In this document: positions 1-37,620 of the stretch, one piece after another
How the letters are laid out: each line of letters opens with the position of its first letter
Numbering within the stretch: position 1 is the first letter of the stretch
Virus record (IMG/VR): IMGVR_UViG_3300025000_000248
Length of the DNA: 37,620 bases
Reading direction: 5' to 3' (one strand)
Origin: a virus
Translations under genes and position numbers: made by a program
The notes under the pieces: generated by a model
The model's database searches: none
The model's input: the letters and a program-made list of their open reading frames with translations, nothing else
Told to the model about the DNA's origin: nothing

Positions 1-90
1 TAGGGTGTCATATTATTTCTTTGATGCTAACCCCCCTTGTTTAGGCGTTTTGATGTACTGAGGGGAGGTAGAAGTGCTCCCTTTAATTTA

Positions 91-259
91 AAAAAGCTTT
101 TTAAGTATTTTAAGTATTTTAAGTATTTTAAGTATACTACTTATACTTCTTTTTATTTTAAGTAACCTTATTATATCTCTTTTTTTTAGTTTTTTAATGT
201 TTACTTTTTAAGAGTTCATCATATATACTTAAAATATTAAAAAGCTTAAAAAGCTTTTT
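91..259. repeat. AT-rich repeat region: 10-bp tandem repeat taagtatttt x about 4 (99-140) and two copies of the 12-bp palindrome AAAAAGCTTTTT (91-102, 248-259)
   Basis: Read directly from sequence; no ORF anywhere in 1-678. Confidence 0.8.
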
Positions 260-261
260 TA

Positions 262-291
262 AACCGAAAAAACCCTATGGGGGGTAGGGTT
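262..291 (-). terminator. Rho-independent terminator (minus strand): AACCCTA-ccccccA-TAGGGTT followed by TTTTTTCGG
   Basis: Perfect 7-bp GC-rich stem plus a U-run on the minus strand. Confidence 0.7.
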
Positions 292-361
292 ATTATACTG
301 TATGAAGGTTTTTATAGCTGAGAAAGATGCTTATTATACTTTACTCTCTTTTAGCTTAAAG

Positions 362-412
362 GGCCTTCGGCCCCGAGATAGTCGCCAAGGCTCCTATCTC
401 GTTTTTAGTATA
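362..412 (+). terminator. Plus-strand terminator-like tandem hairpins: GGGCC-UUCG-GGCCC then CGAGATAG-12 nt-CTATCTCG-TTTTT
   Basis: UUCG tetraloop hairpin followed by an 8-bp hairpin plus T5 on the plus strand. No plus-strand gene is evident. Confidence 0.45.
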
Positions 413-630
413 TTTAAACACGAACTGTATACTTAAGTGTTACTATTACGGATAAGCTATTATAAGTTTTTATCCTCTGTGACATAACCTGCTGAAAGAA
501 AGCTTAATATACTACCACAGATTAAACAAGAGGAAACGCTCTCCTAGGTAGGCCGTCTACGGCCAGTGTATACAGTATATTACCACCAATCCCGACTAAA
601 TCAGTCGGTATTACATTCACCCCAACAAGC

Positions 631-656
631 AGAGGAGCACCATATGGTGCTCCTCT
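631..656. promoter_or_regulatory. 26-bp perfect palindrome AGAGGAGCACCA-TA-TGGTGCTCCTCT (AGAGG...CCTCT hairpin family)
   Basis: Seen in sequence. Related members at 2760-2785, 3882-3910, 5597-5620, 7047-7070 and 14077-14102. Confidence 0.6.
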
Positions 657-678
657 TGGCTTTACGTGTCTAATATAA

Positions 679-930
679 TCACCCGCCCAGACTAACGTAG
701 TGTTTCATAGCGTTTAATGCTGATACCTTAGCTTCATTAATAAGAGCTGTATCCCCATTACCGCCCGTGCCATTTGGTACGCTGTTTAAGTTAGCACACC
801 CTGGACACTTAAACTTACTATGCTTTGGTACTAAGAACTTCCCGTGATCTATGCAACTCCTTACAGTCAAACCACTGGGCATACCAATCTGTGCTACTAT
901 GGTGTCAATAGGGCTTGTCATCTTTATCAC
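679..930 (-). CDS. Hypothetical small Cys/His-containing protein
   Basis: ORF of 83 aa in the minus-strand gene train. Confidence 0.45.
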   Translation of the reverse strand: MIKMTSPIDTIVAQIGMPSGLTVRSCIDHGKFLVPKHSKFKCPGCANLNSVPNGTGGNGDTALINEAKVSALNAMKHYVSLGG

Positions 931-933
931 TCC

Positions 934-1602
934 TTAGTCAGTAGTTTGTGCATCTTCATATTGTTTTAGGTATTCAGGAGCATGTTCCAAGTAATAAGCA
1001 TACTCTATGTCTGCTATATTCTTGTCCATCTCCTCCCACTTATCTGAAGGTACATACCTCTTAATTATCTCTAAGATAGCACCAAACTTCTTATCCTCCA
1101 GCTCACGTACTTGTTCTAGCCCAAACTCTGTAAGGCCAGCATGCTTACCTTGTGTTAACTTATTTTTCATTTCAATAGCTTTCAGTGTGTCAGATAAGCT
1201 AACCTCCTTAGCATTAAGAAGACTATCAAACCCTCGTTGTATGACCAGGTCTAGCACTTGTAATTCATTGCGCACCTTAACTTTAGCCTCTTCGTGTGCT
1301 ACAGGAGGTAGCATGATAGACTGTCTGGGAGCAGGGATACCTGCTGCACTTATGCCTAATAGCTTTTCCACAGTTATTTCTTTAGCCAAGGAGCTTTGTA
1401 ACAAGGCTTTGTACTCATACAGCTTTTGTATAGATATACTAAACCCATGTAGCCTGCACCAATCAGATAGCCTAGTGGGAGATTCCCCATCTAGTAATCT
1501 ACTGTTAAGCTGCTTTATATGTTCCCATGCACATAGTTTTTCTAACTTGTAATATTTAGTTTCAAGTTGAGTGGGTTTGTTAGGGGTGGGCACCATGACC
1601 AT
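934..1602 (-). CDS. Hypothetical protein (222 aa)
   Basis: Long minus-strand ORF, tightly spaced with its neighbour. Confidence 0.55.
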   Translation of the reverse strand: MVMVPTPNKPTQLETKYYKLEKLCAWEHIKQLNSRLLDGESPTRLSDWCRLHGFSISIQKLYEYKALLQSSLAKEITVEKLLGISAAGIPAPRQSIMLPPVAHEEAKVKVRNELQVLDLVIQRGFDSLLNAKEVSLSDTLKAIEMKNKLTQGKHAGLTEFGLEQVRELEDKKFGAILEIIKRYVPSDKWEEMDKNIADIEYAYYLEHAPEYLKQYEDAQTTD

Positions 1603-1619
1603 AAAATGACCTCCTTATT

Positions 1620-1883
1620 TTATGTGAGTTTGCGTATACCAAAGTCCTTAGGGTCAAATGCAGGCTGTATTGTTAGATGATACTCACAGACAAACCCTTC
1701 AGACACTACTGCTTGACTATTAACACCGGCATGCTTGGCCACTAGCCGGTAACCGGCTGTTTGGCCACAGGCTAGGCAGGTGGGGTGAGATGAGTAGACT
1801 GACTCTTTAAAGCTAACGTCAATGTCATGGCGCGATGCGCCTAGCGCTGTGCCTAAGTCTGATCTCATTACTTCTTTACACAT
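1620..1883 (-). CDS. Hypothetical protein (87 aa)
   Basis: ORF with no recognised motif. Confidence 0.4.
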   Translation of the reverse strand: MCKEVMRSDLGTALGASRHDIDVSFKESVYSSHPTCLACGQTAGYRLVAKHAGVNSQAVVSEGFVCEYHLTIQPAFDPKDFGIRKLT

Positions 1884-2020
1884 CCTTTACATATATGATC
1901 AGTTATAAGTTGTGCTAGCTCGATCCTAGGGATGCTATGTTTCTGGTAGGCGCGCCTAGAACAATAAATTTCAATAGGCTCGCCCGCTTACGCGGGCTCG
2001 CTTTAAGCTACCCCACCCAT

Positions 2021-2280
2021 CCCATACTAATTCATCCCATACTAATTCATCCCATACTAATTCATCCCATGCTAATTCATCCCATGCTAATTCATCCCAT
2101 GCTAATTCATCCCATACTAATTCATTCAATACTAATTCATTCAATGCTAATTCATTCAATGCTAATTCATTCAATGCTAATTCATCCCATACTAATTCAT
2201 TCAATACTAATTCATTCAATGCTAATTCATTCAATGCTAATTCATTCAATGCTAATTCATTCAATGCTAATTCATCCTAT
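2021..2280. repeat. About 17 tandem copies of a 15-bp unit (TAATTCATCCCATRC / TAATTCATTCAATRC variants): iteron-like array
   Basis: Seen in sequence. Flanked by GGCTCGCTTTAAG (2000-2012) and GGCTCGCTTTATTTTAAG (2286-2303), with a GC hairpin GCCCGC-TTAC-GCGGGC at 1982-1997. Confidence 0.9.
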
Positions 2281-2397
2281 ACCTGGCTCGCTTTATTTTA
2301 AGTTATCCACTGCAGTAGCCTACCACAATAAACCCCACAAGTCACTTACTGAGCACACAAATAGAACACCCATATTACAACAAATAGAACAAGCATA

Positions 2398-2691
2398 TTA
2401 TATCTCGTCCCTACCTTTCAACATATCATTAAGCTTTCTAAATCCACCTAGTTTACACATTGAGCAGGAGGTTAAGGTTATAAACTCACTTTTATCTAGG
2501 ATACACACTACACTCATGTCAAATAGACATCCAGTAGTGCTCCAATTGCCATGCTCATCTTCAAACACAAGGCCCCCAGTTACTACTTCAATTGTTTCAT
2601 AATGCTTACACACCCCGCATATAGGGGGCACCCCGCCCGCATAGTAAGGACATCTTACTTCTGGCCTAGCTATGCACATACCCTTTTCCAC
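2398..2691 (-). CDS. Cys-rich small protein (CPYYAGG...CGVCKHY), possibly distantly related to the CPLYGCPKH family
   Basis: ORF of 97 aa with a GTG/ATG start region. Confidence 0.5.
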   Translation of the reverse strand: MEKGMCIARPEVRCPYYAGGVPPICGVCKHYETIEVVTGGLVFEDEHGNWSTTGCLFDMSVVCILDKSEFITLTSCSMCKLGGFRKLNDMLKGRDEI

Positions 2692-2759
2692 ACAACCACC
2701 CCACTTTAACCATTAATATCTTTATCTTTCGTAACTCCACATGTAAGTAAACAACTAAA

Positions 2760-2785
2760 AGAGGTATCTCACATGAGATACCTCT
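2760..2785 (-). terminator. Perfect palindrome AGAGGTATCTC-ACAT-GAGATACCTCT followed on the minus strand by TTTTAGTTGTTT
   Basis: 11-bp stem plus a U-run on the minus strand. Confidence 0.55.
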
Positions 2786-2881
2786 AACCACTATTATCAA
2801 ATGGAAATCCTAACATATACCACATATGGTGGGCTAACTGTTAGCTATTAAAAAAATTACCCCCCTAAAAGAACTGCATAC

Positions 2882-2968
2882 CCCCTCCCCCAGGGGGTTC
2901 AAAAATATCAAGGGGGTATTGAAATAGGAGTGCCCACAGGGGCTAAGATAATATACCCCCTGGGGGTA
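2882..2968. promoter_or_regulatory. Cluster of GGGGGTAT / ATACCCCC octamers in both orientations, including the palindrome ATACCCCC-T-GGGGGTAT (2951-2967)
   Basis: Seen in sequence. Lies between the 3' end of the Cys-rich operon and the next gene start. Confidence 0.5.
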
Positions 2969-2976
2969 TCAATTCA

Positions 2977-3417
2977 TTATTCTAGGTAAGCACTTGACTC
3001 CCCTACAAGTATCTTCCTAGCAATGTAACCAAGCTTATTGAGTTGGTCTGCATAATAGTTAGCACCTGTATTGAAGCATAAATCTTCTGGTAATTTTGTC
3101 CCTAGCACCTTGTTAGCAATATCTTCAGGGGCATTAGTGATGAGGTAAGCACCTGAACCATGTAGGTACAACCTGCAAGCATCCAAATATCTCTGGGCTA
3201 ATAAGTCATTTTCAGATACTTCTGAGACAGGGTTTATAATAGGGGTGTCCTCCATTGTGATAGCTAATATGGGGTGCTTAGGACACCCATATAAGGGGCA
3301 GGTGTCCATTTTAGTTATAGTACACCCATCAGGCTTAGCATGCTCACACCCATCCACACACTCACACCAACCCGTCTTAGAGAAACATACTTTTCTGTCA
3401 ACATCATTGCACAACAT
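2977..3417 (-). CDS. Cys-rich CPLYGCPKH-family protein (member A) with about 90-aa C-terminal extension
   Basis: N-terminal C-x-DV-x-x-x-C...CxCxxC...TCPLYGCPKH block, shared with 8 paralogs. Confidence 0.65.
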   Translation of the reverse strand: MLCNDVDRKVCFSKTGWCECVDGCEHAKPDGCTITKMDTCPLYGCPKHPILAITMEDTPIINPVSEVSENDLLAQRYLDACRLYLHGSGAYLITNAPEDIANKVLGTKLPEDLCFNTGANYYADQLNKLGYIARKILVGESSAYLE

Positions 3418-3420
3418 ATA

Positions 3421-3795
3421 TTAATACTCCTCTCCTAATTCATGCGCCATTGGGGCATCATAACCATCCTCTTCTAGTATGCTAGACAATTTAGTGACAA
3501 CATACCCCCGGCTGATGAGATATGGAACAGTATCCTCTGGATCTACTTCATTACCCTCCTCATCTTCAGTAGGACGCTCATCCAGTACGTGTTCTAATTC
3601 AACAGGATCATCGGTGCCTTGCACTACATATGCTTGGCGTACAGCCCCTTCGGCATCATACCACAGATAAGCAGTCATCTTAGAGAAGTCCAGAGTGCTT
3701 ACCGCACCACAATTGATGCATAAAGACTTGTTAATTTCATCCCACATACCAGTTTCTAGACACTTAGGGCATTTAGCTTTAGCTAACACATTCAC
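3421..3795 (-). CDS. Zn-ribbon (CPKC...CINC) plus acidic X domain protein
   Basis: GTG start with AGAGGAGG ribosome-binding site. C-terminal half resembles the small ORFs that partner the Cys-rich genes. Confidence 0.55.
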   Translation of the reverse strand: MNVLAKAKCPKCLETGMWDEINKSLCINCGAVSTLDFSKMTAYLWYDAEGAVRQAYVVQGTDDPVELEHVLDERPTEDEEGNEVDPEDTVPYLISRGYVVTKLSSILEEDGYDAPMAHELGEEY

Positions 3796-3837
3796 TACAC
3801 ATACCTCCTCTTAGCCCAGACCTTCGGGGCATGATTA

Positions 3838-3866
3838 ATTATATCATGAAATGGGGGAGAAGTCAA
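3838..3866 (-). promoter_or_regulatory. Sigma-A-type promoter P1: cTTACTTGACTt-N17-TATAAT
   Basis: Conserved 12-mer around -35 and a consensus -10. Confidence 0.7.
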
Positions 3867-3881
3867 GTAACCCCACGTGCT

Positions 3882-3910
3882 AGAGGAGTACACGCAATGT
3901 GTACTCCTCT
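3882..3910. promoter_or_regulatory. Perfect palindrome AGAGGAGTACAC-GCAAT-GTGTACTCCTCT
   Basis: 12-bp stem immediately upstream of P1. Confidence 0.6.
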
Positions 3911-3943
3911 TTGTAGCAAATAGATTTAATGTAGCATCTTCAA

Positions 3944-4096
3944 TTACTTGCCCTCTGCATAGAACTTAAACCATACTTCATATTCCTCTAGGTTTAGTTC
4001 TACACACATACCATCACTCAGTATGTCATCTTCATAACCCTCAGTAGTAAACACACACCCTGATTCAGGGTGATGCCAGTACACCTTAGCTGTCAC
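3944..4096 (-). CDS. Unlisted small ORF (50 aa, GTG start, GGAGGA ribosome-binding site), X-domain-like
   Basis: Translated by eye as VTAKVYWHHPESGCVFTTEGYEDD... Sits between member B and P1. Confidence 0.3.
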   Translation of the reverse strand: MTAKVYWHHPESGCVFTTEGYEDDILSDGMCVELNLEEYEVWFKFYAEGK

Positions 4097-4125
4097 AATT
4101 TATAGTCCTCCATTCTGTTACAATC

Positions 4126-4308
4126 TTATTTCACTACAGCTTTATGCCTAGGACATCCATATAAGGGGCAGGTATGCTTCTGGGTAAGCATACATATCTT
4201 GGATACATGTGAATACTGATCACACACGTCACACTTACATATATTGCTGTTACCTAATTCACCATTAAAGCATACACTAATGTTCACTTCATCACACGTT
4301 TTATCCAC
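4126..4308 (-). CDS. Cys-rich CPLYGCPKH-family protein (member B)
   Basis: ...TCPLYGCPRHKAVVK. Confidence 0.6.
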   Translation of the reverse strand: MDKTCDEVNISVCFNGELGNSNICKCDVCDQYSHVSKICMLTQKHTCPLYGCPRHKAVVK

Positions 4309-4313
4309 ATTAT

Positions 4314-4496
4314 CTACCTCCTAGTTAAGGTCTCCTCATCTGCTAAGGTACAACGCTCTACCCATATGCCGTCTTTACTCGCCATACTCTTAGCCTCTTC
4401 ATGGTCTACTGCTTCATATTCTTCTACTGTGTTATAGAACTTATCAGCATCCATGCCATATCCCTGTCTGCATCCGGCTACTACATACTTTGGCAT
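4314..4496 (-). CDS. Small acidic protein (X1)
   Basis: 60 aa, immediately upstream of member B. Confidence 0.45.
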   Translation of the reverse strand: MPKYVVAGCRQGYGMDADKFYNTVEEYEAVDHEEAKSMASKDGIWVERCTLADEETLTRR

Positions 4497-4508
4497 TTCT
4501 TATCCCTC

Positions 4509-4862
4509 CTATATCATCTTATGATGTTTTAACCTTTCTGGATAGTTAGACATGATATAATCAAATACCTCTTGTTCTGACTCAGTGTTAATTCCTTTAA
4601 CCTTTAGCTCAGAAATAGCTATATGAAATCCTGTGCCATCTTCCCCACGTACAAAGAATGTGCCATAATTTCCACGTATATTGACCTCCACAGTGAAGTT
4701 AGCAATAGGTATACTGTTAGCATTCTCTAGTTCAGCACGTATTTGCATTAGGGCTTCTGCCCAGGACTGTTTACCTGTTTGGGCATCAATTATGGCATCC
4801 TCAATTACCCTACCAATCTCTAACACTTTATCCTCAATATCAGTTGTTGTGTGATTAGACAT
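4509..4862 (-). CDS. Hypothetical protein (117 aa)
   Basis: ORF with no recognised motif. Confidence 0.5.
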   Translation of the reverse strand: MSNHTTTDIEDKVLEIGRVIEDAIIDAQTGKQSWAEALMQIRAELENANSIPIANFTVEVNIRGNYGTFFVRGEDGTGFHIAISELKVKGINTESEQEVFDYIMSNYPERLKHHKMI

Positions 4863-4879
4863 TGCTTGCTACCTCCTTC

Positions 4880-5110
4880 TTAAGACTTATAATCTGACAT
4901 ACTGTTATAAGCTTTAGGCCAATCCTGTTCTTTTACAGTAGCTTCATGCTTGGGACACCCATATAATGGACAAGTACTAACTCCAGTAGATGGGCAGGGG
5001 TCACTGGCATCCATAGAGTAATTGTGATCAATCCTGGGGCAATCTAAACATGGACACCTATCCAGGTTCTGCTCACATATGTGTATTACTTCAGGACATA
5101 GCTTACTCAT
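4880..5110 (-). CDS. Cys-rich CPLYGCPKH-family protein (member C)
   Basis: MSKLCPEVIHIC...CPCLDC...TCPLYGCPKH. Confidence 0.6.
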   Translation of the reverse strand: MSKLCPEVIHICEQNLDRCPCLDCPRIDHNYSMDASDPCPSTGVSTCPLYGCPKHEATVKEQDWPKAYNSMSDYKS

Positions 5111-5313
5111 CCCATCGACCCCAATTCATAGGCTATTAGCATGCCAAGGGGTAAAGACATCTGCTCAGAAGCCATCTTAATAGCTTCTTCCTCAGTTTCA
5201 GCATGAAACACACCTAGAACTAAGTCTCCCTGCATTTCCCTAACACTACCATCATTTTCATTTGTTACATAAGCTACGGCTATAGCTTCACTCTCCACAC
5301 ATACTAGAAACAT
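5107..5313 (-). CDS. Small acidic protein (X2)
   Basis: 68 aa; its 3' end overlaps the start of member C by 4 bp (ATGA-type overlap). Confidence 0.45.
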   Translation of the reverse strand: MFLVCVESEAIAVAYVTNENDGSVREMQGDLVLGVFHAETEEEAIKMASEQMSLPLGMLIAYELGSMG

Positions 5314-5361
5314 TTCACATACCTCCTTATATATTTGGGCATAGTTTCCGCCCCCATTTTA

Positions 5362-5390
5362 ATTATCTCACACTCCAGAGAAAAAGTCAA
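5362..5390 (-). promoter_or_regulatory. Sigma-A-type promoter P2: CTTACTTGACTT-N17-GATAAT with GTGTGA -16 element
   Basis: Conserved motif. Confidence 0.7.
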
Positions 5391-5596
5391 GTAAGATTAG
5401 GTGATATAAGGTTATCCCATGCCTGCCCAAACTAGGGCTTATCAGTAACCTCACAAAAGCTGTAAGAAAATTTGTAAGAGAATTTCTCGGAGAAGGGTTT
5501 CCCATACCGGACGGAAATTCCCTTACAAAGTTCCTATGAAGTTTGTAAGAAGGTTTGTAAGGCCGGGAATAGGCGTCCACCCCCGCAAACGCGGAG

Positions 5597-5620
5597 AGAG
5601 GATACCATGTGGTATCCTCT
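5597..5620. promoter_or_regulatory. Perfect palindrome AGAGGATACCA-TG-TGGTATCCTCT, preceded by small hairpin CCGC-AAAC-GCGG
   Basis: Lies after the stop of member D. Confidence 0.6.
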
Positions 5621-5666
5621 TTGTCCTGGCTTGCTAGTAGGTGATCTGTAATGGGAATTTACACCC

Positions 5667-5831
5667 TTAACATTTTATACTACCCATTACTATGGGACAT
5701 CCATATATAGAACAGGGAGTCCCATTATGGTAATCATAACATGCTGTCCACCTATCACAATCAATACAATAACATGAGTAGCCCTTATTACTGCACTCAG
5801 CACTAGAGATTTCCCAGCATTGTTTAGGCAT
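5667..5831 (-). CDS. Cys-rich family member D (start refined to MPKQCW...)
   Basis: ...CYCIDC...TPCSIYGCP. The track ORF was extended into the upstream overlapping gene. Confidence 0.5.
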   Translation of the reverse strand: MPKQCWEISSAECSNKGYSCYCIDCDRWTACYDYHNGTPCSIYGCPIVMGSIKC

Positions 5832-5982
5832 AGGGTGCCTGCTTTTCAGTAGCAGCACACTTTTGACATCCATAGGCTGGGCATAATCGACATCCTACAT
5901 CGCATGTAGTACAAGGACACATCTTATCCCCAATTGTGTTGTCACATACTAAATTACTCACATCAAGACACATCTTACTCAT
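5824..5982 (-). CDS. Unlisted Cys-rich family member (I): MSKMCLDVSNLVCDNTIGDKMCPCTTCDVGCRLCPAYGCQKCAATEKQAPYA
   Basis: Found by hand translation. Its ATG overlaps the stop of member E (AATGAGTAA) and there is an AAGAGGAAA ribosome-binding site. Confidence 0.5.
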   Translation of the reverse strand: MSKMCLDVSNLVCDNTIGDKMCPCTTCDVGCRLCPAYGCQKCAATEKQAPYA

Positions 5983-6187
5983 TAGTTTCCTCCTTTAATA
6001 TGGCAGTGTGTTTAGGGCACCCATATAAGGGGCAAGTACCTGAAACTGGGTGAGCACACTCACCTTCTTTAAGCTTGATATACCCATCCTCGCAGTACAC
6101 ACACGGGCAGGTACTGTATCCAGTTGCCTCCTCCCGGCAAATATCTTCACAGACTTCTACATCAACCTTATTACAAGGCTTACTCAT
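5975..6187 (-). CDS. Cys-rich CPLYGCPKH-family protein (member E)
   Basis: MSKPCNKVDVEVC...CPCVYC...TCPLYGCPKH. Confidence 0.6.
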   Translation of the reverse strand: MSKPCNKVDVEVCEDICREEATGYSTCPCVYCEDGYIKLKEGECAHPVSGTCPLYGCPKHTAILKEETNE

Positions 6188-6365
6188 TGGTACCACCAGC
6201 TAAGCTTGTCAGATTTGATAGCACTGCACCATACTTTTGACATCCATACAAGGGACAACAAATGCAATCTCCTGATAGGAAAAAATCACAATCTCCACAC
6301 TCACAATAATCATGTCCTTCACACTCACAGACTTCCACATCCACATCCCCACAAAATCTACTCAT
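6180..6365 (-). CDS. Cys-rich family member F
   Basis: MSRFCGDVDVEVCEC...CCPLYGCQKY. Confidence 0.6.
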   Translation of the reverse strand: MSRFCGDVDVEVCECEGHDYCECGDCDFFLSGDCICCPLYGCQKYGAVLSNLTSLAGGTNE

Positions 6366-6525
6366 CATCTTCAACTCCTATCTTTTTACCATCTGCATAG
6401 GTTGCTTTGTGCTCTGCACACCCATATAGGGAGCATTGCTCGCATTGTGGTATTACTGGGCACCCTCTGCACGGACATATCTGATTGGCGCATTCTCGCA
6501 GTACCTCTCTACACAGCTTACTCAT
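6358..6525 (-). CDS. Cys-rich family member G
   Basis: MSKLCREVLREC...CPCRGC...CSLYGCAEH with a GTGAGGAAG ribosome-binding site. Confidence 0.6.
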   Translation of the reverse strand: MSKLCREVLRECANQICPCRGCPVIPQCEQCSLYGCAEHKATYADGKKIGVEDDE

Positions 6526-7006
6526 CTTCCTCACCCCCACTATCTAGACATTTATATGCCATGGCATTGTCGTCTCCGTCTTTTATCACCACCCCTGATA
6601 TTGGAATTACAGTATGCCCTAAGTTAACTAGGTGCTTGATGTGCGCCTTTGCATCCTTACAGTGGCACGTATTGCAGGCATTGCCTTCGCAGTTTAAGCA
6701 CACATCCCTATCATGCTCCTCCAGGATATTCTCAAGGTGCATGGGGTCATTCAGGCCATACACCAAATACGCTGAGCTGGGTGCTGTAGTAGAGTTATCA
6801 CCCCCGTACACAAGGTAGAGGACTGGGGCAGTAGGTTCAGGCTCAGCAGTTGGCAATGGGTGCTTAGGGCATCCAAATATGGGGCAGGTGTTCAGTTTGG
6901 TAATTGCACACACACCTTGATAATTAGACTTATTTTCACACATGTTGCAGTGACATGGGTACCCCTTAGCAGTACACATCTCAATAGATACATCTTTACA
7001 TTCCAT
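6518..7006 (-). CDS. Cys-rich family member H with fused C-terminal X-like domain and second Cys cluster
   Basis: MECKDVSIEMC...CHCNMC...TCPIFGCPKH, then ...AYLVYGLNDPMHLENILEEHD... Confidence 0.6.
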   Translation of the reverse strand: MECKDVSIEMCTAKGYPCHCNMCENKSNYQGVCAITKLNTCPIFGCPKHPLPTAEPEPTAPVLYLVYGGDNSTTAPSSAYLVYGLNDPMHLENILEEHDRDVCLNCEGNACNTCHCKDAKAHIKHLVNLGHTVIPISGVVIKDGDDNAMAYKCLDSGGEEDE

Positions 7007-7175
7007 ACATACACCCCCTTATTTTCCTAAATAAACCTCAAGTGCTGAGAGGAGCCCCATGCTCCCCTCTTTCACTAGTACTTCTTGGATGAGGGAATTT
7101 AAGTACTCTCTATCCTTCTCAGATAACCCCAGCTCTGGTAAATTGAACACAACTGTGATCTTTACTTGCTCCACT

Positions 7176-7526
7176 TTATTCCCCCTTACACATGCGCTCC
7201 ATAATAGTAAGTCTGCTAATAATCATGGTGAGTACACAGGCGCTATCCAACCCATCTATCACGAATCTCTCATGTAACTCCTCGGCGGTAATGTGTTCTC
7301 CCTCTAACCACCCCATTATTTGATCTGCTACCTGGCCAAAGGCAAAACTGGTAGCTGTTGCAGTCTCCCCAGTTTCTAGGTCACTGACCTGCACCATGGA
7401 TTCATCTGTACAGGGCCCTACCTTCAATGTGACATTAAATGGTGTACCGCAACAGACACATATCCACCCCATAATATCAATGTGATGAATCTCAGTGTTG
7501 CTACAATTTGGGCATTTCGTTAACAT
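7176..7526 (-). CDS. Zn-ribbon protein (CPNC...CVCC)
   Basis: ORF of 116 aa. Confidence 0.5.
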   Translation of the reverse strand: MLTKCPNCSNTEIHHIDIMGWICVCCGTPFNVTLKVGPCTDESMVQVSDLETGETATATSFAFGQVADQIMGWLEGEHITAEELHERFVIDGLDSACVLTMIISRLTIMERMCKGE

Positions 7527-7543
7527 CTACATACCTCCCTACT

Positions 7544-7813
7544 TTAATCCCAATAATTACTACCTACTGTATTTACTCCAAGCTTATATAGTTCTCTTAA
7601 GGTTATCTCTAGAATCTTTTCATTGGGGATAGCAGCAATGATGCAAGCGTTAGCTTCAATAGTACTGAGATCAAATGCTTGACCAAGATGAACATTCAGA
7701 AATACATGAAAATGTGGGTATTCAGTAGCTTTAAAGTCATCAACATTAGGGGGTGTCACCAATCCAGTGCCTTCAACATTGTACATACAAGGGTTAAAAA
7801 ATGCTACAGCCAT
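7544..7813 (-). CDS. Hypothetical protein (89 aa)
   Basis: ORF with no recognised motif. Confidence 0.45.
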   Translation of the reverse strand: MAVAFFNPCMYNVEGTGLVTPPNVDDFKATEYPHFHVFLNVHLGQAFDLSTIEANACIIAAIPNEKILEITLRELYKLGVNTVGSNYWD

Positions 7814-7861
7814 TTACATACCTCCTCTTATTTTCTGTGGGGGCATTCTTCCCCACACCCA

Positions 7862-7890
7862 ATTATATCACAAAACAGAGGAGAAGTCAA
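7862..7890 (-). promoter_or_regulatory. Sigma-A-type promoter P3: CTTACTTGACTT-N17-TATAAT (TTGTGA -16 element)
   Basis: Conserved motif. Confidence 0.7.
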
Positions 7891-7926
7891 GTAAGGTTAG
7901 GTGTTATGGGCCTAAGCATGAGAAGG

Positions 7927-7956
7927 TAAAGAAAATAGCCCTTGTAGGGGGCTATT
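7927..7956 (-). terminator. Terminator hairpin AAATAGCCC-TTGTAGG-GGGCTATTT plus TTTCTTT on the minus strand
   Basis: 9-bp stem plus a U-run. Confidence 0.6.
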
Positions 7957-8197
7957 TGTCTACTAATTTCTACTCCTCCTGAATAGATCTGCATACATTA
8001 ATGAGACTGTGCACTAATCCTACAGATGCTGCTAAATGGCCACCCTAACCACCAAGATATAAACTTGCGGCACTAACGCATACCTCCATGCTTATTATCT
8101 TCTCCCTCAGGTTCTTTGCTCATGCACATAAAGATAAGCACCATCCACGCACCTAATCCAGCTAATATGGTTGCTGCACTTATCATGCATAATGCCA

Positions 8198-8461
8198 TCA
8201 TTCTTTACCATCCTCACTACCCTTCCTATACCATATAACTGTATTCCACATGGACTTAGAAGTATCCATGTCGCCAACCGCAATAACAATATACTCAACT
8301 AATAAATAAGCCAATAACCACGGAGGAACTACTAGATGTTTTAATCTTACACCTCCATTTAGGTACTTCATATTAAAGTCTCCCGCATGGTATCCTATAA
8401 AAAGGATTACAGCACTTACGACAAATATTGTAACACTTATTATCCCAAACGCTATTAACAT
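8198..8461 (-). CDS. Small membrane protein
   Basis: Hydrophobic N-terminus. Confidence 0.45.
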   Translation of the reverse strand: MLIAFGIISVTIFVVSAVILFIGYHAGDFNMKYLNGGVRLKHLVVPPWLLAYLLVEYIVIAVGDMDTSKSMWNTVIWYRKGSEDGKE

Positions 8462-8658
8462 ATCCCCGCACTCCTCACTTTAATGTCTTCCACCCAGCCA
8501 TCTACGAACTTGCCTAGTTCCTCAAAGGGTGCTCCTTCTAGGTGACTCCCATACTTCGACTGAGCAATCTCTAGGTAAGTAGCTATATCTTTGGTACTAA
8601 CTCCTAAAGGTTCCAACCCTGCCACTAACATGAAATATAGAGCTTGGTGCTTAGTCAT
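8455..8658 (-). CDS. Hypothetical protein (67 aa)
   Basis: ORF with no recognised motif. Confidence 0.4.
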   Translation of the reverse strand: MTKHQALYFMLVAGLEPLGVSTKDIATYLEIAQSKYGSHLEGAPFEELGKFVDGWVEDIKVRSAGIC

Positions 8659-9145
8659 TTCTGGGTCTCACCGCAGTAGTCACTTCTTGTGACACCACCG
8701 CTGGCTTCCAATCACCTGAAGGTCTAAATTTAGATAGGTCTCCCCCAGTCTCTAACAAGGCATTAAGCTCTCCCCATTGTTCTGAGGTCATATCACGCTG
8801 TATGTACGTATCCCACCATTCATACCAAGCTTTATATGAGTCGGTACGATCTACATGCTCTCCAGGTTTAGGGTCAGGGATCTCTACTCCGAACCTACGT
8901 GATTGCATCACAGCAAACTCTAAGGCATATTGTGCCCGTATCATGTCATCAGCAACTTCTATTGGCATTGGCATACCGATTTCATGATTCAATTGGCTAG
9001 CATGTTTCACATTGTGAATAAACCTATCCAGCACATCAATTATACCATATACCCCATATTCGGAACCAGACTTAAGTATTTCCACCCCCTTCTTCATAAT
9101 AAATGTGCCAGGATCTATGCCCCATTGTAGGTGTAGGTTTAACAT
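8651..9145 (-). CDS. Hypothetical protein (start refined to MLNLHL... with AAAGAGGAGGA ribosome-binding site)
   Basis: ORF with strong Shine-Dalgarno sequence. Confidence 0.5.
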   Translation of the reverse strand: MLNLHLQWGIDPGTFIMKKGVEILKSGSEYGVYGIIDVLDRFIHNVKHASQLNHEIGMPMPIEVADDMIRAQYALEFAVMQSRRFGVEIPDPKPGEHVDRTDSYKAWYEWWDTYIQRDMTSEQWGELNALLETGGDLSKFRPSGDWKPAVVSQEVTTAVRPRND

Positions 9146-9200
9146 GAGCTTGTCCTCCTCTTTCATATTGAATAAGCCCACATATAAGTGGGCTTATTCT

Positions 9201-9416
9201 TTATTCAGCGCTCCAAGATGCGCCACACAGGTCACATGTAAACATTGCGTACCCATGTGGAAGTTCTATGCTAACAGCACCACCACCATCCTCGCGCCTG
9301 GGGTCACAAGCGTCTAGGAGTTCTTGCCTTTTCACCTTATTAGCTAATAGAACCTCTTCCTGAACAGCTATGTCTGCATTGAGCTCAGTTAACGCCTTAA
9401 TACTTATGCTGTCCAT
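9201..9416 (-). CDS. Hypothetical protein (71 aa)
   Basis: AAGGAGG ribosome-binding site. Confidence 0.5.
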   Translation of the reverse strand: MDSISIKALTELNADIAVQEEVLLANKVKRQELLDACDPRREDGGGAVSIELPHGYAMFTCDLCGASWSAE

Positions 9417-9581
9417 TTACTTGCTAACCTCCTTAATTCTTAAGGGACAAGTTTCCCACTCATCGAGATGGGGGCACTCGGCACCATCATAGCATCTCCT
9501 CTTAGTAGGCCCCTTGAAAATGAAACATAAATAAGTGATAACACTAACCAAGATTATGCTCCCGGAAATAATCAGATCCAA
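9417..9581 (-). CDS. Unlisted small membrane protein ORF (54 aa, TTG start)
   Basis: Hand translation LDLIISGSIILVSVITYLCF... Its stop abuts the next ribosome-binding site and start codon. Confidence 0.3.
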   Translation of the reverse strand: MDLIISGSIILVSVITYLCFIFKGPTKRRCYDGAECPHLDEWETCPLRIKEVSK

Positions 9582-9592
9582 TATATAGCCCC

Positions 9593-9889
9593 CTAGTACA
9601 GATTAGAACTGCCTCCGCTATTAACTCCCAGCCACCCCACCATGGCCAATATGGCCACTACAATAGCCACCCCACCCTGAGCACGTGTAGGCTCTTTGAT
9701 TAGAGCTATACCACCAAAGATAAACCCAACAAAGGGAAACACACAAGTAAGGCTAAGAATTACCCCCAGCTTAACCATAGACCAAGGCTTAACCTCTTTG
9801 GCTAGAACCTCACTTTTAGTAGGCTCCCCACAGTTTGGGCAGTGTAATGCGTTGGCAGACATATCCTTACTACAGTTTTTACAGAACAT
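9593..9889 (-). CDS. Zn-ribbon plus 2-TM membrane protein
   Basis: CKNC...CPNC then hydrophobic segments. Confidence 0.5.
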   Translation of the reverse strand: MFCKNCSKDMSANALHCPNCGEPTKSEVLAKEVKPWSMVKLGVILSLTCVFPFVGFIFGGIALIKEPTRAQGGVAIVVAILAMVGWLGVNSGGSSNLY

Positions 9890-9960
9890 AGTAGATGCCT
9901 CCTAATTATAAACTCAGTATCTTCAACCGCAGTTCTATTTAATCTATTCACCTCTTGTAC

Positions 9961-10227
9961 TTAGTCGTGGAAAATAAATAGACCCATAGCCCCAAATATC
10001 ACAAACAATATCAACCAACCAAGTAAAGTATACCCGATGTCATCCCAAGGTACTTCATAATAATGTGGCGTTTCCTTATCTTCTTTAAGGTGAGGTAGGG
10101 GACAATCACTGGGTATGTAATCACCATCACCAGGATGCCCCTCTTTTAATTTGTCCCAGTACACAAACATACCTACTTCTCCATGTGGACAATGATAACA
10201 ATCATTTACTGATACTTTTGCACACAT
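9961..10227 (-). CDS. Small protein with C-terminal TM helix
   Basis: ORF of 88 aa. Confidence 0.45.
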   Translation of the reverse strand: MCAKVSVNDCYHCPHGEVGMFVYWDKLKEGHPGDGDYIPSDCPLPHLKEDKETPHYYEVPWDDIGYTLLGWLILFVIFGAMGLFIFHD

Positions 10228-10480
10228 GCGTTTAAAGAAACTTATTCTTCTTTAAGAATAGCCTCCCTACACTTCAATTCATCACCTTAATCAGTTCATC
10301 TACCCCTCTCCTATAATCAGGTTTAGCTCCCACCACACTTAGCGGGAGCCTAGTCCTTATGGTATTAGCCTGTTAAAGAAATCATATACAACAGGTGTCG
10401 TTTTGACAAGTACATATCCAGTGATTACTGTTTTTAGGACTTCTTGTATCACAAGATGAACACCCATCTTAGTTCCCCCT

Positions 10481-11158
10481 TTATCCCAACAATTTAGCAT
10501 CTCGCAATGCCATTATGCAATACATGCGGAGTATCCTCAAATCACCCTTAGCATCTTTCACTTCCAAGTCATTATCCATGGTCATTTGCACTAACTGCTC
10601 TGTAGTGTAGGCAGCATATTTGGACTTAGACTTACCCCCAGTCTTCTCCTTAGGGAAGTGTAGCTCAACAATCGCCATAGCCACACGCATACGCCAGATA
10701 GCCTCATGGTCTGTGACTTTAATGTCGGAGAGAATACCTTCCAGATCAGCCCACTCCATAAGCTCATCAATAGAGAGCTTCTTAATAAACTTCTGTAGAG
10801 GTTTCTTCTCCTTATAAGTACCCTTCTCTGGATAAGTTACATCTGATATCACCGCAGGCTTACCTTGAAGCTTAGGTGCAGGAGTTTCTAGTGGAGGCTC
10901 CTCCTCTTCATCAGTGTTTTCCACCTCTTCAGCAGCAACAGCTACCTCATCCTCAGTGGCATTGTCCAAGGAGGTTTCCACCTCATCTAGAACTTCCAGT
11001 TCAGGCTCTTCATCAATATTGTCCCCGCCATCCACGATAACTCCTGGATATAGACCTGCCTCGATGTCCCGAGTAGTAACACGGGGTACTCCCAGTTCCA
11101 CAGCTAGTTCTTTAAGGGAAGATACCTCTTTGCCATTAACCATATACATTTTACTCAT
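10481..11158 (-). CDS. Hypothetical protein with long acidic (D/E-rich) linker
   Basis: ORF of 225 aa. Confidence 0.5.
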   Translation of the reverse strand: MSKMYMVNGKEVSSLKELAVELGVPRVTTRDIEAGLYPGVIVDGGDNIDEEPELEVLDEVETSLDNATEDEVAVAAEEVENTDEEEEPPLETPAPKLQGKPAVISDVTYPEKGTYKEKKPLQKFIKKLSIDELMEWADLEGILSDIKVTDHEAIWRMRVAMAIVELHFPKEKTGGKSKSKYAAYTTEQLVQMTMDNDLEVKDAKGDLRILRMYCIMALRDAKLLG

Positions 11159-11218
11159 TCACATACACTCCTTCATATTGTTATAGTGGTCGTAGGGTGC
11201 TCCCCGACCCGTTGAATA

Positions 11219-11248
11219 ATTTTATCATGGGGGTGGGGGGGAAGTCAA
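11219..11248 (-). promoter_or_regulatory. Sigma-A-type promoter P4: CTACTTGACTT-N18-TAAAAT
   Basis: Conserved motif. Confidence 0.6.
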
Positions 11249-11412
11249 GTAGACTTAGTTGATAGAGCTTTAAGCATCTGATCTTCAGTGTCCCTTGTAT
11301 TCATATCTTCCATAACTAAGCATAATAGGATTTTTAGCTCAAGTCGGGAGTATCCATGTGATATTTCTTGTAACTCATCTCTGAGGGTTGATAATTCCTT
11401 AACGCTGAACAC
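11245..11412 (-). CDS. Unlisted small ORF (55 aa, GTG start, TAGGAGGT ribosome-binding site)
   Basis: Hand translation VFSVKELSTLRDELQEISHG... Confidence 0.3.
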   Translation of the reverse strand: MFSVKELSTLRDELQEISHGYSRLELKILLCLVMEDMNTRDTEDQMLKALSTKST

Positions 11413-11423
11413 TTACATACCTC

Positions 11424-11705
11424 CTAATCTTTTATATCTGGCCCGTATATAGTAACTAAAACTGAGGCACTTTTAGGCCTATTCTTTATGATCCTTAGTA
11501 CTAATGTGTTGTTAGCAGTAGGGTCTGAATGAATTATCACCCTATTAGCATCCAGTATATCGGATTCTGGTCTATTAGATGTAGGACTTTGATGTGCATT
11601 TATTCCTTCCTTAGCTAAAGCAGCCATAACTCTAAGTTCAAACTGGGAGTAACTCTGATCTATCAATCTTCTGCTCTCCCCTATTTCATTGCTTTTGTCT
11701 TTCAT
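11424..11705 (-). CDS. Hypothetical protein
   Basis: ORF of 93 aa. Confidence 0.45.
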   Translation of the reverse strand: MKDKSNEIGESRRLIDQSYSQFELRVMAALAKEGINAHQSPTSNRPESDILDANRVIIHSDPTANNTLVLRIIKNRPKSASVLVTIYGPDIKD

Positions 11706-11716
11706 CTGTATGTCTC

Positions 11717-12046
11717 CTACACTATAGTAATGTGATCACTGAAGACATCTAAAGGGAGCCACCGTACACTCTTATCCACCAGATATGGAGAAACATACTC
11801 AAACCCAATAAAGTATCCAGCTAGTGTCTCAGCTATTTCCTCACTCCAGAAATTCTTATCTGAGATGTACTCCGCTATGTACTCTCCGGCTTCTTTAGGA
11901 ACACTGATAGCAGGCTGGATTTCCACCACTTTGATAGTACCTTCCATGAGGCTAGACCACCCAGTGCTAGGATGAATCTTGTAGTGCACATTAAGCACTA
12001 TGGATTCACAAGGTCTAGCTACACCTTCCATTGTAATTACATTCAC
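11717..12046 (-). CDS. Hypothetical protein
   Basis: ORF of 109 aa. Confidence 0.45.
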   Translation of the reverse strand: MNVITMEGVARPCESIVLNVHYKIHPSTGWSSLMEGTIKVVEIQPAISVPKEAGEYIAEYISDKNFWSEEIAETLAGYFIGFEYVSPYLVDKSVRWLPLDVFSDHITIV

Positions 12047-12090
12047 TCACACATACCTCCTTATCTTGCGTGGGCTTCGCCCCACGATTA

Positions 12091-12119
12091 ATTTTACCAT
12101 GGGCTGGGGGAAAAGTCAA
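12091..12119 (-). promoter_or_regulatory. Sigma-A-type promoter P5: CTTACTTGACTT-N17-TAAAAT
   Basis: Conserved motif. Confidence 0.65.
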
Positions 12120-12144
12120 GTAAGGTTAAATGGTATGAAAGCGT

Positions 12145-12176
12145 ATAAGAAAACCCCACCTGCTAAGAGTGGGGTT
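12145..12176 (-). terminator. Terminator AACCCCAC-9 nt-GTGGGGTT plus TTTTCTTAT on the minus strand
   Basis: 8-bp GC-rich stem plus a U-run, immediately upstream of P5. Confidence 0.65.
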
Positions 12177-12184
12177 GTGAAGAA

Positions 12185-12517
12185 CTAGGTGGCAGGAGTA
12201 AAGTCCTGGACTTCTACTTGTAGGTCACCCCACCAGAAGCCATAATCAGTTAGGAGCACTGAATTGTCTTGAAGTAGATTGTGCTCTTCAATACTTGGCA
12301 CAAAATCCCTATCTTCTGAGTATCTCACCCAAATTTCAGATATTTGAGCTAGATCCTTCCTCATGCTAGGGTGTGGCATGCTTTGTGGTATTAGTGCTAA
12401 AATAGTATTATCTGTGGATTCAAGAAACACATGATCTACACCCTCCCCTACGGCCTCTAGGGTAGAAATTATAGCCTGTTGGGTAGTGAGATTCTCCAGA
12501 TTGATCACTGCAATCAT
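12185..12517 (-). CDS. Hypothetical protein
   Basis: ORF of 110 aa. Confidence 0.45.
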   Translation of the reverse strand: MIAVINLENLTTQQAIISTLEAVGEGVDHVFLESTDNTILALIPQSMPHPSMRKDLAQISEIWVRYSEDRDFVPSIEEHNLLQDNSVLLTDYGFWWGDLQVEVQDFTPAT

Positions 12518-12529
12518 TGTATGGCCTCC

Positions 12530-13120
12530 TTAGCTTTCTATTATGACGTTACAATCTTTACAACCCCAGCAATAATCCACTACCTCACCCTGTTTGATAT
12601 CTATTTGAACTTCTGCAGGTTTGTTACACTTAGGGCACAGTACCACGTCCCTAGGGGTAGGAGCCTTGTAGTGCTTACAGGAATCTGTGTGGATTAACTT
12701 GCACCCCTCGCCATATGGGCCTTCAGGCCAAGGGGCATGGCATACTCCACCATCAAAGTGTACGCAACCTTTGGTATCAAGGGTGCCAATGTCAATTATC
12801 TCTAATTTAAGGGACTCAGACTTAATCTCCTGAATATGCCCAGTATCATGTAAATACTTGATAATCTCATCATGGGTCAAAGTAGAGAATATACTAAGAA
12901 CTTTAACCTGCCACTGCTCACAGATACTCTCAGGATGTCCCACTATACGTTGTACAACCTCAGATAACTGATCCCATCTTATATACATTAATTCAGGTGC
13001 GGTGCAACAGGCGTCTCGGCTAACACGTTCAAACCCACTGAGATCTGTACCCTCTGGTAGCTCTGCTTTAATCTGTTTAATAACTTCCCCTATATTGCGT
13101 GGTGTTTCACTCAATTTCAC
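12530..13120 (-). CDS. Hypothetical protein with C-terminal Zn ribbon (CPKC...CWGCKDC)
   Basis: ORF of 196 aa. Confidence 0.5.
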   Translation of the reverse strand: MKLSETPRNIGEVIKQIKAELPEGTDLSGFERVSRDACCTAPELMYIRWDQLSEVVQRIVGHPESICEQWQVKVLSIFSTLTHDEIIKYLHDTGHIQEIKSESLKLEIIDIGTLDTKGCVHFDGGVCHAPWPEGPYGEGCKLIHTDSCKHYKAPTPRDVVLCPKCNKPAEVQIDIKQGEVVDYCWGCKDCNVIIES

Positions 13121-13796
13121 TTACCGTCCTTCCAGCCATAGCATTGATAAATCTAGCAATATCACCATGAGTGAAGAACCGAGCATCGTCAAATACAAAG
13201 CGTATCTCTGATTTACAGGGTGGGGCTGTGTATATAAATTCCAGCTCCACTTGTTCTGATGAATATCCTGCCTTACGTATCCGAGCTTCAAAAAATTTTC
13301 CCACTGCACTAACTAATTCAGGGCTTGACAATGAAGAAGGCATTTTCAGTATCATTTCTGGATAGGATCGGGCAGTGGCCCAATAGGATTCCATGCCTTC
13401 CTCATCTTTTATGATATCGCTTAGAGTTTCATCAAACCACCATCTATGGAGATACTCACTTTCTGGGCCTTCTAACTGGAGGAATGCATAGTTAATGTCT
13501 TCACATAGAGTAGACAAAGTGTTGCCCTCTAAGGGTAAAGCAATAAAGTCTGGGAACTGAGGATACTCACCCTCAGTGAACACAAGGTCATATATGTGCT
13601 CCACTACCTCAGTACTAACACATGCCGGAGCATATACTTCAATGTGCTGATCTAGTTTAAGCCAAGCATACTTGAGGTCGGGTAGATTCTCCTTTACAAA
13701 CTGTTCAGTGCTTAAACCACTGCGATGCTCTTCTTGGGTAAATACTAAGGTTTTACCCTCAAATTTAGAGAGGTCAACCTTCATTAATACTGTCAT
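13107..13796 (-). CDS. Hypothetical protein (229 aa)
   Basis: ORF with no recognised motif. Confidence 0.5.
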   Translation of the reverse strand: MTVLMKVDLSKFEGKTLVFTQEEHRSGLSTEQFVKENLPDLKYAWLKLDQHIEVYAPACVSTEVVEHIYDLVFTEGEYPQFPDFIALPLEGNTLSTLCEDINYAFLQLEGPESEYLHRWWFDETLSDIIKDEEGMESYWATARSYPEMILKMPSSLSSPELVSAVGKFFEARIRKAGYSSEQVELEFIYTAPPCKSEIRFVFDDARFFTHGDIARFINAMAGRTVSEIE

Positions 13797-13996
13797 CCCA
13801 CTTCCCCCTCCATGCTCTTAATATGAATCTTCTCGTTTACTTCATAGAATGGGACACCATCCGCCCATTGGCTGTCATCAATGAAAAGGACGCTATTAGA
13901 GTTTTTAGCAACAACCTCTCTGAGCTGTTCTACAATACCATCCAGGTTACGTTTGTTGGCCGCATCTAAGGTCAATGTGATTGAAATTACTGACAT
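13793..13996 (-). CDS. Hypothetical protein (67 aa)
   Basis: ORF with no recognised motif. Confidence 0.4.
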   Translation of the reverse strand: MSVISITLTLDAANKRNLDGIVEQLREVVAKNSNSVLFIDDSQWADGVPFYEVNEKIHIKSMEGEVG

Positions 13997-14046
13997 TATA
14001 CATACCTCCTGTTTAAATTAAAGTAAGGTTCTCTGAACCTCCCCTA

Positions 14047-14102
14047 ATTGTTGCATGAAACCAAGAAAAAGTCAAGTACCTCTAAGGCTTTCCTTAGAGG
14101 TA
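14047..14102 (-). promoter_or_regulatory. Promoter P6 (TACTTGACTT-N17-AACAAT) whose -35 overlaps the palindrome TACCTCTAAGG-CTTTC-CCTTAGAGGTA (14077-14102)
   Basis: Conserved motif with an overlapping 11-bp palindrome. Confidence 0.55.
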
Positions 14103-14226
14103 CTTTTCTCACTTCTCTTGATAGAAGTTGCTAACATCCATTAAAGTTATACCGCTCATTATGTGACCACCTATAGCTGCTTCTACAGCTTGAAGTATCA
14201 CCATTTCATCTTCTTCACTCTGGATT

Positions 14227-14475
14227 CTAACGTCTACAATTAATTGAACTACTCTTACTCCAGGTGACTCCATACCCTCTTACCTCCTCCAAATATTGAA
14301 GATAATCCTTGTGGTCTGCTAGTTCCTCAGGAGTTAACTTACTCTCATAAGCAGCCTTTCTACGCCGGACTAGCTCAGCGTGTAGGAGATCATATAGCAG
14401 GCCCGACTGTACATCTGCTTTGAGTAGGTGAATCTGTTTTAAAGACATCCTGGATAGATCCTCTGATGTCATCAT
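14227..14475 (-). CDS. Hypothetical protein
   Basis: ORF of 82 aa. Confidence 0.45.
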   Translation of the reverse strand: MMTSEDLSRMSLKQIHLLKADVQSGLLYDLLHAELVRRRKAAYESKLTPEELADHKDYLQYLEEVRGYGVTWSKSSSINCRR

Positions 14476-14744
14476 TTCCCCTTTCTAAAGTTAGGGCTAA
14501 TTTTTAACCGGGCCCACTCTATTGCCGCTGGATATGCAAGATAGAACTTATCCACCATTTCTTCAGCTTCCTCCAAGGTAATGCCAAGGCTTTCAGATAA
14601 TTTTTTATAGTCAGCTTGGGGTGTCATGTCTTCAACTTTATCGGTAATTATTGGTTTGCGTTCTATTCCACGTCTAAATAGATTAACTACATTAGTGTCC
14701 ATGTAACAAACCCCCTTTTGCTTTGATGCTAAATTCCCTACCAT
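14472..14744 (-). CDS. Hypothetical protein
   Basis: ORF of 90 aa. Confidence 0.45.
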   Translation of the reverse strand: MVGNLASKQKGVCYMDTNVVNLFRRGIERKPIITDKVEDMTPQADYKKLSESLGITLEEAEEMVDKFYLAYPAAIEWARLKISPNFRKGK

Positions 14745-15082
14745 AACTTTAATATGATGTGATTACGAGAGTGAAGCGATGAGATAGTATCATCTGCTAA
14801 CACATGTCCAAGACAGCCGATTACGGCTAATTGGAAGGCACTGAAACTCAGACACAAAAATGGTAAGGACAGAATAAAGCAACCTAGTATGCTATGACAA
14901 TGTCCTCTGTGATGCATAAATGAAACAAGAGGGTTGAATCTTCCCAATATAGATTTAGGGTGGTCAATATCTGGTAATAAGCTAGCAAATATCACCACAC
15001 AGACTAATACTGGATTGTGAGTTATAAAGAGACCAATGCAAATTCCTATTACAAGATGTTCCAAAGCATTGAAGTCTATCAC
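14738..15082 (-). CDS. Membrane-bound metal-dependent hydrolase-like protein (DUF457/YdjM-like: LPDIDHP...HRGHCHS)
   Basis: Motifs judged by eye; multiple TM segments. Confidence 0.45.
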   Translation of the reverse strand: MIDFNALEHLVIGICIGLFITHNPVLVCVVIFASLLPDIDHPKSILGRFNPLVSFMHHRGHCHSILGCFILSLPFLCLSFSAFQLAVIGCLGHVLADDTISSLHSRNHIILKLW

Positions 15083-15085
15083 CCC

Positions 15086-15547
15086 CTACCTAACTTTGTA
15101 ATTAAAGGAGCTTGTTGATGTCTTAGCTGAATCTATCACATCCTCATCAATTATTCCTAGTACAGCAAAGGCATCGACTATTTCTTTATCCACTACTTCC
15201 ACTATGCATTTCCTGGCGACTTCCATAGGTAGTTCTGCCACAATGATTTCTGGATCATAGTAGGTGTACCTTGAAGTAACTTTAGGCCTACTGGTGGGGA
15301 TCTTGTCAATGCCTCCAGCAACTGATCCTCTTAAGGTAAAGAGGTTCTGCTCATCCATATACCCCTCTATGAAGGGCTTGAGGGCTTTTAACTCACTTTC
15401 TAGTTTATTTTTCTCTTTAGTCTTGGTGATGTAGTCGTCAATCTTAGCTTGAAGGTCTTTAGGCACTTTCTTAACTAATGCCACTTTGGTCTTGCTTGGA
15501 ATTTGGGTAACTGCCCTCTTATCCTCAACTGCTTGTGTCTTTGCCAT
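15086..15547 (-). CDS. Hypothetical protein (start refined to MAKTQAVEDK with GAAGGAGG ribosome-binding site)
   Basis: ORF plus Shine-Dalgarno sequence. Confidence 0.5.
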   Translation of the reverse strand: MAKTQAVEDKRAVTQIPSKTKVALVKKVPKDLQAKIDDYITKTKEKNKLESELKALKPFIEGYMDEQNLFTLRGSVAGGIDKIPTSRPKVTSRYTYYDPEIIVAELPMEVARKCIVEVVDKEIVDAFAVLGIIDEDVIDSAKTSTSSFNYKVR

Positions 15548-15548
15548 A

Positions 15549-15833
15549 TTAATGTCCTCCTTCACCATTTGATCTTGTTGAAAATAGTTTTTCCAAGAAA
15601 TCCATTCTTGATTCATATTCCCGGATGGCTTGGTCTAGATCAATTACCCTCTGAGTAGTGAAATACACCCTACTTGAAGGCACCCCTATATCCTCAATCC
15701 TGGTACACCAATCTCCATCACATAGTTTCTTTATGATAGAGACTTTTAACCTGTAGTTAAGACCACACTGTACCTTTGTAAGAACCACCCATACATACCT
15801 CCTTCTAGTGCGCGTGGGGTTCTGTCCCATCAT
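15549..15833 (-). CDS. Hypothetical protein (true start probably the internal GTG after the AGAAGGAGG ribosome-binding site)
   Basis: ORF with ribosome-binding site inside the track N-terminus. Confidence 0.4.
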   Translation of the reverse strand: MMGQNPTRTRRRYVWVVLTKVQCGLNYRLKVSIIKKLCDGDWCTRIEDIGVPSSRVYFTTQRVIDLDQAIREYESRMDFLEKLFSTRSNGEGGH

Positions 15834-15836
15834 CTA

Positions 15837-15865
15837 ATTTTCTCACAAAACGAGGGAGAAGTCAA
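15837..15865 (-). promoter_or_regulatory. Sigma-A-type promoter P7: CTACTTGACTT-N17-GAAAAT (TTGTGA -16 element)
   Basis: Conserved motif. Confidence 0.65.
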
Positions 15866-15913
15866 GTAGGGGTAGTTGTTAAGGGAAAATAAGAAGCCCA
15901 TATTGGGCTTCCG

Positions 15914-16165
15914 TTATTTCCTCTGGAGTAGGGAATTTACAAGGGATGCTTGTAGGTATGCTGCATCTGTGGGGCTAGCTCTACTAATCATGTATCTTAA
16001 TGTGTTTATCTCATCCTCAATTTCATCAACGGCTAGTTCTGCCATCAGTACCTCTGGTTTTATCCATCGTCCTTGCACGTCCCTGTATCCAATTATATCA
16101 CCCTTAAACCCTATCTGTGGCTCATACCAATCCATTCTCTTCATGTCAATACCAAATGCCTTCAT
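15914..16165 (-). CDS. Hypothetical protein
   Basis: ORF of 83 aa. Confidence 0.45.
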   Translation of the reverse strand: MKAFGIDMKRMDWYEPQIGFKGDIIGYRDVQGRWIKPEVLMAELAVDEIEDEINTLRYMISRASPTDAAYLQASLVNSLLQRK

Positions 16166-16176
16166 TATACAACCTC

Positions 16177-25041: not shown

Positions 25042-25752
25042 TTAAGCTACCTCTACTACGTTAGAGCTTGTGCTGTATGATCCATTAACGACTTGTTTCA
25101 CATACCACCCTGCAGCAATAGGCACCTCTGCAAATGTATGAGTTGTAGCATCCCCAACCAAGGTGTAAGCCCCAACTTGTGCGTTAGCAGCATTGAACAG
25201 TAACAGTATTGCAAGTTTGGTGGCATCTGCTACATCAATAGTTTGTACTCCTCCAATACTACCAGTGGCAACAACTGGAGGAGGGGCCACATTTATAATG
25301 TTAGATGAAGGGCTGTCTGCCCCGCCTACGGTTTGGACTACATAATACCCCATGCCGGGAGCAACGCTTGTAAACTGACAAGTAGTGTCAACCCCTGTCA
25401 AAGTTATAGTACCCACCAGCACTCCAATAAGGTCATATAAAGTTATGGTTGCTAGCTCATCCGCACCAACAACATCGATAGTAAGCTCACCATTACCACT
25501 ACCTGTGCTTGTGACTGCTTCTGGGTAATAGTCATAGATAACATGAGCATAGTCAACCTTAAATGCTGCCCCTAATCCGGGTAAATAATTTTCCATCCCA
25601 CCCTCTTCAGATACATGTTCACCCTTAATGGTGAAGTCAGTACCCAATCCTGGGATGTAGGTTTCTGCTCCCCCTACCTTGTCAATATGGTTAGGGTTTA
25701 GGAAGAATGCAGTACCCAGCCCAGGGATATAATCTTCTCCACTCTTAGACAT
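25042..25752 (-). CDS. Repeat protein: 3x (D/T/N)Y(I/L)PGLG(T/A)(A/D)F repeats, then two Ig-like approx 90-aa repeats (likely virion or decoration protein)
   Basis: Internal repeats visible in the translation. Confidence 0.5.
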   Translation of the reverse strand: MSKSGEDYIPGLGTAFFLNPNHIDKVGGAETYIPGLGTDFTIKGEHVSEEGGMENYLPGLGAAFKVDYAHVIYDYYPEAVTSTGSGNGELTIDVVGADELATITLYDLIGVLVGTITLTGVDTTCQFTSVAPGMGYYVVQTVGGADSPSSNIINVAPPPVVATGSIGGVQTIDVADATKLAILLLFNAANAQVGAYTLVGDATTHTFAEVPIAAGWYVKQVVNGSYSTSSNVVEVA

Positions 25753-25818
25753 AATAAAGCCCCCTTTCAGATTTAATATTATGTATTATCTGAAGGGAGC
25801 TTATGTGATTAAACGGAG

Positions 25819-26055
25819 CTATTTATTTTGTCTAGCGCACACCTGTATAATCAGATTTATGAGAAGGTCAAATTTATTACTGCTTATTTCTACCATACCA
25901 CTTTCACTGGGCCAAGAACCACTACTATCGGGAAAGCACCAAGTGCAATACAACCACTCAAATAACACGTACTTATCTTTATGATTGGCAAAATATTTAT
26001 AAACTTCACCTTCACCATTGCACTCTTTACAGTCTTGCTTAGCATCCTCTTGCAT
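25819..26055 (-). CDS. Small Cys-containing hypothetical protein
   Basis: ORF of 78 aa with TAAGGGG ribosome-binding site. Confidence 0.45.
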   Translation of the reverse strand: MQEDAKQDCKECNGEGEVYKYFANHKDKYVLFEWLYCTWCFPDSSGSWPSESGMVEISSNKFDLLINLIIQVCARQNK

Positions 26056-27026
26056 TGTATACCCCTTAATTAAACAAGGTAGCCAAGGTGTACAATATCT
26101 TGGCTACCTATTTGCGACCTTTAGGGTAAGTCGCCCACCCCAGTAATTATTAAGCATGTCGTTAGTGCGTGCATGCCCAGAGTTTCATTAACGCTAGAAA
26201 CTCTCTGAGTACTACTGAAAACTCATAAACTATGCGACCGTTAAAGGACAACGGTGAGTCCTAGGGATGAACAATAGAGCTTGATCAGAGCTGTTTCTGT
26301 CCCTACTCACAATACTAGAACATCTAACATATTCCATTAGGTAGCCACCTGAAGACTGCTTATACCTAGTACTATGAGTAAGGACAGTGTGGGAATTCTA
26401 CCCACGTTGGTAGAGTGCACTCCTGCCAACCGAGTCTAACAACTGTACTTACCTCAGCTTTGTCATACATGGGACTAATACCCAACGGATGGTTCCCATT
26501 GTGCTAGGCAGCTACCCCTCTCACACAGTTTCGAGTAACGGACTAAAACTGTCCAGAACCAACAACACTCGTAAACAAACGGCACTGTTTTTGACAGGGT
26601 ATGCTCCCCCTGTTAGAATAAAAAGAATTTAGCCATGCACATGTGATACACTACCCTAAGGTTGCTACTCACAATCATAAATGCTTGCTTTATCCACTTC
26701 TACTCTAATCCACACACGCTGTGTTATAATGATGCTAACAGATCATCATAAGCCAGAAACAGCACACAGGGATTAAGGTAGAATTAGGGGCCAGAGACAG
26801 GACTTTATACCTGCATTCCTCACGCTTTTAGGCATGTGCTTTTGGATTAAAGCTACTCTGGCATGTAAAATGAGGGCATAGATTTGCACCATGCACACCC
26901 TGCTAGTTTTCGGTTTACCTTGTGATCAGCCCTTACCCCACCTTAAACAAGTATGGTACCATTAAGGTTTCTTGCACGACTTGTTCACTCTAAAGCGTCT
27001 ATCCATTCCGCCACCCCACAGAATAT
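26056..27026. other. About 970-bp ORF-free segment (no ORF of 60 aa or more in six frames) with balanced GC and many local stems: candidate structured ncRNA(s) or degenerate tRNA-like elements. It begins with the palindrome GGTAGCCAAG-11 nt-CTTGGCTACC (26078-26108).
   Basis: Absence of ORFs in the six-frame track plus visible stems. Confidence 0.4.
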
Positions 27027-27281
27027 TTAACTGCTACCTAAACGTCTTTTGGCCTCTTCCAGAATTTCAATAGCCCGGTCAGCGTCATCAGATATACTCT
27101 CTATCAAACCCGCCATCCCTGAATTAATTGGCCTAGCTACTGCCCCCTCCGGATTGGGGTGTATAGAATGCAATACCATGAAAGAAAGTTCAGCTAAACG
27201 AGATACCTTAGCTTCTAGAGACTGTAAACTTGACCAAATTGAGTCCTCAGAAACACATTTCGCAACAGAATTCATATTCAT
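27027..27281 (-). CDS. Hypothetical protein (start refined to MNMNSVAKC with GAAGGAGG ribosome-binding site, which avoids overlap with the tRNA)
   Basis: ORF with ribosome-binding site. Confidence 0.45.
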   Translation of the reverse strand: MNMNSVAKCVSEDSIWSSLQSLEAKVSRLAELSFMVLHSIHPNPEGAVARPINSGMAGLIESISDDADRAIEILEEAKRRLGSS

Positions 27282-27307
27282 TATATTTCCTCCTTCAAGT
27301 ATGTAAT

Positions 27308-27384
27308 TGGTAGGCCACATAGGATTTGAACCCATGACTCCCGAGATATAAGCTCGGTACTCTAACCAACTGAGTTAGTGGCCT
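27308..27384 (-). tRNA. tRNA with anticodon UAU (Ile, AUA-reading) and encoded CCA
   Basis: Folded by hand. Acceptor AGGCCAC/GTGGCCT is 7/7, D arm ACTC/GAGT, anticodon arm CCGAG-CTTATAT-CTCGG, T arm ATGGG-TTCAAAT-CCTAT, 3' end ACCA. Confidence 0.7.
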
Positions 27385-27388
27385 ATTA

Positions 27389-27463
27389 TGGCGGCAAGGT
27401 GTAGGGATCGCACCCACGTTAAGAGTTTTGGAGACTCCTGTTCTACTACTGAACTAACCTGCC
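27389..27463 (-). tRNA. Probable tRNA-Trp (anticodon CCA) with encoded CCA and atypical T arm
   Basis: Acceptor GGCAGGT/CCTTGCC is 6/7, D arm GTTC/GAAC, anticodon arm GGAGT-CTCCAAA-ACTCT. T loop is TGCGATC (G55, unusual). Confidence 0.5.
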
Positions 27464-27832
27464 ATTTGCAGTTAGAGTGAGTTTCGCTTGACACAGCTAC
27501 TACTCACCCTTTTCCACCTAGGAACTGAATAACACAAGGTGTCAGTTTATAAAGATTGCCGTCCCCCTAGGCTAAGTCAGTTGCCCTGCGTGGTTCTACT
27601 GACAATGTACGGATAGTTCCTTCTCAGTTCCAGTTTCGTCGTTTACTGCTAGCAACTATCAAGCGTTAACTCTCGCCCTATTATGGCGACAGCACGTCAT
27701 TAGGGTAAACCTAGAGCTTGTGGCCCTAACCAACTCCATCGCTTTGTGAATGTCTACGGGGGACTAGCCTGTGCAAGACGCTTGAAGTCATGGAGTTGGG
27801 TAGGGGCATATGCCCCTTGAACTATCTGCTTA

Positions 27833-28726
27833 TCACTTCGCTGCAGGTAGTGGTAAACTTATCATATTGTTTCCGCCAGAAACCATAGACAATTTACCAT
27901 CCCAGTGTAATGCAAGCTGGTACTGAATCAGCTCTGGAGTTATAGATGCTTGTAGCAATTTATTAGAATTAGCTTCTCCAGTAGCTTTTATAACAGAAGC
28001 ATCTGCTATACCTTGGGCATCCACTCTAGCCTTGTTAGCGGTAACTGTGGATTGTGTTAATTCAATCTCCATTTGTTGGAGCTTTTGTTGAGCATCCACC
28101 TTAGCTTGAATAGCTTTCATGGTATCTTCGTCCGGCCTAATTTCTCCAAATGAAAATGTTTCAACCTCTAGGCCAAAGGGTGTCAAGTCTTTGATCAGTA
28201 TTGCATGTATTTTTTCTTGGATTTCTGTACGCTTGTTTCCGTAAAGGTCAAGAACACTGTAGCTAGATGTTACGGCCTGGGATGCAGTCTTTACTTGCTG
28301 CTTGAGGTATCCCGACTGTATGCTCTCAATGTCTGCACCTTTAAAACGATTAAATATTTCCGGTAATTTGTCCACATTAGCGTGGTAAGTAAAATATGCG
28401 TCAACTGATACCGGCTTACCCTCCATTGTGGAGGTATTATAGGAATCATCATTGGGAGAACCTTCTGTCTTAGCCTTAGTTAGCCATACAGTTTCGGTTG
28501 AAACTGGGTATTCCCTAACACTCTTCCAAGGGGCTACTGGGTGCACCCCTTGACCTAACGTGACATCTTCCAGCCCCCCACTCATGTTGTAAATGACCCC
28601 AGCATGCCCTGGATTAACCTTTGTTGTGCAAATTACCCCCAGAATTAGAAGTATTAGCATCCCCACTACTGTTAGAATCGCTCCCTTTGAAAACTTTGGT
28701 AACCCCAGATCTAGATTTCTCCTCAT
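27833..28726 (-). CDS. SPFH/band-7 (prohibitin/HflK/C/stomatin-like) membrane protein
   Basis: N-terminal TM, then VNPGHAGVIY...FGLEV...TMKAIQAKVDAQQ...ANKARVDAQG pattern. AAGGGAGGAAA ribosome-binding site. Confidence 0.8.
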   Translation of the reverse strand: MRRNLDLGLPKFSKGAILTVVGMLILLILGVICTTKVNPGHAGVIYNMSGGLEDVTLGQGVHPVAPWKSVREYPVSTETVWLTKAKTEGSPNDDSYNTSTMEGKPVSVDAYFTYHANVDKLPEIFNRFKGADIESIQSGYLKQQVKTASQAVTSSYSVLDLYGNKRTEIQEKIHAILIKDLTPFGLEVETFSFGEIRPDEDTMKAIQAKVDAQQKLQQMEIELTQSTVTANKARVDAQGIADASVIKATGEANSNKLLQASITPELIQYQLALHWDGKLSMVSGGNNMISLPLPAAK

Positions 28727-28871
28727 TGTTTAACATTTCCTCCCTTAAATAGGAGGACACCCTGTCCACTCCCCCACCTAACCTTTTAAATAAAGGACTC
28801 AGCGCAAACCATATAAGTACAAAAGCGAGAACAATAAGTATTGGAATAGCTGGCATTATGAACAATGGCAT
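28614..28871 (-). CDS. Small membrane protein overlapping the SPFH gene start by about 113 nt in another frame (NfeD-like partner?)
   Basis: Very hydrophobic N-terminus. The overlap makes the exact extent uncertain. Confidence 0.35.
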   Translation of the reverse strand: MPLFIMPAIPILIVLAFVLIWFALSPLFKRLGGGVDRVSSYLREEMLNNEEKSRSGVTKVFKGSDSNSSGDANTSNSGGNLHNKG

Positions 28872-28877
28872 CCCTCC

Positions 28878-29035
28878 TTAATGTATGTGCAAAGGGTAGG
28901 CTAGGAATCGAACCTAACTTCAACCGCCACTTATGTGTAGTAACTGATACTCCCAAGAGAGTATGTAGGAGTCGAACCTAACTTCAGAGCCTCTCACATA
29001 TAGTAGTTGCTACCCTTAACTATGATACCAGATTG
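28878..29035 (-). tRNA. Two tandem tRNA-like elements sharing TGAAGTTAGGTTCGA(C/T)TCCTA T-arm motifs. Full cloverleaves could not be resolved by hand.
   Basis: Canonical GGTTCGANTCC T-loops on the minus strand at about 28895-28905 and about 28968-28977. Acceptor pairing was not found. Confidence 0.3.
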
Positions 29036-29255
29036 TGGGAATTGTAGAAGGCTGGTGATAGAGATCCTTACGCATAAGGACTTATTATGCCATACACTTA
29101 ACACTTTCACCCACCACTGACTAGGTCCAGCTTAAAATAGTACTCATGTTGTCTAACATGATTCCTCGCCTACCAAGCCGTCCTACTTAACGCTGTACAA
29201 CATTTATAGGCCCAATTCTTCTCGGCTTTTCACTGGGCAGTCGCTAGACTGCTTA

Positions 29256-29459
29256 ACCTGGTATCATAATTAAAGGTAGGCATATGCCTCCCAAGATAAA
29301 TATGCGGGGGTAAGGATTTGCACCTTACATGATAGGAGTTTACCCTCGATTAAGCCTATCCCTCTGTCTGCAACCCTCTTAAGGACTTAGGTTTATTTAT
29401 GCAAACAATCGGGAGCGTCTACCTTTTCCGCCACCCCTGGTATCATAATTAAAGGTAGG
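29256..29459. repeat. 24-bp direct repeat CCTGGTATCATAATTAAAGGTAGG at 29256-29279 and 29436-29459, plus an inverted near-copy at 29009-29032
   Basis: Seen in sequence. Confidence 0.8.
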
Positions 29460-29525
29460 AAGTCGGTGGAATCTCACCCTCCAAGGTTTGCACCTTTGCG
29501 TATTCACTACACTACTTCCATATGT

Positions 29526-29602
29526 TGGCAGTACATACAGGAATCGAACCCGTGTTACTAGCTTGACAGGCTAGCGTCCTATAACCCCTAGGAGAACGTA
29601 CC
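29526..29602 (-). tRNA. tRNA-Asp (anticodon GUC) with encoded CCA
   Basis: Anticodon arm CTAGC-CTGTCAA-GCTAG, T arm ACGGG-TTCGATT-CCTGT, acceptor GGTACGT/ATGTACT (2 G-U pairs), 3' end GCCA. Confidence 0.65.
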
Positions 29603-29609
29603 AAGTTAA

Positions 29610-29951
29610 TTAGAATATCTTGTTAGACAGAGTAGCATTTACCTCAATAAGCGGTAGCCCACCTATAAGGAACTTTATAATTCCCTCTAACTGACCATCT
29701 TCATCTAAGATACTGCATATACTGCCGGCACTAGAGCATCCATAGATAACTGTGTTTGTGCTGTTAGCAACATAGCCAACTTTGTCTAGGTTTTCCATGT
29801 ATATGGCAATTGCTTCAGTATCAAAAGGATTATCCCTTTCTCTAACAAGCTTAACTTTTGCACCTAGTTTAAAGATACTTGTTAAAGAAGAACCCTCAAA
29901 TACTCTAGGATTACAACTATTAGCCACTACCATATTTACATATTTAACCAC
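29610..29951 (-). CDS. HIRAN-domain-like protein
   Basis: ...GAKVKLVRERDNPFDTEAIAIY...KVGYVA resembles the HIRAN G-x-V-x-L-x-REP-x-N-x-YD-x-NAI signature. Confidence 0.45.
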   Translation of the reverse strand: MVKYVNMVVANSCNPRVFEGSSLTSIFKLGAKVKLVRERDNPFDTEAIAIYMENLDKVGYVANSTNTVIYGCSSAGSICSILDEDGQLEGIIKFLIGGLPLIEVNATLSNKIF

Positions 29952-30498
29952 ATTGTCACCACCATTCTGTTAGTTATTGATGAGCACTTGTGGGCTTTCC
30001 ACCCACTCGTCGGTTTGTGGCTTATAAGTCCACCATAACTCGTCTCTTACGTCAGGTTGGTTACTGACAGCCTTACGGACTACACTCAGTTAGCCTTTAC
30101 ATCAGGGGAGTGTAGCGTTATTTTGTCCACGAACTATCGAACTACTGTCTTGACCACATGGGCATTTTAGGGCTTGCACATAGGCATAGTTGCTTAAGCT
30201 CAACTTAGCTCTTTGACCTGCAACCACAGGCTACAGAGTACCTATATAGCCTTTCTCGGGCAGTAGTTCTCTTTATGCTCTACTATGAAGCACCTAATCC
30301 CTACACCTCTGTGCTTCGTGCCACGTATCCCGACACAACGTGGTTCCCCTCGAATATCCTTGGAAGGTTCAGAGGGAGTCAGGAGGTCTACTAAACATTT
30401 AGTGTGTCAATAAAACACTCCTCTGCTTTTCGTCCTCACCGTCGTGCCCCTGAACACTTTGAAAAAACCACCCATCCAAAAGTTTTCTCTTGTTAAGC
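29952..30498. other. About 550-bp ORF-free segment between the HIRAN gene and the sigma gene: candidate structured ncRNA
   Basis: No ORF of 60 aa or more; GC-balanced; several inverted repeats. Confidence 0.35.
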
Positions 30499-31038
30499 TC
30501 AATATATATCTGGGCCATATTTCTCCACCAGTTTGCTGTACTCTTTAAGATATTTGATGCTAAGAAAGTAAACTCTAGCTTGTACCCTATTAACTGAAAC
30601 CCCCTCTTCAGCAGCTAGCTCTCTTAAAGATTTCTTGTGTATTATGAGTCCTTCCATTAACTTCCGGTGTTTCTCCCCCAACACTATGCTAGGATCAATA
30701 CTCATCATGTCTATAGCACGCTGTATATCCTTCTCATTATAACTCTGCTCATATGCAGAAAAATCCTCTTCACATGTCTCCTTATTTACCACTCTCAAGT
30801 ATTTTGTGATATGGTGGTATACTCGGAATTCCAACATCTTCTTAATATAATATGGAAAGTCCACTCCACGTTTAGGGCTATACTCATTGACCAATTGAAT
30901 AAATAACATGTTTACTGCTGCAAATAAGTCTTCCCTATCTGCCCCGTTATGCATCATGTGAACAAATTTTTTAGTCATGGCTTTACGGAGTGGCTCATAA
31001 TTTCTAAACAGTGTTTCAGGATCTAACATTAAACTCAT
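30499..31038 (-). CDS. Phage-encoded sigma-70-family sigma factor (regions 2 and 4 only)
   Basis: Region 2-like DLFAAVNMLFIQLVNEYSP...FPYYIKKMLEFRV and region 4 HTH SLRELAAEEGVSVNRVQARV. Confidence 0.7.
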   Translation of the reverse strand: MSLMLDPETLFRNYEPLRKAMTKKFVHMMHNGADREDLFAAVNMLFIQLVNEYSPKRGVDFPYYIKKMLEFRVYHHITKYLRVVNKETCEEDFSAYEQSYNEKDIQRAIDMMSIDPSIVLGEKHRKLMEGLIIHKKSLRELAAEEGVSVNRVQARVYFLSIKYLKEYSKLVEKYGPDIY

Positions 31039-31337
31039 TTATCCATCACCAACCCATACTCACCTGTTATTATAGAGGAATATAGTATACATGTATCAAT
31101 TCTACCGGAGTTCTCAATGCCATAATACCCATAGGACACAACTAAAAAATGGCTGTATACCTTTTCTATCCTAACCACCCTTGATTCTTGATCATGAGGA
31201 TTGAGCATCAGTGCTCGTACTCCCACCAACTTCTGGTACTTGTTTTGCATGTTTCTAAACATGAGGGTAGCCTCAGTTGCCTGAGGCTTTTTTGCTTTCT
31301 TTTTATGTTCTTCCAGTTTTTCTAGGAATTGTTTCAA
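31035..31337 (-). CDS. Hypothetical protein
   Basis: ORF of 100 aa with a 4-bp overlap with the sigma gene. Confidence 0.45.
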   Translation of the reverse strand: MKQFLEKLEEHKKKAKKPQATEATLMFRNMQNKYQKLVGVRALMLNPHDQESRVVRIEKVYSHFLVVSYGYYGIENSGRIDTCILYSSIITGEYGLVMDK

Positions 31338-31348
31338 AATAAATCCCC

Positions 31349-32632
31349 CTATTTGTCGTCCCTGAACTTGACAAATGTAGGAAACCGTAGAGATTTTGTC
31401 CCCTTCTGGTTGCTGGTAATCTCCTGGTATCTGATCTCAATGGTTCTGTCTATGAGATCATTGCGTCTAGCCCATAGGTTATCCCGCTCACCATTCTTCT
31501 TCTTAAACCCAGAACCTACGTTGACGGAGTTACCTTCAAAATCCACTACTAAAGCTCCCAACGTTCCTTCAAGATCAGTACCTTTTTTACCTTCTTCAAC
31601 TCCAATGACTACTAGATCAATTGTCTCCATAGGCTTTAGTTTCTGTAATGAGTGTGTACGTTTACATTCATACACAGCATCTAGATCCTTAATCATCACA
31701 CCTTCATGCCCAGCATCAGTAAGATCTCTATATGACTTCATTACTTCAACCTCATCATCCCCTGTAAAAAACTTACCAGGCAGTTCACGATTTAGGAAAT
31801 TAGCACCCTCAGTATCAATACTAACTGACATTGATCTGAGTCTTCTGTATAAGGGTTGCGTGCCTTTACCTTCTCTAAATTCATGTATAGGTACCATGTC
31901 AAAGATGTTTAGTACACCATCTTTATCAGTTTTACCTAATTTAAATATATCCTTTTGTGTAGAGCTAAAAGATTGATCACGAGACATTATCTCCCCATCA
32001 TATACAAACCCTTTGATGGTACGCAATTTAAGTTCATGCTCTATACCTGTGTACCCAATTATGCGATGCCCATTACGAGTAAACAATTCCACCGTGTCAT
32101 CATCTAAATGAAACCCCAGACATCTGTACCCATCCCACTTAATCTCTTCTATAAATCGTTTAGGCCACTTCTTAAATGGGTGTGCTAGCATACAATCAAA
32201 AGTAGGAATGAACCCCTTCTCAGCTTTGTTGATACTCTTGTCTGTCATGCCAATTTTAAGGTCTTTCTGAAGTACCTTGGAGTACCACTTAACCTCAACC
32301 TCAGAACATAAGCTCAAAAATACAAATACTGCATCAATTGCTAAGTTTCCAGTCATTTTTCTGTCCTGTAGATCCTGTAACAAGTCCATGAATGACACAA
32401 ATCTGTCTCCACAGCTTCCACAGTCACATGGACTGACATCTGGCACTTTTTTAATATTATACATTCTGAAGGGGTTATAGGTGGCCTCAACTAATTTACG
32501 GAATGCTGGATTCCTCATGCCCGTCTTGATATAGTCATCTTTTGTATTACGAGAAGCAGTACTACCAATAGCCTCAAATAGATTAAAACATTCTTCAATT
32601 AAGCGTATTTCCAATGTGTTTTCCCCTTCCAA
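31349..32632 (-). CDS. ATP-dependent DNA ligase
   Basis: Motif I KWDGYR, motif III FVYDGEIM, motif IV EGVMIK, motif VI RFPTFVKFRDDK. Confidence 0.9.
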   Translation of the reverse strand: MEGENTLEIRLIEECFNLFEAIGSTASRNTKDDYIKTGMRNPAFRKLVEATYNPFRMYNIKKVPDVSPCDCGSCGDRFVSFMDLLQDLQDRKMTGNLAIDAVFVFLSLCSEVEVKWYSKVLQKDLKIGMTDKSINKAEKGFIPTFDCMLAHPFKKWPKRFIEEIKWDGYRCLGFHLDDDTVELFTRNGHRIIGYTGIEHELKLRTIKGFVYDGEIMSRDQSFSSTQKDIFKLGKTDKDGVLNIFDMVPIHEFREGKGTQPLYRRLRSMSVSIDTEGANFLNRELPGKFFTGDDEVEVMKSYRDLTDAGHEGVMIKDLDAVYECKRTHSLQKLKPMETIDLVVIGVEEGKKGTDLEGTLGALVVDFEGNSVNVGSGFKKKNGERDNLWARRNDLIDRTIEIRYQEITSNQKGTKSLRFPTFVKFRDDK

Positions 32633-32713
32633 TTAAATTAATCCCACATATGAATTTTTACTCTTAAAGGTAAAAAATGATAGGATCAGTAAGTCTTGAG
32701 CTGGCTCTCTTTT

Positions 32714-32742
32714 AATTTCTCATGAAACGGACGAAAAATCAA
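32714..32742 (-). promoter_or_regulatory. Sigma-A-type promoter P10 (degenerate): TTGATT-N17-GAAATT with CATGA -16 region
   Basis: Shares the TAATTTCTCATGA downstream block with P1-P9. Confidence 0.45.
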
Positions 32743-32747
32743 GCCCC

Positions 32748-32975
32748 CTATAGGAGGCTTGATACAAATAATTTCTTTGTGGCACAACTAGCACTTTTCA
32801 CTGTACACTCTGCATCCCTTCCCTTCCTTACTAAGTTCCTTACCTCCGCGTTATATAACCTTCTACCACATTTCTTGCAGTAAGGTAGGATTTTATTATG
32901 AACATGGTTTCTCCTGAATTCCACTTCAGATCTATCTGCGTGCTCGAATCCACAATTCCTGCACCTTTCTAGCAT
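32748..32975 (-). CDS. Small Zn-ribbon protein (CRNC...CKKC)
   Basis: ORF of 75 aa. Confidence 0.45.
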   Translation of the reverse strand: MLERCRNCGFEHADRSEVEFRRNHVHNKILPYCKKCGRRLYNAEVRNLVRKGRDAECTVKSASCATKKLFVSSLL

Positions 32976-33908
32976 TTAATCCTCCCCCAGCAATCTAAAA
33001 TATGTCATCCAGCTGGTAAAGTTAGACAGGATTGACACGAATTCTTTGTGCATGAAAAAATCCTTTATATCCTGTATTCTTATTTCATGCACTGGGGTGA
33101 TCATCTGCAATATGTCTTCTTGAATTGCATCATAATTCACATAGCCTAAATTCATAAGCTTGTGGTTCCTGCCTATGATGGCTAGATTCTCAGGCTTAAA
33201 AATAGCAGCAGTTCTAGACTTTAACATGAGTTTGTCTTTGTCTTTAAACATTATGTCAATGTGACCATAGGTATCCATAAGTTTTTTAGCCGTAACCTCT
33301 CCTATGCCAGGAACACCCCCAATATTATCAGAGTCATCTCCTAGTAAGGATCGATAGCCAAGATAACACTTTTGGCTAATGCCTTTAGTCTTGACCTCAA
33401 AATTACTAGGAGTTACAAGCAGATCCTTATACAGATCAAATACAGACACTTCTTCATTAATCAGTTGTAACATATCTTTGTCTGAGGAGATTATGGTTTT
33501 TTTACCTTGTAATAAACAAGCTGTGGCGTAAACAAGGTCATCGGCCTCCCAACCTTTTACCTTTAAAGAATTAATACCTAGAGCAGGCAGAAATTTGTGT
33601 ATTTCATTCATTTGCCACAAATACTCTTCAAATTTCAATATTTCTTCTGGAGTTCTATCATCCCTAGTATGATCCCGGTTCATTTTATACCCAGGATACA
33701 ATTTCATGCGTTCTTCTGATTTACCATAGTCCCACACCACTACCATACGAGTAGCTTCTTGAAACTTTTCAAGATATCCCTTTAAGGAATTAAGAGTACC
33801 CAATATAGTCCCTGTAGGTTCCCCCTTACGGGAGCGGAGCTCCCCTTGGGGAGTGTGGTAGGCTCGGCTGGCAACATTATTTCCATCAATTACTAAAGTA
33901 TAAGACAT
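32976..33908 (-). CDS. 5'-3' exonuclease / flap endonuclease (T4 RNase H / Pol I N-terminal domain family)
   Basis: LVIDGNNVASRAYH, acidic metal-site residues, and GIGEVTAKKL helix-hairpin-helix. Confidence 0.9.
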   Translation of the reverse strand: MSYTLVIDGNNVASRAYHTPQGELRSRKGEPTGTILGTLNSLKGYLEKFQEATRMVVVWDYGKSEERMKLYPGYKMNRDHTRDDRTPEEILKFEEYLWQMNEIHKFLPALGINSLKVKGWEADDLVYATACLLQGKKTIISSDKDMLQLINEEVSVFDLYKDLLVTPSNFEVKTKGISQKCYLGYRSLLGDDSDNIGGVPGIGEVTAKKLMDTYGHIDIMFKDKDKLMLKSRTAAIFKPENLAIIGRNHKLMNLGYVNYDAIQEDILQMITPVHEIRIQDIKDFFMHKEFVSILSNFTSWMTYFRLLGED

Positions 33909-35200
33909 TATACTACCTCCTTAACAAATTGTAGAGATATGTCATACTCAGGCATATTTTTGGTTAACTCAGCTATTCGGAGCAAATCTTCCATAGCTGC
34001 CTTGAGATTAAAACCCTCTCTGCGTATGACAAGATTGAGCGCATCAACTTCTGTAGACTCTCTTGGCTTCCCCACCGTCTTACTTTCAATGGCCTCAGGT
34101 CTAATTTCTGTATCCTCAGCTTTTACCTTACTATTCCAAACATAAATAGAAGATATTGGTACACTATCCTCTGGAAATTCTACCCTGAGGACGTTAAAAA
34201 CCTCATTACTACTCCTCCCTTCCCGTATAAGTTGCTTAGCTCTTTCCTCTGCCTCTACTGAATATTTTCTAGACCTTTCAGGGCCAGGTAAACCTAATTC
34301 CCTCCTAGCCTTATTAATCCAGTTAAATATAGAAGCTGGGGGTATGCCTATTGAAGAGAACTCTTCTTGGATTACCTTAACTATTTGCCCTGCCTTCATG
34401 TCAGTTTTTGCTAGTTGTTTAGCCCTATCTCTACACTCCTCTGGGTATTTTCTTGACATTTTTGCCTCCTTTGCCTTGTTTATGGACATTTGAGTCATTC
34501 CCTGTTCACTACCATATTGTCTGGCATATTCATAAAGCTGCCCCTCTAATCTACCTGTTTGGACTTGACTCAATTTTAAAGTCTTACCAGCTTCTTGCTG
34601 AGATTTACCTTCCACTATTCGTAATTGATATAAGGTTTTAAGACGAGGATCTAGATGACTAACAAAATCATTTATGATCAGAGATTCATCATCATCCAGA
34701 TGCTTAAGAGATAAAGTATCAGCAAAAGTGAGGGTACCATCCTCGGTATCTAAGGGTCTATCCAAGCTGTCAATTAACGATAACTTGTTAGATTTAACAA
34801 TTGTATTTACTTCTTCTTCAGTTAGCCCTGCTTTCTCCATCATTACTTCCACAGGAGAACCACTACTTACACCTGCTTTTCTTAAAATTGACTTCAGTGC
34901 CATTACTTCTCTTCCAGCACGTATCATAGGGCTAAAATCTCTAAGATGTCTTAATATCTCCCCCTTAATAACTGGCACAGCATATGTGCTAAACATGACA
35001 TCATATTTAGTAGGATCAAATTTTTTGTAGGCTTTTGTTAGACCCATATAAGCTATACTCAGGATGTCATCTTTATCAAAGGAGTTAGCTGGATTACTGC
35101 GAACGGCTTCAATAAATGGCCACGCCACAAAGCTAGCTAACTTCATGTTAATTCTAAAAAATTCATCAACTGTGCCCTCTAAGTGTGGGTTACGCTCCAC
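33908..35200 (-). CDS. Sigma-70-family sigma factor (SigF/G-like regions 2-4) fused to a C-terminal duplicated approx 50-aa domain. Start refined to GTG 35200.
   Basis: DILSIAYMGLTKAYKKFDP (2.1-2.2), FSTYAVPVIKGEILRHLRD (2.3-2.4), and region 4 LYQLRIVEGKSQQEAGKTLKLSQVQTGRLE. GGAGGAGGG ribosome-binding site 6 nt before GTG, overlapping the upstream stop (TAGAGTG). Confidence 0.75.
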   Translation of the reverse strand: MERNPHLEGTVDEFFRINMKLASFVAWPFIEAVRSNPANSFDKDDILSIAYMGLTKAYKKFDPTKYDVMFSTYAVPVIKGEILRHLRDFSPMIRAGREVMALKSILRKAGVSSGSPVEVMMEKAGLTEEEVNTIVKSNKLSLIDSLDRPLDTEDGTLTFADTLSLKHLDDDESLIINDFVSHLDPRLKTLYQLRIVEGKSQQEAGKTLKLSQVQTGRLEGQLYEYARQYGSEQGMTQMSINKAKEAKMSRKYPEECRDRAKQLAKTDMKAGQIVKVIQEEFSSIGIPPASIFNWINKARRELGLPGPERSRKYSVEAEERAKQLIREGRSSNEVFNVLRVEFPEDSVPISSIYVWNSKVKAEDTEIRPEAIESKTVGKPRESTEVDALNLVIRREGFNLKAAMEDLLRIAELTKNMPEYDISLQFVKEVV

Positions 35201-35201
35201 T

Positions 35202-35429
35202 CTAGCCCTCCTCCCCTGAGAGACGACCAGATAGTGGCCCCCATGCGTTGCACCCCACAAATAGGTACCCATATGGTTTGTCATTTTTATACACCGTATT
35301 TAAAACATATGTTCCAGGCACTTTTATTACTTTTGGGTTAAAAAGCTTATGAAGGTATCTATAAGGAGATTTTCTACCAAATTCTATGATCTCATCAGTA
35401 GTTTCAAATGAAACTAGCTCCCTAACCAC
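35202..35429 (-). CDS. Hypothetical protein translationally coupled to the sigma gene
   Basis: GAGGGGGAG ribosome-binding site; stop overlaps the sigma GTG start. Confidence 0.4.
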   Translation of the reverse strand: MVRELVSFETTDEIIEFGRKSPYRYLHKLFNPKVIKVPGTYVLNTVYKNDKPYGYLFVGCNAWGPLSGRLSGEEG

Positions 35430-35453
35430 ATCAAACTCCCCCTCTTTGGAGAT

Positions 35454-35487
35454 AAAAAAGGCAGGATGTCAAATCTTGACTCCTGCC
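35454..35487 (-). terminator. Terminator GGCAGGA(T)GTCAA-ATC-TTGACTCCTGCC plus TTTTTT on the minus strand
   Basis: 12-bp stem with 1 bulge, plus a U-run. Confidence 0.8.
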
Positions 35488-35493
35488 CTCACC

Positions 35494-36288
35494 CTATCTA
35501 TCCTTAAATCCCAACAATCTCTTGTACTCTACAATTATATCAGATGCTAATCCCTTAGTTAAATTCTCTAAGGGAACACTAGAATATGGGATCTCTGTCA
35601 GCCCCAGAGGTATTATTTTCTGCAATAAAGAAGATATATATTTTATTTGACCTTCCGTTGCTTTCCCATCTTTCCAATCAGCCTCCTCCTTATCAGGTGC
35701 TTCCCTTCTGTACACATCAACTTCTATGTCTCTTCGGGAAGCTAAGAAATCACACAGATGTACGAACTTTTGCATTTCTGTGGAAGGTCTAGGCAGTATC
35801 ACTACCCCTTCCCTATCTGTATCCCATTGTCCCATATGAGTCTCAATACAATCACAAATGCTATTCCACGCGCATTCTAGTTCTTCAGGCTCAAATACAT
35901 TAAATAGTGATCTAACCAACATAGGATGATCTGAAGCTGTGTGACCAGAATCAGTCATCCCCTGTTTAAAGGAGTCATGTAATACTATTGCTATTCTTAT
36001 TATGTCTTTCTCAGCATCTGTAAAGGGAGCGTAAGTAGAGTTGGTGAACAGATTTTCAGCCACTAAAAATACCGCCTTAGTATGCCTAACTAATCCACCT
36101 ATACCTAAGGAAGTTCTAGGGTGGTACTTGCTTGATGTACTTGCAGGTACAGTCCAAAAGTAATCTGGTATTTTATATAAGGCCATGGCACACAATGTGC
36201 GCCACTCTTCATTTACTATTTTATCTAGTTCCCAACCAAATATACTAATGGGGTCTATACTCATAGACGCCAATTTCATAAAAGCCAC
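35494..36288 (-). CDS. HD-domain metal-dependent phosphohydrolase
   Basis: ...SSKYHP...H...LHD... H/HD signature. Confidence 0.55.
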   Translation of the reverse strand: MAFMKLASMSIDPISIFGWELDKIVNEEWRTLCAMALYKIPDYFWTVPASTSSKYHPRTSLGIGGLVRHTKAVFLVAENLFTNSTYAPFTDAEKDIIRIAIVLHDSFKQGMTDSGHTASDHPMLVRSLFNVFEPEELECAWNSICDCIETHMGQWDTDREGVVILPRPSTEMQKFVHLCDFLASRRDIEVDVYRREAPDKEEADWKDGKATEGQIKYISSLLQKIIPLGLTEIPYSSVPLENLTKGLASDIIVEYKRLLGFKDR

Positions 36289-36358
36289 CTACCCTCTACA
36301 TATTAAAAAGGAGAGCACGTCTGCTCCCCTTATTATAGCGCAATGTCTTGTATGCTTT

Positions 36359-37261
36359 CTACTTGTTTTTACGCCTAGCTAATGCCTCAGCAATTTCTCT
36401 CTTTATAACATCAGCTTCATCCTCACCCTCACCCTCACCACCACTGTCATTCGAGCCACCACCCTCTGTAGATATACCTACCTTTGGGTCTTCATGTGCA
36501 TCTTTGTTATCTGCAGCGGGTGTCCCAGGCCTAGCATCCTCATCAGGCTCATCACCATTCAAAATACCCAGTAGTTCCTTATAAGTTTTGCACACCGCAA
36601 AAGTGGATAAATCTTTTAAACCTTCTTGCCACTGATCAAAACCAATGGGAGATTCTTTACGGACGGTCTTAACTTCATAGTCTGTGTTCATCCCAGTACC
36701 CGCTTTGGTGATAATGACGTCCAATCCTGCAACTGCATCGGTGATATCCCCATACTCAGGATCACAGATAATGCCAATTATAGCTTTATAAATAGTAGTG
36801 CCAACCCCTAAAATTTGAACAGGTTCAAACACTTTACCCTCAGCATCCAAGTAATTACCTTCTGCATCCTTAGCTAGGGCCGCGATATCCACTGAGCGGT
36901 CAATGGCATTCATGTACACCCGTTTTTTGCGGTACAACTGATTAGATTGCTTATCCATAGCGTCATCTTTTTTCTTAGAAAGACCCTTAAACTCTTTAGA
37001 AGCATCACACACCGGACAGCGTTTATTGTCTCCCCACGTAGTCGGGCATACTACCATAGTACCTTTTTTGTTAGTCTCTGTTTTACCTACCCCATAGTGC
37101 ACAAATACTTCCTGGGCAAAGTCCTCTTTACCTTCAGCGGGTGGCAGGATACGAACTACATTTCTACCATCTTTTATGTCGATAAAATTAGCCCCTCCAC
37201 CACTGCTCTTAGTATTGAGTTCTTCCAGCCTTTTCGCCAGTTTTGCAATGTCTAATGCCAT
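36359..37261 (-). CDS. T4 gp32-like single-stranded DNA-binding protein (Zn-binding CPTTW...CPVC; acidic G/E/D tail). Start refined to MALDIAKL.
   Basis: ...NVVRILPPAEGKEDFAQ... resembles gp32 ...AVIRFLPSKNDEQAPFA...; Cys4/His cluster; acidic C-terminus; GAGGA ribosome-binding site. Confidence 0.6.
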   Translation of the reverse strand: MALDIAKLAKRLEELNTKSSGGGANFIDIKDGRNVVRILPPAEGKEDFAQEVFVHYGVGKTETNKKGTMVVCPTTWGDNKRCPVCDASKEFKGLSKKKDDAMDKQSNQLYRKKRVYMNAIDRSVDIAALAKDAEGNYLDAEGKVFEPVQILGVGTTIYKAIIGIICDPEYGDITDAVAGLDVIITKAGTGMNTDYEVKTVRKESPIGFDQWQEGLKDLSTFAVCKTYKELLGILNGDEPDEDARPGTPAADNKDAHEDPKVGISTEGGGSNDSGGEGEGEDEADVIKREIAEALARRKNK

Positions 37262-37299
37262 TCCATTCATCCTCACTTTCTTACTTGGCTAAAGGGGCG

Positions 37300-37566
37300 T
37301 TACGCCCCGAGTGCCATTAAATAATTGGATATTATGGAGTTATAATGATGCAAGACACTCTCATGCGACTGACTATTCATAAGTATAATCAGGGTGTCTC
37401 GTCTATGCTCAAACGCTTCTTTAACAAGAAGTAAAAAGTCATGCTGGTTGCTAGCCCTTACATAACCAGATACTGCCTTTTTTAAGCGCCTGTCACCTAA
37501 ATTTATGATACCACTTTCCTCTAGTAACTCCTGCTTAACCTCATCAATTAGAGATTCATTAAGCAT
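37300..37566 (-). CDS. Hypothetical protein
   Basis: ORF of 88 aa. GC hairpin GGGGCG-TTAC-GCCCC at its stop. Confidence 0.4.
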   Translation of the reverse strand: MLNESLIDEVKQELLEESGIINLGDRRLKKAVSGYVRASNQHDFLLLVKEAFEHRRDTLIILMNSQSHESVLHHYNSIISNYLMALGA

Positions 37567-37620
37567 AACTTTCTTGTAAGAAAGTTCTTCAGCTACCGCC
37601 CACCAAGCATATCTTCCTAC

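Follow-up and report, generated by a model that had tools for sequence, protein, structure and literature searches.

The window, as we call the whole 37,620-nt stretch of viral DNA analysed here, carries all of its ORFs on the minus strand, in agreement with the GC skew, and its plus strand is T-rich as a whole. The interval 934–1602 bp encodes a gp36.2 homologue, SPO1_gp51-family paralogues lie close by, and a homologue is present in Exiguobacterium phage vB_EalM-132 (Herelleviridae, Spounavirinae). The source is an uncultured SPO1-like (Spounavirinae-like) phage, whose host-takeover-type early region the window covers. Ten near-identical sigma-A-type early promoters, all on the minus strand, had the consensus cTTACTTGACT-17-TGnGAnAATTA and shared a 5′-UTR mini-hairpin and a strong Shine–Dalgarno (SD) sequence. 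Three of them, P3866 (3838–3866 bp, TTGACT-17-TGATATAAT), P5390 (5362–5390 bp, TTGACT-17-TGAGATAAT) and P14075 (14047–14075 bp, TTGACT-17-TGCAACAAT), each followed a hairpin of the set described here (hp3, hp4 and hp6, respectively).

Six palindromes listed in an initial annotation were all located where it had placed them, one being slightly longer than claimed (hp6, 14 bp, 14074–14105 instead of 14077–14102). As minus-strand RNA they were sense-oriented hairpins with early promoters upstream. hp1 (631–656 bp, AGAGGAGCACCAT/ATGGTGCTCCTCT) was a 13-bp perfect palindrome 22 nt past the stop of a gp36.3-like gene, and its core folded at -20.8 kcal/mol (z -5.75). hp2 (2760–2785 bp, AGAGGTATCTCA..TGAGATACCTCT, 12 bp with a 2-nt loop, then UUUAGUUGUUU) lay 191 nt past the stop of gene 2977–3417. 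No promoter of the ten-member family adjoined hp1 or hp2 in a scan of the window. hp3 (3882–3910 bp, AGAGGAGTACAC..GTGTACTCCTCT, 12 bp with a 5-nt loop) was 33 nt past a stop codon, with the -35 of P3866 15 nt further down; hp4 (5597–5620 bp, AGAGGATACCA..TGGTATCCTCT, 11 bp with a 2-nt loop) was 46 nt past a stop codon, and P5390 followed 206 nt further down. hp6 (AAGTACCTCTAAGG..CCTTAGAGGTACTT, then GACUUUUUCUU) was the inverse of the AGAGG arrangement, since CCTCT was in its 5′ arm, and the final 2 nt of its 3′ arm doubled as the opening 2 nt of the P14075 -35 hexamer. hp5 (7047–7071 bp, GAGGGGAGC AUGGG GCUCCUCUC) was imperfect and lay within codons 34–42 of a 51-aa minus-strand ORF (7019–7174 bp); it is a weak member of the family. 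A sixth AGAGG...CCTCT hairpin, absent from the initial annotation, was found on the minus strand at 19394–19421 bp (AAGGAGAGGAT..ATCCTCTCCTT, then UUUAAUUAU), 18 nt past the stop of an 842-aa gene and nested within a canonical terminator. The annotation had put all members at operon boundaries, which held for the intergenic hairpins (18–191 nt past a stop codon) but not for the intragenic hp5. The perfect hairpins had folding energies of -16 to -21 kcal/mol, and hp5 folded at about -12.5 to -19. A motif search against shuffled controls revealed enrichment: AGAGG-N(8–24)-CCTCT occurred seven times in the window, against a shuffle mean of 0.67 (at least seven in 0 of 100 shuffles). Perfectly paired stems of 11 bp and longer numbered 10, against 0.1 in dinucleotide shuffles. 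Four window hairpins had CATG or CATATG at the apex, which was not kept in relatives.

Most of the palindromes had been said to lack a U-run on the transcribed (minus) strand and not to be ordinary terminators. On a tail score index with a background mean of 0.74, a U-run was indeed missing at hp1 (0.84), hp3 (0.05), hp4 (0.58) and hp5 (the four spanning 0.05–0.84), but hp2 scored 3.26 and was terminator-like in a consensus scan. hp6 scored only 0.87, yet a U-run was present, interrupted by G/C and located in the -35 and spacer of P14075, and the same scan listed hp6 as terminator-like. The second part of the claim applied to three or four sites and failed at hp2 and 19394–19421 (score 2.35), which carried the same AGAGG motif with U-tails and were canonical intrinsic terminators, and at the terminator-like hp6. 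Because the sense tail scores of hp1, hp3 and hp4 were at or below background, classical intrinsic termination is not expected there. Good tails were also absent at their orthologues in the related lineage L003, apart from the positional equivalent of hp4 (5783–5812 bp), which had another stem (AAATGGAGAC...) and a U-rich tail (2.6, against 0.58 in the window). Conversely, the L003 orthologue of hp2 (8985–9016 bp) scored 0.5–1.2 against 3.26, so the U-tail can change at orthologous positions while the hairpin persists. The first strong hairpin past the gp36.2-like gene (the hp1 region) had basal A- and T-tracts in several distant relatives, and its tail was often T-rich. For phage CKA15 (Herelleviridae), 66 transcript 3′ ends have been mapped, of which only 13 looked like intrinsic terminators; those in the terminal repeat did not, though termination there was efficient (PMC12282133).

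Orthologous hairpins in three lineages (L003, L001 and L057) differed by compensatory changes only. The hp6 orthologue in L001 (15449–15480 bp) had two; across the hp1 stems of three lineages, including L003 (10972–11002 bp) and L057 (1156–1189 bp), five positions were changed on both sides and none was unpaired. Changed pairs were 0 of 15 in AGAGG/CCTCT and 6 of 18 in the interior (Fisher p = 0.02), and the AGAG(G)/CUCU base was unchanged in two related lineages with hairpins at the same positions. The sole imperfections were sense-strand G.U pairs. On the sense strand hp5 contained G.U, which is A.C on the opposite strand, and it folded at -18.8 kcal/mol in sense against -15.1 in antisense; at hp5 a strain variant (L008) had three synonymous changes, one converting C-G to U.G. 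Several U-tailed window hairpins likewise had G.U on the sense strand only. The compensatory-only changes, the fixed base and the sense-strand G.U in imperfect hairpins indicated selection on a sense-strand RNA hairpin, in line with the hairpin selection first suggested, now supported by compensatory double changes in two other lineages.

The stem base was not peculiar to this phage. In a set of 118 distinct hairpins from SPO1-like loci, (A)nGAG was the commonest base (19 hairpins; GAGA or GAGG in 13), and three such hairpins lay in SPO1's own terminal-redundancy region. Since (A)nGAG...CUC(U)n recurs in SPO1 and relatives, the AGAGG motif is one lineage's variant of a widespread design, and since the AGAG-type base is common to their U-tailed hairpins, it is less special than had been proposed. 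The SPO1 terminal redundancy, a host-takeover module, and other Spounavirinae resembled the window in having a gp36.2 homologue and gp51-family genes, and the SPO1-type early region likewise has short early operons with strong sigma-A promoters and hairpins between them. SPO1 stems of similar style were AGAGAGCGG..CCGCTCTCT, AAAAGAGAGCGG..CCGCTCTCTTTT and AAGAGTCCT..AGGACTCTT. They differed in their tails: TTTT came after the AAGAGTCCT hairpin, and both others had a T-rich tail on the strand carrying the adjacent gene, whereas three window hairpins (and, as noted above, their orthologues) had no T-rich tail on the sense strand.

We favour, with a probability of about 0.6, the explanation that the palindromes specify stable RNA hairpins closing early minus-strand transcription units of an SPO1-like phage, which would act by termination, attenuation or stabilisation. 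hp2 and 19394–19421, being U-tailed, would act as ordinary intrinsic terminators. On sequence grounds hp6, fused to P14075, is a predicted promoter-coupled terminator. It resembled the promoter-coupled terminators of Fletcher et al. 2026 (bioRxiv 10.64898/2026.08.19.745784): the stem 3′ ends of hp6 and of a hairpin at 32738–32763 bp overlapped a -35 hexamer, with the T-run in the next promoter's spacer. Within the set this likeness was limited to hp6, not a member with the AGAGG base, and that system was described in bacteria, not phages. hp1, hp3 and hp4 are most likely leaky attenuators, or hairpins for 3′-end protection or processing. They would stop a fraction of the polymerases at most; chiefly they would set the 3′ end of the upstream mRNA and shield it against exonucleases, possibly once an endonuclease has processed it, thereby insulating adjacent cassettes. 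Since hp3, hp4 and hp6 are just upstream of or fused to early promoters, they form terminator–promoter cassettes. The AGAGG/CCUCU base may have been kept by common descent or cassette shuffling, plus constraint on the stem base. Against this explanation stand the low tail scores of hp1, hp3 and hp4, the intragenic position of hp5 and the CATG/CATATG apexes, for which it does not account. The stem base is also more conserved than pairing alone demands, hinting at a sequence-specific reader that the explanation does not name.

The U-less hairpins (hp1, hp3, hp4, and perhaps hp5 and 9170–9199) might instead be host RNase III-type sites in polycistronic early RNA, where the cut would leave a protective hairpin on the upstream message, resembling the early RNase III sites of the SPO1 relative SP82 and of T7; we consider this unlikely, though it accords with several features. 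A phage endoribonuclease, also suggested in the initial annotation, may be the enzyme instead. In SP82 early RNA, B. subtilis RNase III cuts stem-loops that contain internal loops, and does so only on their downstream side (cited in PMC1935012 and PMC4838370). These sites, like the window hairpins, are intercistronic U-tail-less stem-loops in early polycistronic RNA of an SPO1-type phage, and an internal-loop or bulge architecture is possible in the window too. Longer folds there had an upper stem, a 2–4-nt A-rich 5′ bulge and a second stem of 3–4 bp flush on the 3′ side, with further pairs to about 17–24 bp in total, and recurred in the window and L003; the short second stem differed among hp1, its L003 orthologue and hp3, yet stayed paired. 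The conserved base could serve as a recognition box. Unlike the SP82 sites as described, the perfect core was only 11–13 bp, the longer helix was statistically unsecured and cleavage is putative. Flank pairing was not clearly above that of shuffled flanks (single fractions 0.01–0.96; about 0.03 by Fisher's method on eight fractions, the orthologues among them not being independent), and the identical motif occurred in canonical terminators.

A DNA-level role, in which the hairpins link mobile cassettes of stem-loop and early promoter that shuffle small early genes, and the stem base is recombination homology or a protein target, is improbable as the main explanation. The block of hp3, P3866 and 5′ UTR was 84–85% identical between the window and L003 (6638–6751 bp) while both flanking genes differed; homology began about 10 nt upstream of the hairpin, and the block was nearly identical past it. 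Paralogous small genes were scrambled between hp4, hp3 and hp2, and related lineages had recurring stem motifs of their own (CTAGGGT...ACCCTAG in several, ATACCCCT in L017). A precedent is the promoter-early stem-loop (PeSL) of the T4-type phages RB49 and phi1 (Arbiol et al. 2010, PMC2839356), where a sigma-70-type early promoter is joined to a stem-loop with a recurring motif (GGGG...CCCC, as against AGAGG...CCTCT). As in the window, the surrounding region is hyperplastic and made up of small orphan genes, and conservation of the cassette exceeds that of its flanking genes. PeSLs belong to another phage family and host type, and their stem-loop is mostly inside the promoter, whereas that of the window is upstream of the -35; two window members, hp1 and hp2, had no family promoter nearby. 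Orthologues were closer than paralogues, so there was no sign of recent homogenisation, and the G.U asymmetry indicates selection at the RNA level. None of the hairpins coincided with a strain-level rearrangement endpoint; apparent gaps in L004 were evenly spaced 100-nt breaks, taken as scaffold gaps.

That the hairpins terminate antisense (plus-strand) transcription is very improbable. It would account for a short plus-strand T-run (CCTCTTTG) and for the sense-strand A-run that lies upstream, agrees with plus-strand tail scores of 2.0–2.4 at hp3, hp4 and hp5 (sense 0.05–0.6), and would suit the opposite-strand genes past the left end of the window. Plus-strand genes and family promoters numbered zero in the window, however, the tails were just three T on a strand that is T-rich anyway, the imperfection of hp5 favours minus-strand RNA, and the L003 orthologues of hp1 and hp2 were weak-tailed on either strand. 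The dimeric DNA-binding site also put forward in the initial annotation, with fixed AGAGG/CCTCT half-sites (e.g. for a factor shutting off early promoters), found no support and is more doubtful still. The outer pentamers were constant, hp3 and hp6 adjoined early promoters, and palindromic terminator stems may double as transcription-factor sites (bioRxiv 10.64898/2026.08.19.745784), but the pentamers were 13–21 nt apart, a variability that already largely refutes it. The interior was fully self-complementary and changed only by compensation, the L057 base had itself changed to a compensated AGAGA...TCTCT, and the relation to promoters was inconsistent (-35 overlap, 15 nt, 206 nt or no promoter). 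Scarcely credible is the idea that the 5′ arms represent ribosome-binding sites, whether relic or functional (AGAGGAG, 6–9 nt and a loop ATG), for SD sequestration or mini-ORFs: this phage has AGAGGAGG as its SD consensus, and an ATG (four of five window hairpins) or TTG (one) stood at an SD-like distance, but no real gene start lay within 40 nt, the ATG belonged to the palindromic apex and its absence from the L003 and L057 orthologues is evidence against this reading, and the frames opened were unconserved and 1–24 codons long.

Read on the minus strand, the six palindromes of the initial annotation, among them the imperfect stem hp5 (7047–7071), were recovered at their coordinates by an exhaustive perfect-stem scan. 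hp1 (631–656) had a perfect stem of 13 bp without a loop, hp2 (2760–2785) 12 bp with a 2-nt loop, hp3 (3882–3910) 12 bp with a 5-nt loop, hp4 (5597–5620) 11 bp with a 2-nt loop, and hp6 (14074–14105), with inverse arms, 14 bp with a 4-nt loop. Energies of hp1–hp4 and hp6 were −15.6 to −21.4 kcal/mol (z-scores −5 to −7.7). Perfect stems ≥11 bp long numbered 10 in the window; dinucleotide shuffles gave 0.1. Enrichment of the motif over shuffled sequences, proposed earlier as a check, was also found: AGAGG-N(8–24)-CCTCT occurred seven times in the window against 0.67 expected, and none of 100 shuffles reached seven. One match (19398–19417) was nested within a canonical terminator (19394–19421) missed by the initial annotation, and another (15340–15368) was no hairpin. 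A relaxed scan of the window found no further AGAG-base hairpins, limiting the strict family to 631–5620. Strong sense-strand hairpins without a U-tail also occurred outside the family, at 9170–9199 (−19.7 kcal/mol; directly after a stop codon and ~24 nt ahead of the next start codon) and at 16701–16729 (−15.4 kcal/mol). Rfam 15 gave no match at gathering scores in the whole window and none at E ≤ 1 overlapping the hairpins in 1–8000. The copies were not near-identical in interior and flanks in the manner of mobile palindromic repeats (REP/MITE-like), since the interiors varied and the flanks had only short motifs in common.

The window was assigned to a SPO1-like phage. A 222-aa protein (934–1602) was a homologue of SPO1 gp36.2, with another homologue in Exiguobacterium phage vB_EalM-132 (Herelleviridae, Spounavirinae); SPO1 gp51 family paralogues surrounded its gene, and upstream genes encoded a helicase, an ATP-dependent ligase, SSB and a sigma factor. 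The SPO1 terminal redundancy, which carries the host-takeover module, begins with gp36.1 and gp36.2. Upstream of the gp36.1/36.2 homologues was a 15-bp tandem repeat (2018–2277; 17.3 copies of the plus-strand unit CATCCAATGCTAATT), varying in copy number among contigs of strain variants (L004–L013) and probably lying at or near the terminal redundancy boundary. The minus strand held all long ORFs, and GC skew was negative throughout, indicating that the hairpins must be read on this strand. Ten near-identical sigma-A-type early promoters (cTTACTTGACT-17-TGnGAnAATTA, spanning 3838–32742) were detected on the minus strand at 32742, 24490, 19137, 15865, 14075, 12119, 11248, 7890, 5390 and 3866. 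Downstream of each were a small G+C hairpin, in the 5′UTR, and a strong SD sequence (AAGAGGAGGTATGT).

The gene map and the promoter list were used to place each hairpin. hp1 was 22 nt after the stop codon of a gp36.3-like gene and was followed by ~630 nt of AT-rich non-coding DNA. hp2 was 191 nt after the stop codon of gene 2977–3417, with no family promoter nearby. hp3 was 33 nt after a stop codon and 15 nt ahead of the −35 box of the promoter at 3866 (P3866), hp4 46 nt after a stop codon and 206 nt ahead of the promoter at 5390 (P5390), and hp6 121 nt after a stop codon, sharing the final 2 nt of its 3′ arm with the start of the −35 box of the promoter at 14075. hp5 was inside codons 34–42 of a 51-aa ORF (7019–7174), which was also called by metagenome pipelines and had three synonymous differences in strain variant L008. 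Thus five of the six sites were at operon boundaries, as had been claimed for all, and hp5 was not. All but hp5 lay past the end of a gene, as stable G+C-containing stem-loops of the transcribed strand.

Several other features were seen around these sites. The 1–630 stretch contained four copies of TTTTAAGTA (99–135), palindromes of AAAAAGCTT (237–259), several TATAAT boxes and a small terminator (271–291), and resembled the SPO1 TTTTAAAGTACTTTAAAA repeats at 11318–11490. Between hp4 and P5390, repeated TTACAAA/TTTGTAA motifs (5368–5596, minus strand), kept in the syntenic relative at L003 5812–5870, may represent an array of operators or iterons; a 70-aa ORF there (5368–5580) may be spurious. 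A small paralogous protein family with a common N-terminal stretch of ~50 aa was encoded at 2977–7006 on the minus strand (ORFs 2977–3417, 4126–4308, 4880–5110, 5667–5873, 5824–5982, 6180–6368, 6358–6525 and 6518–7006); the one member read looked Cys-rich, and the order of the paralogues was shuffled between the window and L003.

U-tails were measured on the sense strand by a Carafa-type tail score (background mean 0.74). hp2 scored 3.26 and 19394–19421 scored 2.35, both having a U-rich tract immediately 3′ of the stem as in intrinsic terminators; the clearer U-tailed hairpins of the window scored about 2.2–4.1. Such a tract was missing from hp1 (0.84), hp4 (0.58), hp5 (0.08) and hp3 (0.05). 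hp6 scored 0.87, followed by an interrupted run (GACUUUUUCUU), yet was terminator-like in a consensus scan. The earlier statement that most sites lack a U-run thus held for most of them but failed for hp2. The tail was labile while the hairpin stayed: that of hp2 was weak (0.5–1.2) in L003, and hp4, without a tail in the window, had one of 2.6 there, whereas hp1 and hp3 were without good tails in both.

Hairpins were present at matching positions in the syntenic relative IMGVR_UViG_3300024999_000044 (loci L001 and L003; ~75–80% nucleotide identity). Compensatory changes were found between hp1 (AGAGGAGCACCAT) and L003 (AGAGGAACACTAT), between hp2 (AGAGGTATCTCA) and L003 ((AC)AGAGGTATCCTAC), between hp3 (AGAGGAGTACAC) and L003 (AGAGGAGTGCCCA) and, with two changes, between hp6 (AAGTACCTCTAAGG) and L001 (AAATACCCCTAAGG); at the hp4 position, L003 had an unrelated stem with a U-rich tail (AAATGGAGACTGAAT...). 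In three orthologous pairs, none of 15 AGAGG/CCTCT base pairs had changed versus 6 of 18 interior pairs (Fisher p = 0.02), and all six were altered on both sides. A third lineage, L057 (the contig of P0002, with a gp36.2-like protein 67% identical), had AGAGAGACTCTATAC...GTATAGAGTCTCTCT at the hp1 position with flanks as in L003; five stem positions of hp1 covaried over the three lineages, with no broken pairs. This was the one useful intermediate lineage, for hp1 only: megablast against phages and an exact hp1 search in viral contigs gave no match, a search with the hp3 flank recovered only the known relative, and a metagenome scan with a gp36.2-like alignment found only relatives at 45–52% identity and the known one. 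Past the gp36.2-like gene of several distant relatives, the first strong hairpin had A-/T-tracts at the stem base, often together with a T-rich tail. The strain variants L004–L013 were identical to the window at the hairpins save one change in hp5; apparent deletions in L004 were evenly spaced 100-nt breaks, taken as scaffold gaps. L003 (11003–11015) and L057 (1190–1202) had an identical 13-nt stretch (TGCTGTTATGGCT) following their hp1 orthologues despite an only moderately similar neighbouring protein, and a second conserved T-rich block (AGCTTCCTTTnTTA) was ~50–100 nt beyond in all three lineages.

Stem imperfections were also informative on strand. The mismatch of hp5 was G.U on the minus strand and A.C on the plus strand (−18.8 versus −15.1 kcal/mol), the L008 polymorphism changed a C–G pair of hp5 to U.G, and several U-tailed hairpins of the window had G.U on the sense strand only. 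These imperfections favour sense-strand RNA, supporting selection on a sense-strand RNA hairpin. Together with the compensatory changes, they argue for the hairpin selection put forward in the initial annotation; its alternative of a DNA-binding site was not supported, and its view that these are not ordinary terminators did not hold for all sites (e.g. hp2).

Judged from sequence, the elements belong to a known kind: hairpins for termination or processing in phage early regions, arranged in terminator-promoter cassettes. They would serve as 3′-end elements of early transcription units. hp2 and 19394–19421 would be ordinary intrinsic terminators, and hp6, whose U-run is interrupted, a promoter-coupled terminator. 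Termination would probably be poor at hp1, hp3 and hp4, which may act mainly as attenuators and as exonuclease barriers or processing sites, fixing and protecting the upstream message's 3′ end and insulating cassettes. Such a mechanism fits the end mapping of CKA15, a Herelleviridae phage of Listeria, in which 13 of 66 mapped transcript ends resemble intrinsic terminators and ends in the terminal repeat are unlike these, yet termination is efficient (PMC12282133). hp6 and 32738–32763 had the layout of promoter-coupled terminators, with the stem overlapping the −35 box and a T-run in the spacer (bioRxiv 10.64898/2026.08.19.745784). Among distinct hairpins of SPO1-like loci, 19 of 118 had an (A)nGAG base, GAGA and GAGG being the commonest base tetramers (13/118), and SPO1 itself had three such hairpins in its terminal redundancy, indicating that an AGAG-type base is not special to this phage. 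Other lineages had their own recurring stem motifs (CTAGGGT...ACCCTAG in several, ATACCCCT in L017).

Among the rival readings, the strongest takes the U-less hairpins as RNase III processing sites. In early RNA of the SPO1 relative SP82, B. subtilis RNase III is reported to cut at stem-loops with internal loops (cited by PMC1935012 and PMC4838370). The sites here were likewise intercistronic, in sense orientation and downstream of early promoters, and when hp1, hp3, hp4 and their orthologues were folded in longer pieces (about 17–24 bp in total), one layout recurred: an upper stem, a 2–4 nt A-rich 5′ bulge, a second stem of 3–4 bp and more pairs below. Sites of the SP82/T7 type have some 20 bp of dsRNA (two helical turns), often with an internal loop; here the core helix was 11–13 bp, the extended folds reached the total given above, and extension energy was not clearly better than with shuffled flanks. 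Likeness to the SP82 sites was judged from their published description.

The remaining rivals are weaker ones. A DNA-level recombination role would be compatible with the hp3 cassette. hp3, P3866 and the 5′UTR block (window 3808–3920) were 84–85% identical to L003 6638–6751, and nearly identical past the hairpin, but the genes on either side were non-homologous. PeSL (promoter-early stem-loop) cassettes of T4-type phages are likewise conserved with exchanged flanking genes (PMC2839356), a pattern found here for the hp3 cassette only. An intergenic stem-loop joined to an early promoter, as in PeSLs, was seen for hp3 (15 nt from the −35 box) and hp6 (overlap) and loosely for hp4 (206 nt), but not for hp1, hp2 or hp5. 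Function as antisense terminators is doubtful at best. A dimeric DNA-binding (operator) site was not supported, as half-site spacing was not fixed (13–21 nt), the interior was fully complementary and promoter context was inconsistent, from overlap to none nearby.

Two further candidates were rejected. An apex CATG or CATATG was present in four of the five AGAGG hairpins of the window (631–7071) but absent from the L003 and L057 orthologues; a mini-ORF or SD-sequestering (SD-plus-ATG) reading was dropped because the apex ATG/CATG was not conserved there. SPO1 gp28-type middle promoters (AGGAGA-17/18-TTTNTTT) over the hairpins, looked for by eye on both strands, were discarded, with a spacing of 14–20 nt and no plus-strand genes.

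There is a small chance that the U-less hairpins constitute a sequence-specific RNA signal, read by a dedicated factor making U-tract-independent 3′ ends in SPO1-like early mRNAs. The putative signal would combine three parts, namely AGAG(G)/CUCU at the base of the stem, a GC mini-helix flush on the 3′ side and a 3′ flank, UGCUGUUAUGGCU, conserved in two lineages; the factor could be host RNase III in an SP82-like mode or a phage-encoded endoribonuclease or termination factor. Pfam and PHROGs searches of small proteins near the hairpins gave no matches, and no nuclease or RNA-binding candidate. If true, such a factor would account for most mapped Herelleviridae transcript ends not resembling intrinsic terminators. 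The promoters, terminators and U-less hairpins give a comparatively supported map of early-region punctuation in an uncultured groundwater SPO1-like phage. If the U-less hairpins form transcript ends, they would be sequence examples for the non-canonical termination or processing observed by experiment in Herelleviridae terminal repeats and could find use in Gram-positive synthetic biology as compact insulators; failing that, they would be an ordinary feature of phage early operons.

Elsewhere in the window, an 842-aa ORF at 19440–21968 (minus strand) matched two Pfam entries, the major vault protein shoulder domain (PF11978, E 6e-26) and a vault repeat (PF17795); among phage-database entries, relatives (~43% identity) were confined to the huge uncultured phages LR756500/501/503 (462–735 kb). 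Two gene-poor regions (26055–27030 and 28730–30500) contained tRNA-Ile(tat), tRNA-Trp, tRNA-Asp and a possible fourth tRNA (26789–26862). A strong promoter-like site was on the plus strand at 26591–26619, and the imperfections of hairpins at 26077–26109 and 26589–26618 would be G.U on that strand.

Follow-up and report, generated by a model that had tools for sequence, protein, structure and literature searches.

In SPO1, a group of 61-bp direct repeats (two near-perfect and about three degenerate copies) adjoins the left end of the genome without a single intervening base; each of these repeats starts with the sequence preceding the cut (TTCAGGGACC), and the same arrangement is found in SPO1L4. 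Beyond the right boundary of the SPO1 terminal redundancy, another box (GCCGCCCCCTAGACC) and five copies of TTCATTCAAAACTA are present. No description of the 61-bp repeats or of the terminal box (see below) was found in the literature searched, and to our knowledge no small terminase has been annotated, and no recognition site has been defined, in SPO1-like phages. In some other phages, the terminase recognition sites contain repeated elements next to the cut site, as in the case of the R sites of lambda cosB and of the hexamers of P1 pac. In T7, arrays of the CCTAAAG motif (about 12 copies) are located immediately outside and inside the boundaries of the 160-bp terminal repeat, on both sides, and a GC palindrome (CCCCCATAGGGGG) lies at positions 26-38 (L076), near the left end. 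These T7 arrays are reportedly those that Dunn and Studier named SRL and SRR in 1983 and linked to concatemer processing. Lastly, the terminal repeat of phiAGATE is flanked by 7-nt and 8-nt tandem repeats, which have been linked to end formation (PMC3900605).

The DNA analysed here (hereafter, the window) is a metagenomic contig of 37,620 nt (37.6 kb) from an uncultivated groundwater phage, and all of its sizeable genes are located on the minus strand, the direction of which is referred to as gene sense. The array of interest and the elements surrounding it are the following (no strand is assigned unless one is stated):

2018-2272: repeat array, made up of 17 complete head-to-tail 15-bp units belonging to four sub-types (obtained by splitting the sequence)
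2273-2282: truncated 18th unit, CATCCTATAC (sequence splitting and direct reading)
1982-1997: GC hairpin GCCCGC-TTAC-GCGGGC, the sole stable fold as single-stranded DNA
1995-2007: proximal copy of the direct repeat, GGCTCGCTTTAAG (minus strand CTTAAAGCGAGCC; sequence comparison)
2285-2303: distal copy of the direct repeat, GGCTCGCTTTATTTTAAG (minus strand CTTAAAATAAAGCGAGCC), which reads AAGAGCGAGCC in the array-less relative
1939-1960, minus strand: most conserved non-coding block between the window and the array-less contig L002, TCTAGGCGCGCCTACCAGAAAC on the minus strand

Tandem Repeats Finder (TRF) reported a 15-bp period at 2018-2277, with 17.3 copies, 95% matches, no indels and a score of 352. 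The unit reads CATYCMATRCTAATT on the plus strand and AATTAGYATKGRATG in gene sense, the spacing from one unit start to the next is exactly 15 bp, and the units are contiguous. The initial annotation had described about 17 units with a perfect period, bounded on both sides by a direct repeat, preceded by a GC hairpin and not attributable to a CRISPR. All these points were borne out: the array consists of 17 complete units plus the truncated one, GGCTCGCTTTA has exact matches in the window at 1995 and 2285 only, the hairpin is located at 1982-1997, and no unique spacers separate the contiguous units. The blocks of sub-types that it had noticed do exist, although the sub-types are four and not two; they combine CATCCC or CATTCA with ATA or ATG (the variable blocks being CCC/TCA and A/G), and their order in the window is A1x3 A2x3 A1 B1 B2x3 A1 B1 B2x4, a 75-bp higher-order unit (A1 B1 B2 B2 B2) being recognisable inside the array. 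On direct reading, each B unit contains a small dyad (CATT-C-AATG). When up to two mismatches are allowed, CATYCMATRCTAATT finds 18 matches in the window, 17 of which fall within the array, against the 1.0 expected from shuffled sequences. The flanking direct repeat is AAAGCGAGCC.

The GC content around the array is 0.38-0.43. The promoter/terminator scan disclosed no promoter-like site within the array, the Rfam and tRNA scans gave nothing in the array region, an exact scan of IMG/VR with the repeat unit gave no match, and positions 1-8000 of the window had no megablast match in the phage collection. Folded as single-stranded DNA, the array does not form a stable structure by itself (z -1.8), and the GC hairpin is the only stable element of the region; the possibility of a cruciform or of a structured RNA was therefore abandoned. 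The idea that the GGGAUG of the A units might form a CsrA sponge was dropped as well, GGA being absent from the B units and from the units of strain L010.

The truncated 18th unit reads GTATAGGATGAATTA on the minus strand, where it is one base off the array unit GTATGGGATGAATTA, and overlaps a distal box-like element, TATAGG (minus strand, 2276-2281), which comes after the distal direct repeat. On the basis of the similarity between GTATAGGATGAATTA and GTATGGGATGAATTA, the array looks as if 15 bp bordering the box-like element had been amplified in tandem, and the truncated unit looks like the seed of the array.

An exact look-up of the 222-aa protein encoded next to the array (see below) retrieved ten groundwater-metagenome contigs, from at least ten assemblies, with flanks matching those of the window. 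In the contigs with identical flanks, the number of units per array is 9, 10, 12, 13 or 17, and hence the check proposed in the initial annotation, i.e., whether the repeat number varies between related phages, gave a positive answer. The alleles are the following (sub-types in gene-sense coding):

window: 17 units, BBBBbaBBBbaAAAaaa
six contigs: 12 units, BBBBbaAAAaaa
L007: 10 units, BBbaAAAaaa
L008: 9 units, BBbaAAAaa
L010: 13 units, with different 5' units

A single BBBba block (75 bp, five units) is all that separates the 17-unit allele from the 12-unit one, which is the signature of slippage or unequal exchange. In L010, the unit is 14 or 15 nt long and its sequence has drifted; another contig (L011) starts within the array. 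Even though the copy numbers rest on short-read assemblies, which are prone to repeat mis-assembly, most of the variation is judged to be real, because the runs of identical units are no longer than 60 bp and are thus shorter than the assembler k-mers. As read from the assembled alleles, the array is a true VNTR, i.e., a hypervariable minisatellite; it can be used as a strain marker for the groundwater phage, and it accounts for the assemblies breaking at the array.

Downstream of the array, at a distance of about 135 bp, begins a conserved operon of three genes. The genes and signals on its two sides are the following:

1620-1883, minus strand: 87-aa Cys-containing protein (phrog_32508), homologue of gp36.1, the first gene of SPO1
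934-1602, minus strand: 222-aa protein (phrog_1007), homologue of SPO1 gp36.2, with 44-48% identity to Bacillus phages
679-930, minus strand: 83-aa ORF in the position of SPO1 gp36.3 (position only)
2398-2691, minus strand: 97-aa Cys-rich ORF, directly upstream of the array in gene sense and conserved in L002
2760-2785, minus strand: terminator-like hairpin that ends the upstream block of small genes, conserved in L002

The 87-aa protein matches gp36.1 with an E of 2e-9. In SPO1, gp36.1 (125-430), gp36.2 and gp36.3 are the first three genes, and a tblastn search of the 222-aa protein against cultured phages placed the gp36.2 counterparts about 400-1100 bp from the start of the record in SPO1 (402-1082), CampHawk, Goe2, JL, Shanette and an Exiguobacterium phage. 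The same layout as in SPO1 is found in JL and in the Exiguobacterium phage, whose gene 1 starts at 76 and 89, respectively, and the trio opens the Shanette genome too; the JL record notes a repeat_region at 1-16292, and in SPO1 the annotation of gp0.11 reads 'first gene in unique sequence', i.e., outside the terminal redundancy. Upstream, the SPO1-like relatives have small genes in the same orientation followed by a long stretch of non-coding DNA, as does the window. The distance from the end to gp36.1 in SPO1, JL and the Exiguobacterium phage (76-125 bp) corresponds to positions 1958-2008 of the window, beside the array. Since gp36.1-36.3 are syntenic with the starts of SPO1-like genomes, a left terminal-repeat boundary is expected at this site, and the array probably lies no more than about 300 bp from the left edge of a long terminal repeat; that this phage has direct terminal repeats we infer from its relatedness to the SPO1-like phages. 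Judging from these homologies, the initial annotation overlooked the position of the array upstream of the first genes of SPO1-like genomes. In a 67%-identical relative (P0002), the contig starts inside gp36.1 and carries no upstream DNA. SPO1 gp51-like proteins are encoded on both sides of the locus in related contigs.

The scans of IMG/VR and JGI metagenomes with a protein profile yielded 53 related loci. In about 30 of the related loci, the motif GT(C/A)CCGCCCCCTATAGG occurs once per locus, on the gene strand and upstream of gp36.1, and is followed about 12 nt later by AATTTTTA (AATTTTT). Examples of this terminal box, from the sequence scan, are the following:

L044, 524-540, gene strand: terminal box
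L035, 658-674, gene strand: terminal box
SPO1 (L013), 1-18, gene strand: terminal box

The box opens the records of SPO1 and Shanette; those of JL and of the Exiguobacterium phage start at it or slightly ahead of it, and in six metagenome contigs the first base is no more than 21 nt away from it. Since records and contigs start there, the box marks the physical left end in the SPO1-like family. The loci tested for repeats beside it were 17, from about 15 independent lineages; in 7 of them, the 30-nt stretch leading up to the box recurs 2-8 times in the preceding 300 bp, the value in control windows being 0.2-0.6. In L047, L069 and L035, TRF arrays abut the box or are located near it, and in about half of the related lineages no repeats were detected there. 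The present locus and the comparison with these relatives suggest that arrays of repeats next to the conserved box recur across the family.

An nhmmer profile built on the terminal boxes of 21 relatives gave no significant match in the window, L002, L003 and L010, and a search of the window's lineage for the right-boundary box that SPO1 and JL share gave nothing. By eye, some similarity to parts of the family terminal box is seen in three places (the distal box-like element, the hairpin and the GGCGCGCC block), and this likeness, together with their position, makes them candidate homologues of it. The block at 1939-1960 also resembles, again by eye, a variant of the terminal box (GGCGCGCCCCTACC) found at the start of contig L063.

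The comparison with the array-less relative (contigs L001 and L002), which shows 93% protein identity in the neighbouring gene and in which the array is wholly absent, points to the flanking elements. Both the window and L002 maintain two copies of (A)AAGCGAGCC, a hairpin and, 25-35 nt further on, the block TCTAGGCSCGCCTACCAGAAAC; the DNA between the two copies of the direct repeat is unrelated, being the 15-bp array in the window vs. an 80-nt unique stretch in L002. The hairpin has changed in both arms (GCCCGC/GCGGGC in the window vs. GCCCC/GGGGC in L002, where it reads GCCCC-GATA-GGGGC). It is not an intrinsic terminator, because no T run comes after it, and it is one candidate for a diverged terminal box, the block at 1939-1960 being a second candidate for the terminus. 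In all, the candidate termini in the window are located at about 1950, about 1990 and about 2285, so that the array could be either just outside or just inside the terminal repeat.

Other repeats occur in the surroundings. In L002, a different tandem repeat (52 bp, 2.5 copies, 98% identical) is located at 4747-4876, about 640 bp further upstream, and the IMG/VR contig L001 begins exactly at this repeat. A 79-aa ORF of L002 (5394-5633), whose N-terminus is hydrophobic in our own reading, spans both AAGAGCGAGCC copies in different frames. In the window, a 23-bp direct repeat (ACAAATAGAACANNCATATTA, 1.9 copies, 2357-2400) lies in the stretch that separates the array from the 97-aa ORF; read on the gene strand, it contains the code for a hydrophobic mini-ORF of 16 aa, and it varies in L010 too.

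When compared with the described systems, the locus resembles SPO1 in that the repeats are located directly upstream of gp36.1/36.2/36.3 in both, in that they are non-coding direct repeats, those of SPO1 adjoining the boundary of its 13.2-kb terminal redundancy, and in that they are bordered in both by copies of a sequence beside the cut site or box, putative in the window. The two differ in several respects: SPO1 harbors about five, mostly degenerate, copies of 61 bp, whereas the units here are 15 bp long, 9-17 in number, near-perfect and strongly polymorphic; the ends of SPO1 are those of the deposited record, whereas the end here is inferred; and the terminal box is clear in SPO1, whereas the profile search found none here. 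Just past the right boundary of the SPO1 terminal redundancy (about 13235-13364 of the genome; L074 636-765), there are five copies of (T)TCATTCAAAACTA, a motif identical to the array unit TTCATTCAATACTA at 13 of 14 positions, and both read outward from the repeat. Shuffled motifs reach at least 13 matches in 7 of 5000 trials, and at least 12 matches are found about once per 2 kb of real DNA; the likeness of this right-flank motif to the array unit may be a coincidence.

T7 would share with this locus the presence of short-motif arrays at terminal-repeat boundaries, and its palindrome CCCCCATAGGGGG resembles the SPO1-like box CCGCCCCCTATAGG; however, it belongs to an unrelated phage family, its terminal repeat is short, and its 7-bp motifs are separated by variable spacers rather than arranged head-to-tail. 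As in lambda cosB and P1 pac, multiple short repeats would be located beside a cleavage site and near conserved small genes at the genome end; unlike lambda cosB, the array of the window is dispensable and variable, and its role in terminase recognition is putative. In the case of phiAGATE, which belongs to the same broad phage family, the repeats flank the terminal repeat, as the array would here, but the unit lengths and sequences are others, and the 7-nt array is located about 1 kb from the boundary (coordinates from PMC3900605).

Taken together, the synteny, the copy-number variation and the comparison with the relatives make it probable, though far from certain, that the array is a VNTR in the sub-terminal concatemer-junction region of an SPO1-like (Herelleviridae-type) phage, near the left boundary of its long terminal repeat. 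With moderate confidence, it can be regarded as a fresh case of a known and poorly understood class, namely the sub-terminal repeat arrays found by phage terminal repeats. According to this model, a genome end (the terminase cut site) would be located beside the array; the unit would derive from 15 bp that border the box-like element and were duplicated in tandem, and slippage during replication or unequal recombination would lengthen and shorten the array. The elements that are both conserved and functional would be the hairpin or box together with the direct repeats on either side of the array; these might be analogous to the repeated half-sites located by the cut site in SPO1 and other relatives and would probably serve end-recognition or packaging proteins. 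The 15-bp array itself would be a tolerated, possibly accessory, spacer or an extra binding surface between the flanking sites, since the sister lineage does without it; because about half of the lineages, besides this sister lineage, lack such repeats, any function of the array would be dispensable.

A more specific proposal can be built on the same elements, i.e., that the flanking repeats, the hairpin or box and the array form a pac/cos-like end-recognition site of SPO1-like phages, and that gp36.1 (Zn-ribbon-like) and gp36.2 (HTH-like domain plus long helices), which are universally adjacent to it, are end-binding or small-terminase-like proteins. This proposal is rather improbable. The gp36.2 homologue, considered as a candidate small terminase, gave no PDB or Pfam sequence match and no significant structural match.

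It is also conceivable, although unlikely, that the array is a neutral, slippage-prone minisatellite embedded in a long intergenic region and unrelated to the ends of the genome, the termini being located elsewhere or the phage adopting another kind of packaging. Near-perfect units with a polymorphic copy number are what recent slippage predicts, and the array-less sister lineage, the negative profile search for the family box and the absence of a stable fold of the array are in agreement with it. However, gp36.1-36.3 are located at the physical left end in every relative with annotated ends, direct repeats recur at the same position in independent lineages, and different lineages have kept both the hairpin and the direct repeat at the flanks, all of which argues for a connection with the genome end.

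The initial annotation had also considered a high-copy binding platform for a phage regulator. The array may indeed act as a generic protein-binding platform, and its partner is more likely to be the machinery of packaging or end recognition than a transcription regulator. In its specific form, in which the array would be an operator or a centromere-like platform for the 87-aa Zn-ribbon-like protein or for the 222-aa protein with its HTH-like domain, involved in the regulation of the operon or in a partition-type site, the idea is rather improbable. The proximity to the three-gene operon and the dyad of the B units are compatible with it. The AlphaFold model of the 222-aa protein (pLDDT 74.7) shows a confident N-terminal four-helix domain and long C-terminal helices; its top Foldseek matches, HTH proteins such as EspR and ArdK, are weak and not significant (nothing below E = 2), and a distant homologue (H29) is annotated as a sigma factor. 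On the other hand, the array is absent from relatives harboring the same operon, the unit is 14-15 nt long and drifts in sequence between strains, and within the window it is confined to the array. As for a partition (parS-like) site, which had been suggested as well, it is unlikely, because no match to a ParA, ParM or TubZ-type NTPase was found in the flanking genes tested.

Tandem direct repeats upstream of a small operon are also typical of origin iterons and of the parC and tubC centromeres; here, in contrast, neither an initiator nor a partition NTPase was found, the repeats are unphased, and they are not conserved among relatives. The replication-origin iterons put forward in the initial annotation are, for this reason, very unlikely. 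Many direct repeats are present in non-coding DNA and a single DnaA-box-like site (TTATCCACT, 8/9, 2303-2311) can be recognised, but this lone site is lost in L010 and no cluster of DnaA boxes exists. No initiator gene is adjacent, the neighbours (the gp36.1/36.2 homologues and the 97-aa Cys-rich ORF) having no match to a Rep-like family; the region is not AT-rich enough for an unwinding element, and the contiguous 15-bp period (with 14-nt units in L010) places successive sites on different faces of the helix. Moreover, the units vary from 9 to 17 and drop to 0 in a relative with the same replication genes.

Lastly, the array might be translated as a pentapeptide-repeat protein, 15 bp being equal to five codons. 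Open frames made only of repeats do exist on both strands, i.e., HPILI on the plus strand (1937-2602) and NELAL/WDELV on the minus strand (1971-2264, TTG start), and in several contigs the gene callers put ORFs of 57-72 aa over the array. This reading is hardly credible, given that in gene sense an in-frame TAG interrupts the frame at the array border, the only available start being a TTG within the repeat and no distinct ribosome-binding site being present, that this frame is destroyed in L010 by three 14-nt units (which leave no gene-sense ORF of at least 20 aa across the array), that L002 lacks the array altogether, that every difference between unit types changes an amino acid, that neither repeat ORF has a Pfam match, and that all the genes of the window run opposite to the HPILI frame. 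The array is non-coding; the claims that it is intergenic and that the repeat-only ORFs are artefacts both held.

A second repeat-rich region is present in the window:

85-291, no strand assigned: non-coding AT-rich VNTR, downstream of the ORF in the gp36.3 position

It contains 4.1 copies of TTTTAAGTA at 99-135 (three copies in L003), a 30-bp repeat in two copies at 124-184 and long AT-rich inverted repeats. At 271-291, before these repeats in gene sense, a box-like hairpin (AACCCTACCCCCCATAGGGTT) with a T run resembles the terminal box, and the window contig, L005 and L012 all end in or near this region. It could be an ordinary terminator region or, more speculatively, the other boundary of the terminal repeat, which would then be a short one.

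The rest of the window, all on the minus strand, encodes an 842-aa protein with major-vault-protein domains (19440-21968; Pfam MVP_shoulder, E 6e-26, and Vault_3, E 4e-7), which is unusual for a phage, a sigma-70-like factor of 458 aa (33908-35284), a UvrD-type helicase of 655 aa (17093-19060) and three tRNAs (Ile-TAT, Trp and Asp, at 27308-27463 and 29526-29602). Between 2977 and 6196, the minus strand also harbors a family of small Cys-rich paralogues sharing the C-terminal motif CPLYGCPKH or close variants of it, examples of which are the following:

2977-3417, 4126-4308, 4880-5110, 5667-5873 and 5975-6196, minus strand: Cys-rich paralogues

The DNA similarity among these paralogues (3275-3324 vs. 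4145-4194) also yields chance-like matches to the pattern of the terminal box.

If the placement based on synteny were wrong, the array would be an ordinary hypervariable minisatellite. If, instead, the pac/cos-like reading were true, the presence of the palindromic box in T7 as well (CCCCC(T)ATAGGG) would suggest that unrelated phage families cut and duplicate their direct terminal repeats by one mechanism. The way in which ends are recognised, cut and duplicated in phages with long exact terminal repeats (SPO1, T5 and T7 types) is still poorly understood, and the conserved box, the contigs starting at it and the repeats recurring outside it represent concrete sequences on which end formation may be tested.

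Follow-up and report, generated by a model that had tools for sequence, protein, structure and literature searches.

A tandem array of nine eight-cysteine mini-protein genes in an SPO1-like phage from aquifer metagenomes

The array and its cysteine scaffold

The DNA analysed here (the window, 37.6 kb) is a contig of a Herelleviridae/SPO1-like phage from aquifer metagenomes. It encodes homologs of gp32 and of SPO1 gene 33, two sigma-like proteins, a UvrD helicase 54% identical to that of Bacillus phage CP-51 and, at 10481-11158, a relative of the SPO1 gp25.1/gp51-like proteins. Between 2977 and 7006, on the minus strand, lie exactly nine genes (FAM1 to FAM9, Table 1) whose products have a common eight-Cys scaffold, C-x6-7-C-x5-14-C-x-C-x2-3-C-x4-15-C-x2-8-C-[PS]-x-[YF]-G-C. 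A preliminary description of this DNA had listed nine such genes, and all nine ORFs were found where it had placed them. It had also begun the array at 2398; however, ORF 2398-2691 is Cys-rich but encodes a different protein, which did not match the family HMM. A six-frame scan of the whole window for the terminal knuckle, C[PS][LIA][YF]GC, returned 9 matches, all in the nine genes; by chance, 200 first-order Markov simulations gave a mean of 0.02 knuckle matches, and of 0 for the complete multi-Cys pattern.

In MAFFT alignments the family cysteines fell in register, with M1, C1, C2, C3-x-C4-x2-C5, C7, G and C8 as invariant columns, and C6 was also invariant once the alignment had been corrected. 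Thus, the eight conserved cysteines that had been proposed survived proper alignment, as did the C-x3-G-C core of the knuckle. The full CPLYGCPKH, previously called invariant, is exact in just 3 of the 9 paralogs, the others carrying CPLYGCPRH, CSIYGCPIV, CPAYGCQKC, CPLYGCQKY, CSLYGCAEH and CPIFGCPKH. Likewise, an M-S-K-x-C start is found in part of the family, but other members begin with MLC, MEC, MDKTC or MPKQC. Outside the cysteines, the glycine is the sole invariant residue of the scaffold; all eight cysteines and this glycine are retained without exception across the paralogs and their alleles, and distant phages keep them too. The remaining sequence is nearly all different, as had been noted (mean non-Cys identity among the nine paralogs 29%, range 16-44%). 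Members have 8-10 cysteines in 52-76 residues (~11-17%), and 22 of 23 have a net charge of 0 to -14, thiolate charges not counted. FAM1 and FAM9 do carry the C-terminal extensions ascribed to two members. Overall, the 8-Cys module occurs in fusions with C-terminal domains of three different kinds and with one N-terminal domain; the C-terminal domain of FAM9 has a second Cys cluster and is homologous to that of ORF124 (E=2e-10).

The family genes belong to three operons, each with a conserved host-sigma-A-type promoter-like element directly upstream. This element (TACTTGACTT-N13-TGnKATAATT) has 8 conserved copies, with 0.03 expected, all on the minus strand and co-oriented with the genes, and three of these stand at the head of family operons. 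The genes abut or overlap, as described before: 8-nt overlaps occur at five junctions, with ATGAGTAA/ATGAGTAG at four of them and ATGCCTAA at the fifth. An SD-like sequence lies upstream of 8/9 starts, FAM4 having only a weak GCAGG. The GC-rich hairpin that follows FAM4 may be the end of its operon.

Table 1. Features of the array region (window coordinates)
Feature	Position	Strand	Description
Promoter-like element	7861..7893	-	TACTTGACTT-N13-TGnTATAATT; 11/12 consensus positions plus TG extension; heads ORF89, ORF116, ORF51, FAM9 to FAM4
ORF89	7544-7813	-	Non-family; ahead of six-gene run (region 7019..7813)
ORF116	7176-7526	-	Non-family; N-terminal CxxC..CxxC ribbon; 47% conserved in related phage
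ORF51	7019-7174	-	Non-family; ahead of six-gene run
FAM9	6518..7006	-	162 aa; 8-Cys module residues 1-48; knuckle CPIFGC; HMM E=1.7e-24
FAM8	6358..6525	-	55 aa; short type (C6-x2-C7); knuckle CSLYGC; 8-nt ATGAGTAA overlap with FAM9
FAM7	6180..6365	-	61 aa; CPLYGCQKY; net charge -9
FAM6	5975..6187	-	70 aa; long-loop type; CPLYGCPKH
FAM5	5824..5982	-	52 aa; shortest member; CPAYGCQKC; 8-nt overlaps on both sides
FAM4	5667..5831	-	54 aa; CSIYGCPIV; last of run of six
GC-rich hairpin	5598..5619	-	GAGGATACC-ACAT-GGTATCCTC; ~50 nt after FAM4; no T-run; kept in strain contig L017; putative operon end
Promoter-like element	5361..5393	-	Heads ORF68, FAM3, ORF117, ORF60, FAM2 (and ORF50)
FAM3	4880..5110	-	76 aa; CPLYGCPKH
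FAM2	4126..4308	-	60 aa; GTG start; CPLYGCPRH; SD-like TAGGAGG upstream
Promoter-like element	3837..3869	-	Heads ORF124 and FAM1
ORF124	3421..3795	-	Classical CxxC..CxxC ribbon fused to C-terminal domain like that of FAM9
FAM1	2977..3417	-	146 aa; 8-Cys module residues 1-48, then unrelated C-terminal domain
Terminator-like hairpin	2953..2969	-	Directly 3' of FAM1; from consensus scan only
Knuckle-coding DNA repeat, 27-31 nt	4946..4972 (example)	-	Direct-repeat families D2/D3; 65-93% identical
Further copies of the repeat	3274-3300, 4144-4170, 5689-5719, 6008-6034, 6231-6257, 6409-6435, 6860-6886		Direct-repeat families D2/D3

Relatives and strain-level variation

An HMM search of 1.84 billion protein representatives, a check suggested in the preliminary description, returned ~30 distinct members, each of them on a phage-like contig from metagenomes. 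The family had been thought undescribed, and in support of this its profile had no match in Pfam, NCBIfam, PHROGs or PDB, and a literature search found the motif in no published paper. The exhaustive HMM search detected no member in cultured phages, nor did tblastn of the single-copy L024 sequence against them. The AlphaFold2 models were of low confidence (pLDDT 44.5 and 60.6), and structural comparison gave no fold match. Judged by its sequence, the family is an undescribed, phage-restricted mini-domain of ~45 residues, whose eight conserved cysteines are compatible with two tetrahedral metal sites.

A related 141.8-kb phage has the same architecture, with 10 promoters and 9 family members, and a different gene order. 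FAM6 is 57% identical to its ortholog there; the neighbouring non-family early genes are equally diverged between the two phage species (34-47%). Among strains, the family genes are a hotspot of diversity: the strain contigs were identical across kilobases of adjoining genes but had 7-16 differences clustered in FAM1, FAM3-7 and FAM9, and family alleles recur across independent assemblies. Polymorphism across the strain contigs peaks in FAM4, at 21 SNPs per 100 bp, and FAM7 occurs as two alleles on otherwise identical backbones (8 differing positions, including a 3-nt indel). Copy number was 9 or 10, the tenth member lying after FAM4 in contigs L017/L018, which also carry the one frameshifted copy seen (FAM6). 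The claim of local duplication and diversification is borne out: this is a genuine multigene family of nine diverged paralogs.

In two alleles, recombination has left sharp breakpoints that coincide with the knuckle-coding DNA or lie just beyond it. The FAM1 allele of P0011/L086 combines a Cys module that differs at the paralog level with a 98%-identical remainder, the breakpoint falling exactly at the knuckle DNA. The FAM3 allele of L086 is ~98% identical up to the knuckle (4 differences in ~210 aligned bases), and past it is divergent and has an additional Zn-ribbon extension. From these sequences we infer that the knuckle-DNA repeat is a recombination joint.

Allelic dN/dS was 0.08-0.73, never reaching 1, so positive selection found no support, and the values indicate that the family diversified as old alleles recombined, under purifying selection. 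Moreover, dS was raised along with dN in the family alleles. This points to imported old alleles, although a simple recombination hotspot would also be compatible with it. Such a hotspot is the core of a reading that we consider rather unlikely, in which a fast-turnover accessory family has no specific host-directed role and the knuckle repeat drives unequal crossing-over and gene conversion; similarly doubtful is its corollary that copy-number change and mosaic alleles arise without diversifying selection. The location of the breakpoints, the joint rise of dS and dN with omega below 1, the frameshifted copy, the variable copy number and the rarity of the family in public data would all fit. 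Yet the lowest omega values (0.08-0.16), which show constraint on the family genes, and the universal retention of the eight cysteines and the glycine argue against this reading; in addition, ~nine copies are kept in both phages although their flanking proteins differ by 7-50%, and the family genes lie behind the strongest promoter consensus of the region.

A possible host-directed role and its alternatives

We tentatively favour another explanation, that the family consists of early-expressed, acidic, Zn-stabilised modules that bind host proteins in the service of takeover or anti-defence, and that were diversified by duplication and cassette-like recombination. Here we infer that the members bind metal as well as proteins, that they are made early and that their targets belong to the host. 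The eight invariant cysteines would stabilise the fold, probably by forming two Zn(Cys)4 sites, with three inter-Cys loops free to vary in length and sequence. Host RNA polymerase would transcribe the array right after infection from the three conserved sigma-A-type promoters, with translation presumably coupled across the 8-nt overlaps, and the small acidic products, whether on their own or in fusions with various effector or adaptor domains, would bind and neutralise host proteins. The repertoire would be built through tandem duplication and its diversity maintained as diverged alleles and paralogs recombine homologously, the knuckle-coding DNA (...TGYCCNYTNTAYGGNTGYCC...) being a putative built-in crossover point that swaps loop modules onto different tails.

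Host-takeover or anti-defence effectors had been proposed from the start, and this claim stands in part. The SPO1-like phage, the sigma-A-type promoters upstream, the small acidic proteins and the strain hotspot support it; the clustering of strain differences in family genes between conserved neighbours is an arms-race-like population pattern. On the other side are the dN/dS values below 1, the equal divergence of neighbouring non-family early genes between the two phage species, the lack of homology to known takeover or anti-defence proteins in our searches, and the single copy found in the replication/DNA-methylase module of small phages. Note that the takeover genes of SPO1 are described as small early genes with strong promoters and ribosome-binding sites (PMC6873191). 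The array region resembles that module in its Herelleviridae-type phage, its many small genes in short operons, its strong host-sigma-A-type promoters and ribosome-binding sites, and in being fast-evolving and rich in ORFans, but no family member resembled a SPO1 gene product in the HMM search or, for the L024 sequence, by tblastn. To our knowledge, the proteins of the SPO1 module are not Cys-rich, nor does that module consist of arrayed paralogs. With phage accessory or anti-defence islands, such as those of anti-CRISPR genes or the T4 internal-protein genes, the array has in common small and (here probably) early proteins, a patchy distribution, fast turnover, presence or absence depending on the strain, and the shuffling of alleles at a fixed genomic position. 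However, the family showed no homology to any known inhibitor, and such islands usually mix unrelated genes, whereas the array is a nine-fold expansion of one scaffold.

Another possibility, also an unlikely one, could be that the members are nucleic-acid-binding zinc fingers, acting as phage transcription or replication regulators or as DNA-modification partners (cf. Ogr/Delta, Com). In a separate lineage of ~50-kb phages, the single-copy member immediately follows DNA polymerase A and is itself followed at once, or overlapped, by a C5 cytosine methylase or HNH gene; this placement hints at an ancestral role in DNA metabolism, against the host-directed reading. In L020, a member precedes a DUF1351 gene of a similar replication module. 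Zinc-ribbon and zinc-knuckle domains (Pfam Zn_Ribbon_1, DZR; the Ogr/Delta and Com fingers) are likewise mini-domains whose fold presumably depends on a Cys4-bound metal, with knuckle-like C-P-x-x-G-C and C-x2-C elements, and are used as modules in fusions; here, one type of C-terminal domain stands behind an ordinary ribbon in one protein and behind the 8-Cys module in another. The eight cysteines, two putative Zn sites and terminal C-x4-C also superficially recall CXXC-type DNA-binding fingers, which is a lead only. However, the family has eight ligands instead of four in a unique spacing (C-x6-7-C ... C-x-C-x2-3-C ... C ... C-x4-C), no Pfam zinc-finger model matched any of 28 members even at E<=10, and nine paralogous regulators within one operon system would be unusual. 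The acidic charge, with no conserved basic patch, also favours a binding module over a DNA binder.

Less probable still are metal-cluster or metal-buffering proteins, either ferredoxin-like Fe-S carriers or metallothionein-like manipulators of host metal or redox homeostasis. The C7-P and C8-P dipeptides resemble the C-P of ferredoxin motifs, but the CxxCxxCxxxCP spacing is not present. Metallothioneins are similarly short and Cys-rich, with C-x-C and C-x2-C motifs, and 3/28 members matched them weakly (best E 0.042, all far under the 23-bit gathering score); nevertheless, the Cys content of the family is well under theirs, and its eight fixed positions, long variable loops, domain fusions and phage origin are unlike them. 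Hypervariable loops and fusions would be unexpected for an electron carrier or metal sponge, and extra diverged copies would not help bulk metal binding.

Finally, Cys-crosslinked RiPP precursors or targeted loop hypermutation, by a diversity-generating retroelement (DGR) or similar, are highly improbable and largely refuted within the window: the peptides are small and Cys-rich with conserved ends but have no leader/core architecture or signal peptide, and the scanned window ORFs include no reverse transcriptase, radical-SAM, YcaO or lanthipeptide enzyme and the window no template repeat. Like phage DGR targets, the family has a conserved scaffold with localised hypervariable positions, and substitutions cluster in short gene segments on clonal backgrounds; however, the ordinary, symmetric spectrum (129 transitions, 41 transversions, no adenine bias) rules out a DGR, and strains share the variant tracts in the form of recombined alleles, the variation coming from duplication and recombination.

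The eight-cysteine family and its distribution

The nine small ORFs that the preliminary description had recognized as paralogs lie exactly where it placed them, on the minus strand between 2977 and 7006, and encode proteins of 52-162 aa (FAM1 to FAM9, listed in the table). They share the pattern C1-x6-7-C2-x5-14-C3-x-C4-x2-3-C5-x4-15-C6-x2-8-C7-[PS]-x-[YFH]-G-C8, a single module of about 45 residues, which fits all nine window genes and about 20 sequences carried by other contigs. A six-frame scan of the 37,620-base window identified the nine family ORFs as the sole matches to C[PS][LIA][YF]GC, the C-terminal motif that we call the knuckle; in Markov-simulated sequences the expectation was 0.02 knuckle matches on average, and none to the full multi-cysteine pattern. 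The conserved cysteines do align, as had been proposed: whether the alignment comprised the nine proteins, twelve, or 24-28 non-redundant members from several contigs, the eight cysteines and one glycine were in register and were the only invariant columns. Family HMM E-values ranged from 1e-9 to 1e-24, and identity outside the cysteines averages 29% among the nine paralogs. The knuckle is less uniform than the invariant CPLYGCPKH originally reported, since this exact string occurs in three of the nine copies and the rest carry CPLYGCPRH, CSIYGCPIV, CPAYGCQKC, CPLYGCQKY, CSLYGCAEH or CPIFGCPKH. The proposed start of the array at 2398 also had to be abandoned, because the ORF found there encodes a different Cys-rich protein, unmatched by the family HMM. 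This protein begins C-x8-C-P-Y-Y-A-G-G...C-x2-C, is 61% identical to its ortholog in a related 141.8-kb phage and has no database match.

The family had been considered undescribed, and in agreement with this Pfam, PHROGs, NCBIfam and the PDB sequence set contained no match to it, a PDB profile search returned nothing and the motif string was absent from the literature searched. When 1.84 billion cluster representatives were searched exhaustively with HMMER, 21 hits reached E<=0.001, 19 of them true members and two of them repeat or giant proteins matching the knuckle only. Word-index searches with the FAM9 C-terminal domain or with a 28-sequence profile added no new members, and current public data hold about 30 distinct family sequences. 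These are distributed among (i) the window phage and its strain variants, with nine copies, or ten, one of them frameshifted, in the divergent strain contigs L017 and L018; (ii) the related 141.8-kb phage (contigs L001/L002, IMGVR_UViG_3300024999_000044), with nine copies in the same region and with the same promoters, arranged in a different order from the window, the array lying 4-24 kb from a contig end; (iii) a different phage from the same samples, on contigs of up to 183 kb, with one copy carrying an 80-aa N-terminal extension; and (iv) a lineage of phages of about 50 kb, whose single copy lies behind DNA polymerase A plus a conserved protein of 85 aa and ahead of a C5 DNA methylase or HNH gene, together with a few short contigs bearing one copy each. 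Note that in the group (iii) phage a GmrSD_N (DUF262) protein is encoded among many small genes.

Outside these phages, a degenerate DNA pattern encoding C-P-x-Y-G-C-P-[KE]-[HY] revealed no true member, and no prophage or cellular copy, in bacteria and archaea (one genome for each of 185,579 species); its 41 hits there were chance matches, none with the eight-cysteine module. In 241 million metagenome records this pattern detected only the same aquifer phage population and one P0017-like contig. A tblastn search with one member as query, run on 50,697 genomes of cultured phages (INPHARED), was negative; a hit in Alicyclobacillus phage MMB025 (E=2), adjoining a DNA methyltransferase, lacked the cysteine pattern when translated. 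When searched as a single sequence, FAM1 hit Elongator Elp3 (E=0.002); this too was attributed to chance, as only three cysteines aligned, the match fell in the TIM-barrel part of Elp3 and the profile did not reproduce it. Therefore, the family is real, new to the databases and rare, and it is apparently restricted to phages.

Coordinates of the features discussed (window positions unless another contig is named)
Feature	Position	Strand	Remark
FAM1	2977-3417	minus	family member
FAM2	4126-4308	minus	family member
FAM3	4880-5110	minus	family member
FAM4	5667-5831	minus	family member
FAM5	5824-5982	minus	family member
FAM6	5975-6187	minus	family member
FAM7	6180-6365	minus	family member
FAM8	6358-6525	minus	family member
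FAM9	6518-7006	minus	family member
Promoter-like element	7861-7893	minus	heads ORF89, ORF116, ORF51, FAM9, FAM8, FAM7, FAM6, FAM5, FAM4
Promoter-like element	5361-5393	minus	heads ORF68, FAM3, ORF117, ORF60, FAM2
Promoter-like element	3837-3869	minus	heads ORF124, FAM1
Other promoter-like elements	12090-12122, 14046-14078, 15836-15868, 19108-19140, 24461-24493; also about 11219-11248	minus	
Terminator-like hairpin	2953-2969		after FAM1
Leader/promoter regions	5314-5666, 7814-7957		intergenic
Cys-rich ORF outside the family	2398-2691	minus	97 aa, about 10 Cys
Small zinc-ribbon proteins	3421-3795 (ORF124), 7176-7526 (ORF116), 9593-9889	minus	N-terminal classical CxxC...CxxC ribbon
ORF with PF26856 label	10481-11158	minus	225 aa
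Vault-domain protein	19440-21968	minus	842 aa; major-vault-protein shoulder (E=6e-26) and Vault_3 repeat domains
SPFH/Band-7 protein	27833-28726	minus	297 aa, separate from the vault-domain protein
SPO1 gene-33 homolog and adjoining sigma region-2 protein	30499-31337	minus	region-2 protein 179 aa, gp34-like
Sigma-like protein	33908-35284	minus	458 aa
15-bp tandem array	2018-2277	plus (unit)	17 copies, within intergenic 1884-2397, between ORF87 and ORF97
AT-rich tandem repeats	99-184		contig left end; 9-bp unit x4, 30-bp unit x2
Frameshifted FAM6 ortholog and tenth member after FAM4	L017 788-1010, 1332-1493		L018 likewise
GmrSD_N (DUF262) protein	L013 7177-8193		phage encoding family protein P0024

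Strain variation and junctions at the knuckle

Family orthologs of the window phage and the 141.8-kb relative share 34-57% identity, compared to 50-93% for flanking proteins. Several interspersed non-family genes of the region are just as diverged (34-47%); at this depth the whole early region evolves fast, not the family alone. The comparison of strains is more informative. Eleven independent assemblies of the window phage were compared, using the assembled contigs rather than reads. Blocks of neighbouring genes showed 0-1 differences per block, while clusters of 7-16 differences were located inside FAM1 (restricted to its Cys module), FAM3, FAM4-7 and FAM9. Variation elsewhere was confined to the tandem-repeat region, to some intergenic or left-end sequence of single contigs, and to the ORF51-ORF89 block of contig L008, which has four differences. 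Since identical variant blocks recur across samples and assemblers, they are alleles and not assembly errors. A divergent strain (L017/L018), about 90% identical to the window over the six-gene run FAM9 to FAM4, has a FAM6 ortholog broken by a frameshift and, after FAM4, a tenth family member that is absent from the window strain.

The substitutions comprised 129 transitions and 41 transversions, with a symmetric spectrum and no adenine bias. In all 14 allele pairs omega was below 1 (0.08-0.73, Nei-Gojobori) and all the cysteines were kept, which indicates that the family genes are translated and constrained, as far as sequence can tell, in line with the original proposal; no positive selection was detected in these 14 comparisons. 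Between adjacent genes dS ranged from 0.03 to 0.69, a spread that marks mosaic recombination between old alleles.

Two junctions can be seen directly, both in contig L086. The FAM1 allele of this contig (P0011) has about 55% identity to the window upstream of CACCTGYCCCTTATATGGGTGTCCTAAGCAC and 98% from there on. Its FAM3 allele is about 98% identical up to the knuckle (all but 4 of about 210 aligned bases); past the knuckle, successive 30-nt windows show 73%, 67% and about 50% identity, and the allele runs on into a different tail that has a Zn-ribbon extension. The paralogs have in common a direct repeat of 27-31 nt (65-93% identity) made up of the knuckle codons, and we infer that this repeat serves as the crossover site at which loop modules and tails are shuffled. 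Where the window strain has lost the tenth gene, the missing stretch also seems to stop close to a remnant of the knuckle, although this alignment is weak.

Promoters and candidate roles of the family

All genes of the family region are on the minus strand. A strongly conserved promoter-like element, TACTTGACTT-N13-TG-n-(G/T)ATAATT, includes a TTGACT -35 box, a 17-nt spacing and an extended -10 (TGnTATAAT in the copies heading the family units). Eight copies are present in the window, compared to 0.03 expected, always co-oriented with the genes, and the related phage L001 contains ten further TACTTGACTT-type elements, all but one co-oriented. These are presumably the early promoter set of this phage lineage. 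The six contiguous members, FAM9 to FAM4, overlap by 8 nt at ATGAGTAA-type junctions, each stop thus falling within the conserved M-S-K start of the following gene, and an SD-like sequence precedes eight of the nine family starts, FAM4 showing just a weak GCAGG. The two intergenic leader/promoter regions have 76-79% nucleotide identity to the related phage and are among the DNA best conserved with it, above many flanking coding regions; Rfam gave nothing credible in 1-12000, and nothing in the two leaders.

In SPO1, promoters of the TTGACT/TATAAT type belong to the early class and are read by host sigma-A. The family shares with the SPO1 takeover module small genes, short operons, strong sigma-A-type promoters and SD-like sites, judged by consensus matches alone. 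The host-takeover genes of SPO1 have been described as small and early, with strong promoters and RBSs (PMC6873191). By likeness to these promoters and genes, expression of the family would be early. Homology to SPO1 gp37-gp60 was found neither among the 1.84 billion representatives, which gave no cultured-phage hit, nor by tblastn of one member against INPHARED, nor in PHROGs. We would class the family among the early accessory gene clusters of phages; the domain from which it is built had not been described before, and its inferred recombination joint is an unusual feature.

The eight invariant cysteines, the lack of any signal peptide or hydrophobic segment in the members and the cytoplasmic phage context point to a putative Zn(Cys)4 metalloprotein. 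The module occurs alone, with short acidic tails, and fused to three unrelated C-terminal domains (in FAM1, FAM9 and the L086 allele of FAM3) or to one N-terminal domain (P0024, the group (iii) member). Since the C-terminal domain of FAM9 is homologous to that of ORF124 (E=2e-10), where a CxxC...CxxC ribbon replaces the module, the eight-cysteine module and an ordinary ribbon may play equivalent roles. Zinc ribbons are alike in principle, yet the family failed every profile test: no zinc-finger Pfam model reached E<=10 in the nine window proteins or recurred in the 28 members, and the NCBIfam and PDB profile searches gave no zinc-finger or zinc-ribbon match.

The reading that we favour, with less than even confidence, is that of a mini-scaffold stabilised by Zn, with variable loops, which would be synthesized early from host-type promoters. 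Its products would bind host proteins, for takeover or anti-defence, as the strain hotspot and the promoters could suggest; tandem duplication would have expanded the gene set and recombination at the knuckle would reshuffle it. If this is true, phages make many host-protein binders from a new eight-Cys scaffold of about 45 residues, and the locus is a clear natural case of a repertoire diversified by duplication and conserved-motif recombination, not hypermutation. It would also enlarge by one family the list, as yet short, of Herelleviridae-type early effectors, offer compact, possibly engineerable binding domains, and provide a locus for following phage-host conflict by population genomics in a well-studied aquifer community.

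A more elaborate proposal, which we consider unlikely, is that the zinc-scaffolded mini-binders form a repertoire with built-in cassette shuffling, that is, combinatorial inhibitors tracking polymorphic host defence proteins. Here the invariant knuckle codons would be metal-binding element and homologous crossover site at once, and recombination between paralogs or co-circulating strains would keep recombining loop modules with tails or effector domains, as a recombination-based counterpart of DGRs and antigenic-variation cassettes.

About as improbable is a turnover-prone accessory family that sits at a recombination hotspot and has no specific host-directed role. Even so regarded, the family would deserve a database entry as a new domain, though its reach would be narrow, with about 30 distinct sequences now public. 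We likewise doubt that the proteins are regulators that bind DNA or RNA, or that they partner DNA-modification enzymes. The single-copy context, adjoining polymerase and methylase, is in favour of such a function; since the members are acidic (net charge 0 to -14 in 22 of 23) and metal-bound thiolates would add negative charge, their composition argues against general DNA binding.

Fe-S or metal-buffering proteins seem still less probable. FAM5 reached 12.9 bits (E 0.13) with the metallothionein model PF00131, against a 23-bit gathering threshold; only three of 28 members were hit at all (best E 0.042), and cysteine makes up about 11-17% of single-domain members, compared to the criterion of about 30% for metallothionein. 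The two CxxCxxCxxxCP motifs required of a 2[4Fe-4S] ferredoxin have a spacing absent in all aligned members, and there was no Pfam Fer4 hit. Finally, DGR targets and RiPP precursors are essentially refuted for the window, the former because the scanned window ORFs contain no RT domain and the spectrum is free of adenine bias, the latter as no radical SAM, YcaO or LanM protein was found in the window and conservation extends across the whole module rather than being confined to a leader. What probability remains goes to an explanation outside those considered.

The phage genome around the family

The window encodes a UvrD-type helicase, an ATP-dependent ligase, a 5'-3' exonuclease, a gp32-like SSB, two sigma-like proteins, an SPO1 gene 33 homolog, an SPFH protein and a large protein with major-vault-protein domains. 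The helicase shares 52-54% identity with its counterparts in Bacillus phages CP-51 and SPO1, which makes the source of the window a distant Herelleviridae-like phage. No cultured phage is closely related to it: megablast of 25 kb against INPHARED gave no hits. Public records with the same proteins come from aquifer groundwater metagenomes. The gene-33 homolog and the sigma-like proteins suggest an SPO1-style sigma cascade. MVP-like proteins are unusual in phages.

Three other small proteins, presumably early, bear classical ribbons at their N-termini, and the region overall is rich in zinc-module fusions. The 225-aa protein encoded further along carries a precomputed annotation, PF26856 (Phage_SPO1_gp51), which was not reproduced by hmmscan against a local Pfam copy, where no family was found; a weak tblastn link (about 32% identity) connects it to SPO1 gp25.1 and to related proteins that occur in several copies in Bacillus phages.

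Two repeat regions were also observed. The 15-bp tandem array, with unit CATCCAATGCTAATT, is missing from the 141.8-kb related phage, and its region differs at 84-111 aligned positions between otherwise near-identical strain contigs; it could represent iterons or a protein-binding array, and the long ORFs spanning it are probably repeat artefacts. The 9-bp unit of the left-end repeats is TTTTAAGTA.

Follow-up and report, generated by a model that had tools for sequence, protein, structure and literature searches.

Within the window, by which we mean the whole 37,620-nt stretch of viral DNA analysed (IMG/VR record IMGVR_UViG_3300025000_000248), positions 2977-7006 hold small genes arrayed on one strand, with strong promoters of sigma-A type recurring ahead of them. 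Nine of its 14 genes are Cys-rich, and all five of the others, including 4509-4862, adjoin a Cys-rich gene. Extended -10 promoter sites number nine in the window, compared with 0.75 expected, and eight of the nine lie on the gene strand. Given the array of small genes on one strand and its repeated promoters, the block may be equivalent in function to an early or host-takeover module, with the early timing read from the promoter consensus only. The phage encodes a UvrD helicase, a ligase, a gp32, a sigma factor and SPO1_gp51-type proteins; a search with a single query protein (23064-24410) gave Exiguobacterium phage vB_EalM-132 as the nearest cultured relative, and megablast of the region against 50,697 phage records returned no match. 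Searches of all candidate proteins against Pfam, PHROGs and NCBIfam gave nothing significant save phrog_7587 for ORF 3944-4096. The original prediction had recognized by eye one small acidic domain, X, in five contexts: behind a zinc ribbon in ORF 3421-3795 (hereafter ZnX), at the C-terminus of the Cys-rich member H, and as three standalone small ORFs. All five segments lie where it placed them, on the minus strand (Table 1).

Table 1. Features of the block, with positions in the window and the basis for each.
Feature	Position	Strand	Basis or remark
Terminator-like hairpin right after member A	2953..2969	-	ends predicted ZnX-A unit
Alpha/beta C-terminal domain of Cys-rich member A (aa 69-137 of ORF 2977-3417)	3007..3213	-	possible distant X relative
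X domain of ZnX (aa 40-124 of ORF 3421-3795)	3424..3678	-	homology to H aa 60-162, X profile, AF2
Zinc-ribbon-like CxxC...CxxC module of ZnX (aa 1-39)	3679..3795	-	sequence read directly
Extended -10 promoter TTGACT-N14-TGaTATAAT ahead of ZnX	3838..3866	-	promoter scan
Perfect 12-bp hairpin, no T-run tail, between ORF 3944-4096 and ZnX promoter	3882..3910	-	sequence
ORF 3944-4096, 50-aa acidic phrog_7587 protein, not X	3944..4096	-	PHROG profile, Smith-Waterman, HMM, hhalign
ORF 4314-4496, 60-aa orphan with good ribosome-binding site, not X	4314..4496	-	Smith-Waterman, HMM, hhalign
ORF 5107-5313, 68-aa acidic protein, first gene behind promoter 5390-5362, not X	5107..5313	-	Smith-Waterman, HMM, hhalign
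X domain at C-terminus of Cys-rich member H (aa 60-162 of ORF 6518-7006)	6521..6829	-	Smith-Waterman, BLASTP, X profile/HMM
Cys-rich insertion C103-x2-C106-x4-C111-x2-C114-x-C116 in the a1-a2 loop of H-type X	6659..6700	-	alignments
Cys-rich 'CP[LI][YF]GCPKH' N-terminal domain of member H (aa 1-50)	6857..7006	-	BLASTP to paralogues

X is a genuine, autonomous and strongly acidic domain of ~85 residues. Its copies in ZnX and H align with a Smith-Waterman score of 101 (z = 14.5 from 500 composition-preserving shuffles, none of which reached that score), and in BLASTP the two share 30% identity across 89 aa (E = 2e-10). We defined the family by five distinct members: the C-terminal parts of ZnX, of H and of P0002, which is the orthologue of H in a sister phage of 142 kb; P0003, a standalone 95-aa protein on a third contig (L014 1560-1847); and a standalone 104-aa protein (L001 14454-14768) encoded ~600 bp past the window's left end. 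X thus occurs behind a zinc ribbon, behind a Cys-rich domain (an architecture kept in the sister phage) and alone. Its core motif is Y-[LV]-[VI]-x-G-[TL]-[DN]-D-P-x-x-L-E ... E-G ... L-x-x-x-G-[YH]-x-V, and both ZnX and H match the X profile in motif and similarity. Exactly two copies lie in the window; when every stop-to-stop ORF of the window and the related loci was scanned with a family HMM, only ZnX, H and their relatives were found. That the ZnX/H likeness reflects chance or composition, and that X is no real domain, is almost certainly wrong: the small family size is all that favors such a reading, which is ruled out by the shuffles, by the HMM scan and by profile retrieval of three further members from independent contigs (E 1e-10 to 1e-42), and the fold prediction, too, is confident.

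The domain is confined to a small clade of ~140-kb groundwater phages. The X domain of ZnX is the best match of the X profile in a library of 1.8 billion proteins, where three representatives have E < 1e-9, and only four X clusters occur among 5.8 billion proteins; scans of IMG/VR and JGI metagenomes brought up no phages beyond this population and its sister phage. No informative match was found in Pfam, PHROGs, NCBIfam, PDB or BFVD, the profile matched PDB sequences at chance level only (E 0.97), and tblastn of H and standalone X against the 50,697 phage records was negative. X is, then, a previously unrecorded protein domain with no relative in those five collections, and also one among very many orphan early-gene domains of uncultured phages, its practical value limited with a family of only five members. 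That same family size makes inference from conservation thin.

The three standalone ORFs tell a different story. Apart from ZnX/H, all pairs among the five segments score at chance (z -1.2 to 1.9), and hhalign against the X profile places the small ORFs in the range of control ORFs (P 0.1-0.6). The lack of significant similarity that the original prediction had named as its refutation therefore holds for these three segments, and not for the ZnX/H pair. ORF 3944-4096 (z = 0.8 and 1.8, no HMM match at E < 10, hhalign P = 0.2) matches phrog_7587 instead (E = 1.6e-5, aa 7-47 on profile positions 46-87 of 91); it was not found in the sister phage, and tblastn matched it in 109 phage records, mainly of Salmonella and Providencia phages (best E 3e-3). 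ORF 4314-4496 (z = 0.3 and 0.0, no HMM match, hhalign P = 0.38) is present in the window's phage population only. ORF 5107-5313 is 86% identical to its sister-phage orthologue (L011 11937) with a dN/dS of 0.30 (58 codons), and its stop codon and the start codon of member C share an ATGA; taken with that orthologue it likewise gave z = 1.1 and -0.7, no HMM match and hhalign P = 0.69. Neither of these last two matched any of the 50,697 phage records by tblastn. All three are 98-100% identical across all assemblies of the window's phage and look like real genes, but they are unrelated to X and to each other. Their resemblance to X by eye arises because they share its acidity (net -8 to -16 per 100 aa, compared with a window median of -2.3), and our comparison corrects a grouping in which homology had been mixed with that shared property. 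Even within the true pair the alignment shifts the proposed strand starts by one strand, with 'YLWYDAEG' of ZnX pairing with 'YLVYGGDN' of H, and 'AYLVYGLNDP' of H with 'AYVVQGTDDP' of ZnX rather than with 'YLWYDAEG'.

Both fusions that had been proposed hold up. ZnX begins at a GTG with a GGAGG ribosome-binding site, and the fusion of its zinc-ribbon-like module with X is real in that no ribosome-binding site precedes the internal Met40; a standalone X from that start was rejected on the same ground. Its N-terminal knuckles (C9-x2-C12 ... C26-x2-C29) stand about 13 residues apart and resemble Pfam Zn_ribbon_4, DUF2387 and Zn_Ribbon_TF (E 0.14-0.23) and NCBIfam TIGR02443 (E 0.079) at levels below cut-off. 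A weak similarity (hhalign P = 0.022) links them to the zinc ribbon encoded by ORF 7176-7526, a candidate second ZnX-like protein that we rejected, its C-terminal part being unrelated to X (P = 0.29). ZnX and member A are predicted to form a tight two-gene operon running from the extended -10 promoter, across a 3-nt spacer, to the hairpin behind A. Member H and P0002 are 42% identical over their full length, and the N-terminal domain of H matches its paralogues A-G2 at BLASTP E 1e-13 to 1e-7; a model of this Cys-rich domain on a 13-sequence alignment did not get beyond a pLDDT of about 45. Where the other X copies have an acidic EDEEG loop, H has a Cys-rich insertion instead. P0002 carries CxxC...CxxC there as well, and the cluster may bind metal. 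The central 'EG' of the loop is invariant, and the exchange of acidic loop for Cys cluster means that loop charge is not essential.

The AF2 model of the ZnX copy (pLDDT 78.7) predicts a beta-beta-alpha-alpha-beta fold, in the order b1 b2 a1 a2 b3. Its best structural neighbor is PDB 3o2i_A, an uncharacterized 93-aa protein from Leptospirillum. The predicted order differs from the b-a-b-b-a-b of ferredoxin-like HMA and ACT domains, and X has neither their GMxCxxC metal site nor a Pfam match to HMA or ACT. X carries a net charge of -17 to -22 per 100 aa at pI 4.05-4.3, which lies outside the 10th percentile among proteins of the window. The strongly negative charge of DNA mimics and acidic inhibitors is found in the three copies that lack the Cys-rich loop insertion (net -16 to -19, pI 4.05-4.3; -19 and 4.05 in ZnX), whereas the H-type copy is milder (net -11, pI 4.65). 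Acidity is common among the small proteins of the block and so is weak evidence for what X does.

The original prediction went on to pair X with the Cys-rich genes in a cassette duplicated several times, as effector and partner or as toxin and antidote. Such a repeated cassette is not supported: three of the five supposed X units are not homologous to X, and adjacency is uninformative as a functional link because Cys-rich genes dominate the block, such that every non-Cys gene adjoins one. In the sister phage, the gene upstream of one Cys-rich gene (L011 12935) is basic, not acidic. Nor does the two-gene pair recur: the ZnX-A unit occurs in the window phage only. What remains to tie X to the Cys-rich proteins is a weaker link, made by the fusion in H, kept in the sister phage, and by the predicted ZnX-A operon. 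True X copies might still act as a chaperone, antidote or regulatory subunit of Cys-rich proteins, the fusion in H and the co-translation of ZnX with A reflecting a physical complex. Domains that are found fused imply a functional linkage of their free homologues, the Rosetta-stone principle, and here the fusion is conserved in two phages, with both domains also separate in the same genome, and the ZnX-A unit runs from promoter to hairpin with its 3-nt spacer. But there is one fusion family only, and neutral shuffling also makes fusions in paralogue-rich, recombining phage early regions, as in P0013, a member A variant with a swapped Cys-rich head and an identical C-terminal domain. We consider such a partnership unlikely, as there are 2-3 X copies for at least nine Cys-rich genes, the standalone copies at L001 14454 and L014 1560 have no Cys-rich neighbor, the sister-phage A orthologue has no ZnX upstream, and no significant Pfam, PHROG or NCBIfam family, toxin or antitoxin families included, was detected in ZnX, A, H, B or C.

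On L014, X is followed by proteins that correspond to member A's C-terminal domain but have no Cys, so the conserved neighbor of X is that domain and not the Cys-rich head. One of them, P0010 (75 aa), lies two genes downstream of X, in the tandem X, P0009, P0010. It is possible, if doubtful, that X and the A-type domain (with P0009 and P0010) belong to a single superfamily produced by tandem duplication, in which case the recurring architecture would be a Cys-rich head followed by an X-like acidic domain. Their predicted secondary-structure order is identical and their motifs co-linear (T-[DN]-[DA]-P in a turn that precedes a1, and L-x-x-L-G-Y-[IV] where a2 meets b3), but hhalign gives P = 0.06-0.12 even with more sequences and AF2-derived secondary structure, and the HMMs do not detect each other (the X HMM hits A's C-terminal domain at E = 4.1, which is noise). 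Self-association is a different prospect, and an improbable one: X would multimerize whatever head it is attached to, with standalone copies serving as competitors or caps. Its occurrence alone and behind two unrelated N-terminal heads would suit a scaffold, as would the predicted small three-stranded sheet with an exposed edge strand; however, at a net charge of about -19 over its 85 residues, homo-oligomerization would be unfavorable without counter-charges, and neither a coiled coil nor a known oligomerization fold was found. Less probable again is a fast-shuffling, combinatorial early-protein system in which hypervariable Cys-rich heads would be interchangeable targeting modules for a few acidic effectors (X and A's C-terminal domain), an idea drawn from the conserved H fusion, the ZnX-A operon, the head swap of P0013 and the L014 tandem. 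If true, it would give the phage a diversified repertoire of binders against host factors or defenses.

The most likely role for X, in our view, is that of an acidic protein-binding or DNA-mimic-like module. We speculate that X would use its acidic surface to contact a basic one on a host protein, probably a protein that binds nucleic acid, much as DNA-mimic early proteins do; the surface consists of the conserved DDPxxLE helix cap together with the a1-a2 loop and the C-terminal tail, both acidic. The domain may act by itself or while joined to a Cys-based head, probably one that binds metal, which would supply a further contact. To this explanation as a whole, including early expression, target and mode of action, we assign a probability of roughly 0.35. 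Should X indeed target a host DNA-binding protein, it would represent a new fold among phage DNA-mimic-like inhibitors, and its fusions to Cys-rich heads might illustrate how inhibitors of this kind acquire specificity. We found no sequence or fold relationship between X and characterized DNA mimics, and the resemblance is one of kind. In phage SPO1, the early protein Gp46 (pI 4.3; PDB 7by7) inhibits HU via a negatively charged surface (PMC8892312), and Gp44 is listed as an early protein that inhibits RNA polymerase (PMC8208478). Like these proteins X is small and very acidic (pI 4.05-4.3), like the SPO1 host-takeover module it sits in a dense one-strand array of small genes with repeated strong sigma-A promoters, and like SPO1 its phage is large and of Firmicutes type, the families being phage-restricted in both.

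A small acidic domain, here called X and about 85 residues long in its true copies, was originally predicted in five segments of the window, and ORFs or segments are present at all five positions. When each pair among the five was aligned by Smith-Waterman and set against 500 shuffles that preserved composition, residues 37-124 of ZnX (ORF 3421-3795, a zinc ribbon followed by X) aligned with residues 56-162 of H (ORF 6518-7006, a Cys-rich domain followed by X) with a score of 101 (z = 14.5), which 0 of 500 shuffles equalled; BLASTP gave E = 2e-10 for this pair, with 30% identity across 89 aa. The remaining pairs, together with pairs against four control ORFs, yielded z values of -1.5 to 2.6. 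With filtering switched off entirely, an HMM of the X family scanned all stop-to-stop ORFs of 35 aa or more from the window and from four loci and matched only ZnX, H and their relatives; hhalign against the X profile gave P = 0.2, 0.38 and 0.69 for the three small ORFs (3944-4096, 4314-4496 and 5107-5313), compared with 0.1-0.6 for controls. By these comparisons, the proposed similarity holds for ZnX and H and falls away for the three small ORFs. Composition is what unites the five segments: their net charge per 100 residues lies between -8 and -22, and the median for the window is -2.3.

The three small ORFs are probably real genes, because they have good Shine-Dalgarno sequences and are also called as genes on independent assemblies. 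ORF 3944-4096 (50 aa) matches phrog_7587 (E = 1.6e-5) and has tblastn matches in 109 phage records, mainly of Salmonella and Providencia phages, making it a widely shared protein in a block otherwise made up of orphans. ORF 4314-4496 is one of these orphans, and the sister phage (L011, 142 kb) has counterparts of neither of these two ORFs. ORF 5107-5313 is 86% identical to a sister-phage protein (dN/dS 0.30), a conservation far above that of its neighbours: it shares about 90% nucleotide identity with L011 11937-12191, and the neighbouring genes 40-50% at the protein level. These two copies differ by an indel of 11-12 nt, which alters the C-terminus and, in the window, yields an ATGA overlap with member C of the Cys-rich paralogues.

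The true X family is small. A first profile of two sequences, searched against 1.84 billion representative proteins, returned ZnX itself (P0001), the H orthologue of the sister phage (P0002, 161 aa) and a standalone X of 95 aa (P0003) from a third contig, L014, of SRR19746069; four other matches are repeat proteins that aligned only at a short 'L..LGY.V' stretch. A four-sequence profile, searched against 5.8 billion proteins, returned only these three and H (P0008). A fifth member, first met in locus DNA and confirmed by metagenome contigs, is a standalone X of 104 aa in another assembly of the window phage (L001 14454-14768), about 600 bp outside the left end of the window (position 1); it is nearest to P0003 and is the third X-domain gene of this phage. 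No further members were found in 50,697 phage records, IMG/VR or the metagenome scan.

Conserved in the X alignment (A4) are two hydrophobic strands, a first helix that opens with G-[TL]-[DN]-D-P-x-x-L-E and an acidic C-terminal tail; E-G is invariant within the loop joining a1 to a2, and the a2/b3 junction carries L-x-x-x-G-[YH]-x-V. An AF2 model from the four-sequence alignment (pLDDT 78.7, pTM 0.61) has the order b1(2-7), b2(13-20), a1(25-34), a2(47-56), b3(60-63), followed by the acidic tail at low confidence. H-type copies lack the acidic loop (EDEEG...) and carry a Cys-rich cluster in its place. In H this reads C-x2-C-x4-C-x2-C-x-C and includes C103, C106, C111 and C114; P0002 has C-x2-C-x4-C-x2-C. 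The cluster may form a metal knuckle.

Could X be a partner of the Cys-rich proteins? The original prediction had envisaged a two-component cassette of X and a Cys-rich protein, duplicated several times; with two of the five segments homologous, this repeated cassette is not real, and a link to Cys-rich proteins is defensible only for ZnX and H. H is a fusion of the two domains conserved along its full length in the sister phage (42% identity). ZnX and member A (ORF 2977-3417) form a compact unit, with an extended -10 promoter (3866-3838), GGAGG upstream of both genes, a 3-nt spacer (TAA TAT ATG) and a hairpin after A (2969-2953). Adjacency as such is uninformative, because 9 of the 14 genes in 2977-7006 are Cys-rich and every other gene adjoins one, including 4509-4862, which had not been called X. 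The sister phage has an A orthologue with no ZnX upstream, no Cys-rich gene borders the standalone X at L001 14454, and in L014 the two genes after X encode Cys-free proteins, P0009 and P0010. As P0010 is clearly homologous to the C-terminal domain of A (39% identity, E = 3e-14), the conserved neighbour of X is that domain, not the Cys-rich head. We consider a partner role unlikely.

The C-terminal domain of A might be a divergent X. In an AF2 model of full-length A the Cys-rich part is unmodelled (pLDDT ~45), and residues 82-137 (pLDDT 80-90) follow the order b1, b2, a1, a2, b3 with an extra helix in front; these elements succeed one another as in X, and a T-[DN]-[DA]-P turn and an L..LGY[IV] motif fall at corresponding points. 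A variant of A on an ENA contig (P0013, 141 aa) has the same C-terminal ~90 residues, save one substitution and the loss of A's last five residues, with a Cys-rich N-terminal domain only ~50% identical, which suggests recombination or hypervariation limited to the head.

The phage is uncultured, about 140 kb long including the window, and recurrently assembled from groundwater metagenomes (one record is labelled PRJNA268031). Nearly all window genes lie on the minus strand; their products include a UvrD helicase, an ATP-dependent DNA ligase, a 5'-3' exonuclease, a gp32-like protein and a sigma-factor-like protein. SPO1_gp51-type proteins are seen on related contigs, and Exiguobacterium phage vB_EalM-132 is the nearest cultured relative found with the single query protein 23064-24410 (44% identity). 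The window also encodes an 842-aa protein with a Major Vault Protein shoulder domain (PF11978, 6e-26) and MVP repeat, and an SPFH/Band-7 protein a few kb away (19440-21968 and 27833-28726), a pairing unusual for a phage. The sister-phage UvrD-type helicase (L011 gene 1, 1083 aa) contains an intein that bears a LAGLIDADG endonuclease; the window copy (17093-19060, 655 aa) has no such intein. A 15-nt tandem repeat at 2018-2277 (17.3 copies, 95% match), inside minus-strand ORF 1971-2264, encodes pentapeptide repeats; other assemblies of the phage have approximately 9 (L005), 10 (L004) and 12 (L001) units at up to 3 mismatches; either the repeat number truly varies, or the assemblies have collapsed it. 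AT-rich short tandem repeats (a 9-nt unit x4, a 30-nt unit x2) occupy intergenic positions 94-184 near the left end.

Small genes are densely arrayed across 2977-7526, nine of them (A-H and 6358-6540) sharing the Cys-rich domain of about 50 aa that ends in CP[LI][YF]GC[PAQ][KE][HY]. The window has 9 sites of the ZnX promoter motif where 0.75 would be expected; 8 lie on the gene strand, and most of the sites carry a common TTGACTT[CT]T extension. This promoter family, typical of Firmicutes sigma-A, suggests the host phylum.

Gene-strand extended -10 promoters matching TTGACT-N14-TGnTATAAT
Feature	Position	Strand	Basis
Extended -10 promoter	3838-3866	minus	motif
Extended -10 promoter	5362-5390	minus	motif
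Extended -10 promoter	7862-7890	minus	motif
Extended -10 promoter	12091-12119	minus	motif
Extended -10 promoter	14047-14075	minus	motif
Extended -10 promoter	15837-15865	minus	motif
Extended -10 promoter	19109-19137	minus	motif
Extended -10 promoter	35534-35562	minus	motif

X is a real domain, shuffled between architectures, strongly acidic, lying within a multi-promoter array of small genes and restricted to one phage clade. It might serve as an oligomerisation module, which we think improbable. We favour, with low confidence, the reading that X would be an acidic protein-binding effector module, acting either by itself or joined to a Cys-based head, because X is acidic and the array, by analogy with SPO1, may be an early or host-takeover block. 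X represents a new family of orphan domains within a well-known category, the small acidic early phage proteins. In SPO1, such small acidic proteins, for example Gp46 (pI 4.3), inhibit host DNA-binding proteins via a negatively charged surface (PMC8892312; PMC8208478), and it is to the SPO1 host-takeover block that we liken the array in the window.

Follow-up and report, generated by a model that had tools for sequence, protein, structure and literature searches.

Extended sigma-A-type promoter cassettes in an uncultured virus resemble the early promoters of phage SPO1

Nine promoter cassettes on the minus strand

Analyzing virus record IMGVR_UViG_3300025000_000248 (37,620 nucleotides; this whole stretch is referred to as the window), we found nine cassettes on the minus strand, P1 to P9, in which an extended promoter motif is followed, 42-60 nt downstream, by a start codon and its strong Shine-Dalgarno (SD) sequence, the genes being co-oriented with the motif (Table 1). 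Counting CTTACTTGACTT in the window with up to two mismatches yielded 14 matches against 4.9 expected, a number reached by none of 100 shuffles. A two-block PWM scan of both strands, with 20 random windows as background, detected nine minus-strand sites scoring 35-45 bits (23-42 bits in leave-one-out scoring), while the top scores on the plus strand and across the random windows were 6.9 and 9.6 bits, respectively. A preliminary description of this DNA had counted ten near-identical promoters. We recovered nine of them at the positions given there, except that P9 lies at 24462 instead of 24463. The tenth, P10, exceeds the random maximum only marginally, is followed by a leader of ~80 nt ahead of a ligase ORF but by no hairpin/SD leader, and its -35 element and T-rich spacer double as the 3' arm and T-run of a terminator (32763-32738); given these three features, we count nine promoters plus one marginal copy.

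The nine sites have in common TAC-TTGACT-T, a spacer rich in pyrimidines, nAnAAT and a following TA, and eight of them also TG at -15/-14. As described earlier, the -35 hexamer is TTGACT in 9/9 sites and the spacer is 17 nt long, with 18 nt in P4 only. At the -16 element, the exception to TG at -15/-14 is P9, which has AG. The -10 hexamers (TATAAT and TAAAAT twice each, GATAAT and AACAAT once each, GAAAAT three times) invariably have A as their second and T as their sixth base, while five of the nine begin with G or A without the usual T; these hexamers may depend on the TG extension. At P4, TTGACT contains the TGA stop codon of an upstream 55-aa ORF.

Table 1. Coordinates of the cassettes, upstream hairpins and selected genes in the window
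Feature	Position	Strand	Promoter	-10 low end	PWM (bits)	Leader hairpin	SD	Start (product) or remark
P1	3793..3871	-	3871-3836, GTTAC TTGACT-17-TATAAT TA	3838	45.2	3830-3814 (GCCCCGAAGGTCTGGGC)	GGAGG, 3808	GTG 3795 (124 aa)
P2	5311..5395	-	5395-5360, CTTAC TTGACT-17-GATAAT TA	5362	44.2	5357-5333	5326	ATG 5313 (68 aa)
P3	7811..7895	-	7895-7860, CTTAC TTGACT-17-TATAAT TG	7862	43.0	7857-7836 (TGTGGGG..CCCCACA), z = -2.8	7825	ATG 7813 (89 aa)
P4	11156..11253	-	11253-11217, TCTAC TTGACT-18-TAAAAT TA	11219	43.1	11209-11188	11171	ATG 11158
P5	12044..12124	-	12124-12089, CTTAC TTGACT-17-TAAAAT TA	12091	45.1	12086-12069 (CGTGGG..CCCACG), z = -2.3	12060	GTG 12046 (109 aa)
P6	13994..14080	-	14080-14045, GGTAC TTGACT-17-AACAAT TA	14047	35.0	14044-14022	14009	ATG 13996 (67 aa)
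P7	15786..15870	-	15870-15835, CCTAC TTGACT-17-GAAAAT TA	15837	45.1	15834-15812, weak, z = +0.5, not significant	15802	GTG 15788 (79 aa)
P8	19058..19142	-	19142-19107, CTTAT TTGACT-17-GAAAAT TA	19109	38.0	19105-19084 (GCGTGGGG..CCCCACCGC), z = -3.7	19074	ATG 19060 (UvrD-type helicase, 655 aa; Pfam UvrD)
P9	24408..24495	-	24495-24460, CTTAC TTGACT-17-GAAAAT TA	24462	41.3	24452-24437, weak	24423	ATG 24410 (448 aa)
P10, marginal	32712..32747	-	TTGATT-17-GAAATT, CATGA upstream, -35 at 32742		12.8			
Hairpin adjoining P1	3882..3910	-						12-bp perfect, no T-run
Similar hairpin upstream of P2	about 5590-5620							
Terminator upstream of P3	7933..7957	-						intrinsic
Terminator upstream of P5	12152..12176	-						intrinsic
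Terminator at P6	14074..14105	-						intrinsic; 3' arm and T-run overlap P6 -35 hexamer and T-rich spacer
Terminator upstream of P7	15892..15912	-						intrinsic
Terminator upstream of P9	24513..24551	-						CTACCACAA-loop-TTGTGGTAG plus TTTTGTTTT
First gene of P4 unit	10481..11158	-						225 aa, acidic stretches; phrog_12391
Sigma-70-family gene	33908-35284							458 aa
Sigma-70-family gene	30499-31038							179 aa

Upstream terminators and leaders

The claim that a terminator usually precedes each promoter proved correct for six of the ten sites (P3, P5, P6, P7, P9 and P10), at which canonical terminators were found. The scan was limited to loops of up to 8 nt, hence the P9 terminator, which has a longer loop, was read from the alignment with a relative 75% identical to the window; there its stem differs, yet is fully paired and followed by a T-run. 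Compensatory changes were likewise seen in the relative at P3 (in the stem), P5, P6 and P7. P4 and P8 have no terminator directly upstream, and the hairpins upstream of P1 and P2 (-27.3 and -26.4 kcal/mol, respectively) lack a T-run; each may be a terminator that has no U-tract or a site of RNA processing.

Downstream of the promoters, the GTGGGG...CCCCAC hairpin attributed to every leader is literally present in P3, P5 and P8 and degenerate in P7, i.e. in three or four leaders, and the remaining leaders carry different, weaker small hairpins at the same position. Fold z-scores ranged from -2.3 to -3.7 in P3, P5 and P8 and from -1.4 to -1.7 in P2 and P4, whereas those of P1, P6, P7 and P9 were not significant, so that four of nine fold no better than shuffled sequence; Stouffer combination of all nine gave about -4. 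The strong SD noted before was confirmed: GGAGGTATGT occurs exactly eight times in the window, six of them at the first gene past a promoter, and the near-perfect SD, (A/G)GGAGGTATGT, lies 7-9 nt ahead of the start codon.

Likeness to SPO1 early promoters

Judged by tblastn, the product of the first P4 gene is homologous to early proteins of SPO1, namely gp44 (E3), gp51 and gp25.1: its C-terminal half is 49% identical to gp51/e3 and its full length 32% identical to gp25.1, and the annotation of its homologue in an Exiguobacterium phage reads 'similar to gp44'. The genes of these proteins are early in SPO1, and PE5 is transcribed in vitro by the sigma-A holoenzyme (PMC13401047). According to its GenBank annotation, the SPO1 host-takeover module contains 12 early promoters, PE1-PE12, many with terminators directly upstream, a layout shared by the window cassettes. 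The SPO1 early promoters follow the same grammar as P1-P9, in their case with TTGAC[T/A]T, a spacer rich in pyrimidines, GTG, nATAAT and a strong SD, AAAGGAGAGGTT; their leaders also have 5' hairpins (GCGGG..CCCGC), unrelated in sequence to those of the window. The two differ in the region from -60 to -39, which is 76% A+T with an AAAAAG tract in SPO1 and 56% A+T in the window cassettes; as this compares with ~59% over the window, the UP-like element suggested earlier finds no A/T-rich counterpart. Twelve such promoters lie within 12.6 kb of Exiguobacterium phage vB_EalM-132 (Spounavirinae). In Listeria phage CKA15, Cappable-seq placed early start sites at TTGACTT ... ATGnTATACTTAA (PMC12282133), and TTGACTT and ATGnTATnnTTAA are promoter elements that this phage has in common with the window. 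The window cassettes are thus a new example of a design already known from SPO1.

Hexamers, spacing, TG/TRTG, orientation and the distance to SD and start codon all fit the initial proposal of host sigma-A-type promoters, here at the head of about nine early transcription units, and the P4 homologue and the PE1-PE12 grammar and layout add to this. We consider it very probable that the cassettes serve an SPO1-like phage as early promoters read by sigma-A, with insulating terminators and stabilizing 5' leaders. In the best reading, the window covers some of the early region, of the host-takeover type, of an uncultured lytic phage that is SPO1-like (Herelleviridae-type) and infects a Bacillus-like Firmicute. 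Each cassette would serve one short operon and combine a strong housekeeping-sigma promoter, read by unmodified host RNA polymerase right upon infection, a ~40-55-nt leader opening with a small G+C-rich stem-loop no more than a few nt from the predicted start site, and the near-perfect SD. The intrinsic terminators before most cassettes would insulate the units from one another. TAC before and T after the -35 hexamer, the richness in pyrimidines of the spacer's first half and the TA that follows the -10 hexamer would represent the phage's own strong-promoter 'dialect', kept by selection; together with the -16 element, the hexamer flanks most probably lead to tighter RNA polymerase binding and a more stable open complex. 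The stem-loop and strong SD probably shield the transcripts from 5'-end-dependent decay (RppH/RNase J1). This proposed role is that of known B. subtilis 5' stabilizers, for which the passages on aprE, the SP82 leader and hbs in PMC3997798 document stem-loops and strong SDs.

Conservation and alternative readings of the cassettes

Orthologous cassettes are 84% identical between the window and the relative, whose coding DNA is about 67-79% identical to the window and in which the DNA upstream of several cassettes can hardly be aligned. The P4 cassette reaches 95%, its upstream flank resisting alignment, and the P1 hairpin is identical, while the P2 orthologue has TCGACT as its -35. Paralogous cassettes, over ~95 nt, average 62% identity, equal to that of non-orthologous pairs across the two genomes; 'near-identical' thus applies to ~30 core positions and not to the whole cassette. 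The difference between orthologues and paralogues argues that selection, rather than recent copying, maintains the common features. It also bears on the idea that the cassettes serve mainly as portable modules for recombination, comparable to the terminator/early-promoter PeSL cassettes of T4-type phages (PMC2839356, PMC4122927), their similarity supplying the homology by which early genes are exchanged, acquired and lost, a role compatible with promoter function. In strain contig L138, which is 98.7% identical to the window over 2.4 kb, homology ends precisely where the first gene after P3 starts (start codon, 7813) and restarts precisely at the following gene's GGAGGTATGT SD (7538); between two P3-type cassettes it has two foreign genes, with the hairpin arm and SD tandemly duplicated. 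Furthermore, homology to the relative upstream of P4 and P7 begins only at about -45. However, L138 is the one clear case; at another indel between identical strains, where L135 has an additional 182-aa HTH gene (window 8695/8659), the junctions lack a cassette, the paralogues have low identity and show no concerted evolution, and the longest identical runs, 12-20 nt, are short for homologous recombination. We consider a mainly recombinational role somewhat unlikely.

The G+C-rich block past the -10 hexamer could act as DNA rather than as an RNA hairpin, i.e. as a discriminator or initial transcribed region that tunes promoter escape, the lifetime of the open complex or how sensitive transcription is to the initiating NTP. 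Determinants downstream of -10 are known in B. subtilis (PMC3113569). The predicted stems start 3-10 nt past -10, so that part of them may lie upstream of +1 (with +1 placed 7 nt past -10, the outer pairs of several stems would be left untranscribed), and four hairpins are thermodynamically unremarkable. Yet hairpins are kept in orthologues and strain variants despite altered loops and arms, and the SPO1 leaders have theirs with unrelated sequence, which makes action as DNA rather than as a hairpin unlikely.

By an in-sample estimate, positions other than the hexamers and TG contribute 15-23 of the ~40 bits of the motif, or about half, and the spacer tract is 85% pyrimidine compared with 44% over the whole strand. 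TAC-TTGACT-T, the tract and the TA could be bound by a further protein of the phage or host, such as a factor for early shut-off or an HU/TF1-like protein marking early promoters. TF1 binds near SPO1 early promoters. Phage proteins do shut off the SPO1 early promoters, but gp44 and gp33 target RNA polymerase and not DNA (PMC13401047). Moreover, many spacer changes between orthologues are C-to-T or T-to-C, and this free drift, seen among paralogues as well, argues that the constraint on the spacer concerns composition or structure and not a specific sequence; related phages combine the same core with different flanks, each SPO1-like phage having its own extended 'dialect', and no candidate DNA-binding gene is tied to the motif. 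A dedicated binding protein is hence improbable, and the additional factor invoked in the preliminary description is not needed.

That the motif is read not by host sigma-A but by one of the two sigma-70-family proteins of the window (458 or 179 aa), marking middle or late units, as the first-position deviation in several -10 hexamers might suggest, is very improbable, since it is a textbook sigma-A promoter with a Gram-positive -16 element, stands ahead of the SPO1 early-gene homologue at P4 and resembles both SPO1 promoters that are sigma-A dependent in vitro (PMC13401047) and CKA15 motifs at genes peaking at 5 min (PMC12282133), while the sequences used by the SPO1 phage sigmas, the middle and late consensus motifs, are quite different and absent from the window. 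The motif was also said to be lacking from a structural block, which is not identifiable in the window given that no head or tail gene was seen there, and from the sigma genes. Both sigma-like genes are present as described, but P10 lies upstream of a string of genes running from the ligase to the 179-aa sigma, and a lack of the motif at the sigma genes sits badly with counting P10 among the promoters. A temporal switch driven by the two phage sigma factors would, by analogy with SPO1, be plausible.

Copies of the promoter motif

Scanning the window for CTTACTTGACTT with up to two mismatches gave 14 matches against 4.9 expected, a number that none of 100 shuffles reached. We described the motif by a weight matrix made from the minus-strand sites, consisting of two blocks (-41 to -24 and -17 to -5) with a spacer of 16-18 nt. 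Nine sites, P1 to P9, scored 35-45 bits (23-42 bits in leave-one-out scoring); the next-best score was 12.8 bits at P10, the top site on the plus strand had 6.9 bits and the top site in 20 Markov-shuffled windows 9.6 bits. The preliminary description had listed ten copies, and its -10 positions were essentially recovered for nine of them, but P10 (TTGATT-17-GAAATT) overlaps a terminator and lacks the conserved leader, making it a marginal copy. P1-P9 head nine units over 3.8-24.5 kb, i.e. short operons with dense host-type promoters.

The nine-site consensus reads ..TA.cAc.TAa.cT-TAC-TTGACT-T-(ttcCccc)-gtttca-TG-A-nAaAAT-TA. All nine copies carry TTGACT (five of six positions of TTGACA) at -35 and nAnAAT at -10, in which position 2 is always A, position 6 always T, and the first position T in four; the spacer is 17 bp long except in P4, where it measures 18 bp. 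Eight of the nine have TG at -15/-14, as TGTG, the full TRTG, in P2, P3 and P7 and as CATG in five, whereas P9 has GAG. TRTG in the -16 region is a known feature of Gram-positive sigma-A promoters (Voskuil & Chambliss 1998, as cited in PMC3113569). Given that about half of the motif information (15-23 of ~40 bits, in-sample) falls outside the hexamers and the TG, we concluded that the extended character of the promoters is real.

Features of the window and of related contigs
Feature	Coordinates	Strand	Remark
P1	3838	minus	end of -10 hexamer
P2	5362	minus	end of -10 hexamer
P3	7862	minus	end of -10 hexamer
P4	11219	minus	end of -10 hexamer
P5	12091	minus	end of -10 hexamer
P6	14047	minus	end of -10 hexamer
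P7	15837	minus	end of -10 hexamer
P8	19109	minus	end of -10 hexamer
P9	24462	minus	end of -10 hexamer
P10	32742	minus	-35; marginal
Hairpin ahead of P1	3882-3910	minus
Hairpin ahead of P2	~5590-5620	minus
(T/C)CTTACAAA repeats	5460-5562	minus	upstream of P2
225-aa protein	10481-11158	minus	first gene behind P4
UvrD helicase, 655 aa	17093-19060	minus	behind P8
842-aa protein	19440-21968	minus	major-vault-protein shoulder and repeat domains (Pfam E = 6e-26)
M23 peptidase		minus	P9 unit
ATP-dependent ligase		minus
5'-3' exonuclease		minus
gp32-like SSB		minus
ORF-poor stretch	25800-30500	minus	~4.7 kb upstream of P9
tRNAs, three to four		minus	fourth, borderline (29.4 bits), at 26789-26862
tRNA-like 5' halves	~27018, ~29430	minus	in ORF-poor stretch
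SPFH/Band-7 protein	27833-28726	minus
113-aa protein	29610-29951	minus	HIRAN domain
Sigma-70-family protein	30499-31038	minus
Sigma-70-family protein, 458 aa	33908-35284	minus	Pfam: sigma-70 region 2 only
Relative, UvrD-type helicase, 1083 aa	12518-15769		merged L133/L121/L136
Relative, second promoter cluster	37455-44530	minus	L079
Strain contig L138	3020-3710		variant of window 7960-7530
Strain contig L135	3191-3836		window junction 8695/8659

Leader hairpins and upstream terminators

Behind each of the nine promoters, 42-60 nt past the -10, stands a start codon with a strong SD, the latter as noted in the preliminary description. Of the eight exact occurrences of the 10-mer GGAGGTATGT in the window, six belong to the gene that directly follows a promoter. 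A small predicted hairpin can form in every one of the nine leaders, its stem starting 3-10 nt past the -10, and the leader hairpins are kept in orthologues and strain variants with changed arms and loops. The uniform GC hairpin proposed earlier was an overstatement, the literal GTGGGG...CCCCAC being found only in P3, P5 and P8 and a degenerate form in P7. Compared with dinucleotide shuffles, hairpin z-scores were significant in P3, P5 and P8 (-2.3 to -3.7), moderate in P2 and P4 (-1.4 to -1.7) and not significant in P1, P6, P7 and P9; by our own calculation their Stouffer combination is about -4. Because some stems may begin upstream of +1, the G+C block may act at the DNA level, as a discriminator or in the initial transcribed region.

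The leaders resemble documented 5' stabilisers of B. subtilis, namely the aprE leader (a stem-loop plus ribosome binding), the polypurine, SD-like stabiliser of SP82, and hbs (Hambraeus 2002, Hue 1995 and Daou-Chabo 2009, as cited in PMC3997798), in that a short leader combines a predicted stem-loop at or near the 5' end with a very strong SD. They differ in the hairpins, whose stems have only 4-9 bp and which are weak in four of the nine leaders.

All genes of the window lie on the minus strand, and the units are in part separated by terminators. Canonical terminators precede P3, P5, P6, P7 and P10 in the scan and P9 in the alignment, the last having been missed by the scan because of its long loop, so that a composite of terminator and promoter within a short unit is found at six of the ten sites. 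At P6 and P10 the -35 and the T-rich spacer are the terminator's own 3' arm and T-run. The terminator stems show compensatory changes relative to the related genome described below. The TGA within TTGACT of P4 is the stop codon of the upstream ORF. The claim that a terminator precedes most copies was overstated: P4 and P8 have none, and P1 and P2 are preceded by hairpins without a T-run. These two hairpins are long and perfect, both begin with AAAGAGGA(G)TAC and occupy the place where other units carry terminators; they may be terminators without a U-tract or RNA processing sites. The RNase III site consensus of SPO1 (TTGCTAGT...CATGGAGCC long stems, common to RS-A to RS-D) was not found in the window, and the hairpins ahead of P1 and P2 do not match it.

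Upstream of P2, about 100 bp of a 270-nt non-coding gap hold (T/C)CTTACAAA five times, once in inverted orientation; its CTTAC core equals the 5' extension of the promoters. This 9-mer showed no enrichment across the window, only its clustering being notable; iterons or an array of protein-binding sites are possible explanations of the cluster.

Conservation in a relative and in SPO1-type phages

A loose promoter-pattern scan of IMG/VR returned mostly single chance matches and one true relative, IMGVR_UViG_3300024999_000044 (the same contig as Ga0209728_1000035, 141.9 kb), which is collinear with the window over 32 kb at ~67-79% DNA identity, its helicase being 88% identical. It has orthologues of all nine cassettes, with TCGACT at the -35 of the P2 orthologue. 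Between -45 and about +50, orthologous cassettes are 84% identical, whereas paralogues within the window are 62% identical on average (73% at most), a level shared by non-orthologous pairs across both genomes (62%); to call the copies near-identical was thus an overstatement. The alignment of the two genomes holds from about -45 to the start codon and collapses upstream of several cassettes. Together, the high identity of orthologues, the low identity of paralogues and the upstream collapse argue that the copies are old and evolve independently, not homogenised by gene conversion, and that purifying selection keeps the positions common to them. Concerted evolution or recent duplication as the source of the likeness was rejected, as orthologues are far closer than paralogues.

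The extended conservation had been attributed to an additional factor or a UP-like element, and neither was supported. In the first ten spacer positions orthologues differ by 17 transitions and 10 transversions, many of them C<->T, with P4 and P6 out of register through indels; the pyrimidine tract is thus constrained in composition, which argues against a sequence-specific protein site within it. The region from -60 to -39 has an A+T content of 0.56, close to the window average, and an A fraction of 0.29, compared with 0.76 and 0.51 in the set of SPO1 early (PE) promoters, and a UP element was rejected on composition. A role of the pyrimidine tract as an anti-SD masking the SD in read-through RNA was dismissed as well, since pairing is predicted only in P1, P3 and partly P5.

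The relative carries a second cluster of five or six copies at 37-44 kb on the other strand, written in the dialect GTAC-TTGACT-TTTTCYCTG..CCGTG-TAWAAT. Two of these copies, X1 and X4, have similar G+C-rich structured sequence (AACATCAGCAGGGGACAC...) downstream; X1 may drive a non-coding RNA, because ~1 kb precedes the next plausible ORF.

The closest known parallel is the host-takeover module of SPO1 (AF031901.1), in which 12 early promoters, PE1-PE12, and a PE1' variant are annotated in 11.5 kb (Stewart et al. 1998 Virology 246:329, as cited in PMC12282133) together with six RNase III sites and with terminators directly upstream of many promoters. The PE promoters show TTGAC[T/A]T, a pyrimidine-rich spacer start (TTCCCTAC), GTG at -16 and nATAAT, and their leaders have initial G+C hairpins (e.g. 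GGCGGGGGCAACCCCGCTC after PE4) and AAAGGAGAGGTT ribosome sites. In both phages, closely spaced sigma-A-type promoters (SPO1: 12 in 11.5 kb; window: nine in ~21 kb) thus stand at the head of short operons of small genes without known function and use the same grammar of TTGAC[T/A]T, a 17-bp spacer with a pyrimidine-rich first half, a GTG/TRTG -16 element and nAnAAT. Many leaders in both have a hairpin close to the 5' end, the SD is very strong, and terminators lie directly upstream of many promoters. SPO1 and the window show no detectable DNA similarity, and their flanking sequences differ: upstream of the -35, SPO1 has an AAAAAG A-tract at about -45 to -38 with 76% A+T, whereas the window has cac.TAAcCTTAC and no A+T enrichment, TAC ahead of the -35 being common to the window and the relative. 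The first nine spacer positions are 85% pyrimidine in these two and 70% in SPO1, and the -10 is aATAAT in SPO1 and [T/G]A[T/A]AAT in the window. The annotated RNase III sites of SPO1 share a conserved long stem, for which the window gave no equivalent. The SPO1 promoters, placed in the terminal redundancy, diverge on both strands, whereas those of the window all lie on one. The complete SPO1 genome record has no promoter features near the helicase.

In each of the two phages one promoter has a gene of the gp44/gp51 family behind it. The C-terminal half of the 225-aa protein behind P4 is 49% identical to SPO1 gp51 and e3 (gp44), and the protein is 32% identical to gp25.1 over its full length; in SPO1 the gp51/gp44/gp25.1 family comprises early genes of transcription control (PMC13401047), and vB_EalM-132, a phage of Exiguobacterium, has a homologue that bears a gp44-like annotation. 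Judged from this protein similarity, we consider the gene the decisive link to SPO1 early genes. It represents the only family in the window that was matched to SPO1 early proteins, and most small ORFs have no PHROG or Pfam match.

Similar promoters recur in other Herelleviridae. The spounavirus vB_EalM-132 has 12 in its first 12.6 kb, and in Listeria phage CKA15, a P100-like member of the family, ONT-cappable-seq maps 5-min promoters to TTGACTT ... ATGnTATACTTAA (PMC12282133). CKA15 shares with the window the extra T after the -35 (TTGACTT) and ATGnTATnnT followed by TAA at -16 to -5, and it has dozens of copies ahead of early genes; unlike in the window, the passages of PMC12282133 on these promoters describe neither a 5' hairpin nor an SD cassette. 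These comparisons show that SPO1-like phages share an early-cassette grammar, each lineage having its own flanking dialect held by selection. The layout has been known since the work on SPO1 and was confirmed by start-site mapping in other Herelleviridae, hence it is not surprising and reveals no new kind of regulatory system. The SPO1 middle (AGGAGA-N-TTTNTTT) and late (GTTAGA-N-GATATT) motifs are absent from the window.

In addition, the IMG/VR scan brought up large, low-GC contigs of other phages in which a promoter family of their own is present in many copies. The contigs L014/L077, L063/L076 and L023/L038 (84-167 kb) each carry many near-identical extended TTGAC[AT]-17-(T)ATG-TATAAT promoters, some of them ahead of tRNA genes. 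In L063, where 11 copies lie within 5 kb, the upstream block cTTAAcA..AAA is conserved and the leader reads atcaaa..gaaaGGAG.

Homology lends good support to the proposal that these are early promoters read with host sigma. As SPO1 PE5 and CKA15 suggest by analogy, unmodified host RNA polymerase with sigma-A would read them at the onset of infection, and recognition by the phage sigma-like proteins is unlikely. The cassette would act in three parts: a strong promoter of the extended -10 type; a stem-loop close to the 5' end together with a very strong SD, which would stabilise the 5' end of the mRNA as documented for B. subtilis (PMC3997798); and the upstream terminators, which would insulate the units. 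The cassettes provide a clean transcription-unit map for the early region of an uncultured SPO1-like phage without a close sequenced relative and mark small ORFs that are likely host-takeover genes. Their grammar can help to annotate the early genes of Firmicute phages known from metagenomes, and the cassettes themselves can serve as compact strong promoter and leader parts for Bacillus-type hosts.

Gene content and gene exchange

No near-identical DNA was found for the window among 50,697 phage records, distant blastn matches were confined to helicases of Bacillus Herelleviridae, and searches with the 146-aa and 458-aa proteins found no relatives. The recognisable genes are listed in the Table. 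The preliminary description had spoken of a structural block lacking the motif; since no virion gene was recognised in the window, that block is not part of it. For an SPO1-type phage sigma, the 458-aa sigma-like protein has an unusual length, and the 842-aa protein forms its own terminator-bounded unit without the P motif. The helicase of the relative is longer than that of the window by an insertion of ~430 aa, probably an intein, as annotated for SPO1 gp34.33, which the window copy is without. Homologues of the SPFH protein (70-78% protein identity) occur in phage contigs of 28-29% GC that are otherwise unrelated; these phages were rejected as relatives because they lack the motif, and the gene is probably shared horizontally.

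The ORF-poor stretch encodes tRNA-Ile(TAT), tRNA-Trp and tRNA-Asp besides the borderline fourth tRNA. It also contains tRNA-like 5' halves, GGGGTGGCGGAA(T/A)(G/A)G(A)TAGACGC, and repeated AAGGTGCAAAYCCTT T-arm-like hairpins, the tRNA-like pieces being 50-100 nt of insert apart; neither ARAGORN with introns allowed nor Rfam called these pieces, and ARAGORN gave no tRNA introns. Positions 27251-26524 are 82% identical to the relative, above most coding DNA.

Comparison with L138, a contig from a near-identical strain (98.7% identical over 2.4 kb), revealed a gene replacement bounded by cassette elements. The start codon behind P3 (7813) is the exact point where homology ends, and it restarts precisely with the GGAGGTATGT that serves the next gene (7538); between these junctions L138 has a further cassette of the P3 type and two small genes unrelated to the window. 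This resembles modular shuffling mediated by the PeSLs (promoter-early stem-loops) of T4-type phages (PMC2839356, PMC4122927), which likewise are composites of a terminator and a strong early promoter repeated many times among small non-essential genes of a large lytic myovirus. PeSLs belong to another phage lineage with Gram-negative hosts and are more uniform, and their recombination and mini-circles were shown experimentally (PMC2839356, PMC4122927). The high identity among copies typical of PeSLs was not found here (62% on average, 73% at most, no concerted evolution); the window also has a single junction case, and its conserved unit reaches through the leader hairpin and the SD. Another strain contig, L135, is a counter-example, in which the 176-aa and 67-aa genes are separated by an extra gene whose junctions carry no promoter cassette; relative to the related genome, at 75% identity, junctions are fuzzy.

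It is therefore doubtful that the ~100-130 bp unit of terminator, dialect promoter, 5' hairpin and GGAGGTATGT site is a portable expression cassette, which would give captured genes immediate, strong and stable early expression and would offer short homologies for swaps of early genes between co-infecting phages of the Firmicute clade. If it were, the unit would be a Gram-positive counterpart of the T4 PeSL, extended downstream into translation signals, and L138 would be a snapshot of a swap, with foreign genes between two P3-type cassettes.

The extra gene of L135, which is elsewhere 100% identical to the window, encodes 182 aa with an XRE-type helix-turn-helix and a C-terminal Cys cluster. 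In L138 a 93-aa Cys-rich gene and a 44-aa gene replace the 89-aa gene of the window, the two P3-type cassettes flanking this pair are nearly identical, and a 33-nt tandem duplication comprising the hairpin 3' arm and the SD lies immediately ahead of the homologue of the 116-aa gene.

Follow-up and report, generated by a model that had tools for sequence, protein, structure and literature searches.

The DNA analyzed here, a window of 37,620 nt, comes from an uncultivated SPO1-like phage from groundwater. Its minus strand carries a 4.4-kb island (26056-30498), whose features are listed in Table 1. The sigma gene next to the island is gp34-like, and its stop codon directly precedes a promoter-like element. 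Bacillus phage CampHawk has syntenic ligase, gene 33 and sigma genes and lacks an island at the matching position. A search for homologues of the island found it in two lineages only, and the genome used for comparison, L010, is the sole syntenic relative.

A reading made from the sequence alone had counted three protein genes in this region; we count four, i.e., a HIRAN-domain ORF, a small membrane ORF, an SPFH/Band_7 gene and an 84-aa ORF (ORF84). By their coordinates, tRNAs or tRNA-like elements lie on both sides of each protein cistron. The HIRAN ORF is variable cargo, and only the relative has an HNH gene in the interval from block A to block B. ARAGORN and Rfam agree on the three tRNAs proposed earlier (Ile-UAU, Trp-CCA and Asp-GUC), and tRNA was the sole match in the Rfam search, with no other RNA family found. 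The island, read as a non-coding "RNA operon", comprises three real tRNAs, at least six look-alikes without an anticodon, and several conserved folded RNAs.

Across the whole window, the only internal minus-strand gaps of more than 300 nt without an ORF of at least 50 aa are 26056-27026, 27336-27832, 28957-29609 and 29952-30498; the window-edge stretch 1-678 is the sole further gap of that kind. The longest ORF within the blocks has 47 aa, and their GC content is 0.43-0.47 (window mean 0.41), close to the about 45% of the initial description.

Table 1. Features of the island, in the order of the minus strand (identities are to L010 where so marked)
Feature	Position	Strand	Description
Promoter-like element	30461-30498	minus	AAGAGA-N17/18-TTTTTTC, immediately after sigma stop; 76% identity
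Block A	29982-30280	minus	Structured RNA, ~300 nt; z -2.25
HIRAN-domain ORF	29610-29951	minus	Variable cargo gene; same slot in L010 holds HNH_3 endonuclease ORF
tRNA-Asp(GUC)	29526-29602	minus	ARAGORN and Rfam (40.3 bits); canonical, CCA encoded; not in L010
Y	29458-29519	minus	62-nt mini-cloverleaf, 6-bp acceptor-like stem and three short arms; window lineage only
R1	29436-29459	minus	Further perfect copy of the 24 nt that form the 5' side of H1
X2	29303-29437	minus	tRNA-Leu-like, R1 and R2 at its sides; X1 paralogue; not in L010
Block B domain I	29010-29280	minus	Multi-hairpin RNA of ~220 nt inside helix H1; 87% to L010; z -3.56
Block B tail	28893-29015	minus	tRNA-like three-way junction; no CCA; 92% to L010
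Small membrane ORF	28614-28871	minus	One cistron with SPFH gene (27833-28871), tRNA-like elements on both sides
SPFH/Band_7 gene	27833-28726	minus	One cistron with small membrane ORF
Block E	27467-27832	minus	z -2.27
tRNA-Trp(CCA)	27389-27463	minus	ARAGORN and Rfam; canonical, CCA encoded
tRNA-Ile(UAU)	27308-27384	minus	ARAGORN and Rfam; canonical, CCA encoded
ORF84	27027-27281	minus	84 aa; confined to these two phage lineages
X1	26870-27019	minus	tRNA-Leu-like, hairpins instead of anticodon region; 93% to L010
C2	26789-26862	minus	tRNA-like cloverleaf RNA; 97% to L010; z -3.65
C3 long hairpin, C4, variable linker	26431-26788	minus	76%, 65% and 35% identity, respectively
tRNA-Trp-derived 3' half	26389-26430	minus	UGCA tetraloop caps anticodon stem, then T arm
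D1	26297-26387	minus	Near-perfect 23-bp helix; 21 bp of other sequence in L010
D2	26134-26296	minus	Conserved 3' domain, multi-hairpin; 81% to L010
Terminator-like hairpin	26078-26108	minus	11 bp, z -5.5 (-5.49); then UUGUUUAAUU, U-rich tail

Coding potential and divergence

Recoding of TGA, TAG or TAA, one at a time, opened no long frame across the blocks. Mismatches with the relative are strongly period-3 in the protein genes, where codon position 3 takes 94 of 154 in sigma and 166 of 315 in SPFH (p about 1e-12), and codon periodicity was not found in blocks A-D (p 0.46-0.87; 0.46 for block A). Indels in these blocks measure 1, 2, 4 and 35 nt. More than 10 independent assemblies of the sequence agree at 99.9-100% identity and therefore exclude sequencing error. 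Thus, no frameshifted or error-broken protein genes, named earlier as what would overturn the RNA interpretation, were found over the blocks.

The core of block A (29974-30174) is 86% identical to the relative, and the other core segments are 81-97% identical (Table 1). Identity is 65% for SPFH, 71.5% for sigma and 65-72% overall for neighboring genes, and third codon positions of SPFH and sigma diverge by 52-56%. Block B is 10.7% divergent, less than the third positions of the small ORF (29%; Fisher p 0.007). Third positions of ORF84 are just 13% divergent, and ORF84 together with the block C patch may therefore be a recent exchange; the identity of this patch to the relative may have a cause other than selection. 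Lineage-specific sequence (Y, X2, the rest of block E, tRNA-Asp and tRNA-Trp) makes up about 40% of the island, and the stretch upstream of block A does not align with L010.

Folded domains

Every block folds better than its shuffles (z -2.3 to -4.6), and in both phages the sense strand of B, C and D is more stable than the antisense strand by 15-40 kcal/mol. Covariation statistics are weak because the island is known from two lineages only: in the structure of block B predicted from the window alone, 19 of 26 changed pairs are still paired, compared with 8-15 for slid controls, and compensatory changes account for 6 of 7 double changes; the global MFE structures of blocks A and C show no gain over slid controls. 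When each phage is folded separately, the same helices, with differing sequences, come out in both for the hairpins of the B tail and block E, for D1 and for the terminator. The covariation check that the sequence-only reading had proposed, run against one relative, found several helices on the sense strand that hold their pairing by compensatory changes.

Block A is closed by a GAGCAU/GUGCUC helix around an inner 9-bp helix, GAACUACUG/CAGUAGUUC; between the phages its loops vary and its stems are kept, with scant true covariation. In block B, domain I is enclosed by helix H1 (22-25 bp), in which 29257-29280 pairs with 29010-29034. All four variable pairs of H1 stay paired via G-U intermediates, helix 7 has three compensatory pairs, and the domain folds at -127.8 kcal/mol in sense and -102.1 in antisense. 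The core of A, domain I of B and D2 have no tRNA resemblance. The 24-nt sequence CCTGGTATCATAATTAAAGGTAGG, reported earlier as present twice directly and once inverted, is 100% identical at 29257-29280 and 29436-29459, and its inverted partner (29007-29034) is imperfect, with 88% complementarity over 25 nt.

The acceptor of the B tail is GGGUAG/CUACCC. The two T arms of the tail, GGUUCGACUCC and GGUUCGAUUCC, lie 64 nt from each other, and one of its hairpins covaries (helix 15, three compensatory pairs). The version of the tail in the relative has z -4.43. GGGUAG can pair with an upstream CCUACC (R2, and in the window also R1) or with a downstream CCUACCC, giving alternative structures. The tail ends 21 nt before the start of the small ORF.

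At the 5' end of the island, the conserved promoter-like element (AGGAGA-N18-TTTTTTG in the aligned relative) fits AGGAGA-N17-18-TTTNTTT, which we take to be the SPO1 middle-promoter consensus. It may be a middle promoter; matches of this kind recur about every 2 kb in a scan. At the 3' end, the stem noticed earlier is a terminator-like hairpin that marks the end of the island, and a differing hairpin followed by UUUUU occupies its position in the relative. A simple terminator scan passed over it because its loop exceeds 8 nt. The earlier proposal of leader RNAs for the downstream structural block is not supported: this hairpin, whose position the relative shares, ends the island ahead of the gene that follows.

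tRNA-like elements

A strict T-arm motif occurs six times in the window, always on the minus strand inside the island, with 0.06 expected from shuffles. The number of tRNA-like elements is at least six, against the two T-arm-bearing elements first noticed. No look-alike has an anticodon loop of 7 nt or encodes CCA; every canonical tRNA has both features. These handles (Y, X2, the B tail, X1, C2 and the Trp-like half) all have a T-arm-like hairpin, and most have an acceptor-like stem.

Y has an MFE of -20.5 and z -2.72, with the cloverleaf making up 51% of the ensemble. In X2, the D arm is of class II (GCG-GAAAAGGUAGA-CGC) and the T arm reads UAAGG-UGCAAAU-CCUUA; an irregular hairpin of ~70 nt takes the place of the anticodon arm. 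Acceptor stems are weak in both X1 and X2 (4-6 bp), and X1 has one compensatory pair (GCAAG/CUUGU to GCAGG/CCUGU). C2 scores 29.4 bits with the Rfam tRNA model, against a gathering score of 29; its anticodon loop has 6 nt (CUAAAA), its T loop has 8 nt and no UUC, and CCA is absent. The Trp-derived 3' half has matching architecture in the relative, with compensatory stem changes. The C3 hairpin is conserved at its base and variable at its tip, and D1 folds with z -3.83 and -6.54. The 5' 124 nt of block E, common to both phages, form a hairpin (GGGGCAUAUGCCCC), a long covarying hairpin and a hairpin starting UAGGGCC; its 3' 242 nt are lineage-specific and contain tRNA-derived fragments.

Discussion

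The blocks are non-coding, conserved and structured, belong to no known RNA family and contain much material visibly of tRNA origin. In these respects the sequence-only reading, which had offered them as candidate novel structured RNAs or tRNA-derived elements, holds; its degenerate introns and downstream leader are not supported. We give an even chance to the explanation that the island is transcribed as one array, from which cuts at the tRNA and tRNA-like handles release mRNAs, tRNAs and stable structured RNAs. The phage would be lytic and SPO1-like (Herelleviridae-type), with a host in Bacillota, and the island would form a single RNA operon on its minus strand, with an insertion site downstream of the late sigma gene (gp34 homologue). 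The transcript would probably start at the middle-promoter-like element and end at the terminator-like hairpin. It would carry three decoding tRNAs, four small protein cistrons, at least six tRNA-derived handles, each of which would have lost a usable anticodon loop, and stable folded domains (A, ~300 nt; B domain I, ~270 nt; C3-D2, ~650 nt). Host RNase P would cleave each handle on its 5' side and RNase Z on its 3' side; the Bacillus RNase Z acts on CCA-less precursors. RNase III may also cut in the 21-25-bp helices H1 and D1. Such "tRNA punctuation" would free the mRNAs, tRNAs and structured RNAs, and the large RNAs would be the functional product, by analogy with the phage K lncRNAs beside tRNA genes, GOLLD and ROOL. 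We infer the co-transcription of the island, the enzymes that process it, the stability of its RNAs and any function at the molecular level.

It is possible, though we consider it unlikely, that the island is instead a tRNA array that is decaying at a hot spot of recombination, i.e., functionless wreckage of duplicated tRNA genes and spacers after turnover of homing endonucleases and cargo, and that its likeness to the relative reflects recent ancestry or exchange. Many pieces are indeed visibly tRNA-derived, the cargo in the A-B slot differs (HIRAN and tRNA-Asp in the window, HNH in L010), the lineage-specific share is large, and ORF84 suggests a recent patch; in addition, kept pairs in A and C are not in excess of slid controls, and viral contigs commonly hold pairs of a tRNA and a 3' fragment. 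However, the conserved cores diverge far less than third codon positions nearby, compensatory changes maintain helices, folding is sense-strand-specific, and A core, B domain I and D2 are unlike tRNA. The damage is also non-random, in that only the anticodon loop and CCA are lost from elements that keep the T-arm-like hairpin and mostly the acceptor-like stem.

A role as cis-regulatory leaders or UTRs, with B as the 5' leader of the small-ORF/SPFH operon, A as a cargo-gene leader and C-D as a 3' UTR, seems improbable. The short distance from B to the small ORF, the conservation of the two together and the choice of partners open to GGGUAG would suit it. Against it, the genes after block A are unrelated between the two phages, C-D (~1 kb) comes after ORF84 and is separated from the next gene by the terminator, the blocks exceed typical leader length, and riboswitch, T-box and leader families in Rfam gave no match.

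We regard as very improbable a self-splicing intron (A and B as group I halves around an HNH ORF) or a MITE-like transposon (H1 and the repeats). Many group I introns with HNH genes occur in Herelleviridae (PMC10383478), an HNH_3 ORF lies between A and B in the relative, and H1, with R1 as a third copy, resembles 25-bp terminal inverted repeats. Yet searches for Intron_gpI and group II introns returned nothing at E<=10, there is no interrupted host gene and there are no conserved exons, with the region upstream of A unalignable. Moreover, A and B each have their own closing helix, the "intron ORF" slot in the window carries a functional tRNA, and no further copies of the H1-flanked unit exist; the variation of H1 passes through G-U pairs and therefore makes sense for RNA only. 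Disrupted or recoded protein genes, favored by nothing besides missing annotation, are effectively refuted by the failure of recoding, the lack of period-3 substitutions, indels that are not multiples of 3 and the agreement of the assemblies.

The proposed processed array has partial parallels. Mitochondrial transcripts undergo tRNA punctuation, and mascRNA/MALAT1 is an example of a tRNA-like 3' handle; similarly, the island has a tRNA or tRNA-like structure at every boundary of a cistron or ncRNA domain. Unlike in those systems, some handles have weak acceptor stems, and cleavage here is only predicted. We know of no phage for which this mechanism has been demonstrated. The tRNA region of phage T4 encodes species 1 and 2 (rnaC/rnaD), small stable RNAs of unexplained function that are co-transcribed with the tRNA cluster and processed from it; the island domains are much larger, and homology is not expected.

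The genomic setting of the island, next to phage tRNA genes, resembles that of GOLLD, ROOL and the phage K lncRNAs, large RNAs that to our knowledge are still unexplained. GOLLD and ROOL are long, ORF-free structured RNAs near phage tRNA islands, sometimes with tRNAs inside an RNA linker (PMC12286853, PMC5737381). In GOLLD, the 3' region is conserved and the 5' region or linker varies (PMC12286853, PMC5737381), and likewise C3-D2 is conserved at its ends and varies in the middle. Their Rfam models, searched with short inputs, gave no match to the island even at E<=10, and unlike them the island RNA falls into several smaller domains (200-650 nt), has many tRNA-derived modules and is known in two lineages only. 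Phage K (Kayvirus, Herelleviridae), the source of lnc001 and lnc002, shares the broad phage group of the island phage and a gp34-type sigma. Its ORF-free stretches of 635 and 1154 nt adjoin tRNA-Met and tRNA-Asp/Phe/Trp on the strand of these tRNAs, each with an annotated terminator inside; sequence similarity to the island is limited to the tRNAs themselves. RNA-seq found two abundant lncRNAs next to the phage K tRNAs (PMC9241854); the island RNAs are predicted from sequence. If the processed array is real, it would be a further kind of large RNA adjoining phage tRNA islands, built with tRNA-derived modules.

Organization of the island

All genes of the window are carried on its minus strand, and internal gaps of more than 300 nt without a minus-strand ORF of at least 50 aa occur in only four places in the whole window; the sole further such stretch, positions 1-678, lies at the window edge. 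The ORF-free blocks pointed out by the sequence-only reading are unique within the window apart from that edge. The three tRNAs it had folded by hand (UAU, CCA, GUC) were found by both ARAGORN and Rfam, and the stem it had seen near the end of the island is a real hairpin. Its 24-bp repeat is present in two exact direct copies, and the inverted copy is imperfect (88% complementary). With tRNAs, gaps, repeat and hairpin all verified, the observation stands with two corrections: the gaps are separated by four protein genes rather than three (a HIRAN-domain ORF, a small membrane ORF, an SPFH/Band_7 protein and an 84-aa ORF, ORF84), and the tRNA-like elements are many more than the two further T-arm-bearing elements first counted. 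A tRNA or tRNA-like element borders every protein cistron and every one of the large domains. In L010, a syntenic relative contig, the place of the final hairpin is taken by a different hairpin followed by UUUUU.

Features of the RNA island. Folding z for blocks A, B, E and C3-D is against dinucleotide shuffles; identity is nucleotide identity to L010.
Feature	Coordinates	Strand	Folding z	Identity to L010	Remarks
ORF-free gaps	26056-27026, 27336-27832, 28957-29609, 29952-30498				internal, >300 nt
Hairpin	26078-26108	minus	-5.5		tail UUGUUUAAUU; loop >8 nt, hence uncalled by a simple terminator scan
Blocks C-D	within 26056-27026	minus
C3-D		minus	-4.63
C2		minus		97%	tRNA-like
C3		minus		76%
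C4		minus		65%
D2		minus		81%
tRNA-Trp-like half	26389-26430	minus			tRNA-like
X1		minus		93%	tRNA-like
ORF84	27027-27281	minus			84 aa
tRNA-Ile(UAU)	27308-27384	minus			ARAGORN and Rfam agree; 64.0 bits (Rfam)
tRNA-Trp(CCA)	27389-27463	minus			ARAGORN and Rfam agree; 44.6 bits (Rfam)
Block E	27467-27832	minus	-2.27	70% (5' part)
SPFH	27833-28726	minus		65%	coding
Block B	28893-29280	minus	-3.56
B domain I		minus		87%	enclosed by helix H1
B tail		minus		92%	tRNA-like
24-nt repeat, exact copies	29257-29280, 29436-29459
24-nt repeat, inverted partner	29007-29034
tRNA-Asp(GUC)	29526-29602	minus			ARAGORN and Rfam agree; 40.3 bits (Rfam)
Block A	29982-30280	minus	-2.25	86% (core)
Sigma		minus		71.5%	coding; upstream of island

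An antisense sigma-A promoter match (11/12, with an extended -10 TG) lies inside block C at 26591-26619 (+); it is not kept in L010 and is possibly due to chance. Elsewhere in the window, near-consensus sigma-A promoters on the minus strand at 3866, 5390, 7890, 11248 and 12119 have a common C-rich spacer (TTGACTTCTCCCCC...TGATATAAT) and are probably early promoters. A 15-nt tandem repeat, CATCCAATGCTAATT, fills 2018-2277 with 17.3 copies (95% matches), overlapped by ORFs on both strands. An 842-aa protein of this SPO1-like phage (19440-21968, minus strand) contains Major Vault Protein shoulder and Vault_3 repeat domains (PF11978 at 6e-26); the SPFH protein within the RNA island is also of a cage type.

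Source phage and relatives

The island is flanked by genes for a DNA ligase, a gene-33-like ORF and a 179-aa sigma factor that is about 50% identical to the sigma factors of Bacillus phages SPO1L1, CampHawk and SP82G. CampHawk has these genes in the same order (ligase-gene 33-sigma), with dense coding after sigma. By these comparisons of sequence and gene order, the phage is identified as a relative of SPO1-type Herelleviridae and the island as an insertion after the late sigma gene. Sequencing error is excluded, since more than 10 independent groundwater assemblies are 99.9-100% identical across the island.

L010 (also L036 and L037), a 141.9-kb IMG/VR contig, has the ORF-free blocks in common with the window. 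A third lineage with the island was not found by scans of IMG/VR, metagenomes and genomes, by the ORF84 homologue search or by nhmmer. The IMG/VR scans (protein-seeded, with 19-21-mer DNA patterns and with a double-T-loop pattern) and the metagenome and genome scans returned only the L010 contig and one chance 19-mer (L041), and the ORF84 search yielded only two protein clusters. No match was obtained by blastn against INPHARED or by nhmmer with every block against all collected loci. Because dense coding follows sigma in IMG/VR relatives at 47-49% sigma identity, contigs of sigma homologues at 56% identity or less were left out of the search.

The slot between blocks A and B is filled in L010 by an HNH_3 homing-endonuclease ORF (1959-2399; 2380-2820 in L036), and in the window instead by the HIRAN ORF, tRNA-Asp, the tRNA-like elements Y and X2, and R1, an extra copy of the 24-nt 5' strand of H1. 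The two fillings suggest that cassettes are exchanged here at a hot spot. The SPFH protein is 75-78% identical (aa) to those of phages without the island (L001-L009) versus 63% to that of L010, an affinity that points to mosaic recombination within the island. Strain variants (L028-L030) carry four clustered A/T-to-G changes in the block-E hairpin region, at 27770, 27782, 27788 and 27790, at least one of which turns an A-U pair into G-U; what looks like a loss of 170 nt in L029 is a run of Ns at a scaffold gap.

The blocks are non-coding, conserved and structured

Reassignment of TGA, TAG or TAA opened no long frame across the blocks. Mismatches to L010 are concentrated at codon position 3 in sigma and SPFH (94/154 and 166/315, respectively; p about 1e-12), and the only indel in these genes is 6 nt long. 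In blocks A-D the phase distribution is flat (p 0.46-0.87) and indels are 1, 2, 4 and 35 nt.

At third codon positions, SPFH and sigma diverge from L010 by 52-56%. L010 lacks, or has no alignable counterpart of, the stretch separating A from B, the remainder of E, tRNA-Trp, a linker (26407-26523) and the terminator-like sequence. Since only 13% (10/75) of ORF84 third positions differ, the patch formed by ORF84, X1 and C2 may be younger than the rest of the island. X1 and C2 are 5.5% divergent, marginally more conserved than the ORF84 third-position baseline (Fisher p 0.04); block B clearly exceeds third positions of the neighboring small ORF in conservation (p 0.007).

Blocks A, B, E and C3-D all fold into structures of greater stability than their dinucleotide shuffles (z in the table), and in both phages the minus-strand RNA of B, C and D folds 15-40 kcal/mol better than the antisense. 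A structure of block B was predicted solely from the window sequence. Of the 26 pairs in it that had changed, 19 were still paired in L010, compared with 8-15 in slid controls, and six of seven double changes were compensatory. All 21 variable pairs of the RNAalifold structure of B are standard in L010, a test circular by construction. For blocks A and C, the global MFE was no better than slid controls, and the argument for their structure comes from stems that are conserved where loops vary and from a few local compensations. Homologous segments of the window and L010, folded separately, gave the same helices from different sequences, as in the B-tail hairpin (window, AUACUCU/GGAGUAU; L010, CGCCCUC/GAGGGCG), the D1 helix (23 and 21 bp, respectively), the block-E hairpin and the terminator-like hairpin. 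H1, the 22-25-bp helix enclosing B domain I, varies solely via G-U intermediates, which makes sense only for an RNA on the minus strand. RNAduplex between blocks was uninformative.

tRNA-derived modules

The 37.6 kb contain six matches to a strict T-arm motif (0.06 expected), all of them on the minus strand within the island: three lie in the canonical tRNAs and one each in X2, X1 and the B tail. C2 is a cloverleaf that scores 29.4 bits on the Rfam tRNA model (RF00005, gathering score 29); its anticodon loop (CUAAAA) has 6 nt and its T loop 8 nt. This model matches none of X1, X2, Y and the B tail. X1 and X2 have a tRNA-Leu-type D arm, a UGCAAAU T loop and a long hairpin replacing the anticodon arm, Y is a 62-nt mini-cloverleaf, and the B tail is a three-way junction of an acceptor stem and two T arms. 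The tRNA-Trp-like half consists of an anticodon stem and T arm with the loop collapsed to a UGCA tetraloop; its L010 counterpart has the same architecture, with the stem compensated. The features of a functional decoder (a 7-nt anticodon loop with U33 and a canonical T loop) are found together in all three canonical tRNAs and in none of the look-alikes. Likewise, CCA is encoded by the three window tRNAs and the L010 tRNA-Met, and by none of the tRNA-like elements. ARAGORN with introns and a low threshold added only spurious calls.

At least 120 viral loci in IMG/VR (L042-L161) have two GGTTCGANTCC T loops 38-60 nt apart; this double-T-arm pattern was rejected as an RNA family because the matches are heterogeneous, most of them consisting of a tRNA and a 3' fragment. 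At 4450-4690, L082 carries two acceptor-plus-T-arm minihelices uncalled by ARAGORN.

Comparison with known RNAs

Rfam searches of the whole island and its sub-regions, at the gathering score and at E<=10, returned only tRNA and chance matches, and no group I/II intron, tmRNA, RNase P, SRP, 6S, riboswitch, T-box, GOLLD or ROOL; the intron, 6S-like and tmRNA-like families named for checking in the sequence-only reading went unmatched even at E<=10. The chance matches were Plastid-ycf2 (antisense of a tRNA) and BSnc120 (terminator-like region, 29.5 against 114 bits). No Rfam or ARAGORN match backed a reading of B and X as SRP, RNase P, 6S or tmRNA, and such readings were discarded; for tmRNA, neither program detected a tRNA-like domain with a tag reading frame. 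A resemblance of block A to the group I R/S elements, judged by eye, was dismissed, since their order is wrong and neither a model match nor exons were found.

Among known RNAs, those of the island come closest to the large ones encoded next to phage tRNA islands: GOLLD and ROOL (PMC12286853, PMC5737381), and two abundant lncRNAs that adjoin tRNAs in phage K, which likewise has a gp34-type sigma (PMC9241854). The island shares with GOLLD and ROOL a phage or prophage site beside tRNA genes, but matches neither the covariance model of GOLLD (conserved 3' domain) nor that of ROOL at E<=10. Comparison with phage K lnc001 and lnc002 by nhmmer and blastn gave tRNA matches only. We know of no function for GOLLD, ROOL and the phage K lncRNAs, which are abundant and sometimes form cages. 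The 3' end of a phage K lncRNA by tRNA-Met (NC_005880 13632-13768; L163 833-969) scores 43.4 bits on Rfam DUF3800-I RNA, narrowly missing that model's gathering score (44.2).

Interpretation and significance

This is a genuine non-coding RNA island, composed of conserved, unclassified structured RNAs and putatively exapted tRNA look-alikes. The case is interesting but under-powered, as it draws on the sequences of two lineages. Directly after the sigma stop lies a conserved element (AAGAGA-N17/18-TTTTTTC in the window, AGGAGA-N18-TTTTTTG in L010) resembling the SPO1 middle-promoter consensus; it is weak evidence for a middle promoter, since similar matches occur about every 2 kb. The island would form one polycistronic transcript, closed by the terminator-like hairpin. 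RNase P would cut at the 5' side of the tRNA-like handles and RNase Z at the 3' side of those lacking CCA, 3' cutting of CCA-less precursors by RNase Z being the rule in Bacillus; RNase III might cut the 21-25-bp helices. The products would be tRNAs, mRNAs and stable structured RNAs. We give such a single, handle-processed transcript about even chances.

Tentatively, and as a possibility short of probable, A, B domain I and C3-D2 may represent one or more undescribed classes of large structured phage RNA, matured by handles derived from phage tRNAs and doing a GOLLD/ROOL-like job. By analogy, this would be, for example, RNA-only assembly or the sequestering of a translation or tRNA-processing factor during infection.

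That the island is a tRNA graveyard at a cassette hot spot, as its lineage-specific content and the young ORF84 patch would suggest, we hold to be rather unlikely, given the non-random retention of stems, the compensatory changes and the strand-specific folding. Leaders or UTRs are improbable as a general explanation, being plausible for block B alone. An intron or MITE origin, including the degenerate introns of the sequence-only reading, is very improbable, as no model match, exons or other copies were found. The Intron_gpI model detects no P3-P8 core, the sigma gene ends in its own stop codon without conserved flanking exons, the sequence upstream of A is 45% identical to L010 (i.e., unalignable), and A and B are each closed separately; the H1 unit, as a MITE-like transposon, has no further copy in the window or any locus examined. 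Broken genes, whether frameshifted or disrupted by error, have next to no probability, being refuted by the stop-recoding and codon-phase results and contradicted by the independent assemblies.

Even if only a tRNA graveyard, the island documents rapid cassette turnover downstream of an SPO1-type late sigma gene. If undescribed RNA classes are indeed present, the tRNA mimics that lack anticodons would not be pseudogenes but a system exapted for processing or as decoys. The island would be an unrelated set of large RNAs in the niche of GOLLD, ROOL and the phage K lncRNAs, in which tRNA genes become structural modules without an anticodon at each boundary between cistrons. Such modules offer a testable route to making and maturing these RNAs via RNase P and RNase Z punctuation, and the island would provide a second, independent data point on why phages pair big RNAs with tRNAs.

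Follow-up and report, generated by a model that had tools for sequence, protein, structure and literature searches.

The window analysed here, a stretch of viral DNA of 37,620 nucleotides (IMG/VR record IMGVR_UViG_3300025000_000248), carries on its minus strand a two-gene membrane cassette: the gene of a small single-pass membrane protein (28614..28871), followed by the gene of an SPFH/prohibitin-type membrane protein (27833..28726, 297 aa). We found that this is an ordinary, widely distributed viral gene pair, and that the pairing is far more conserved than the annotation suggests. The phage SPFH genes are already catalogued as PHROG 200, and SPFH homologues were found in 688 of 50,697 GenBank phage records. 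The role of phage SPFH proteins has been called unclear (PMC13239085), and papers as recent as 2026 still describe it so; our literature searches found no demonstrated function for them. SPFH/prohibitin genes are among the commoner unexplained accessory genes of phages, including the therapeutic Kayvirus and N4-like phages. With its near-constant mini membrane partner, what was annotated as a lone domain becomes a two-component module open to testing. For the window itself the results are mostly corrective: the public start of the SPFH gene is wrong, the 113-nt overlap of the two genes is incidental, and the links to NfeD proteins and to a nearby homologue of the major vault protein (MVP) fail.

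The small membrane partner and its overlap with the SPFH gene

The initial annotation described a small transmembrane (TM) protein encoded upstream of the SPFH gene and overlapping it by about 113 nt in another frame. This is a real, conserved partner gene, and the ORF list gives exactly this overlap of 113 nt in different frames. The ORF of the partner (28614..28871, minus strand) encodes 85 aa when it is read from ATG 28871. A product of 83 aa, read from the in-frame TTG 28865, is more likely, because the strong Shine-Dalgarno sequence AAGGAGG (28873..28879, minus strand, identified by reading the sequence) is positioned 7 nt before this TTG. Metagenome gene callers also give the partner as 83 aa in public contigs. 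The same AAGGAGG precedes the partner gene in the related phage L011. The product has one N-terminal hydrophobic helix (residues 2-20). Only about 46 first codons of the ORF are conserved (28734..28871, minus strand), according to the alignment of 28 partners and the dN/dS ratio. A single architecture is common to the 28 aligned partners: the conserved core of approximately 41-50 aa consists of a TM helix at the extreme N-terminus and a basic amphipathic segment (PLFKRLGG...YLREEM). At E<=1, Pfam returned nothing for the window partner or for nine diverse partners. The partner families possess PHROGs of their own (3667, 9657, 35614 and 1130), and the window partner matches phrog_35614 weakly (E=1.3e-3) and phrog_3667 not at all.

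The last 39 codons of the partner (28614..28733, minus strand) form a low-complexity tail rich in S, N and G, which is unconserved and read in a different frame from the SPFH gene. The segment 28614-28726 (113 nt) of this tail overlaps the start region of the SPFH gene. The long overlap did not hold up as a distinctive trait. In the relatives, the partner ORF ends 1, 11, 14 or 41 nt past the SPFH start, the usual overlap is from -1 to 41 nt, and the stop codon TAA of the L011 partner is aligned to AAA in the window. Judging from these alignments, the overlap of 113 nt is a lineage-specific by-product of a lost stop codon and has no functional role. By our estimate, a stop-free run of 37 codons in an alternative frame arises by chance with a probability of about 0.1-0.2, so it is unremarkable alone. 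The stop positions of the relatives, 1-41 nt past the SPFH start, and the alignment of TAA in L011 with AAA in the window also led us to reject a programmed frameshift joining both ORFs. A Shine-Dalgarno-like GGGAGG (28739..28744, minus strand, by reading the sequence) lies within the partner gene and precedes the SPFH ATG by 12 nt; in L011, AAGGAG is found about as far ahead of the SPFH start. We also compared the amphipathic segment of the partner with SpoVM and lambda CIII, which inhibit FtsH, and rejected a likeness at an hhalign probability of 0.2%.

Small membrane ORFs lie directly upstream of the SPFH gene at 57 of 65 distinct related IMG/VR loci; among 342 control ORFs, 24 have such a neighbour (Fisher p=3e-41). 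The same gene arrangement is found in the Bacillus phages vB_BcgM and B13, in Kayvirus (MbpV/MbpS), in the N4-like phage Moo19, in a crAss-like phage and in the Caulobacter phage Magneto, and the pair is present in both virulent and temperate phages. In the Klebsiella phage KB57 the membrane protein is encoded two genes upstream of the SPFH gene, with a soluble ORF between them. There is no recognisable partner at 8 of the 65 loci, in a Neobacillus/Bacillus chromosomal subclade and in the Streptococcus phage phi3396. In almost all relatives the two genes abut or overlap; they are therefore co-transcribed, and translational coupling is probable. The cassette is invariant across six public contigs of the same phage, which thus carry no information on its variation in the population. 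A megablast search gave no match to an isolate phage near-identical or related to the window, and the highest identity to a phage protein is 40%.

These data bear on the idea that the small ORF arose by chance or through misannotation and that the SPFH gene stands alone. Short hydrophobic ORFs are easily overcalled, and 39 unconserved, low-complexity codons out of the SPFH frame would fit this idea. However, the position and architecture are kept across 57 of the 65 loci and several phage families, dN/dS of the partner core is 0.23 (versus the L011 orthologue), the Shine-Dalgarno sequence is strong, and the partner families have their own PHROGs. We consider an artefact very improbable.

Family, fold and predicted topology of the SPFH protein

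The SPFH fold proposed in the initial annotation was confirmed by an HMM search. The PF01145 (Band_7) profile of Pfam matches residues 36-222 (28061..28621, minus strand) with E=4.7e-29 and 102.1 bits at a cutoff of 23.6, and PHROG 200 matches residues 15-288 with E=6.5e-64. A profile search of the PDB gave PHB2 (3e-14), PHB1 (1e-12), HflK (5e-5) and erlin (1e-4) as solved relatives, and the source databases call the homologues 'prohibitin family protein'. By sequence, the protein is assigned to the prohibitin-type subfamily (bacterial 'prohibitin family protein', SPFH4). HflK/HflC orthology was rejected: the scores against the equivalogs TIGR01933 and TIGR01932 are 18.8 bits vs 159.4 and 14.4 vs 134.4, respectively. 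The cassette holds a single SPFH gene, without a second paralogue of the HflK/HflC kind. Membership in an anti-phage defence system was rejected as well; in the PADLOC search the SPFH protein had no match, and the small ORF had a chance-level match only (E=0.015).

The N-terminus MRRN...F-KG is conserved in the homologues, and the sequence comparison places the true start of the SPFH protein at ATG 28726. Public gene calls start it at M23 (P0001, 275 aa). Such a start would truncate the membrane helix (residues 15-33; 28628..28684, minus strand), which was delimited using AF2, hydropathy and positive-inside counts, and the public annotation of the start is wrong.

The AF2 monomer model covers the full length of the protein with a pLDDT of 88.9. 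It consists of a TM helix (11-32), a beta/alpha domain (34-198) and a long C-terminal helix (200-261; 27944..28129, minus strand), the latter also delimited by the Foldseek alignments. Foldseek aligned the model with a probability of 1.0 over 260-318 columns to the cage subunits of PHB, HflK/C, erlin, stomatin, flotillin and QmcA-YbbJ, with PHB2/PHB1 and HflK/C as the top matches. In the model, the protein has the complete layout of a cage subunit, and helix 200-261 would be equivalent to the coiled coil that forms the wall of SPFH cages. The columns of the C-terminal motif W275-x-G277 ... G284 ... P292 (27851..27904, minus strand) are invariant in 20 homologues, and the motif is also present in Kayvirus MbpS and in the B13 and N4-like homologues. 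The last 20 residues have a pLDDT of less than 55. Since the motif is conserved yet has a low pLDDT in the monomer model, it probably becomes ordered only in the oligomer.

To predict the topology, we counted positively charged residues around the membrane helices. Across 68 homologues, the flanks of the SPFH helix contain 1.96 K+R before it versus 0.88 after it; for the TM helix of the partner, these values are 0.25 and 3.25. The SPFH protein is thus predicted to be N-in/C-out, which puts its SPFH domain at the outer surface of the host's cytoplasmic membrane, and the partner to be N-out/C-in, with its short basic amphipathic segment in the cytoplasm. We tried lipoprotein status for the SPFH protein and rejected it: the residues around C34 (G-V-I-C) do not make up a canonical lipobox, and Ser replaces Cys in close relatives. 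We infer that the protein is anchored by an uncleaved TM helix and not by lipid. The SPFH homologues of Gram-negative phages carry lipoboxes and are therefore expected to be exported.

The closest solved relatives are the prohibitins PHB1/PHB2 (PDB 8rrh, 9o9z; sequence E=3e-14, fold E=9e-17). They share with the phage protein the order of N-terminal anchor, SPFH domain, long helix and C-terminal segment, and their orientation is topologically equivalent to the prediction, with the domain non-cytoplasmic, although the identity is just 17-19%. Prohibitin is built of two paralogues, whereas the phage has one gene; therefore any ring would be homo-oligomeric. The phage SPFH protein also has a mini membrane partner, unlike the prohibitins. 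E. coli HflK/HflC-FtsH (PDB 7wi3, 7vhp, 9cz2) resembles the phage protein in its SPFH fold, its membrane anchor and, as predicted for the phage protein, a cage architecture outside the cytoplasm. HflK and HflC, in contrast, are two paralogous genes, while the phage SPFH gene is single, phage-encoded and far under the equivalog cutoffs.

The initial annotation had also compared the pair with NfeD-SPFH operons. In the operons of QmcA-YbbJ, YuaF-FloT and PH1510-PH1511, as in the window, a membrane protein gene is operon-coupled to an SPFH gene. If the likeness went deeper, the partner would amount to a degenerate NfeD binding to the C-terminus of the SPFH protein, in the manner of QmcA-YbbJ or YuaF-FloT; the gene order fits, with a small membrane protein encoded beside the SPFH gene, and QmcA-YbbJ is among the fold matches of the SPFH model. 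However, none of 10 partners matched PF01957 or another Pfam family at E<=1, and the partner is three to four times shorter than the NfeD proteins, its core of 41-50 aa being too short for an OB-fold. The soluble parts of the partner and of the SPFH protein are predicted on opposite sides of the membrane. The SPFH proteins of NfeD operons are of the stomatin/flotillin type, SPFH1/2/5, with a topology opposite to that predicted for the prohibitin-type phage protein, and NfeD partners have not been reported for SPFH3, SPFH4 or SPFH6-12 (PMC2636767), so that the prohibitin-type subfamily has no known NfeD partners. The likeness is positional only, and a degenerate NfeD, close to refuted, is hardly credible here.

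Genomic surroundings in the window and in other phages

According to the initial annotation, the pair is embedded in a tRNA island. We found tRNA genes on both sides of it: three were called confidently, Ile-TAT (27308-27384), Trp (27389-27463) and Asp (29526-29602), and a fourth call (26789-26862) is borderline. The flanking tRNA genes thus exist, but the embedding is specific to the lineage of the window. Ligase and SPO1-type sigma genes adjoin the pair in the window, and an M23 peptidase is encoded 5 kb from it. A scan for promoters and terminators gave sites no more numerous than in shuffled sequence.

An MVP homologue (19440..21968; MVP_shoulder E=6e-26) is located 5.9 kb from the pair, in agreement with the distance of about 6 kb noted earlier. 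The view that the MVP shoulder is SPFH-like was also borne out: the AF2 model of the SPFH protein matches vault structures (E ~1e-8), and the MVP ORF has a weak Band_7 match. It was proposed that the two proteins form one lattice or assembly, and this would be consistent with their SPFH-like folds and with the synteny over about 6 kb in the related phage L011/L012. The distribution speaks against it. Of 50,697 phage records, 3 contain an MVP homologue and 688 an SPFH homologue, and the huge phages that carry MVP have no SPFH gene within 20 kb of it. The pair is present in many of the phage groups sampled, and the few of its loci that were inspected contained no MVP homologue. Moreover, MVP has no membrane anchor, and the SPFH domain is predicted outside the cytoplasm. 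A joint assembly is largely refuted by the distribution, and we regard it as extremely unlikely.

In most sampled lineages the pair is located among genes of DNA metabolism (replication and nucleotide metabolism). It lies between the genes of dUTPase and RecU in B13, adjoins polA in vB_BcgM and is downstream of RNR at the loci L098/L099. Because of this location, the module probably acts early to middle in infection.

Kayvirus differs in this respect: its pair is in the lysis region, mbpV-mbpS being between lysK and tgl, and its authors noted that MbpV resembles holins (PMC7150955), while the pair in the window is beside sigma-factor, ligase and tRNA genes. As in the window, the gene directly before that of the SPFH protein MbpS codes for a small protein, MbpV (102 aa), which combines an N-terminal TM helix with a charged tail; the two genes overlap by 1 nt. 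MbpS and the window SPFH protein are homologous, with about 31% identity over 87% of the length. MbpV is longer than the window partner and belongs to PHROG 3667, whereas the window partner matches 35614 weakly. A profile including MbpV retrieves both MbpV and partners of the window type, which is circular, since MbpV is already in the profile.

One alternative is that the pair controls lysis timing. The partner would be holin- or antiholin-like, and an SPFH ring would corral it or the true holin and thereby delay or localise the holes. The single TM helix and charged C-terminal tail of the partner agree with this, as do the holin-like character that the Kayvirus authors ascribe to MbpV and the position of its gene, a peptidoglycan hydrolase gene two genes downstream of the pair in the crAss-like phage, and the M23 peptidase of the window. 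On the other hand, no partner matched the Pfam holin families, a core of 41-50 aa is short for a holin, and in most lineages the pair is found among replication and nucleotide-metabolism genes, apart from lysis cassettes. We consider a role in lysis timing unlikely.

A further variant occurs in Gram-negative hosts. The PHROG 200 'lipoprotein' proteins, such as N4 gp20, belong to the same phage SPFH family (E=6.5e-64), and in N4 a small membrane protein (gp19-like phrog_1130) is encoded just upstream of gp20, as in the window. The Gram-negative PHROG 200 proteins have a lipid anchor, attached at the lipobox, and a partner with two TM helices, in contrast to the TM anchor and the one-TM partner of the window.

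Proposed mechanism and its alternatives

To our knowledge, all SPFH proteins with a solved structure (prohibitin, HflK/C, erlin, stomatin, flotillin, QmcA) assemble into rings or domes. By analogy, we think it rather probable that the phage SPFH protein forms a ring or dome which fences a patch of membrane, and that the partner is in or at this patch and contacts the SPFH protein via TM helices and short cytoplasmic tails. The dome would surround the mini partner at the outer surface of the host membrane. The account as a whole, in which a co-translated partner/SPFH module builds an outer-face dome that fences off a membrane process, may equally well prove right or wrong.

Candidates for the fenced host machine are FtsH, the Sec or holin machinery and the DNA-entry site. 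Our first guess at the target is FtsH-type proteolysis, followed by superinfection exclusion or lysis timing. HflK/C is the classic example of an SPFH complex with a part in phage biology, via the stability of lambda CII, and prohibitin with the m-AAA protease and HflK/C with FtsH are the models for the analogy. By this analogy, the modulation of host membrane proteases in the manner of HflKC, suggested in the initial annotation, is plausible. We propose only tentatively that the dome traps or shields a host FtsH-type membrane protease; in infected cells, membrane or regulatory proteins would then turn over at a different rate. Among the homologues of Gram-negative phages, some are lipoproteins that lack Asp at position +2. 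According to the Lol rule, such lipoproteins may go to the outer membrane; these homologues are therefore perhaps located there, where FtsH could not be caged. The position of the Kayvirus pair in the lysis region and the adjacency to exclusion genes described below also favour the other explanations.

Another possibility is that the pair serves superinfection exclusion or envelope protection. An SPFH dome made early, together with the partner, would make the membrane stiffer or cover it; rival phages would then be unable to open their DNA-entry channel, or membrane-damaging host defences would be blunted. Known exclusion proteins (T4 Imm and Sp, Ltp, Llp) are small membrane proteins or lipoproteins. 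The predicted extracytoplasmic SPFH domain, the lipoprotein nature of the Gram-negative homologues and the presence of the pair in early gene clusters of virulent and temperate phages agree with this explanation. In addition, annotated superinfection-exclusion genes adjoin the pair in the N4-like phage Moo19 and the Vi01-like phage PhiSH19 (the latter from PMC3220722). However, this adjacency is anecdotal, the literature search for a link between SPFH proteins and exclusion gave only a genome table, and we found neither sequence similarity to known exclusion proteins nor a PADLOC match. A function in exclusion seems to us possible, with considerable doubt.

Within the reading of the SPFH protein as a membrane-fencing dome, the mini protein could have a stricter role. 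It is conceivable, if somewhat doubtful, that it is an obligate subunit or client of a homo-oligomeric prohibitin-like phage cage, that such proteins form a class of non-NfeD partners, and that the module serves generally in the takeover of the host membrane. Partners of this class would have one TM helix where the phage host is Gram-positive and two (phrog_1130) where it is Gram-negative. If true, the cage with its partner would be a general, so far unstudied device for host-membrane takeover in many phage families. Phage K mbpV/mbpS, the Bacillus Bastille-like phages and N4 gp19/gp20 are tractable models. Two SPFH proteins have two N-terminal TM helices and no separate partner; by sequence, they look like partner-SPFH fusions with exactly the predicted topology.

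SPFH protein and its overlap with the upstream reading frame

The initial annotation saw a clear SPFH fold in the 297-aa ORF at 27833..28726 on the minus strand, the strand that carries nearly all genes of the window. The Pfam search it had asked for bore this out, with a Band_7 match (E=4.7e-29) far over the gathering score. The protein falls into PHROG 200, annotated as 'lipoprotein' (E=6.5e-64); phage SPFH genes are catalogued as a large PHROG. Using tblastn, we found homologues at up to 40% identity in 688 of 50,697 phage records, including Staphylococcus Kayvirus, Bacillus Bastillevirinae, N4-like and crAss-like phages and phages of Erwinia, Klebsiella, Salmonella and Caulobacter. Published lists include phage SPFH or 'prohibitin' genes from 2006 at the latest (PMC1524935); the literature continues to call their function unclear (PMC13239085, PMC10269572). 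By sequence, the nearest solved structures are prohibitin-2 (3e-14) and prohibitin-1 (1e-12), then HflK (5e-5) and erlin. Orthology with HflK or HflC was rejected, as the equivalog models were missed by a large margin, and none of the PADLOC models matched the protein. The AF2 model (68 sequences, pLDDT 88.9) consists of a TM helix (residues 11-32), the SPFH domain (34-198), a 62-residue helix (200-261), a short helix (264-273) and a low-confidence C-terminus, which holds W275, G277, G284 and P292, invariant in an alignment of 20 homologues. Foldseek aligned nearly the whole chain with cage subunits of prohibitin, HflK/C, erlin, stomatin, flotillin and QmcA. Thus, the protein has the complete layout of a cage-forming subunit; we infer that it oligomerises.

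In the ORF list, the SPFH ORF shares 113 nt with the 85-aa small ORF (28614..28871, minus strand), which is read in another frame. The small ORF has a strong AAGGAGG 7 nt upstream of an in-frame TTG (its codon 3), and gene calls in public contigs of this phage begin it at that TTG (83 aa). In those calls the SPFH gene starts at Met23 (P0001, 275 aa). Since residues 1-22 (MRRN...F-KG) are conserved among the 20 aligned homologues, ATG 28726 is the true start, and the overlap of about 113 nt proposed initially is real as ORF geometry. The Met23 start deprives the protein of its conserved cytoplasmic tail and half its membrane helix (28661-28726, minus strand). It is a systematic mis-annotation in public metagenome annotations, apparently chosen to shrink the overlap.

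Conservation of the small ORF is limited to its first ~46 codons (dN/dS 0.23 over codons 1-46 between the window and the related phage L011). The last 39 codons, an S/N/G-rich stretch that relatives lack, run out of frame through the SPFH start region. At the same position, L011 carries a small ORF of 60 aa (41-nt overlap), L007 one of 43 aa (14 nt), L014 one of 44 aa (11 nt), and L009 and L013 ones of 41 aa each (1 nt). When the DNAs of L011 and the window are aligned, the window has AAA where L011 has its stop codon TAA. The long overlap is thus the product of a lost stop codon, and the ancestral arrangement is a short overlap of the coupling type. A frameshift fusion of the two ORFs is not indicated.

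Small membrane partner at the SPFH start

In the closest relatives, the small ORFs share a TM helix followed by PL[FY]xK[IL]G...I[KR]EE. We took a census of 65 distinct IMG/VR loci with SPFH relatives at 34-78% identity, counting small ORFs with a hydrophobic helix that end -80 to +125 nt from the SPFH start. It turned out that 57 of the 65 loci have such an ORF; for the remaining ORFs of these loci the count is 24 of 342 (odds ratio 94, p=3e-41). This upholds the small membrane partner suggested at first. Of the eight exceptions, several are disrupted genes or threshold near-misses. The 28 partners that we aligned have one architecture: an extreme-N-terminal TM helix, often with Trp close to its end, a conserved Gly, an amphipathic basic helix and an acidic tail. 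The window's small ORF had no Pfam match, nor had nine diverse other partners. Their PHROGs (3667, 9657 and 35614; 1130 for the two-TM form) have no assigned function, and MbpV is the sole name given to partners in any source. The resemblance to NfeD-SPFH operons had to be dropped: the partner fails the test for the domain defining NfeD, and this SPFH subfamily has no known NfeD partner (PMC2636767).

Among annotated phages, the partner has 44 aa in vB_BcgM, 46 aa in temperate B13 (between dUTPase and RecU) and 102 aa in Kayvirus, where MbpV overlaps by 1 nt and its adjacency to the SPFH protein MbpS was already noted (PMC7150955). The SPFH proteins of phages infecting Gram-negative hosts are lipoproteins (LTGC-type lipobox), with a two-TM protein encoded upstream. 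Such pairs are found in N4-like Moo19 (gp30-gp31, L096 1748-2777; gp30 is N4 gp19-like with two TM helices), KB57 (KB57_115-117, L109 1575-2822) and a crAss-like phage (L112 1740-2753). Phrog_1130 includes both N4-like and Klebsiella (KB57) partners. In KB57 a 54-aa soluble ORF intervenes between the two genes. Caulobacter phage Magneto also has an upstream membrane protein. No partner is present in Streptococcus phage phi3396 or in a Neobacillus/Bacillus subclade. The breadth of partner conservation appears undescribed in the literature searched; it is a modest comparative result and no novel type of system.

Predicted topology and possible role of the pair

The K+R value of the partner is 0.25 before its TM helix versus 3.25 after, which predicts an N-out/C-in orientation. 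For the SPFH protein the values are 1.96 and 0.88, predicting N-in with the domain outside. Lipoboxes such as LTGC indicate that the Gram-negative phage homologues are exported, and in the nearest solved relatives the domain faces the equivalent compartment. Microbacterium phage Count gp49 (L111 1800-2777) and the public protein P0109 are SPFH proteins with two N-terminal TM helices, the first from residue 1. Both lack a separate partner, and upstream of Count gp49 there is no small membrane ORF. They may be natural partner-SPFH fusions that match the predicted topology exactly, and as such they give weak Rosetta-stone support for physical association. The two genes form a conserved, co-encoded pair whose predicted membrane topologies are complementary, with an SPFH protein of cage-type architecture. 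It is rather probable that the SPFH protein builds a dome on the outside of the host membrane, enclosing a patch with the partner.

The pair would act in early-to-middle infection, because it lies among replication and nucleotide-metabolism genes in most sampled lineages. HflK/C works with FtsH, and prohibitin works with the m-AAA protease. From this precedent, we rank capture of host FtsH as the first, tentative candidate. A comparison of the partner with SpoVM and CIII, two FtsH inhibitors, showed no similarity. Superinfection exclusion or envelope protection is a slightly more doubtful role; in N4-like and Vi01-like phages the pair adjoins exclusion genes, with an annotated superinfection-exclusion gene just upstream in Moo19 and PhiSH19. 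Control of lysis timing, the third candidate, seems unlikely; it draws on the location of the Kayvirus pair in the lysis region and on the holin-like appearance of MbpV (PMC7150955).

Genomic surroundings

The homologue of the eukaryotic major vault protein (MVP; 19440-21968, minus strand, 842 aa; MVP_shoulder E=6e-26, Vault_3 E=4e-7) lies 5.9 kb from the pair, in agreement with the initially stated spacing of 6 kb. The joint assembly proposed at first fared worse. Among GenBank phage records just three, all from huge phages (LR756500, LR756501 and LR756503; 43% identity), carry an MVP homologue, compared to hundreds with the SPFH pair, and in the huge phages the 20 kb on either side of MVP hold no SPFH gene. 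One related IMG/VR contig has an MVP homologue at 72% identity, and the 6-kb synteny is kept in the window's lineage only. In Foldseek, vault shoulders matched the SPFH model more weakly than cage subunits. The MVP homologue, far rarer in phages than the SPFH gene, may merit separate study.

The tRNA-island setting described initially is present, as tRNA-Ile(TAT), tRNA-Trp, tRNA-Asp and one borderline tRNA lie on either side of the pair; it is lineage-specific and no general feature of the pair. The tRNA-Ile (27308-27384, minus strand) is a confident call, and its TAT anticodon is uncommon in bacteria. The borderline tRNA (26789-26862, minus strand) scores 29.4 bits in Rfam against a gathering score of 29 bits and was missed by ARAGORN.

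The window sequence comes from groundwater metagenomes; several public contigs match it at 99.4-99.9% identity, and no close isolate phage was found at the DNA level. Neighbouring genes encode an SPO1-type gene-33 protein and a sigma-70-like factor, ligase, 5'-3' exonuclease, gp32, PolA, HIRAN, M23 peptidase and UvrD helicase. The nine relatives of the SPFH clade in cellular genomes all come from Bacillota, and seemingly bacterial SPFH homologues sit in phage-like clusters with RNR, ThyA, DHFR and TK. We infer a large phage of a Gram-positive host, possibly Herelleviridae-like. At 30499-31337 and 29610-29951 (minus strand), the gene-33-like protein (PF25742, E=8e-22) and a sigma-70 region-2 protein overlap, and a small HIRAN-domain protein comes next; the first two suggest an SPO1-style late-transcription pair.

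Between tRNA-Asp and the small ORF, 650 nt (28875-29525, minus strand) contain no ORF and no Rfam match. They hold tRNA-like debris with T-arm-like 21-mers (28902-28922 and 28966-28986) and an exact 24-nt direct repeat (29257-29280 and 29436-29459), one copy of which is predicted to form a long-range helix of ~23 bp with 29010-29035. The folding z-score is -3.4. ARAGORN made no call by default; its relaxed intron mode gave a tRNA with a 211-nt intron (28893-29188). There are exactly two copies of the palindrome GGCATATGCC in the window (0.03 expected), bracketing the cassette just downstream of the SPFH stop (27805-27814) and ~400 nt upstream of the small ORF (29279-29288); the copies could be hairpins or processing sites.

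Follow-up and report, generated by a model that had tools for sequence, protein, structure and literature searches.

A SigF-related phage sigma factor with a C-terminal pair of helix-turn-helix repeats as a candidate reader of upstream promoter DNA

Introduction

To our knowledge, promoter reading by sigma-70-family factors is confined to regions 2 to 4. What role, then, could some 200 additional residues behind region 4 play in a sigma factor? The question is raised by a gene of an uncultured SPO1-like phage of Herelleviridae type, located on the IMG/VR record IMGVR_UViG_3300025000_000248, a stretch of 37,620 nucleotides that we refer to as the window. In ECF sigma factors, the extensions of the C-terminus described to date are sensory or regulatory and not DNA-binding (PMC7826278). 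The original prediction for this locus described two phage sigma factors, the larger with an appended repeat domain that might tether RNA polymerase to DNA or to a protein partner, or might be a fused anti-sigma or autoregulatory module. All features discussed here lie on the minus strand of the window.

The larger protein is an intact SigF-related sigma factor

The product of the gene at 33908..35200 is an intact sigma-70-family protein with sigma2, sigma3 and sigma4 at aa 11-228, and its closest relatives are SigB, SigF and SigG. Pfam, TIGR02937, the SigF structure 1L0O_C, phrog_351 and AlphaFold2 (AF2) agree in this respect, in line with the original assignment as a SigF/G-like sigma with regions 2, 3 and 4. 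Sigma70_r2 (PF04542) scores 33.9 bits against a Pfam cut-off of 24, and TIGR02937 covers aa 13-222 with 64.3 bits against an NCBIfam cut-off of 42.9, the best subfamily being SigBFG. SigF 1L0O_C from the PDB aligns with aa 12-225 at E 1.9e-16. For phrog_351, aa 8-306 align to profile positions 502-800 at E 8.6e-39; as this alignment extends to aa 306, the match runs on through the first of the helix-turn-helix (HTH) repeats described below. All three sigma domains are visible in the AF2 model.

Region 2 (aa 11-89; 34934..35170) carries the conserved FSTYAVPVIKGEILRHLRD motif and is defined by PF04542, the alignment to SigF 1L0O_C, AF2 helices and invariant columns. Region 3 (aa 97-140; 34781..34912) forms three helices in the AF2 model (97-108, 117-124 and 128-140) and aligns to region 3 of SigF, though the Pfam search gave no Sigma70_r3 match. 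With region 3 placed between regions 2 and 4, the protein has the architecture of a group-3 sigma factor; in our alignment, region 3 is missing from homologues P0003-P0007. Region 4 (aa 168-228; 34517..34699) contains the HTH for -35 recognition, with an SQVQ..R.E recognition helix. Pfam models for this region stay below their cut-offs (PF08281 with 18.4 against 25.7 bits, another region 4 model with 13.2 against 24.1), and PF08281 passes with 27.1 bits in the orthologue P0002. The alignments of TIGR02937 and SigF span region 4.2, reaching aa 222-225, and AF2 places helices at aa 168-228.

The large sigma thus shares with SigF and SigG of Bacillota (1L0O chain C, TIGR02980) the sigma2-sigma3-sigma4 layout of group 3, a full-length alignment and the conserved motifs FSTYAVP.I.GEI.R.LRD and SQVQ..R.E. 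It differs from the cellular proteins, which comprise about 240-260 aa, by its C-terminal extension of about 200 aa and by an identity of only ~30-35%. It also fails the curated models for membership, with 98.8 bits against 234.35 for TIGR02980, 87.2 against 321.45 for spore_sigF and 67.5 against 372 for SigG. By these cut-offs the protein lies outside the SigB/F/G group, which is nevertheless its nearest. We also considered SPO1 gp28, the middle sigma factor. The large sigma has no detectable likeness to gp28 and is therefore not to be equated with it; a gp28 homologue is absent from the window.

Translation start and coupling to the upstream gene

The longest ORF at the locus spans 33908-35284. 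We place the start of the sigma gene at the GTG at 35200, because the N-termini of homologues align to it: seven of them open with M-[DEK]-x-N-[PYH]-[HY]-L, in line with residue 1 of the large sigma. Database gene predictions for three further assemblies start at the same GTG and give a protein of 430 aa (P0001) that ends at the stop codon 33908-33910. Inspection of the sequence 5' of the upstream in-frame ATG at 35284 revealed no Shine-Dalgarno (SD) site. Homologues and gene calls both agree with the start that had been proposed as most likely.

Directly upstream lies a gene for a protein of 75 aa (35202..35429), whose last codons contain the SD site of the sigma gene. The junction reads GGGGAGGAGGG at 35216-35206, TAG at 35204-35202, A at 35201 and GTG at 35200-35198, and the GTG consequently follows one base past the stop codon, four past its first base. 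The string TAGAGTG is thus as originally given, and the spacing of four bases after the stop is corrected to one. The tight coupling proposed for the two genes is correct; in the relative L001, this upstream gene shares 11 nt with the start of sigma. The first 57 aa of this L001 protein are 39% identical to the 75-aa protein (E 1.8e-10), and the 75-aa gene is called in three assemblies. The protein has no family match in Pfam or PHROGs, and it is unlike CampHawk_152/153 and unlike the products of genes flanking sigma in Bacillus phages.

Two HTH repeats and a tail follow region 4

Past sigma4, the protein continues with two repeats of ~55 aa and a tail of ~65 aa. Repeat 1 (aa 249-308) and repeat 2 (aa 310-369) align without a gap and are identical at 21 of 60 positions (35%, E 1e-11), which bears out the duplicated C-terminal domain of the original prediction. 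Both copies are kept in P0002, with identities of 54% between the first and 60% between the second repeats of the two proteins, compared to 31-37% between paralogues.

The folded part of repeat 1 (aa 249-305; 34286..34456) is net basic and modelled as three helices within aa 254-301 at a pLDDT of 83-94. For repeat 2 (aa 310-364; 34109..34273), AF2 gives helices within aa 315-364 at a pLDDT of 87-97, and phrog_17205 matches at 4.8e-5. Both repeats are homeodomain-like three-helix HTH domains of the IS3-OrfA/mariner transposase type. HTH_Tnp_1 (PF01527) scores 14.8-15.2 bits on the repeats, under the Pfam gathering cut-off of 24.1. A profile built from the repeats picks up the IS3-type HTH structure 2JN6 (E 1.9e-5), so the IS3-type HTH fold is common to the repeats despite the sub-threshold Pfam score. 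With the HTH of IS3 OrfA (HTH_Tnp_1; 2JN6) and of Tc1/mariner transposases (Tc3 1U78, Mos1 3HOS, SETMAR 7S03) they have in common the three helices, a basic arm of the form RKY(S/P).E and a tryptophan in helix 3. The arrangement of two copies on a short linker is further similar to the bipartite HTH-HTH of Tc1/mariner, by which transposases read about 20-26 bp. A Foldseek search with the C-terminal model returned no significant match.

The repeats are followed by a disordered linker (aa 365-383) and the C-terminal tail (aa 384-430; 33911..34051), modelled by AF2 at low to moderate confidence. AF2 predicts helices in the tail at low confidence, and the tails of the phage proteins discussed below follow a strand-helix-strand pattern ending in L.KN(L/M)P...(V/I)SL. 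An hhalign comparison with 12 phage tails gave a weak match over 37 in-register columns (P 0.012); in an HMM comparison, the score of the tail was reached by 70 of 3000 shuffles. Judged from this similarity, the tail is possibly the same as in the sigma modules of Bacillus phages.

Homologue searches of the protein database found no relatives, whether the query was the 183-aa C-terminal region or five aligned C-terminal extensions, and that database therefore offered no basis for a deep alignment of the module. In an exhaustive phmmer search, P0002 was the only strong match to the C-terminal region, and ten weak matches were proteins with tandem HTH repeats, which tell of the type of repeat and not of its function.

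The HTH module is linked to sigma factors in other phages

Across 61 phage records, the HTH module forms part of the sigma protein or has a gene of its own directly downstream of sigma. SigF-like sigma factors with one to three such HTHs and a tail occur in Bacillus Herelleviridae, in a Microcystis phage and in metagenomic phages. Four arrangements can be distinguished: fused (SBSphiJ6 gp192, 278BB001_101, P59_168, Moonbeam165, MaeS), split with one HTH kept on sigma (phiNIT1 orf330 as sigma-HTH and orf137 as HTH-tail), encoded by a separate, tightly coupled downstream gene (Bcp1, BCP8-2, BM15, Bc431v3), and tripled. The stand-alone module is phrog_8794, with the HTH-tail proteins phiNIT1 orf137, Bcp1_201 and BCP8-2_124. 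The sigma profile phrog_351, to which SBSphiJ6 gp192, 278BB001_101, phiNIT1 orf330, Goe3 g157, Moonbeam 164/165 and the Bcp1 sigmas belong, spans the first HTH.

In the window protein, too, an HTH unit stands directly C-terminal to a SigF-like phage sigma. Against a profile of the sigma-linked HTHs from other phages, the scores of the window repeats were matched by 3 of 1000 and 0 of 1000 shuffles. The repeats, the tail and the 183-aa C-terminal region gave no match to phrog_8794, even at E up to 10. Like the "sporulation-like" sigmas of Bacillus Herelleviridae, the large sigma is a SigF-like factor that is associated, in one protein or through neighbouring genes, with one or more HTHs, a linker of low complexity and a short tail at the C-terminus. 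It differs from them in its two tandem fused HTHs, each of which carries in its turn a 4-residue insertion (EEF..G(I/V)P), and its sequence identity to these phages is ~24-33%. The protein of the window has the appearance of a fused form of the module with two HTHs. Literature searches returned no description of an association between a SigF-like phage sigma and an HTH with or without tail, though it is annotated in databases.

Genomic context

The 75-aa gene and the sigma gene form a cassette between the genes for an HD phosphohydrolase and a 5'-3' exonuclease, a place filled in SPO1-like phages by two small genes unrelated to the cassette. This site in the replication module and the coupling to an unrelated 75-aa gene likewise distinguish the window from the Herelleviridae modules. 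A terminator-like hairpin with a T-run (35454..35487), recognised by reading the sequence and kept in L001, lies between the HD gene and the 75-aa gene and leaves no room for a promoter in front of the latter. The consensus promoters of SPO1 for middle (AGGAGA-N17-TTTNTTT) and late (CGTTAGA-N18-GATATT) transcription are absent from the window, and relaxed matches to them proved to be merely terminator hairpins. Among the genes of the window, which are early and replication genes only, we found no candidate cognate promoter or upstream element for the large sigma.

Discussion

The most likely role of the HTH pair would be to contact DNA upstream of -35. The explanation that we favor for the locus as a whole, a complete SigF-like sigma with a fused HTH pair that would act as reader of upstream DNA, has in our estimate slightly less than an even chance of being right. 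In this proposal, an HTH would have been duplicated long ago to give the two repeats, and the sigma factor would have fused with the HTH module, whose SD site and ATG would be left at the junction. In the holoenzyme, sigma2 would read -10 and sigma4 -35, as usual, while a flexible linker of 25 aa would allow the HTH pair to reach DNA upstream of -35, at roughly -40 to -65. The pair could act similar to a built-in activator or UP-element reader and provide longer and sharper recognition at some of the phage promoters. Expression of the sigma factor would be coupled to the 75-aa gene and would need transcription through the hairpin at 35487-35454. Several results speak against the proposal: repeat 2 and the tail are net acidic, no cognate promoter or upstream element turned up among the early and replication genes of the window, the AF2 model has no confident interdomain geometry (pTM 0.33), Foldseek matches of the C-terminal model are not significant, the repeats do not match phrog_8794, and the tail resembles the other phage tails only at P of about 0.01-0.02. 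In published tests, moreover, the related phage sigmas SP10 g120 and Goe3 g157 had little effect on host transcription, though these tests were not directed at the extension (PMC9429907).

The boundary between sigma and HTH domains deserves attention, as two further explanations refer to it. That a frameshift or lost stop in one assembly only has joined adjacent sigma and HTH genes would fit with the module being a separate gene in many phages and with an SD site and ATG at the junction. We nevertheless consider such an artefact scarcely credible. The ORF is unbroken in the window and in three independent assemblies, from which the window differs by one nucleotide that leads to V131A, so that the repeats are not the separate, frameshifted ORF that the original prediction had allowed for. 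P0002, which is 54% identical and found on several ~142-kb contigs, is fused likewise, and fused forms occur in cultured phages as well. The junction element itself (34457..34470) consists of an in-frame AGGAGG (34470-34465), 5 nt and ATG (34459-34457, Met248) exactly at the sigma/HTH boundary and represents either a relic of the gene fusion or an internal start. As an internal start, it would give rise to two products, the 430-aa sigma and a free 183-aa HTH-HTH-tail protein that could work as an independent transcription factor or compete with the fused form. The 61 minus-strand genes contain 151 internal in-frame ATGs, of which this one alone has such a strong SD site; Met248 corresponds to the N-termini of stand-alone HTH modules, separate-gene versions are common in phages, and a stand-alone protein with two repeats exists (P0085, on a contig of only 2 kb). 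We still regard two products as rather improbable: the spacing of 5 nt is below the 7-9 nt typical of genes in the same phage, the ATG is not kept in position in P0002, where the sole nearby ATG has a weak SD site, and the element could be nothing but the fusion relic.

The extension could also be regulatory, with HTH pair and tail binding their own sigma domains, RNA polymerase or a partner and thereby causing auto-inhibition, activation or dimerisation. Among the means by which ECF sigmas are regulated, C-terminal extensions rank second in frequency, and in ECF41, 42, 56, 238 and others an extra C-terminal domain, comparable to that of the large sigma, modulates activity (PMC7826278). The acidic charge mentioned above would suit such a function, the separate module proteins encoded beside sigma genes are compatible with a sigma-binding partner, and the conserved tail could serve interaction or dimerisation. 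However, ECF sigmas belong to group 4 and lack sigma3, and the sensory or regulatory domains appended to them are SnoaL-like, TPR, Cys-rich, DUF1835 or transmembrane, with no HTH repeat among them (PMC7826278). The repeats of the large sigma look like genuine DNA-binding HTHs that carry basic arms, and they are not docked on sigma in the AF2 model, whose interdomain geometry is without confidence (pTM 0.33). Recognisable anti-sigma domains are, for example, ASD/zf-HC2 or the SpoIIAB-like kinase. Anti-sigma similarity was found neither for the whole protein nor for the C-terminal region in Pfam, NCBIfam, PHROGs and the PDB, which leaves the fused anti-sigma module suggested earlier unsupported, and we judge a regulatory extension to be unlikely overall. 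Less probable still is an auxiliary "sporulation-like" sigma that is aimed mainly at SigF/G-type promoters of the host and manipulates its dormancy instead of promoting expression of phage genes, the extension being secondary. The best matches are indeed SigB/F/G, SigF and SigG models and clostridial SigF/SigG proteins, the cassette is an add-on to an SPO1 backbone that already has its own late sigma, and related phage sigmas lower sporulation when expressed in the host (PMC9429907). The score far below the SigBFG cut-off and the low identity argue against it, as does the finding that the phage sigmas most divergent from SigF/G have little or no effect on sporulation genes (PMC9429907).

Should DNA contact by the module prove true, as we propose for the fused HTH pair, the large sigma would be a natural sigma factor with an added promoter-reading domain. 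This would bear on how large Bacillota phages separate their transcription from the SigF/G regulons of the host, and it could serve orthogonal expression systems. A more far-reaching version, which we consider speculative and unlikely, is a self-contained sigma-activator. It would read a three-part promoter composed of -10, -35 and an element of 20-25 bp, the latter recognised by the transposase-like bipartite HTH, and free, internally initiated HTH-HTH-tail protein would compete for this element as timer or attenuator. Were three-part promoters read in this way, the sigma-linked HTH module of Herelleviridae would represent an undescribed mode of promoter recognition for sigma-70-family factors. 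phiNIT1, SP10 and Goe3 are tractable Bacillus subtilis phages with which to study the sigma-HTH module, and earlier work has cloned the "sporulation-like" sigma of SP10 and that of Goe3, leaving the extension unattended (PMC9429907).

The second sigma factor and gp33

The second, minimal sigma factor of the original prediction is the orthologue of SPO1 gp34, a protein of 179 aa with regions 2 and 4 (30499..31038). It is recognised by Sigma70_r2 with 29.8 bits and by phrog_1025 at 3.9e-30, and its alignment with gp34 orthologues of SPO1-like phages covers 98% of its length at 52% identity. Its start is overlapped by 4 nt by the gene for a gp33-like protein of 100 aa with a TTG start (31035..31337), which matches PF25742 (Phage_Gene33) over aa 1-93 with 77.8 bits against a cut-off of 27. 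Small sigma and gp33-like protein make up a late pair of the SPO1 gp33/gp34 type, in which the sigma takes the place of gp34; it is an ordinary orthologue, and nothing notable sets the pair apart from that of SPO1. The gene order ligase, gp33, gp34 is identical to that of CampHawk.

Sigma factor identity and gene start

The gene at 33908-35200 (minus strand) codes for an intact sigma factor. Sigma70_r2 of Pfam scores 33.9 bits (cut-off 24), TIGR02937 of NCBIfam 64.3 (cut-off 42.9), the PHROG family phrog_351 ('RNA polymerase sigma factor') matches with E 8.6e-39, and SigF (PDB 1L0O_C) aligns over aa 12-225 with E 1.9e-16. In the AlphaFold2 model (mean pLDDT 80.7), sigma2 spans aa 11-89, sigma3 aa 97-140 and sigma4 aa 168-228; Foldseek matches of the model are sigma factors within holoenzyme structures. 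Both signature motifs, FSTYAVP.I.GEI.R.LRD and SQVQ..R.E, are kept. The original prediction of a SigF/G-like protein with regions 2, 3 and 4 is borne out. By resemblance, the large sigma is a SigF/G-like group-3 sigma: SigB/F/G is its best-matching subfamily, yet the score of 98.8 bits is far under the 234-bit cut-off, and curated criteria do not place it among SigF or SigG orthologues. The metagenomic proteins P0003-P0007 form a sister group that lacks region 3 entirely, keeps a single post-sigma4 helix-turn-helix (HTH) and has a conserved EPEP.W motif and a helix at its C-terminal end; P0004 and P0007 carry Cys-rich insertions.

The longest open reading frame is 33908-35284 (minus strand), but no Shine-Dalgarno (SD) site precedes its ATG at 35284. 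The true start is the GTG at 35200. The same 430-aa product is called independently in three other metagenome assemblies, and the N-termini of seven homologues, M-[DEK]-x-N-[PYH]-[HY]-L, are in line with its residue 1. As read from the minus strand, the junction consists of GGGGAGGAGGG (35216-35206), TAG (35204-35202), A (35201) and GTG (35200). The sigma SD thus lies within the final codons of the 75-aa ORF 35202-35429, and the GTG follows one base past its stop. This ORF is a genuine gene: over its first 57 residues it shares 39% identity (E 1.8e-10) with the gene preceding the orthologous sigma in a groundwater phage contig of ~142 kb, in which upstream gene and sigma gene overlap by 11 nt. 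Both the GTG start and the coupling to the upstream gene are therefore borne out. Over the 75-aa gene and the large sigma, the window and the three independent assemblies differ by one nucleotide in total. A sequencing artefact as source of the fused frame is therefore ruled out, and we consider this explanation exceedingly improbable; the C-terminal repeats do not come from a separate, frameshifted ORF, the caveat attached to the original prediction.

Tandem HTH repeats in the extension

The proposed duplication of a ~50-aa C-terminal domain is clearly present. Repeats R1 (aa 249-308) and R2 (aa 310-369) align without gaps at 35% identity (E 1e-11), and both occur in P0002, a 54%-identical orthologue. 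Between the two proteins, orthologous copies share 54% and 60% identity and paralogous copies 31-37%, which indicates that the duplication is old and that both copies were maintained. Each repeat is confidently modelled as three helices (pLDDT 83-97). A profile built from the repeats together with their relatives matches the IS3-OrfA-type HTH structure 2JN6 (E 1.9e-5) and, more weakly, Sleeping Beauty PAI, IS629 OrfA and resolvase HTHs; HTH_Tnp_1 of Pfam matches under its cut-off. We conclude that the repeats are predicted HTHs of the kind that binds DNA. Searched exhaustively against 1.84 billion representatives, the extension gave, beyond P0002, only weak matches, which are proteins of 2-8 tandem HTH repeats, one of them a stand-alone two-repeat protein. 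R2 is followed by ~20 disordered residues and by a tail of 47 aa with uncertain fold, whose in-register alignment with the conserved Bacillus-phage tail (..L.KNLP...VSL..) reaches a P of only ~0.01-0.02.

A sigma-linked HTH-tail module in phages

The phrog_351 profile itself continues through a post-sigma4 HTH, and phrog_8794 ('sigma factor', 159 positions) represents the extension alone. With the extension of gp192 from Bacillus phage SBSphiJ6 as query, tblastn found 61 phage records, all but one (60/61) from Bacillus phages. Inspection of individual phage records revealed four arrangements. Sigma, HTH and tail are fused in SBSphiJ6 gp192 (429 aa), 278BB001_101, P59_168, Moonbeam165 and the Microcystis phage MaeS protein (480 aa). 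In phiNIT1 they are split into orf330 (sigma-HTH) and then orf137 (HTH-tail) with its own SD. Bcp1, BCP8-2, BM15, Bc431v3 and Xoo-sp15 encode an extension-less sigma and, 1 nt later, a separate HTH-tail gene of 163-166 aa. The metagenomic protein P0008 has three HTHs and a tail. The window repeats align with the HTH units of these phages and outscore nearly all shuffles against their profile; a direct match to phrog_8794 was not obtained. Such HTHs are linked in conserved fashion to this sigma lineage, and the large sigma resembles a complete fusion of the sigma and HTH-tail pair, with two HTHs. Fusion of otherwise paired partners is a Rosetta-stone type of argument for joint action of module and sigma.

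Moonbeam carries at 2384-5123 a tandem pair of SigF/G-like sigma genes, both with a C-terminal HTH extension (353 and 514 aa). In Caeruleovirus-type phages (loci L015-L018 and L020), such a tandem pair is followed by a separate HTH-tail gene, an 86-aa gene and a ParM-like gene. This gene set is a conserved operon.

Possible function of the extension

We infer, at close to an even chance, that the HTH pair contacts DNA upstream of -35. Tethered to the end of sigma4 by a ~25-aa linker, it would touch this DNA like the bipartite transposase DNA-binding domains that read ~20-26 bp, and the holoenzyme would thereby gain an extra specificity element. That the extension is regulatory or binds a partner, like the extensions of ECF sigmas, seems unlikely, given that known ECF-sigma extensions are not HTHs (PMC7826278). 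No search detected any anti-sigma similarity, and the suggested fused anti-sigma module is not upheld. The observations of the original prediction thus stand, while its interpretation is supported in part.

An internally initiated, free HTH protein could be a second product. AGGAGG-N5-ATG occurs in frame at 34470-34457 (Met248), exactly at the sigma/module junction, where stand-alone modules begin, and has no counterpart among the other internal in-frame ATGs of the 61 genes (151 in total). The site is consistent with gene fusion; since P0002 does not share it, we favour a relic over a conserved internal start, and we regard the second product as similarly doubtful to a regulatory extension. 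A primarily host-directed, sporulation-like role, which is compatible with the other readings, appears less probable still. As an add-on, the large sigma parallels the accessory 'sporulation-like' sigmas of SP10, Goe3 and Eldridge, whose study did not mention an extension (PMC9429907). This phage sigma class is already known from databases and cultured phages, and we found no characterisation of its extension in the searchable literature. New here are the tandem, fused HTHs and the genomic position. The large sigma poses a clear, testable question.

Genomic setting

The predicted second sigma is found at 30499-31038 (minus strand), with 52% identity to gp34 of SPO1-like phages; a Gene33 protein (PF25742) precedes and overlaps it. 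The window, which holds early and replication genes only, has the order gp32-like SSB, HD phosphohydrolase, 5'-3' exonuclease, small Zn-ribbon gene, DNA ligase, gp33 and gp34. The SPO1-like Bacillus phage CampHawk shares this order with one difference: two unrelated small genes replace the 75-aa gene and the large sigma. No homologue of the middle sigma, gp28, is present in the window, nor is the large sigma itself gp28-like; the latter thus represents an add-on cassette and, most likely, a third sigma. Ahead of the cassette stands a conserved terminator-like hairpin (35487-35454), with no room for a promoter beyond it, and all nine strong sigma-A-type promoters in the window map at a distance from the cassette.

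The gp33-like gene (31035-31337, minus strand) is called as 75 aa in database assemblies versus a 100-aa version with TTG start. Alignment to the Pfam Gene33 profile begins at residue 1 of the latter, which has a GGGGGA SD and extends into the ligase stop region; this longer form is probably the right one. Between exonuclease and ligase, 32748-32975 (minus strand) encodes a Cys-rich (CxxC...CxxC) zinc-ribbon protein of 75 aa, 62% identical in the ~142-kb relative, with a weak match to the TiaS zinc ribbon as its sole Pfam match; in CampHawk its place is taken by an unrelated, membrane-like gene of 88 aa.

The nine near-identical promoters (ccTTAcTTGACTt, 17 nt, TGnGAnAAT/TATAAT, extended -10) lie on the minus strand with TTGACT starts at 24490, 19137, 15865, 14075, 12119, 11248, 7890, 5390 and 3866. 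After many of them comes a GTGGGG...CCCCAC 5' hairpin. They precede small-gene clusters, an SPO1-style early or host-takeover region, and are absent from the replication module (25-37.6 kb). At 32713-32763 (minus strand), 5' of the ligase gene, a sigma-A-like promoter (TTGATT, 17 nt, TGAGAAATT) comes directly after, and overlaps, a terminator hairpin, and both are conserved in the ~142-kb relative (~12300-12350).

About 2.7 kb of the minus strand is non-coding, in four blocks (25819-27026, 27336-27832, 28957-29609 and 29952-30498). Only four tRNAs were recognised: Ile-tat (27308-27384), Trp-cca (27389-27463), Asp-gtc (29526-29602) and a marginal one (26789-26862, 29.4 bits). Several further T-arm/acceptor-like segments and the repeated CCTACCTTTAATTATGATACCAGG (~29440 and ~29270) may represent interrupted tRNAs or structured RNAs of another kind. 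Many minus-strand gene starts across the window share the extended ribosome-binding motif AGGAGGTATGT(N2-3)ATG, whose conservation extends past the SD core.
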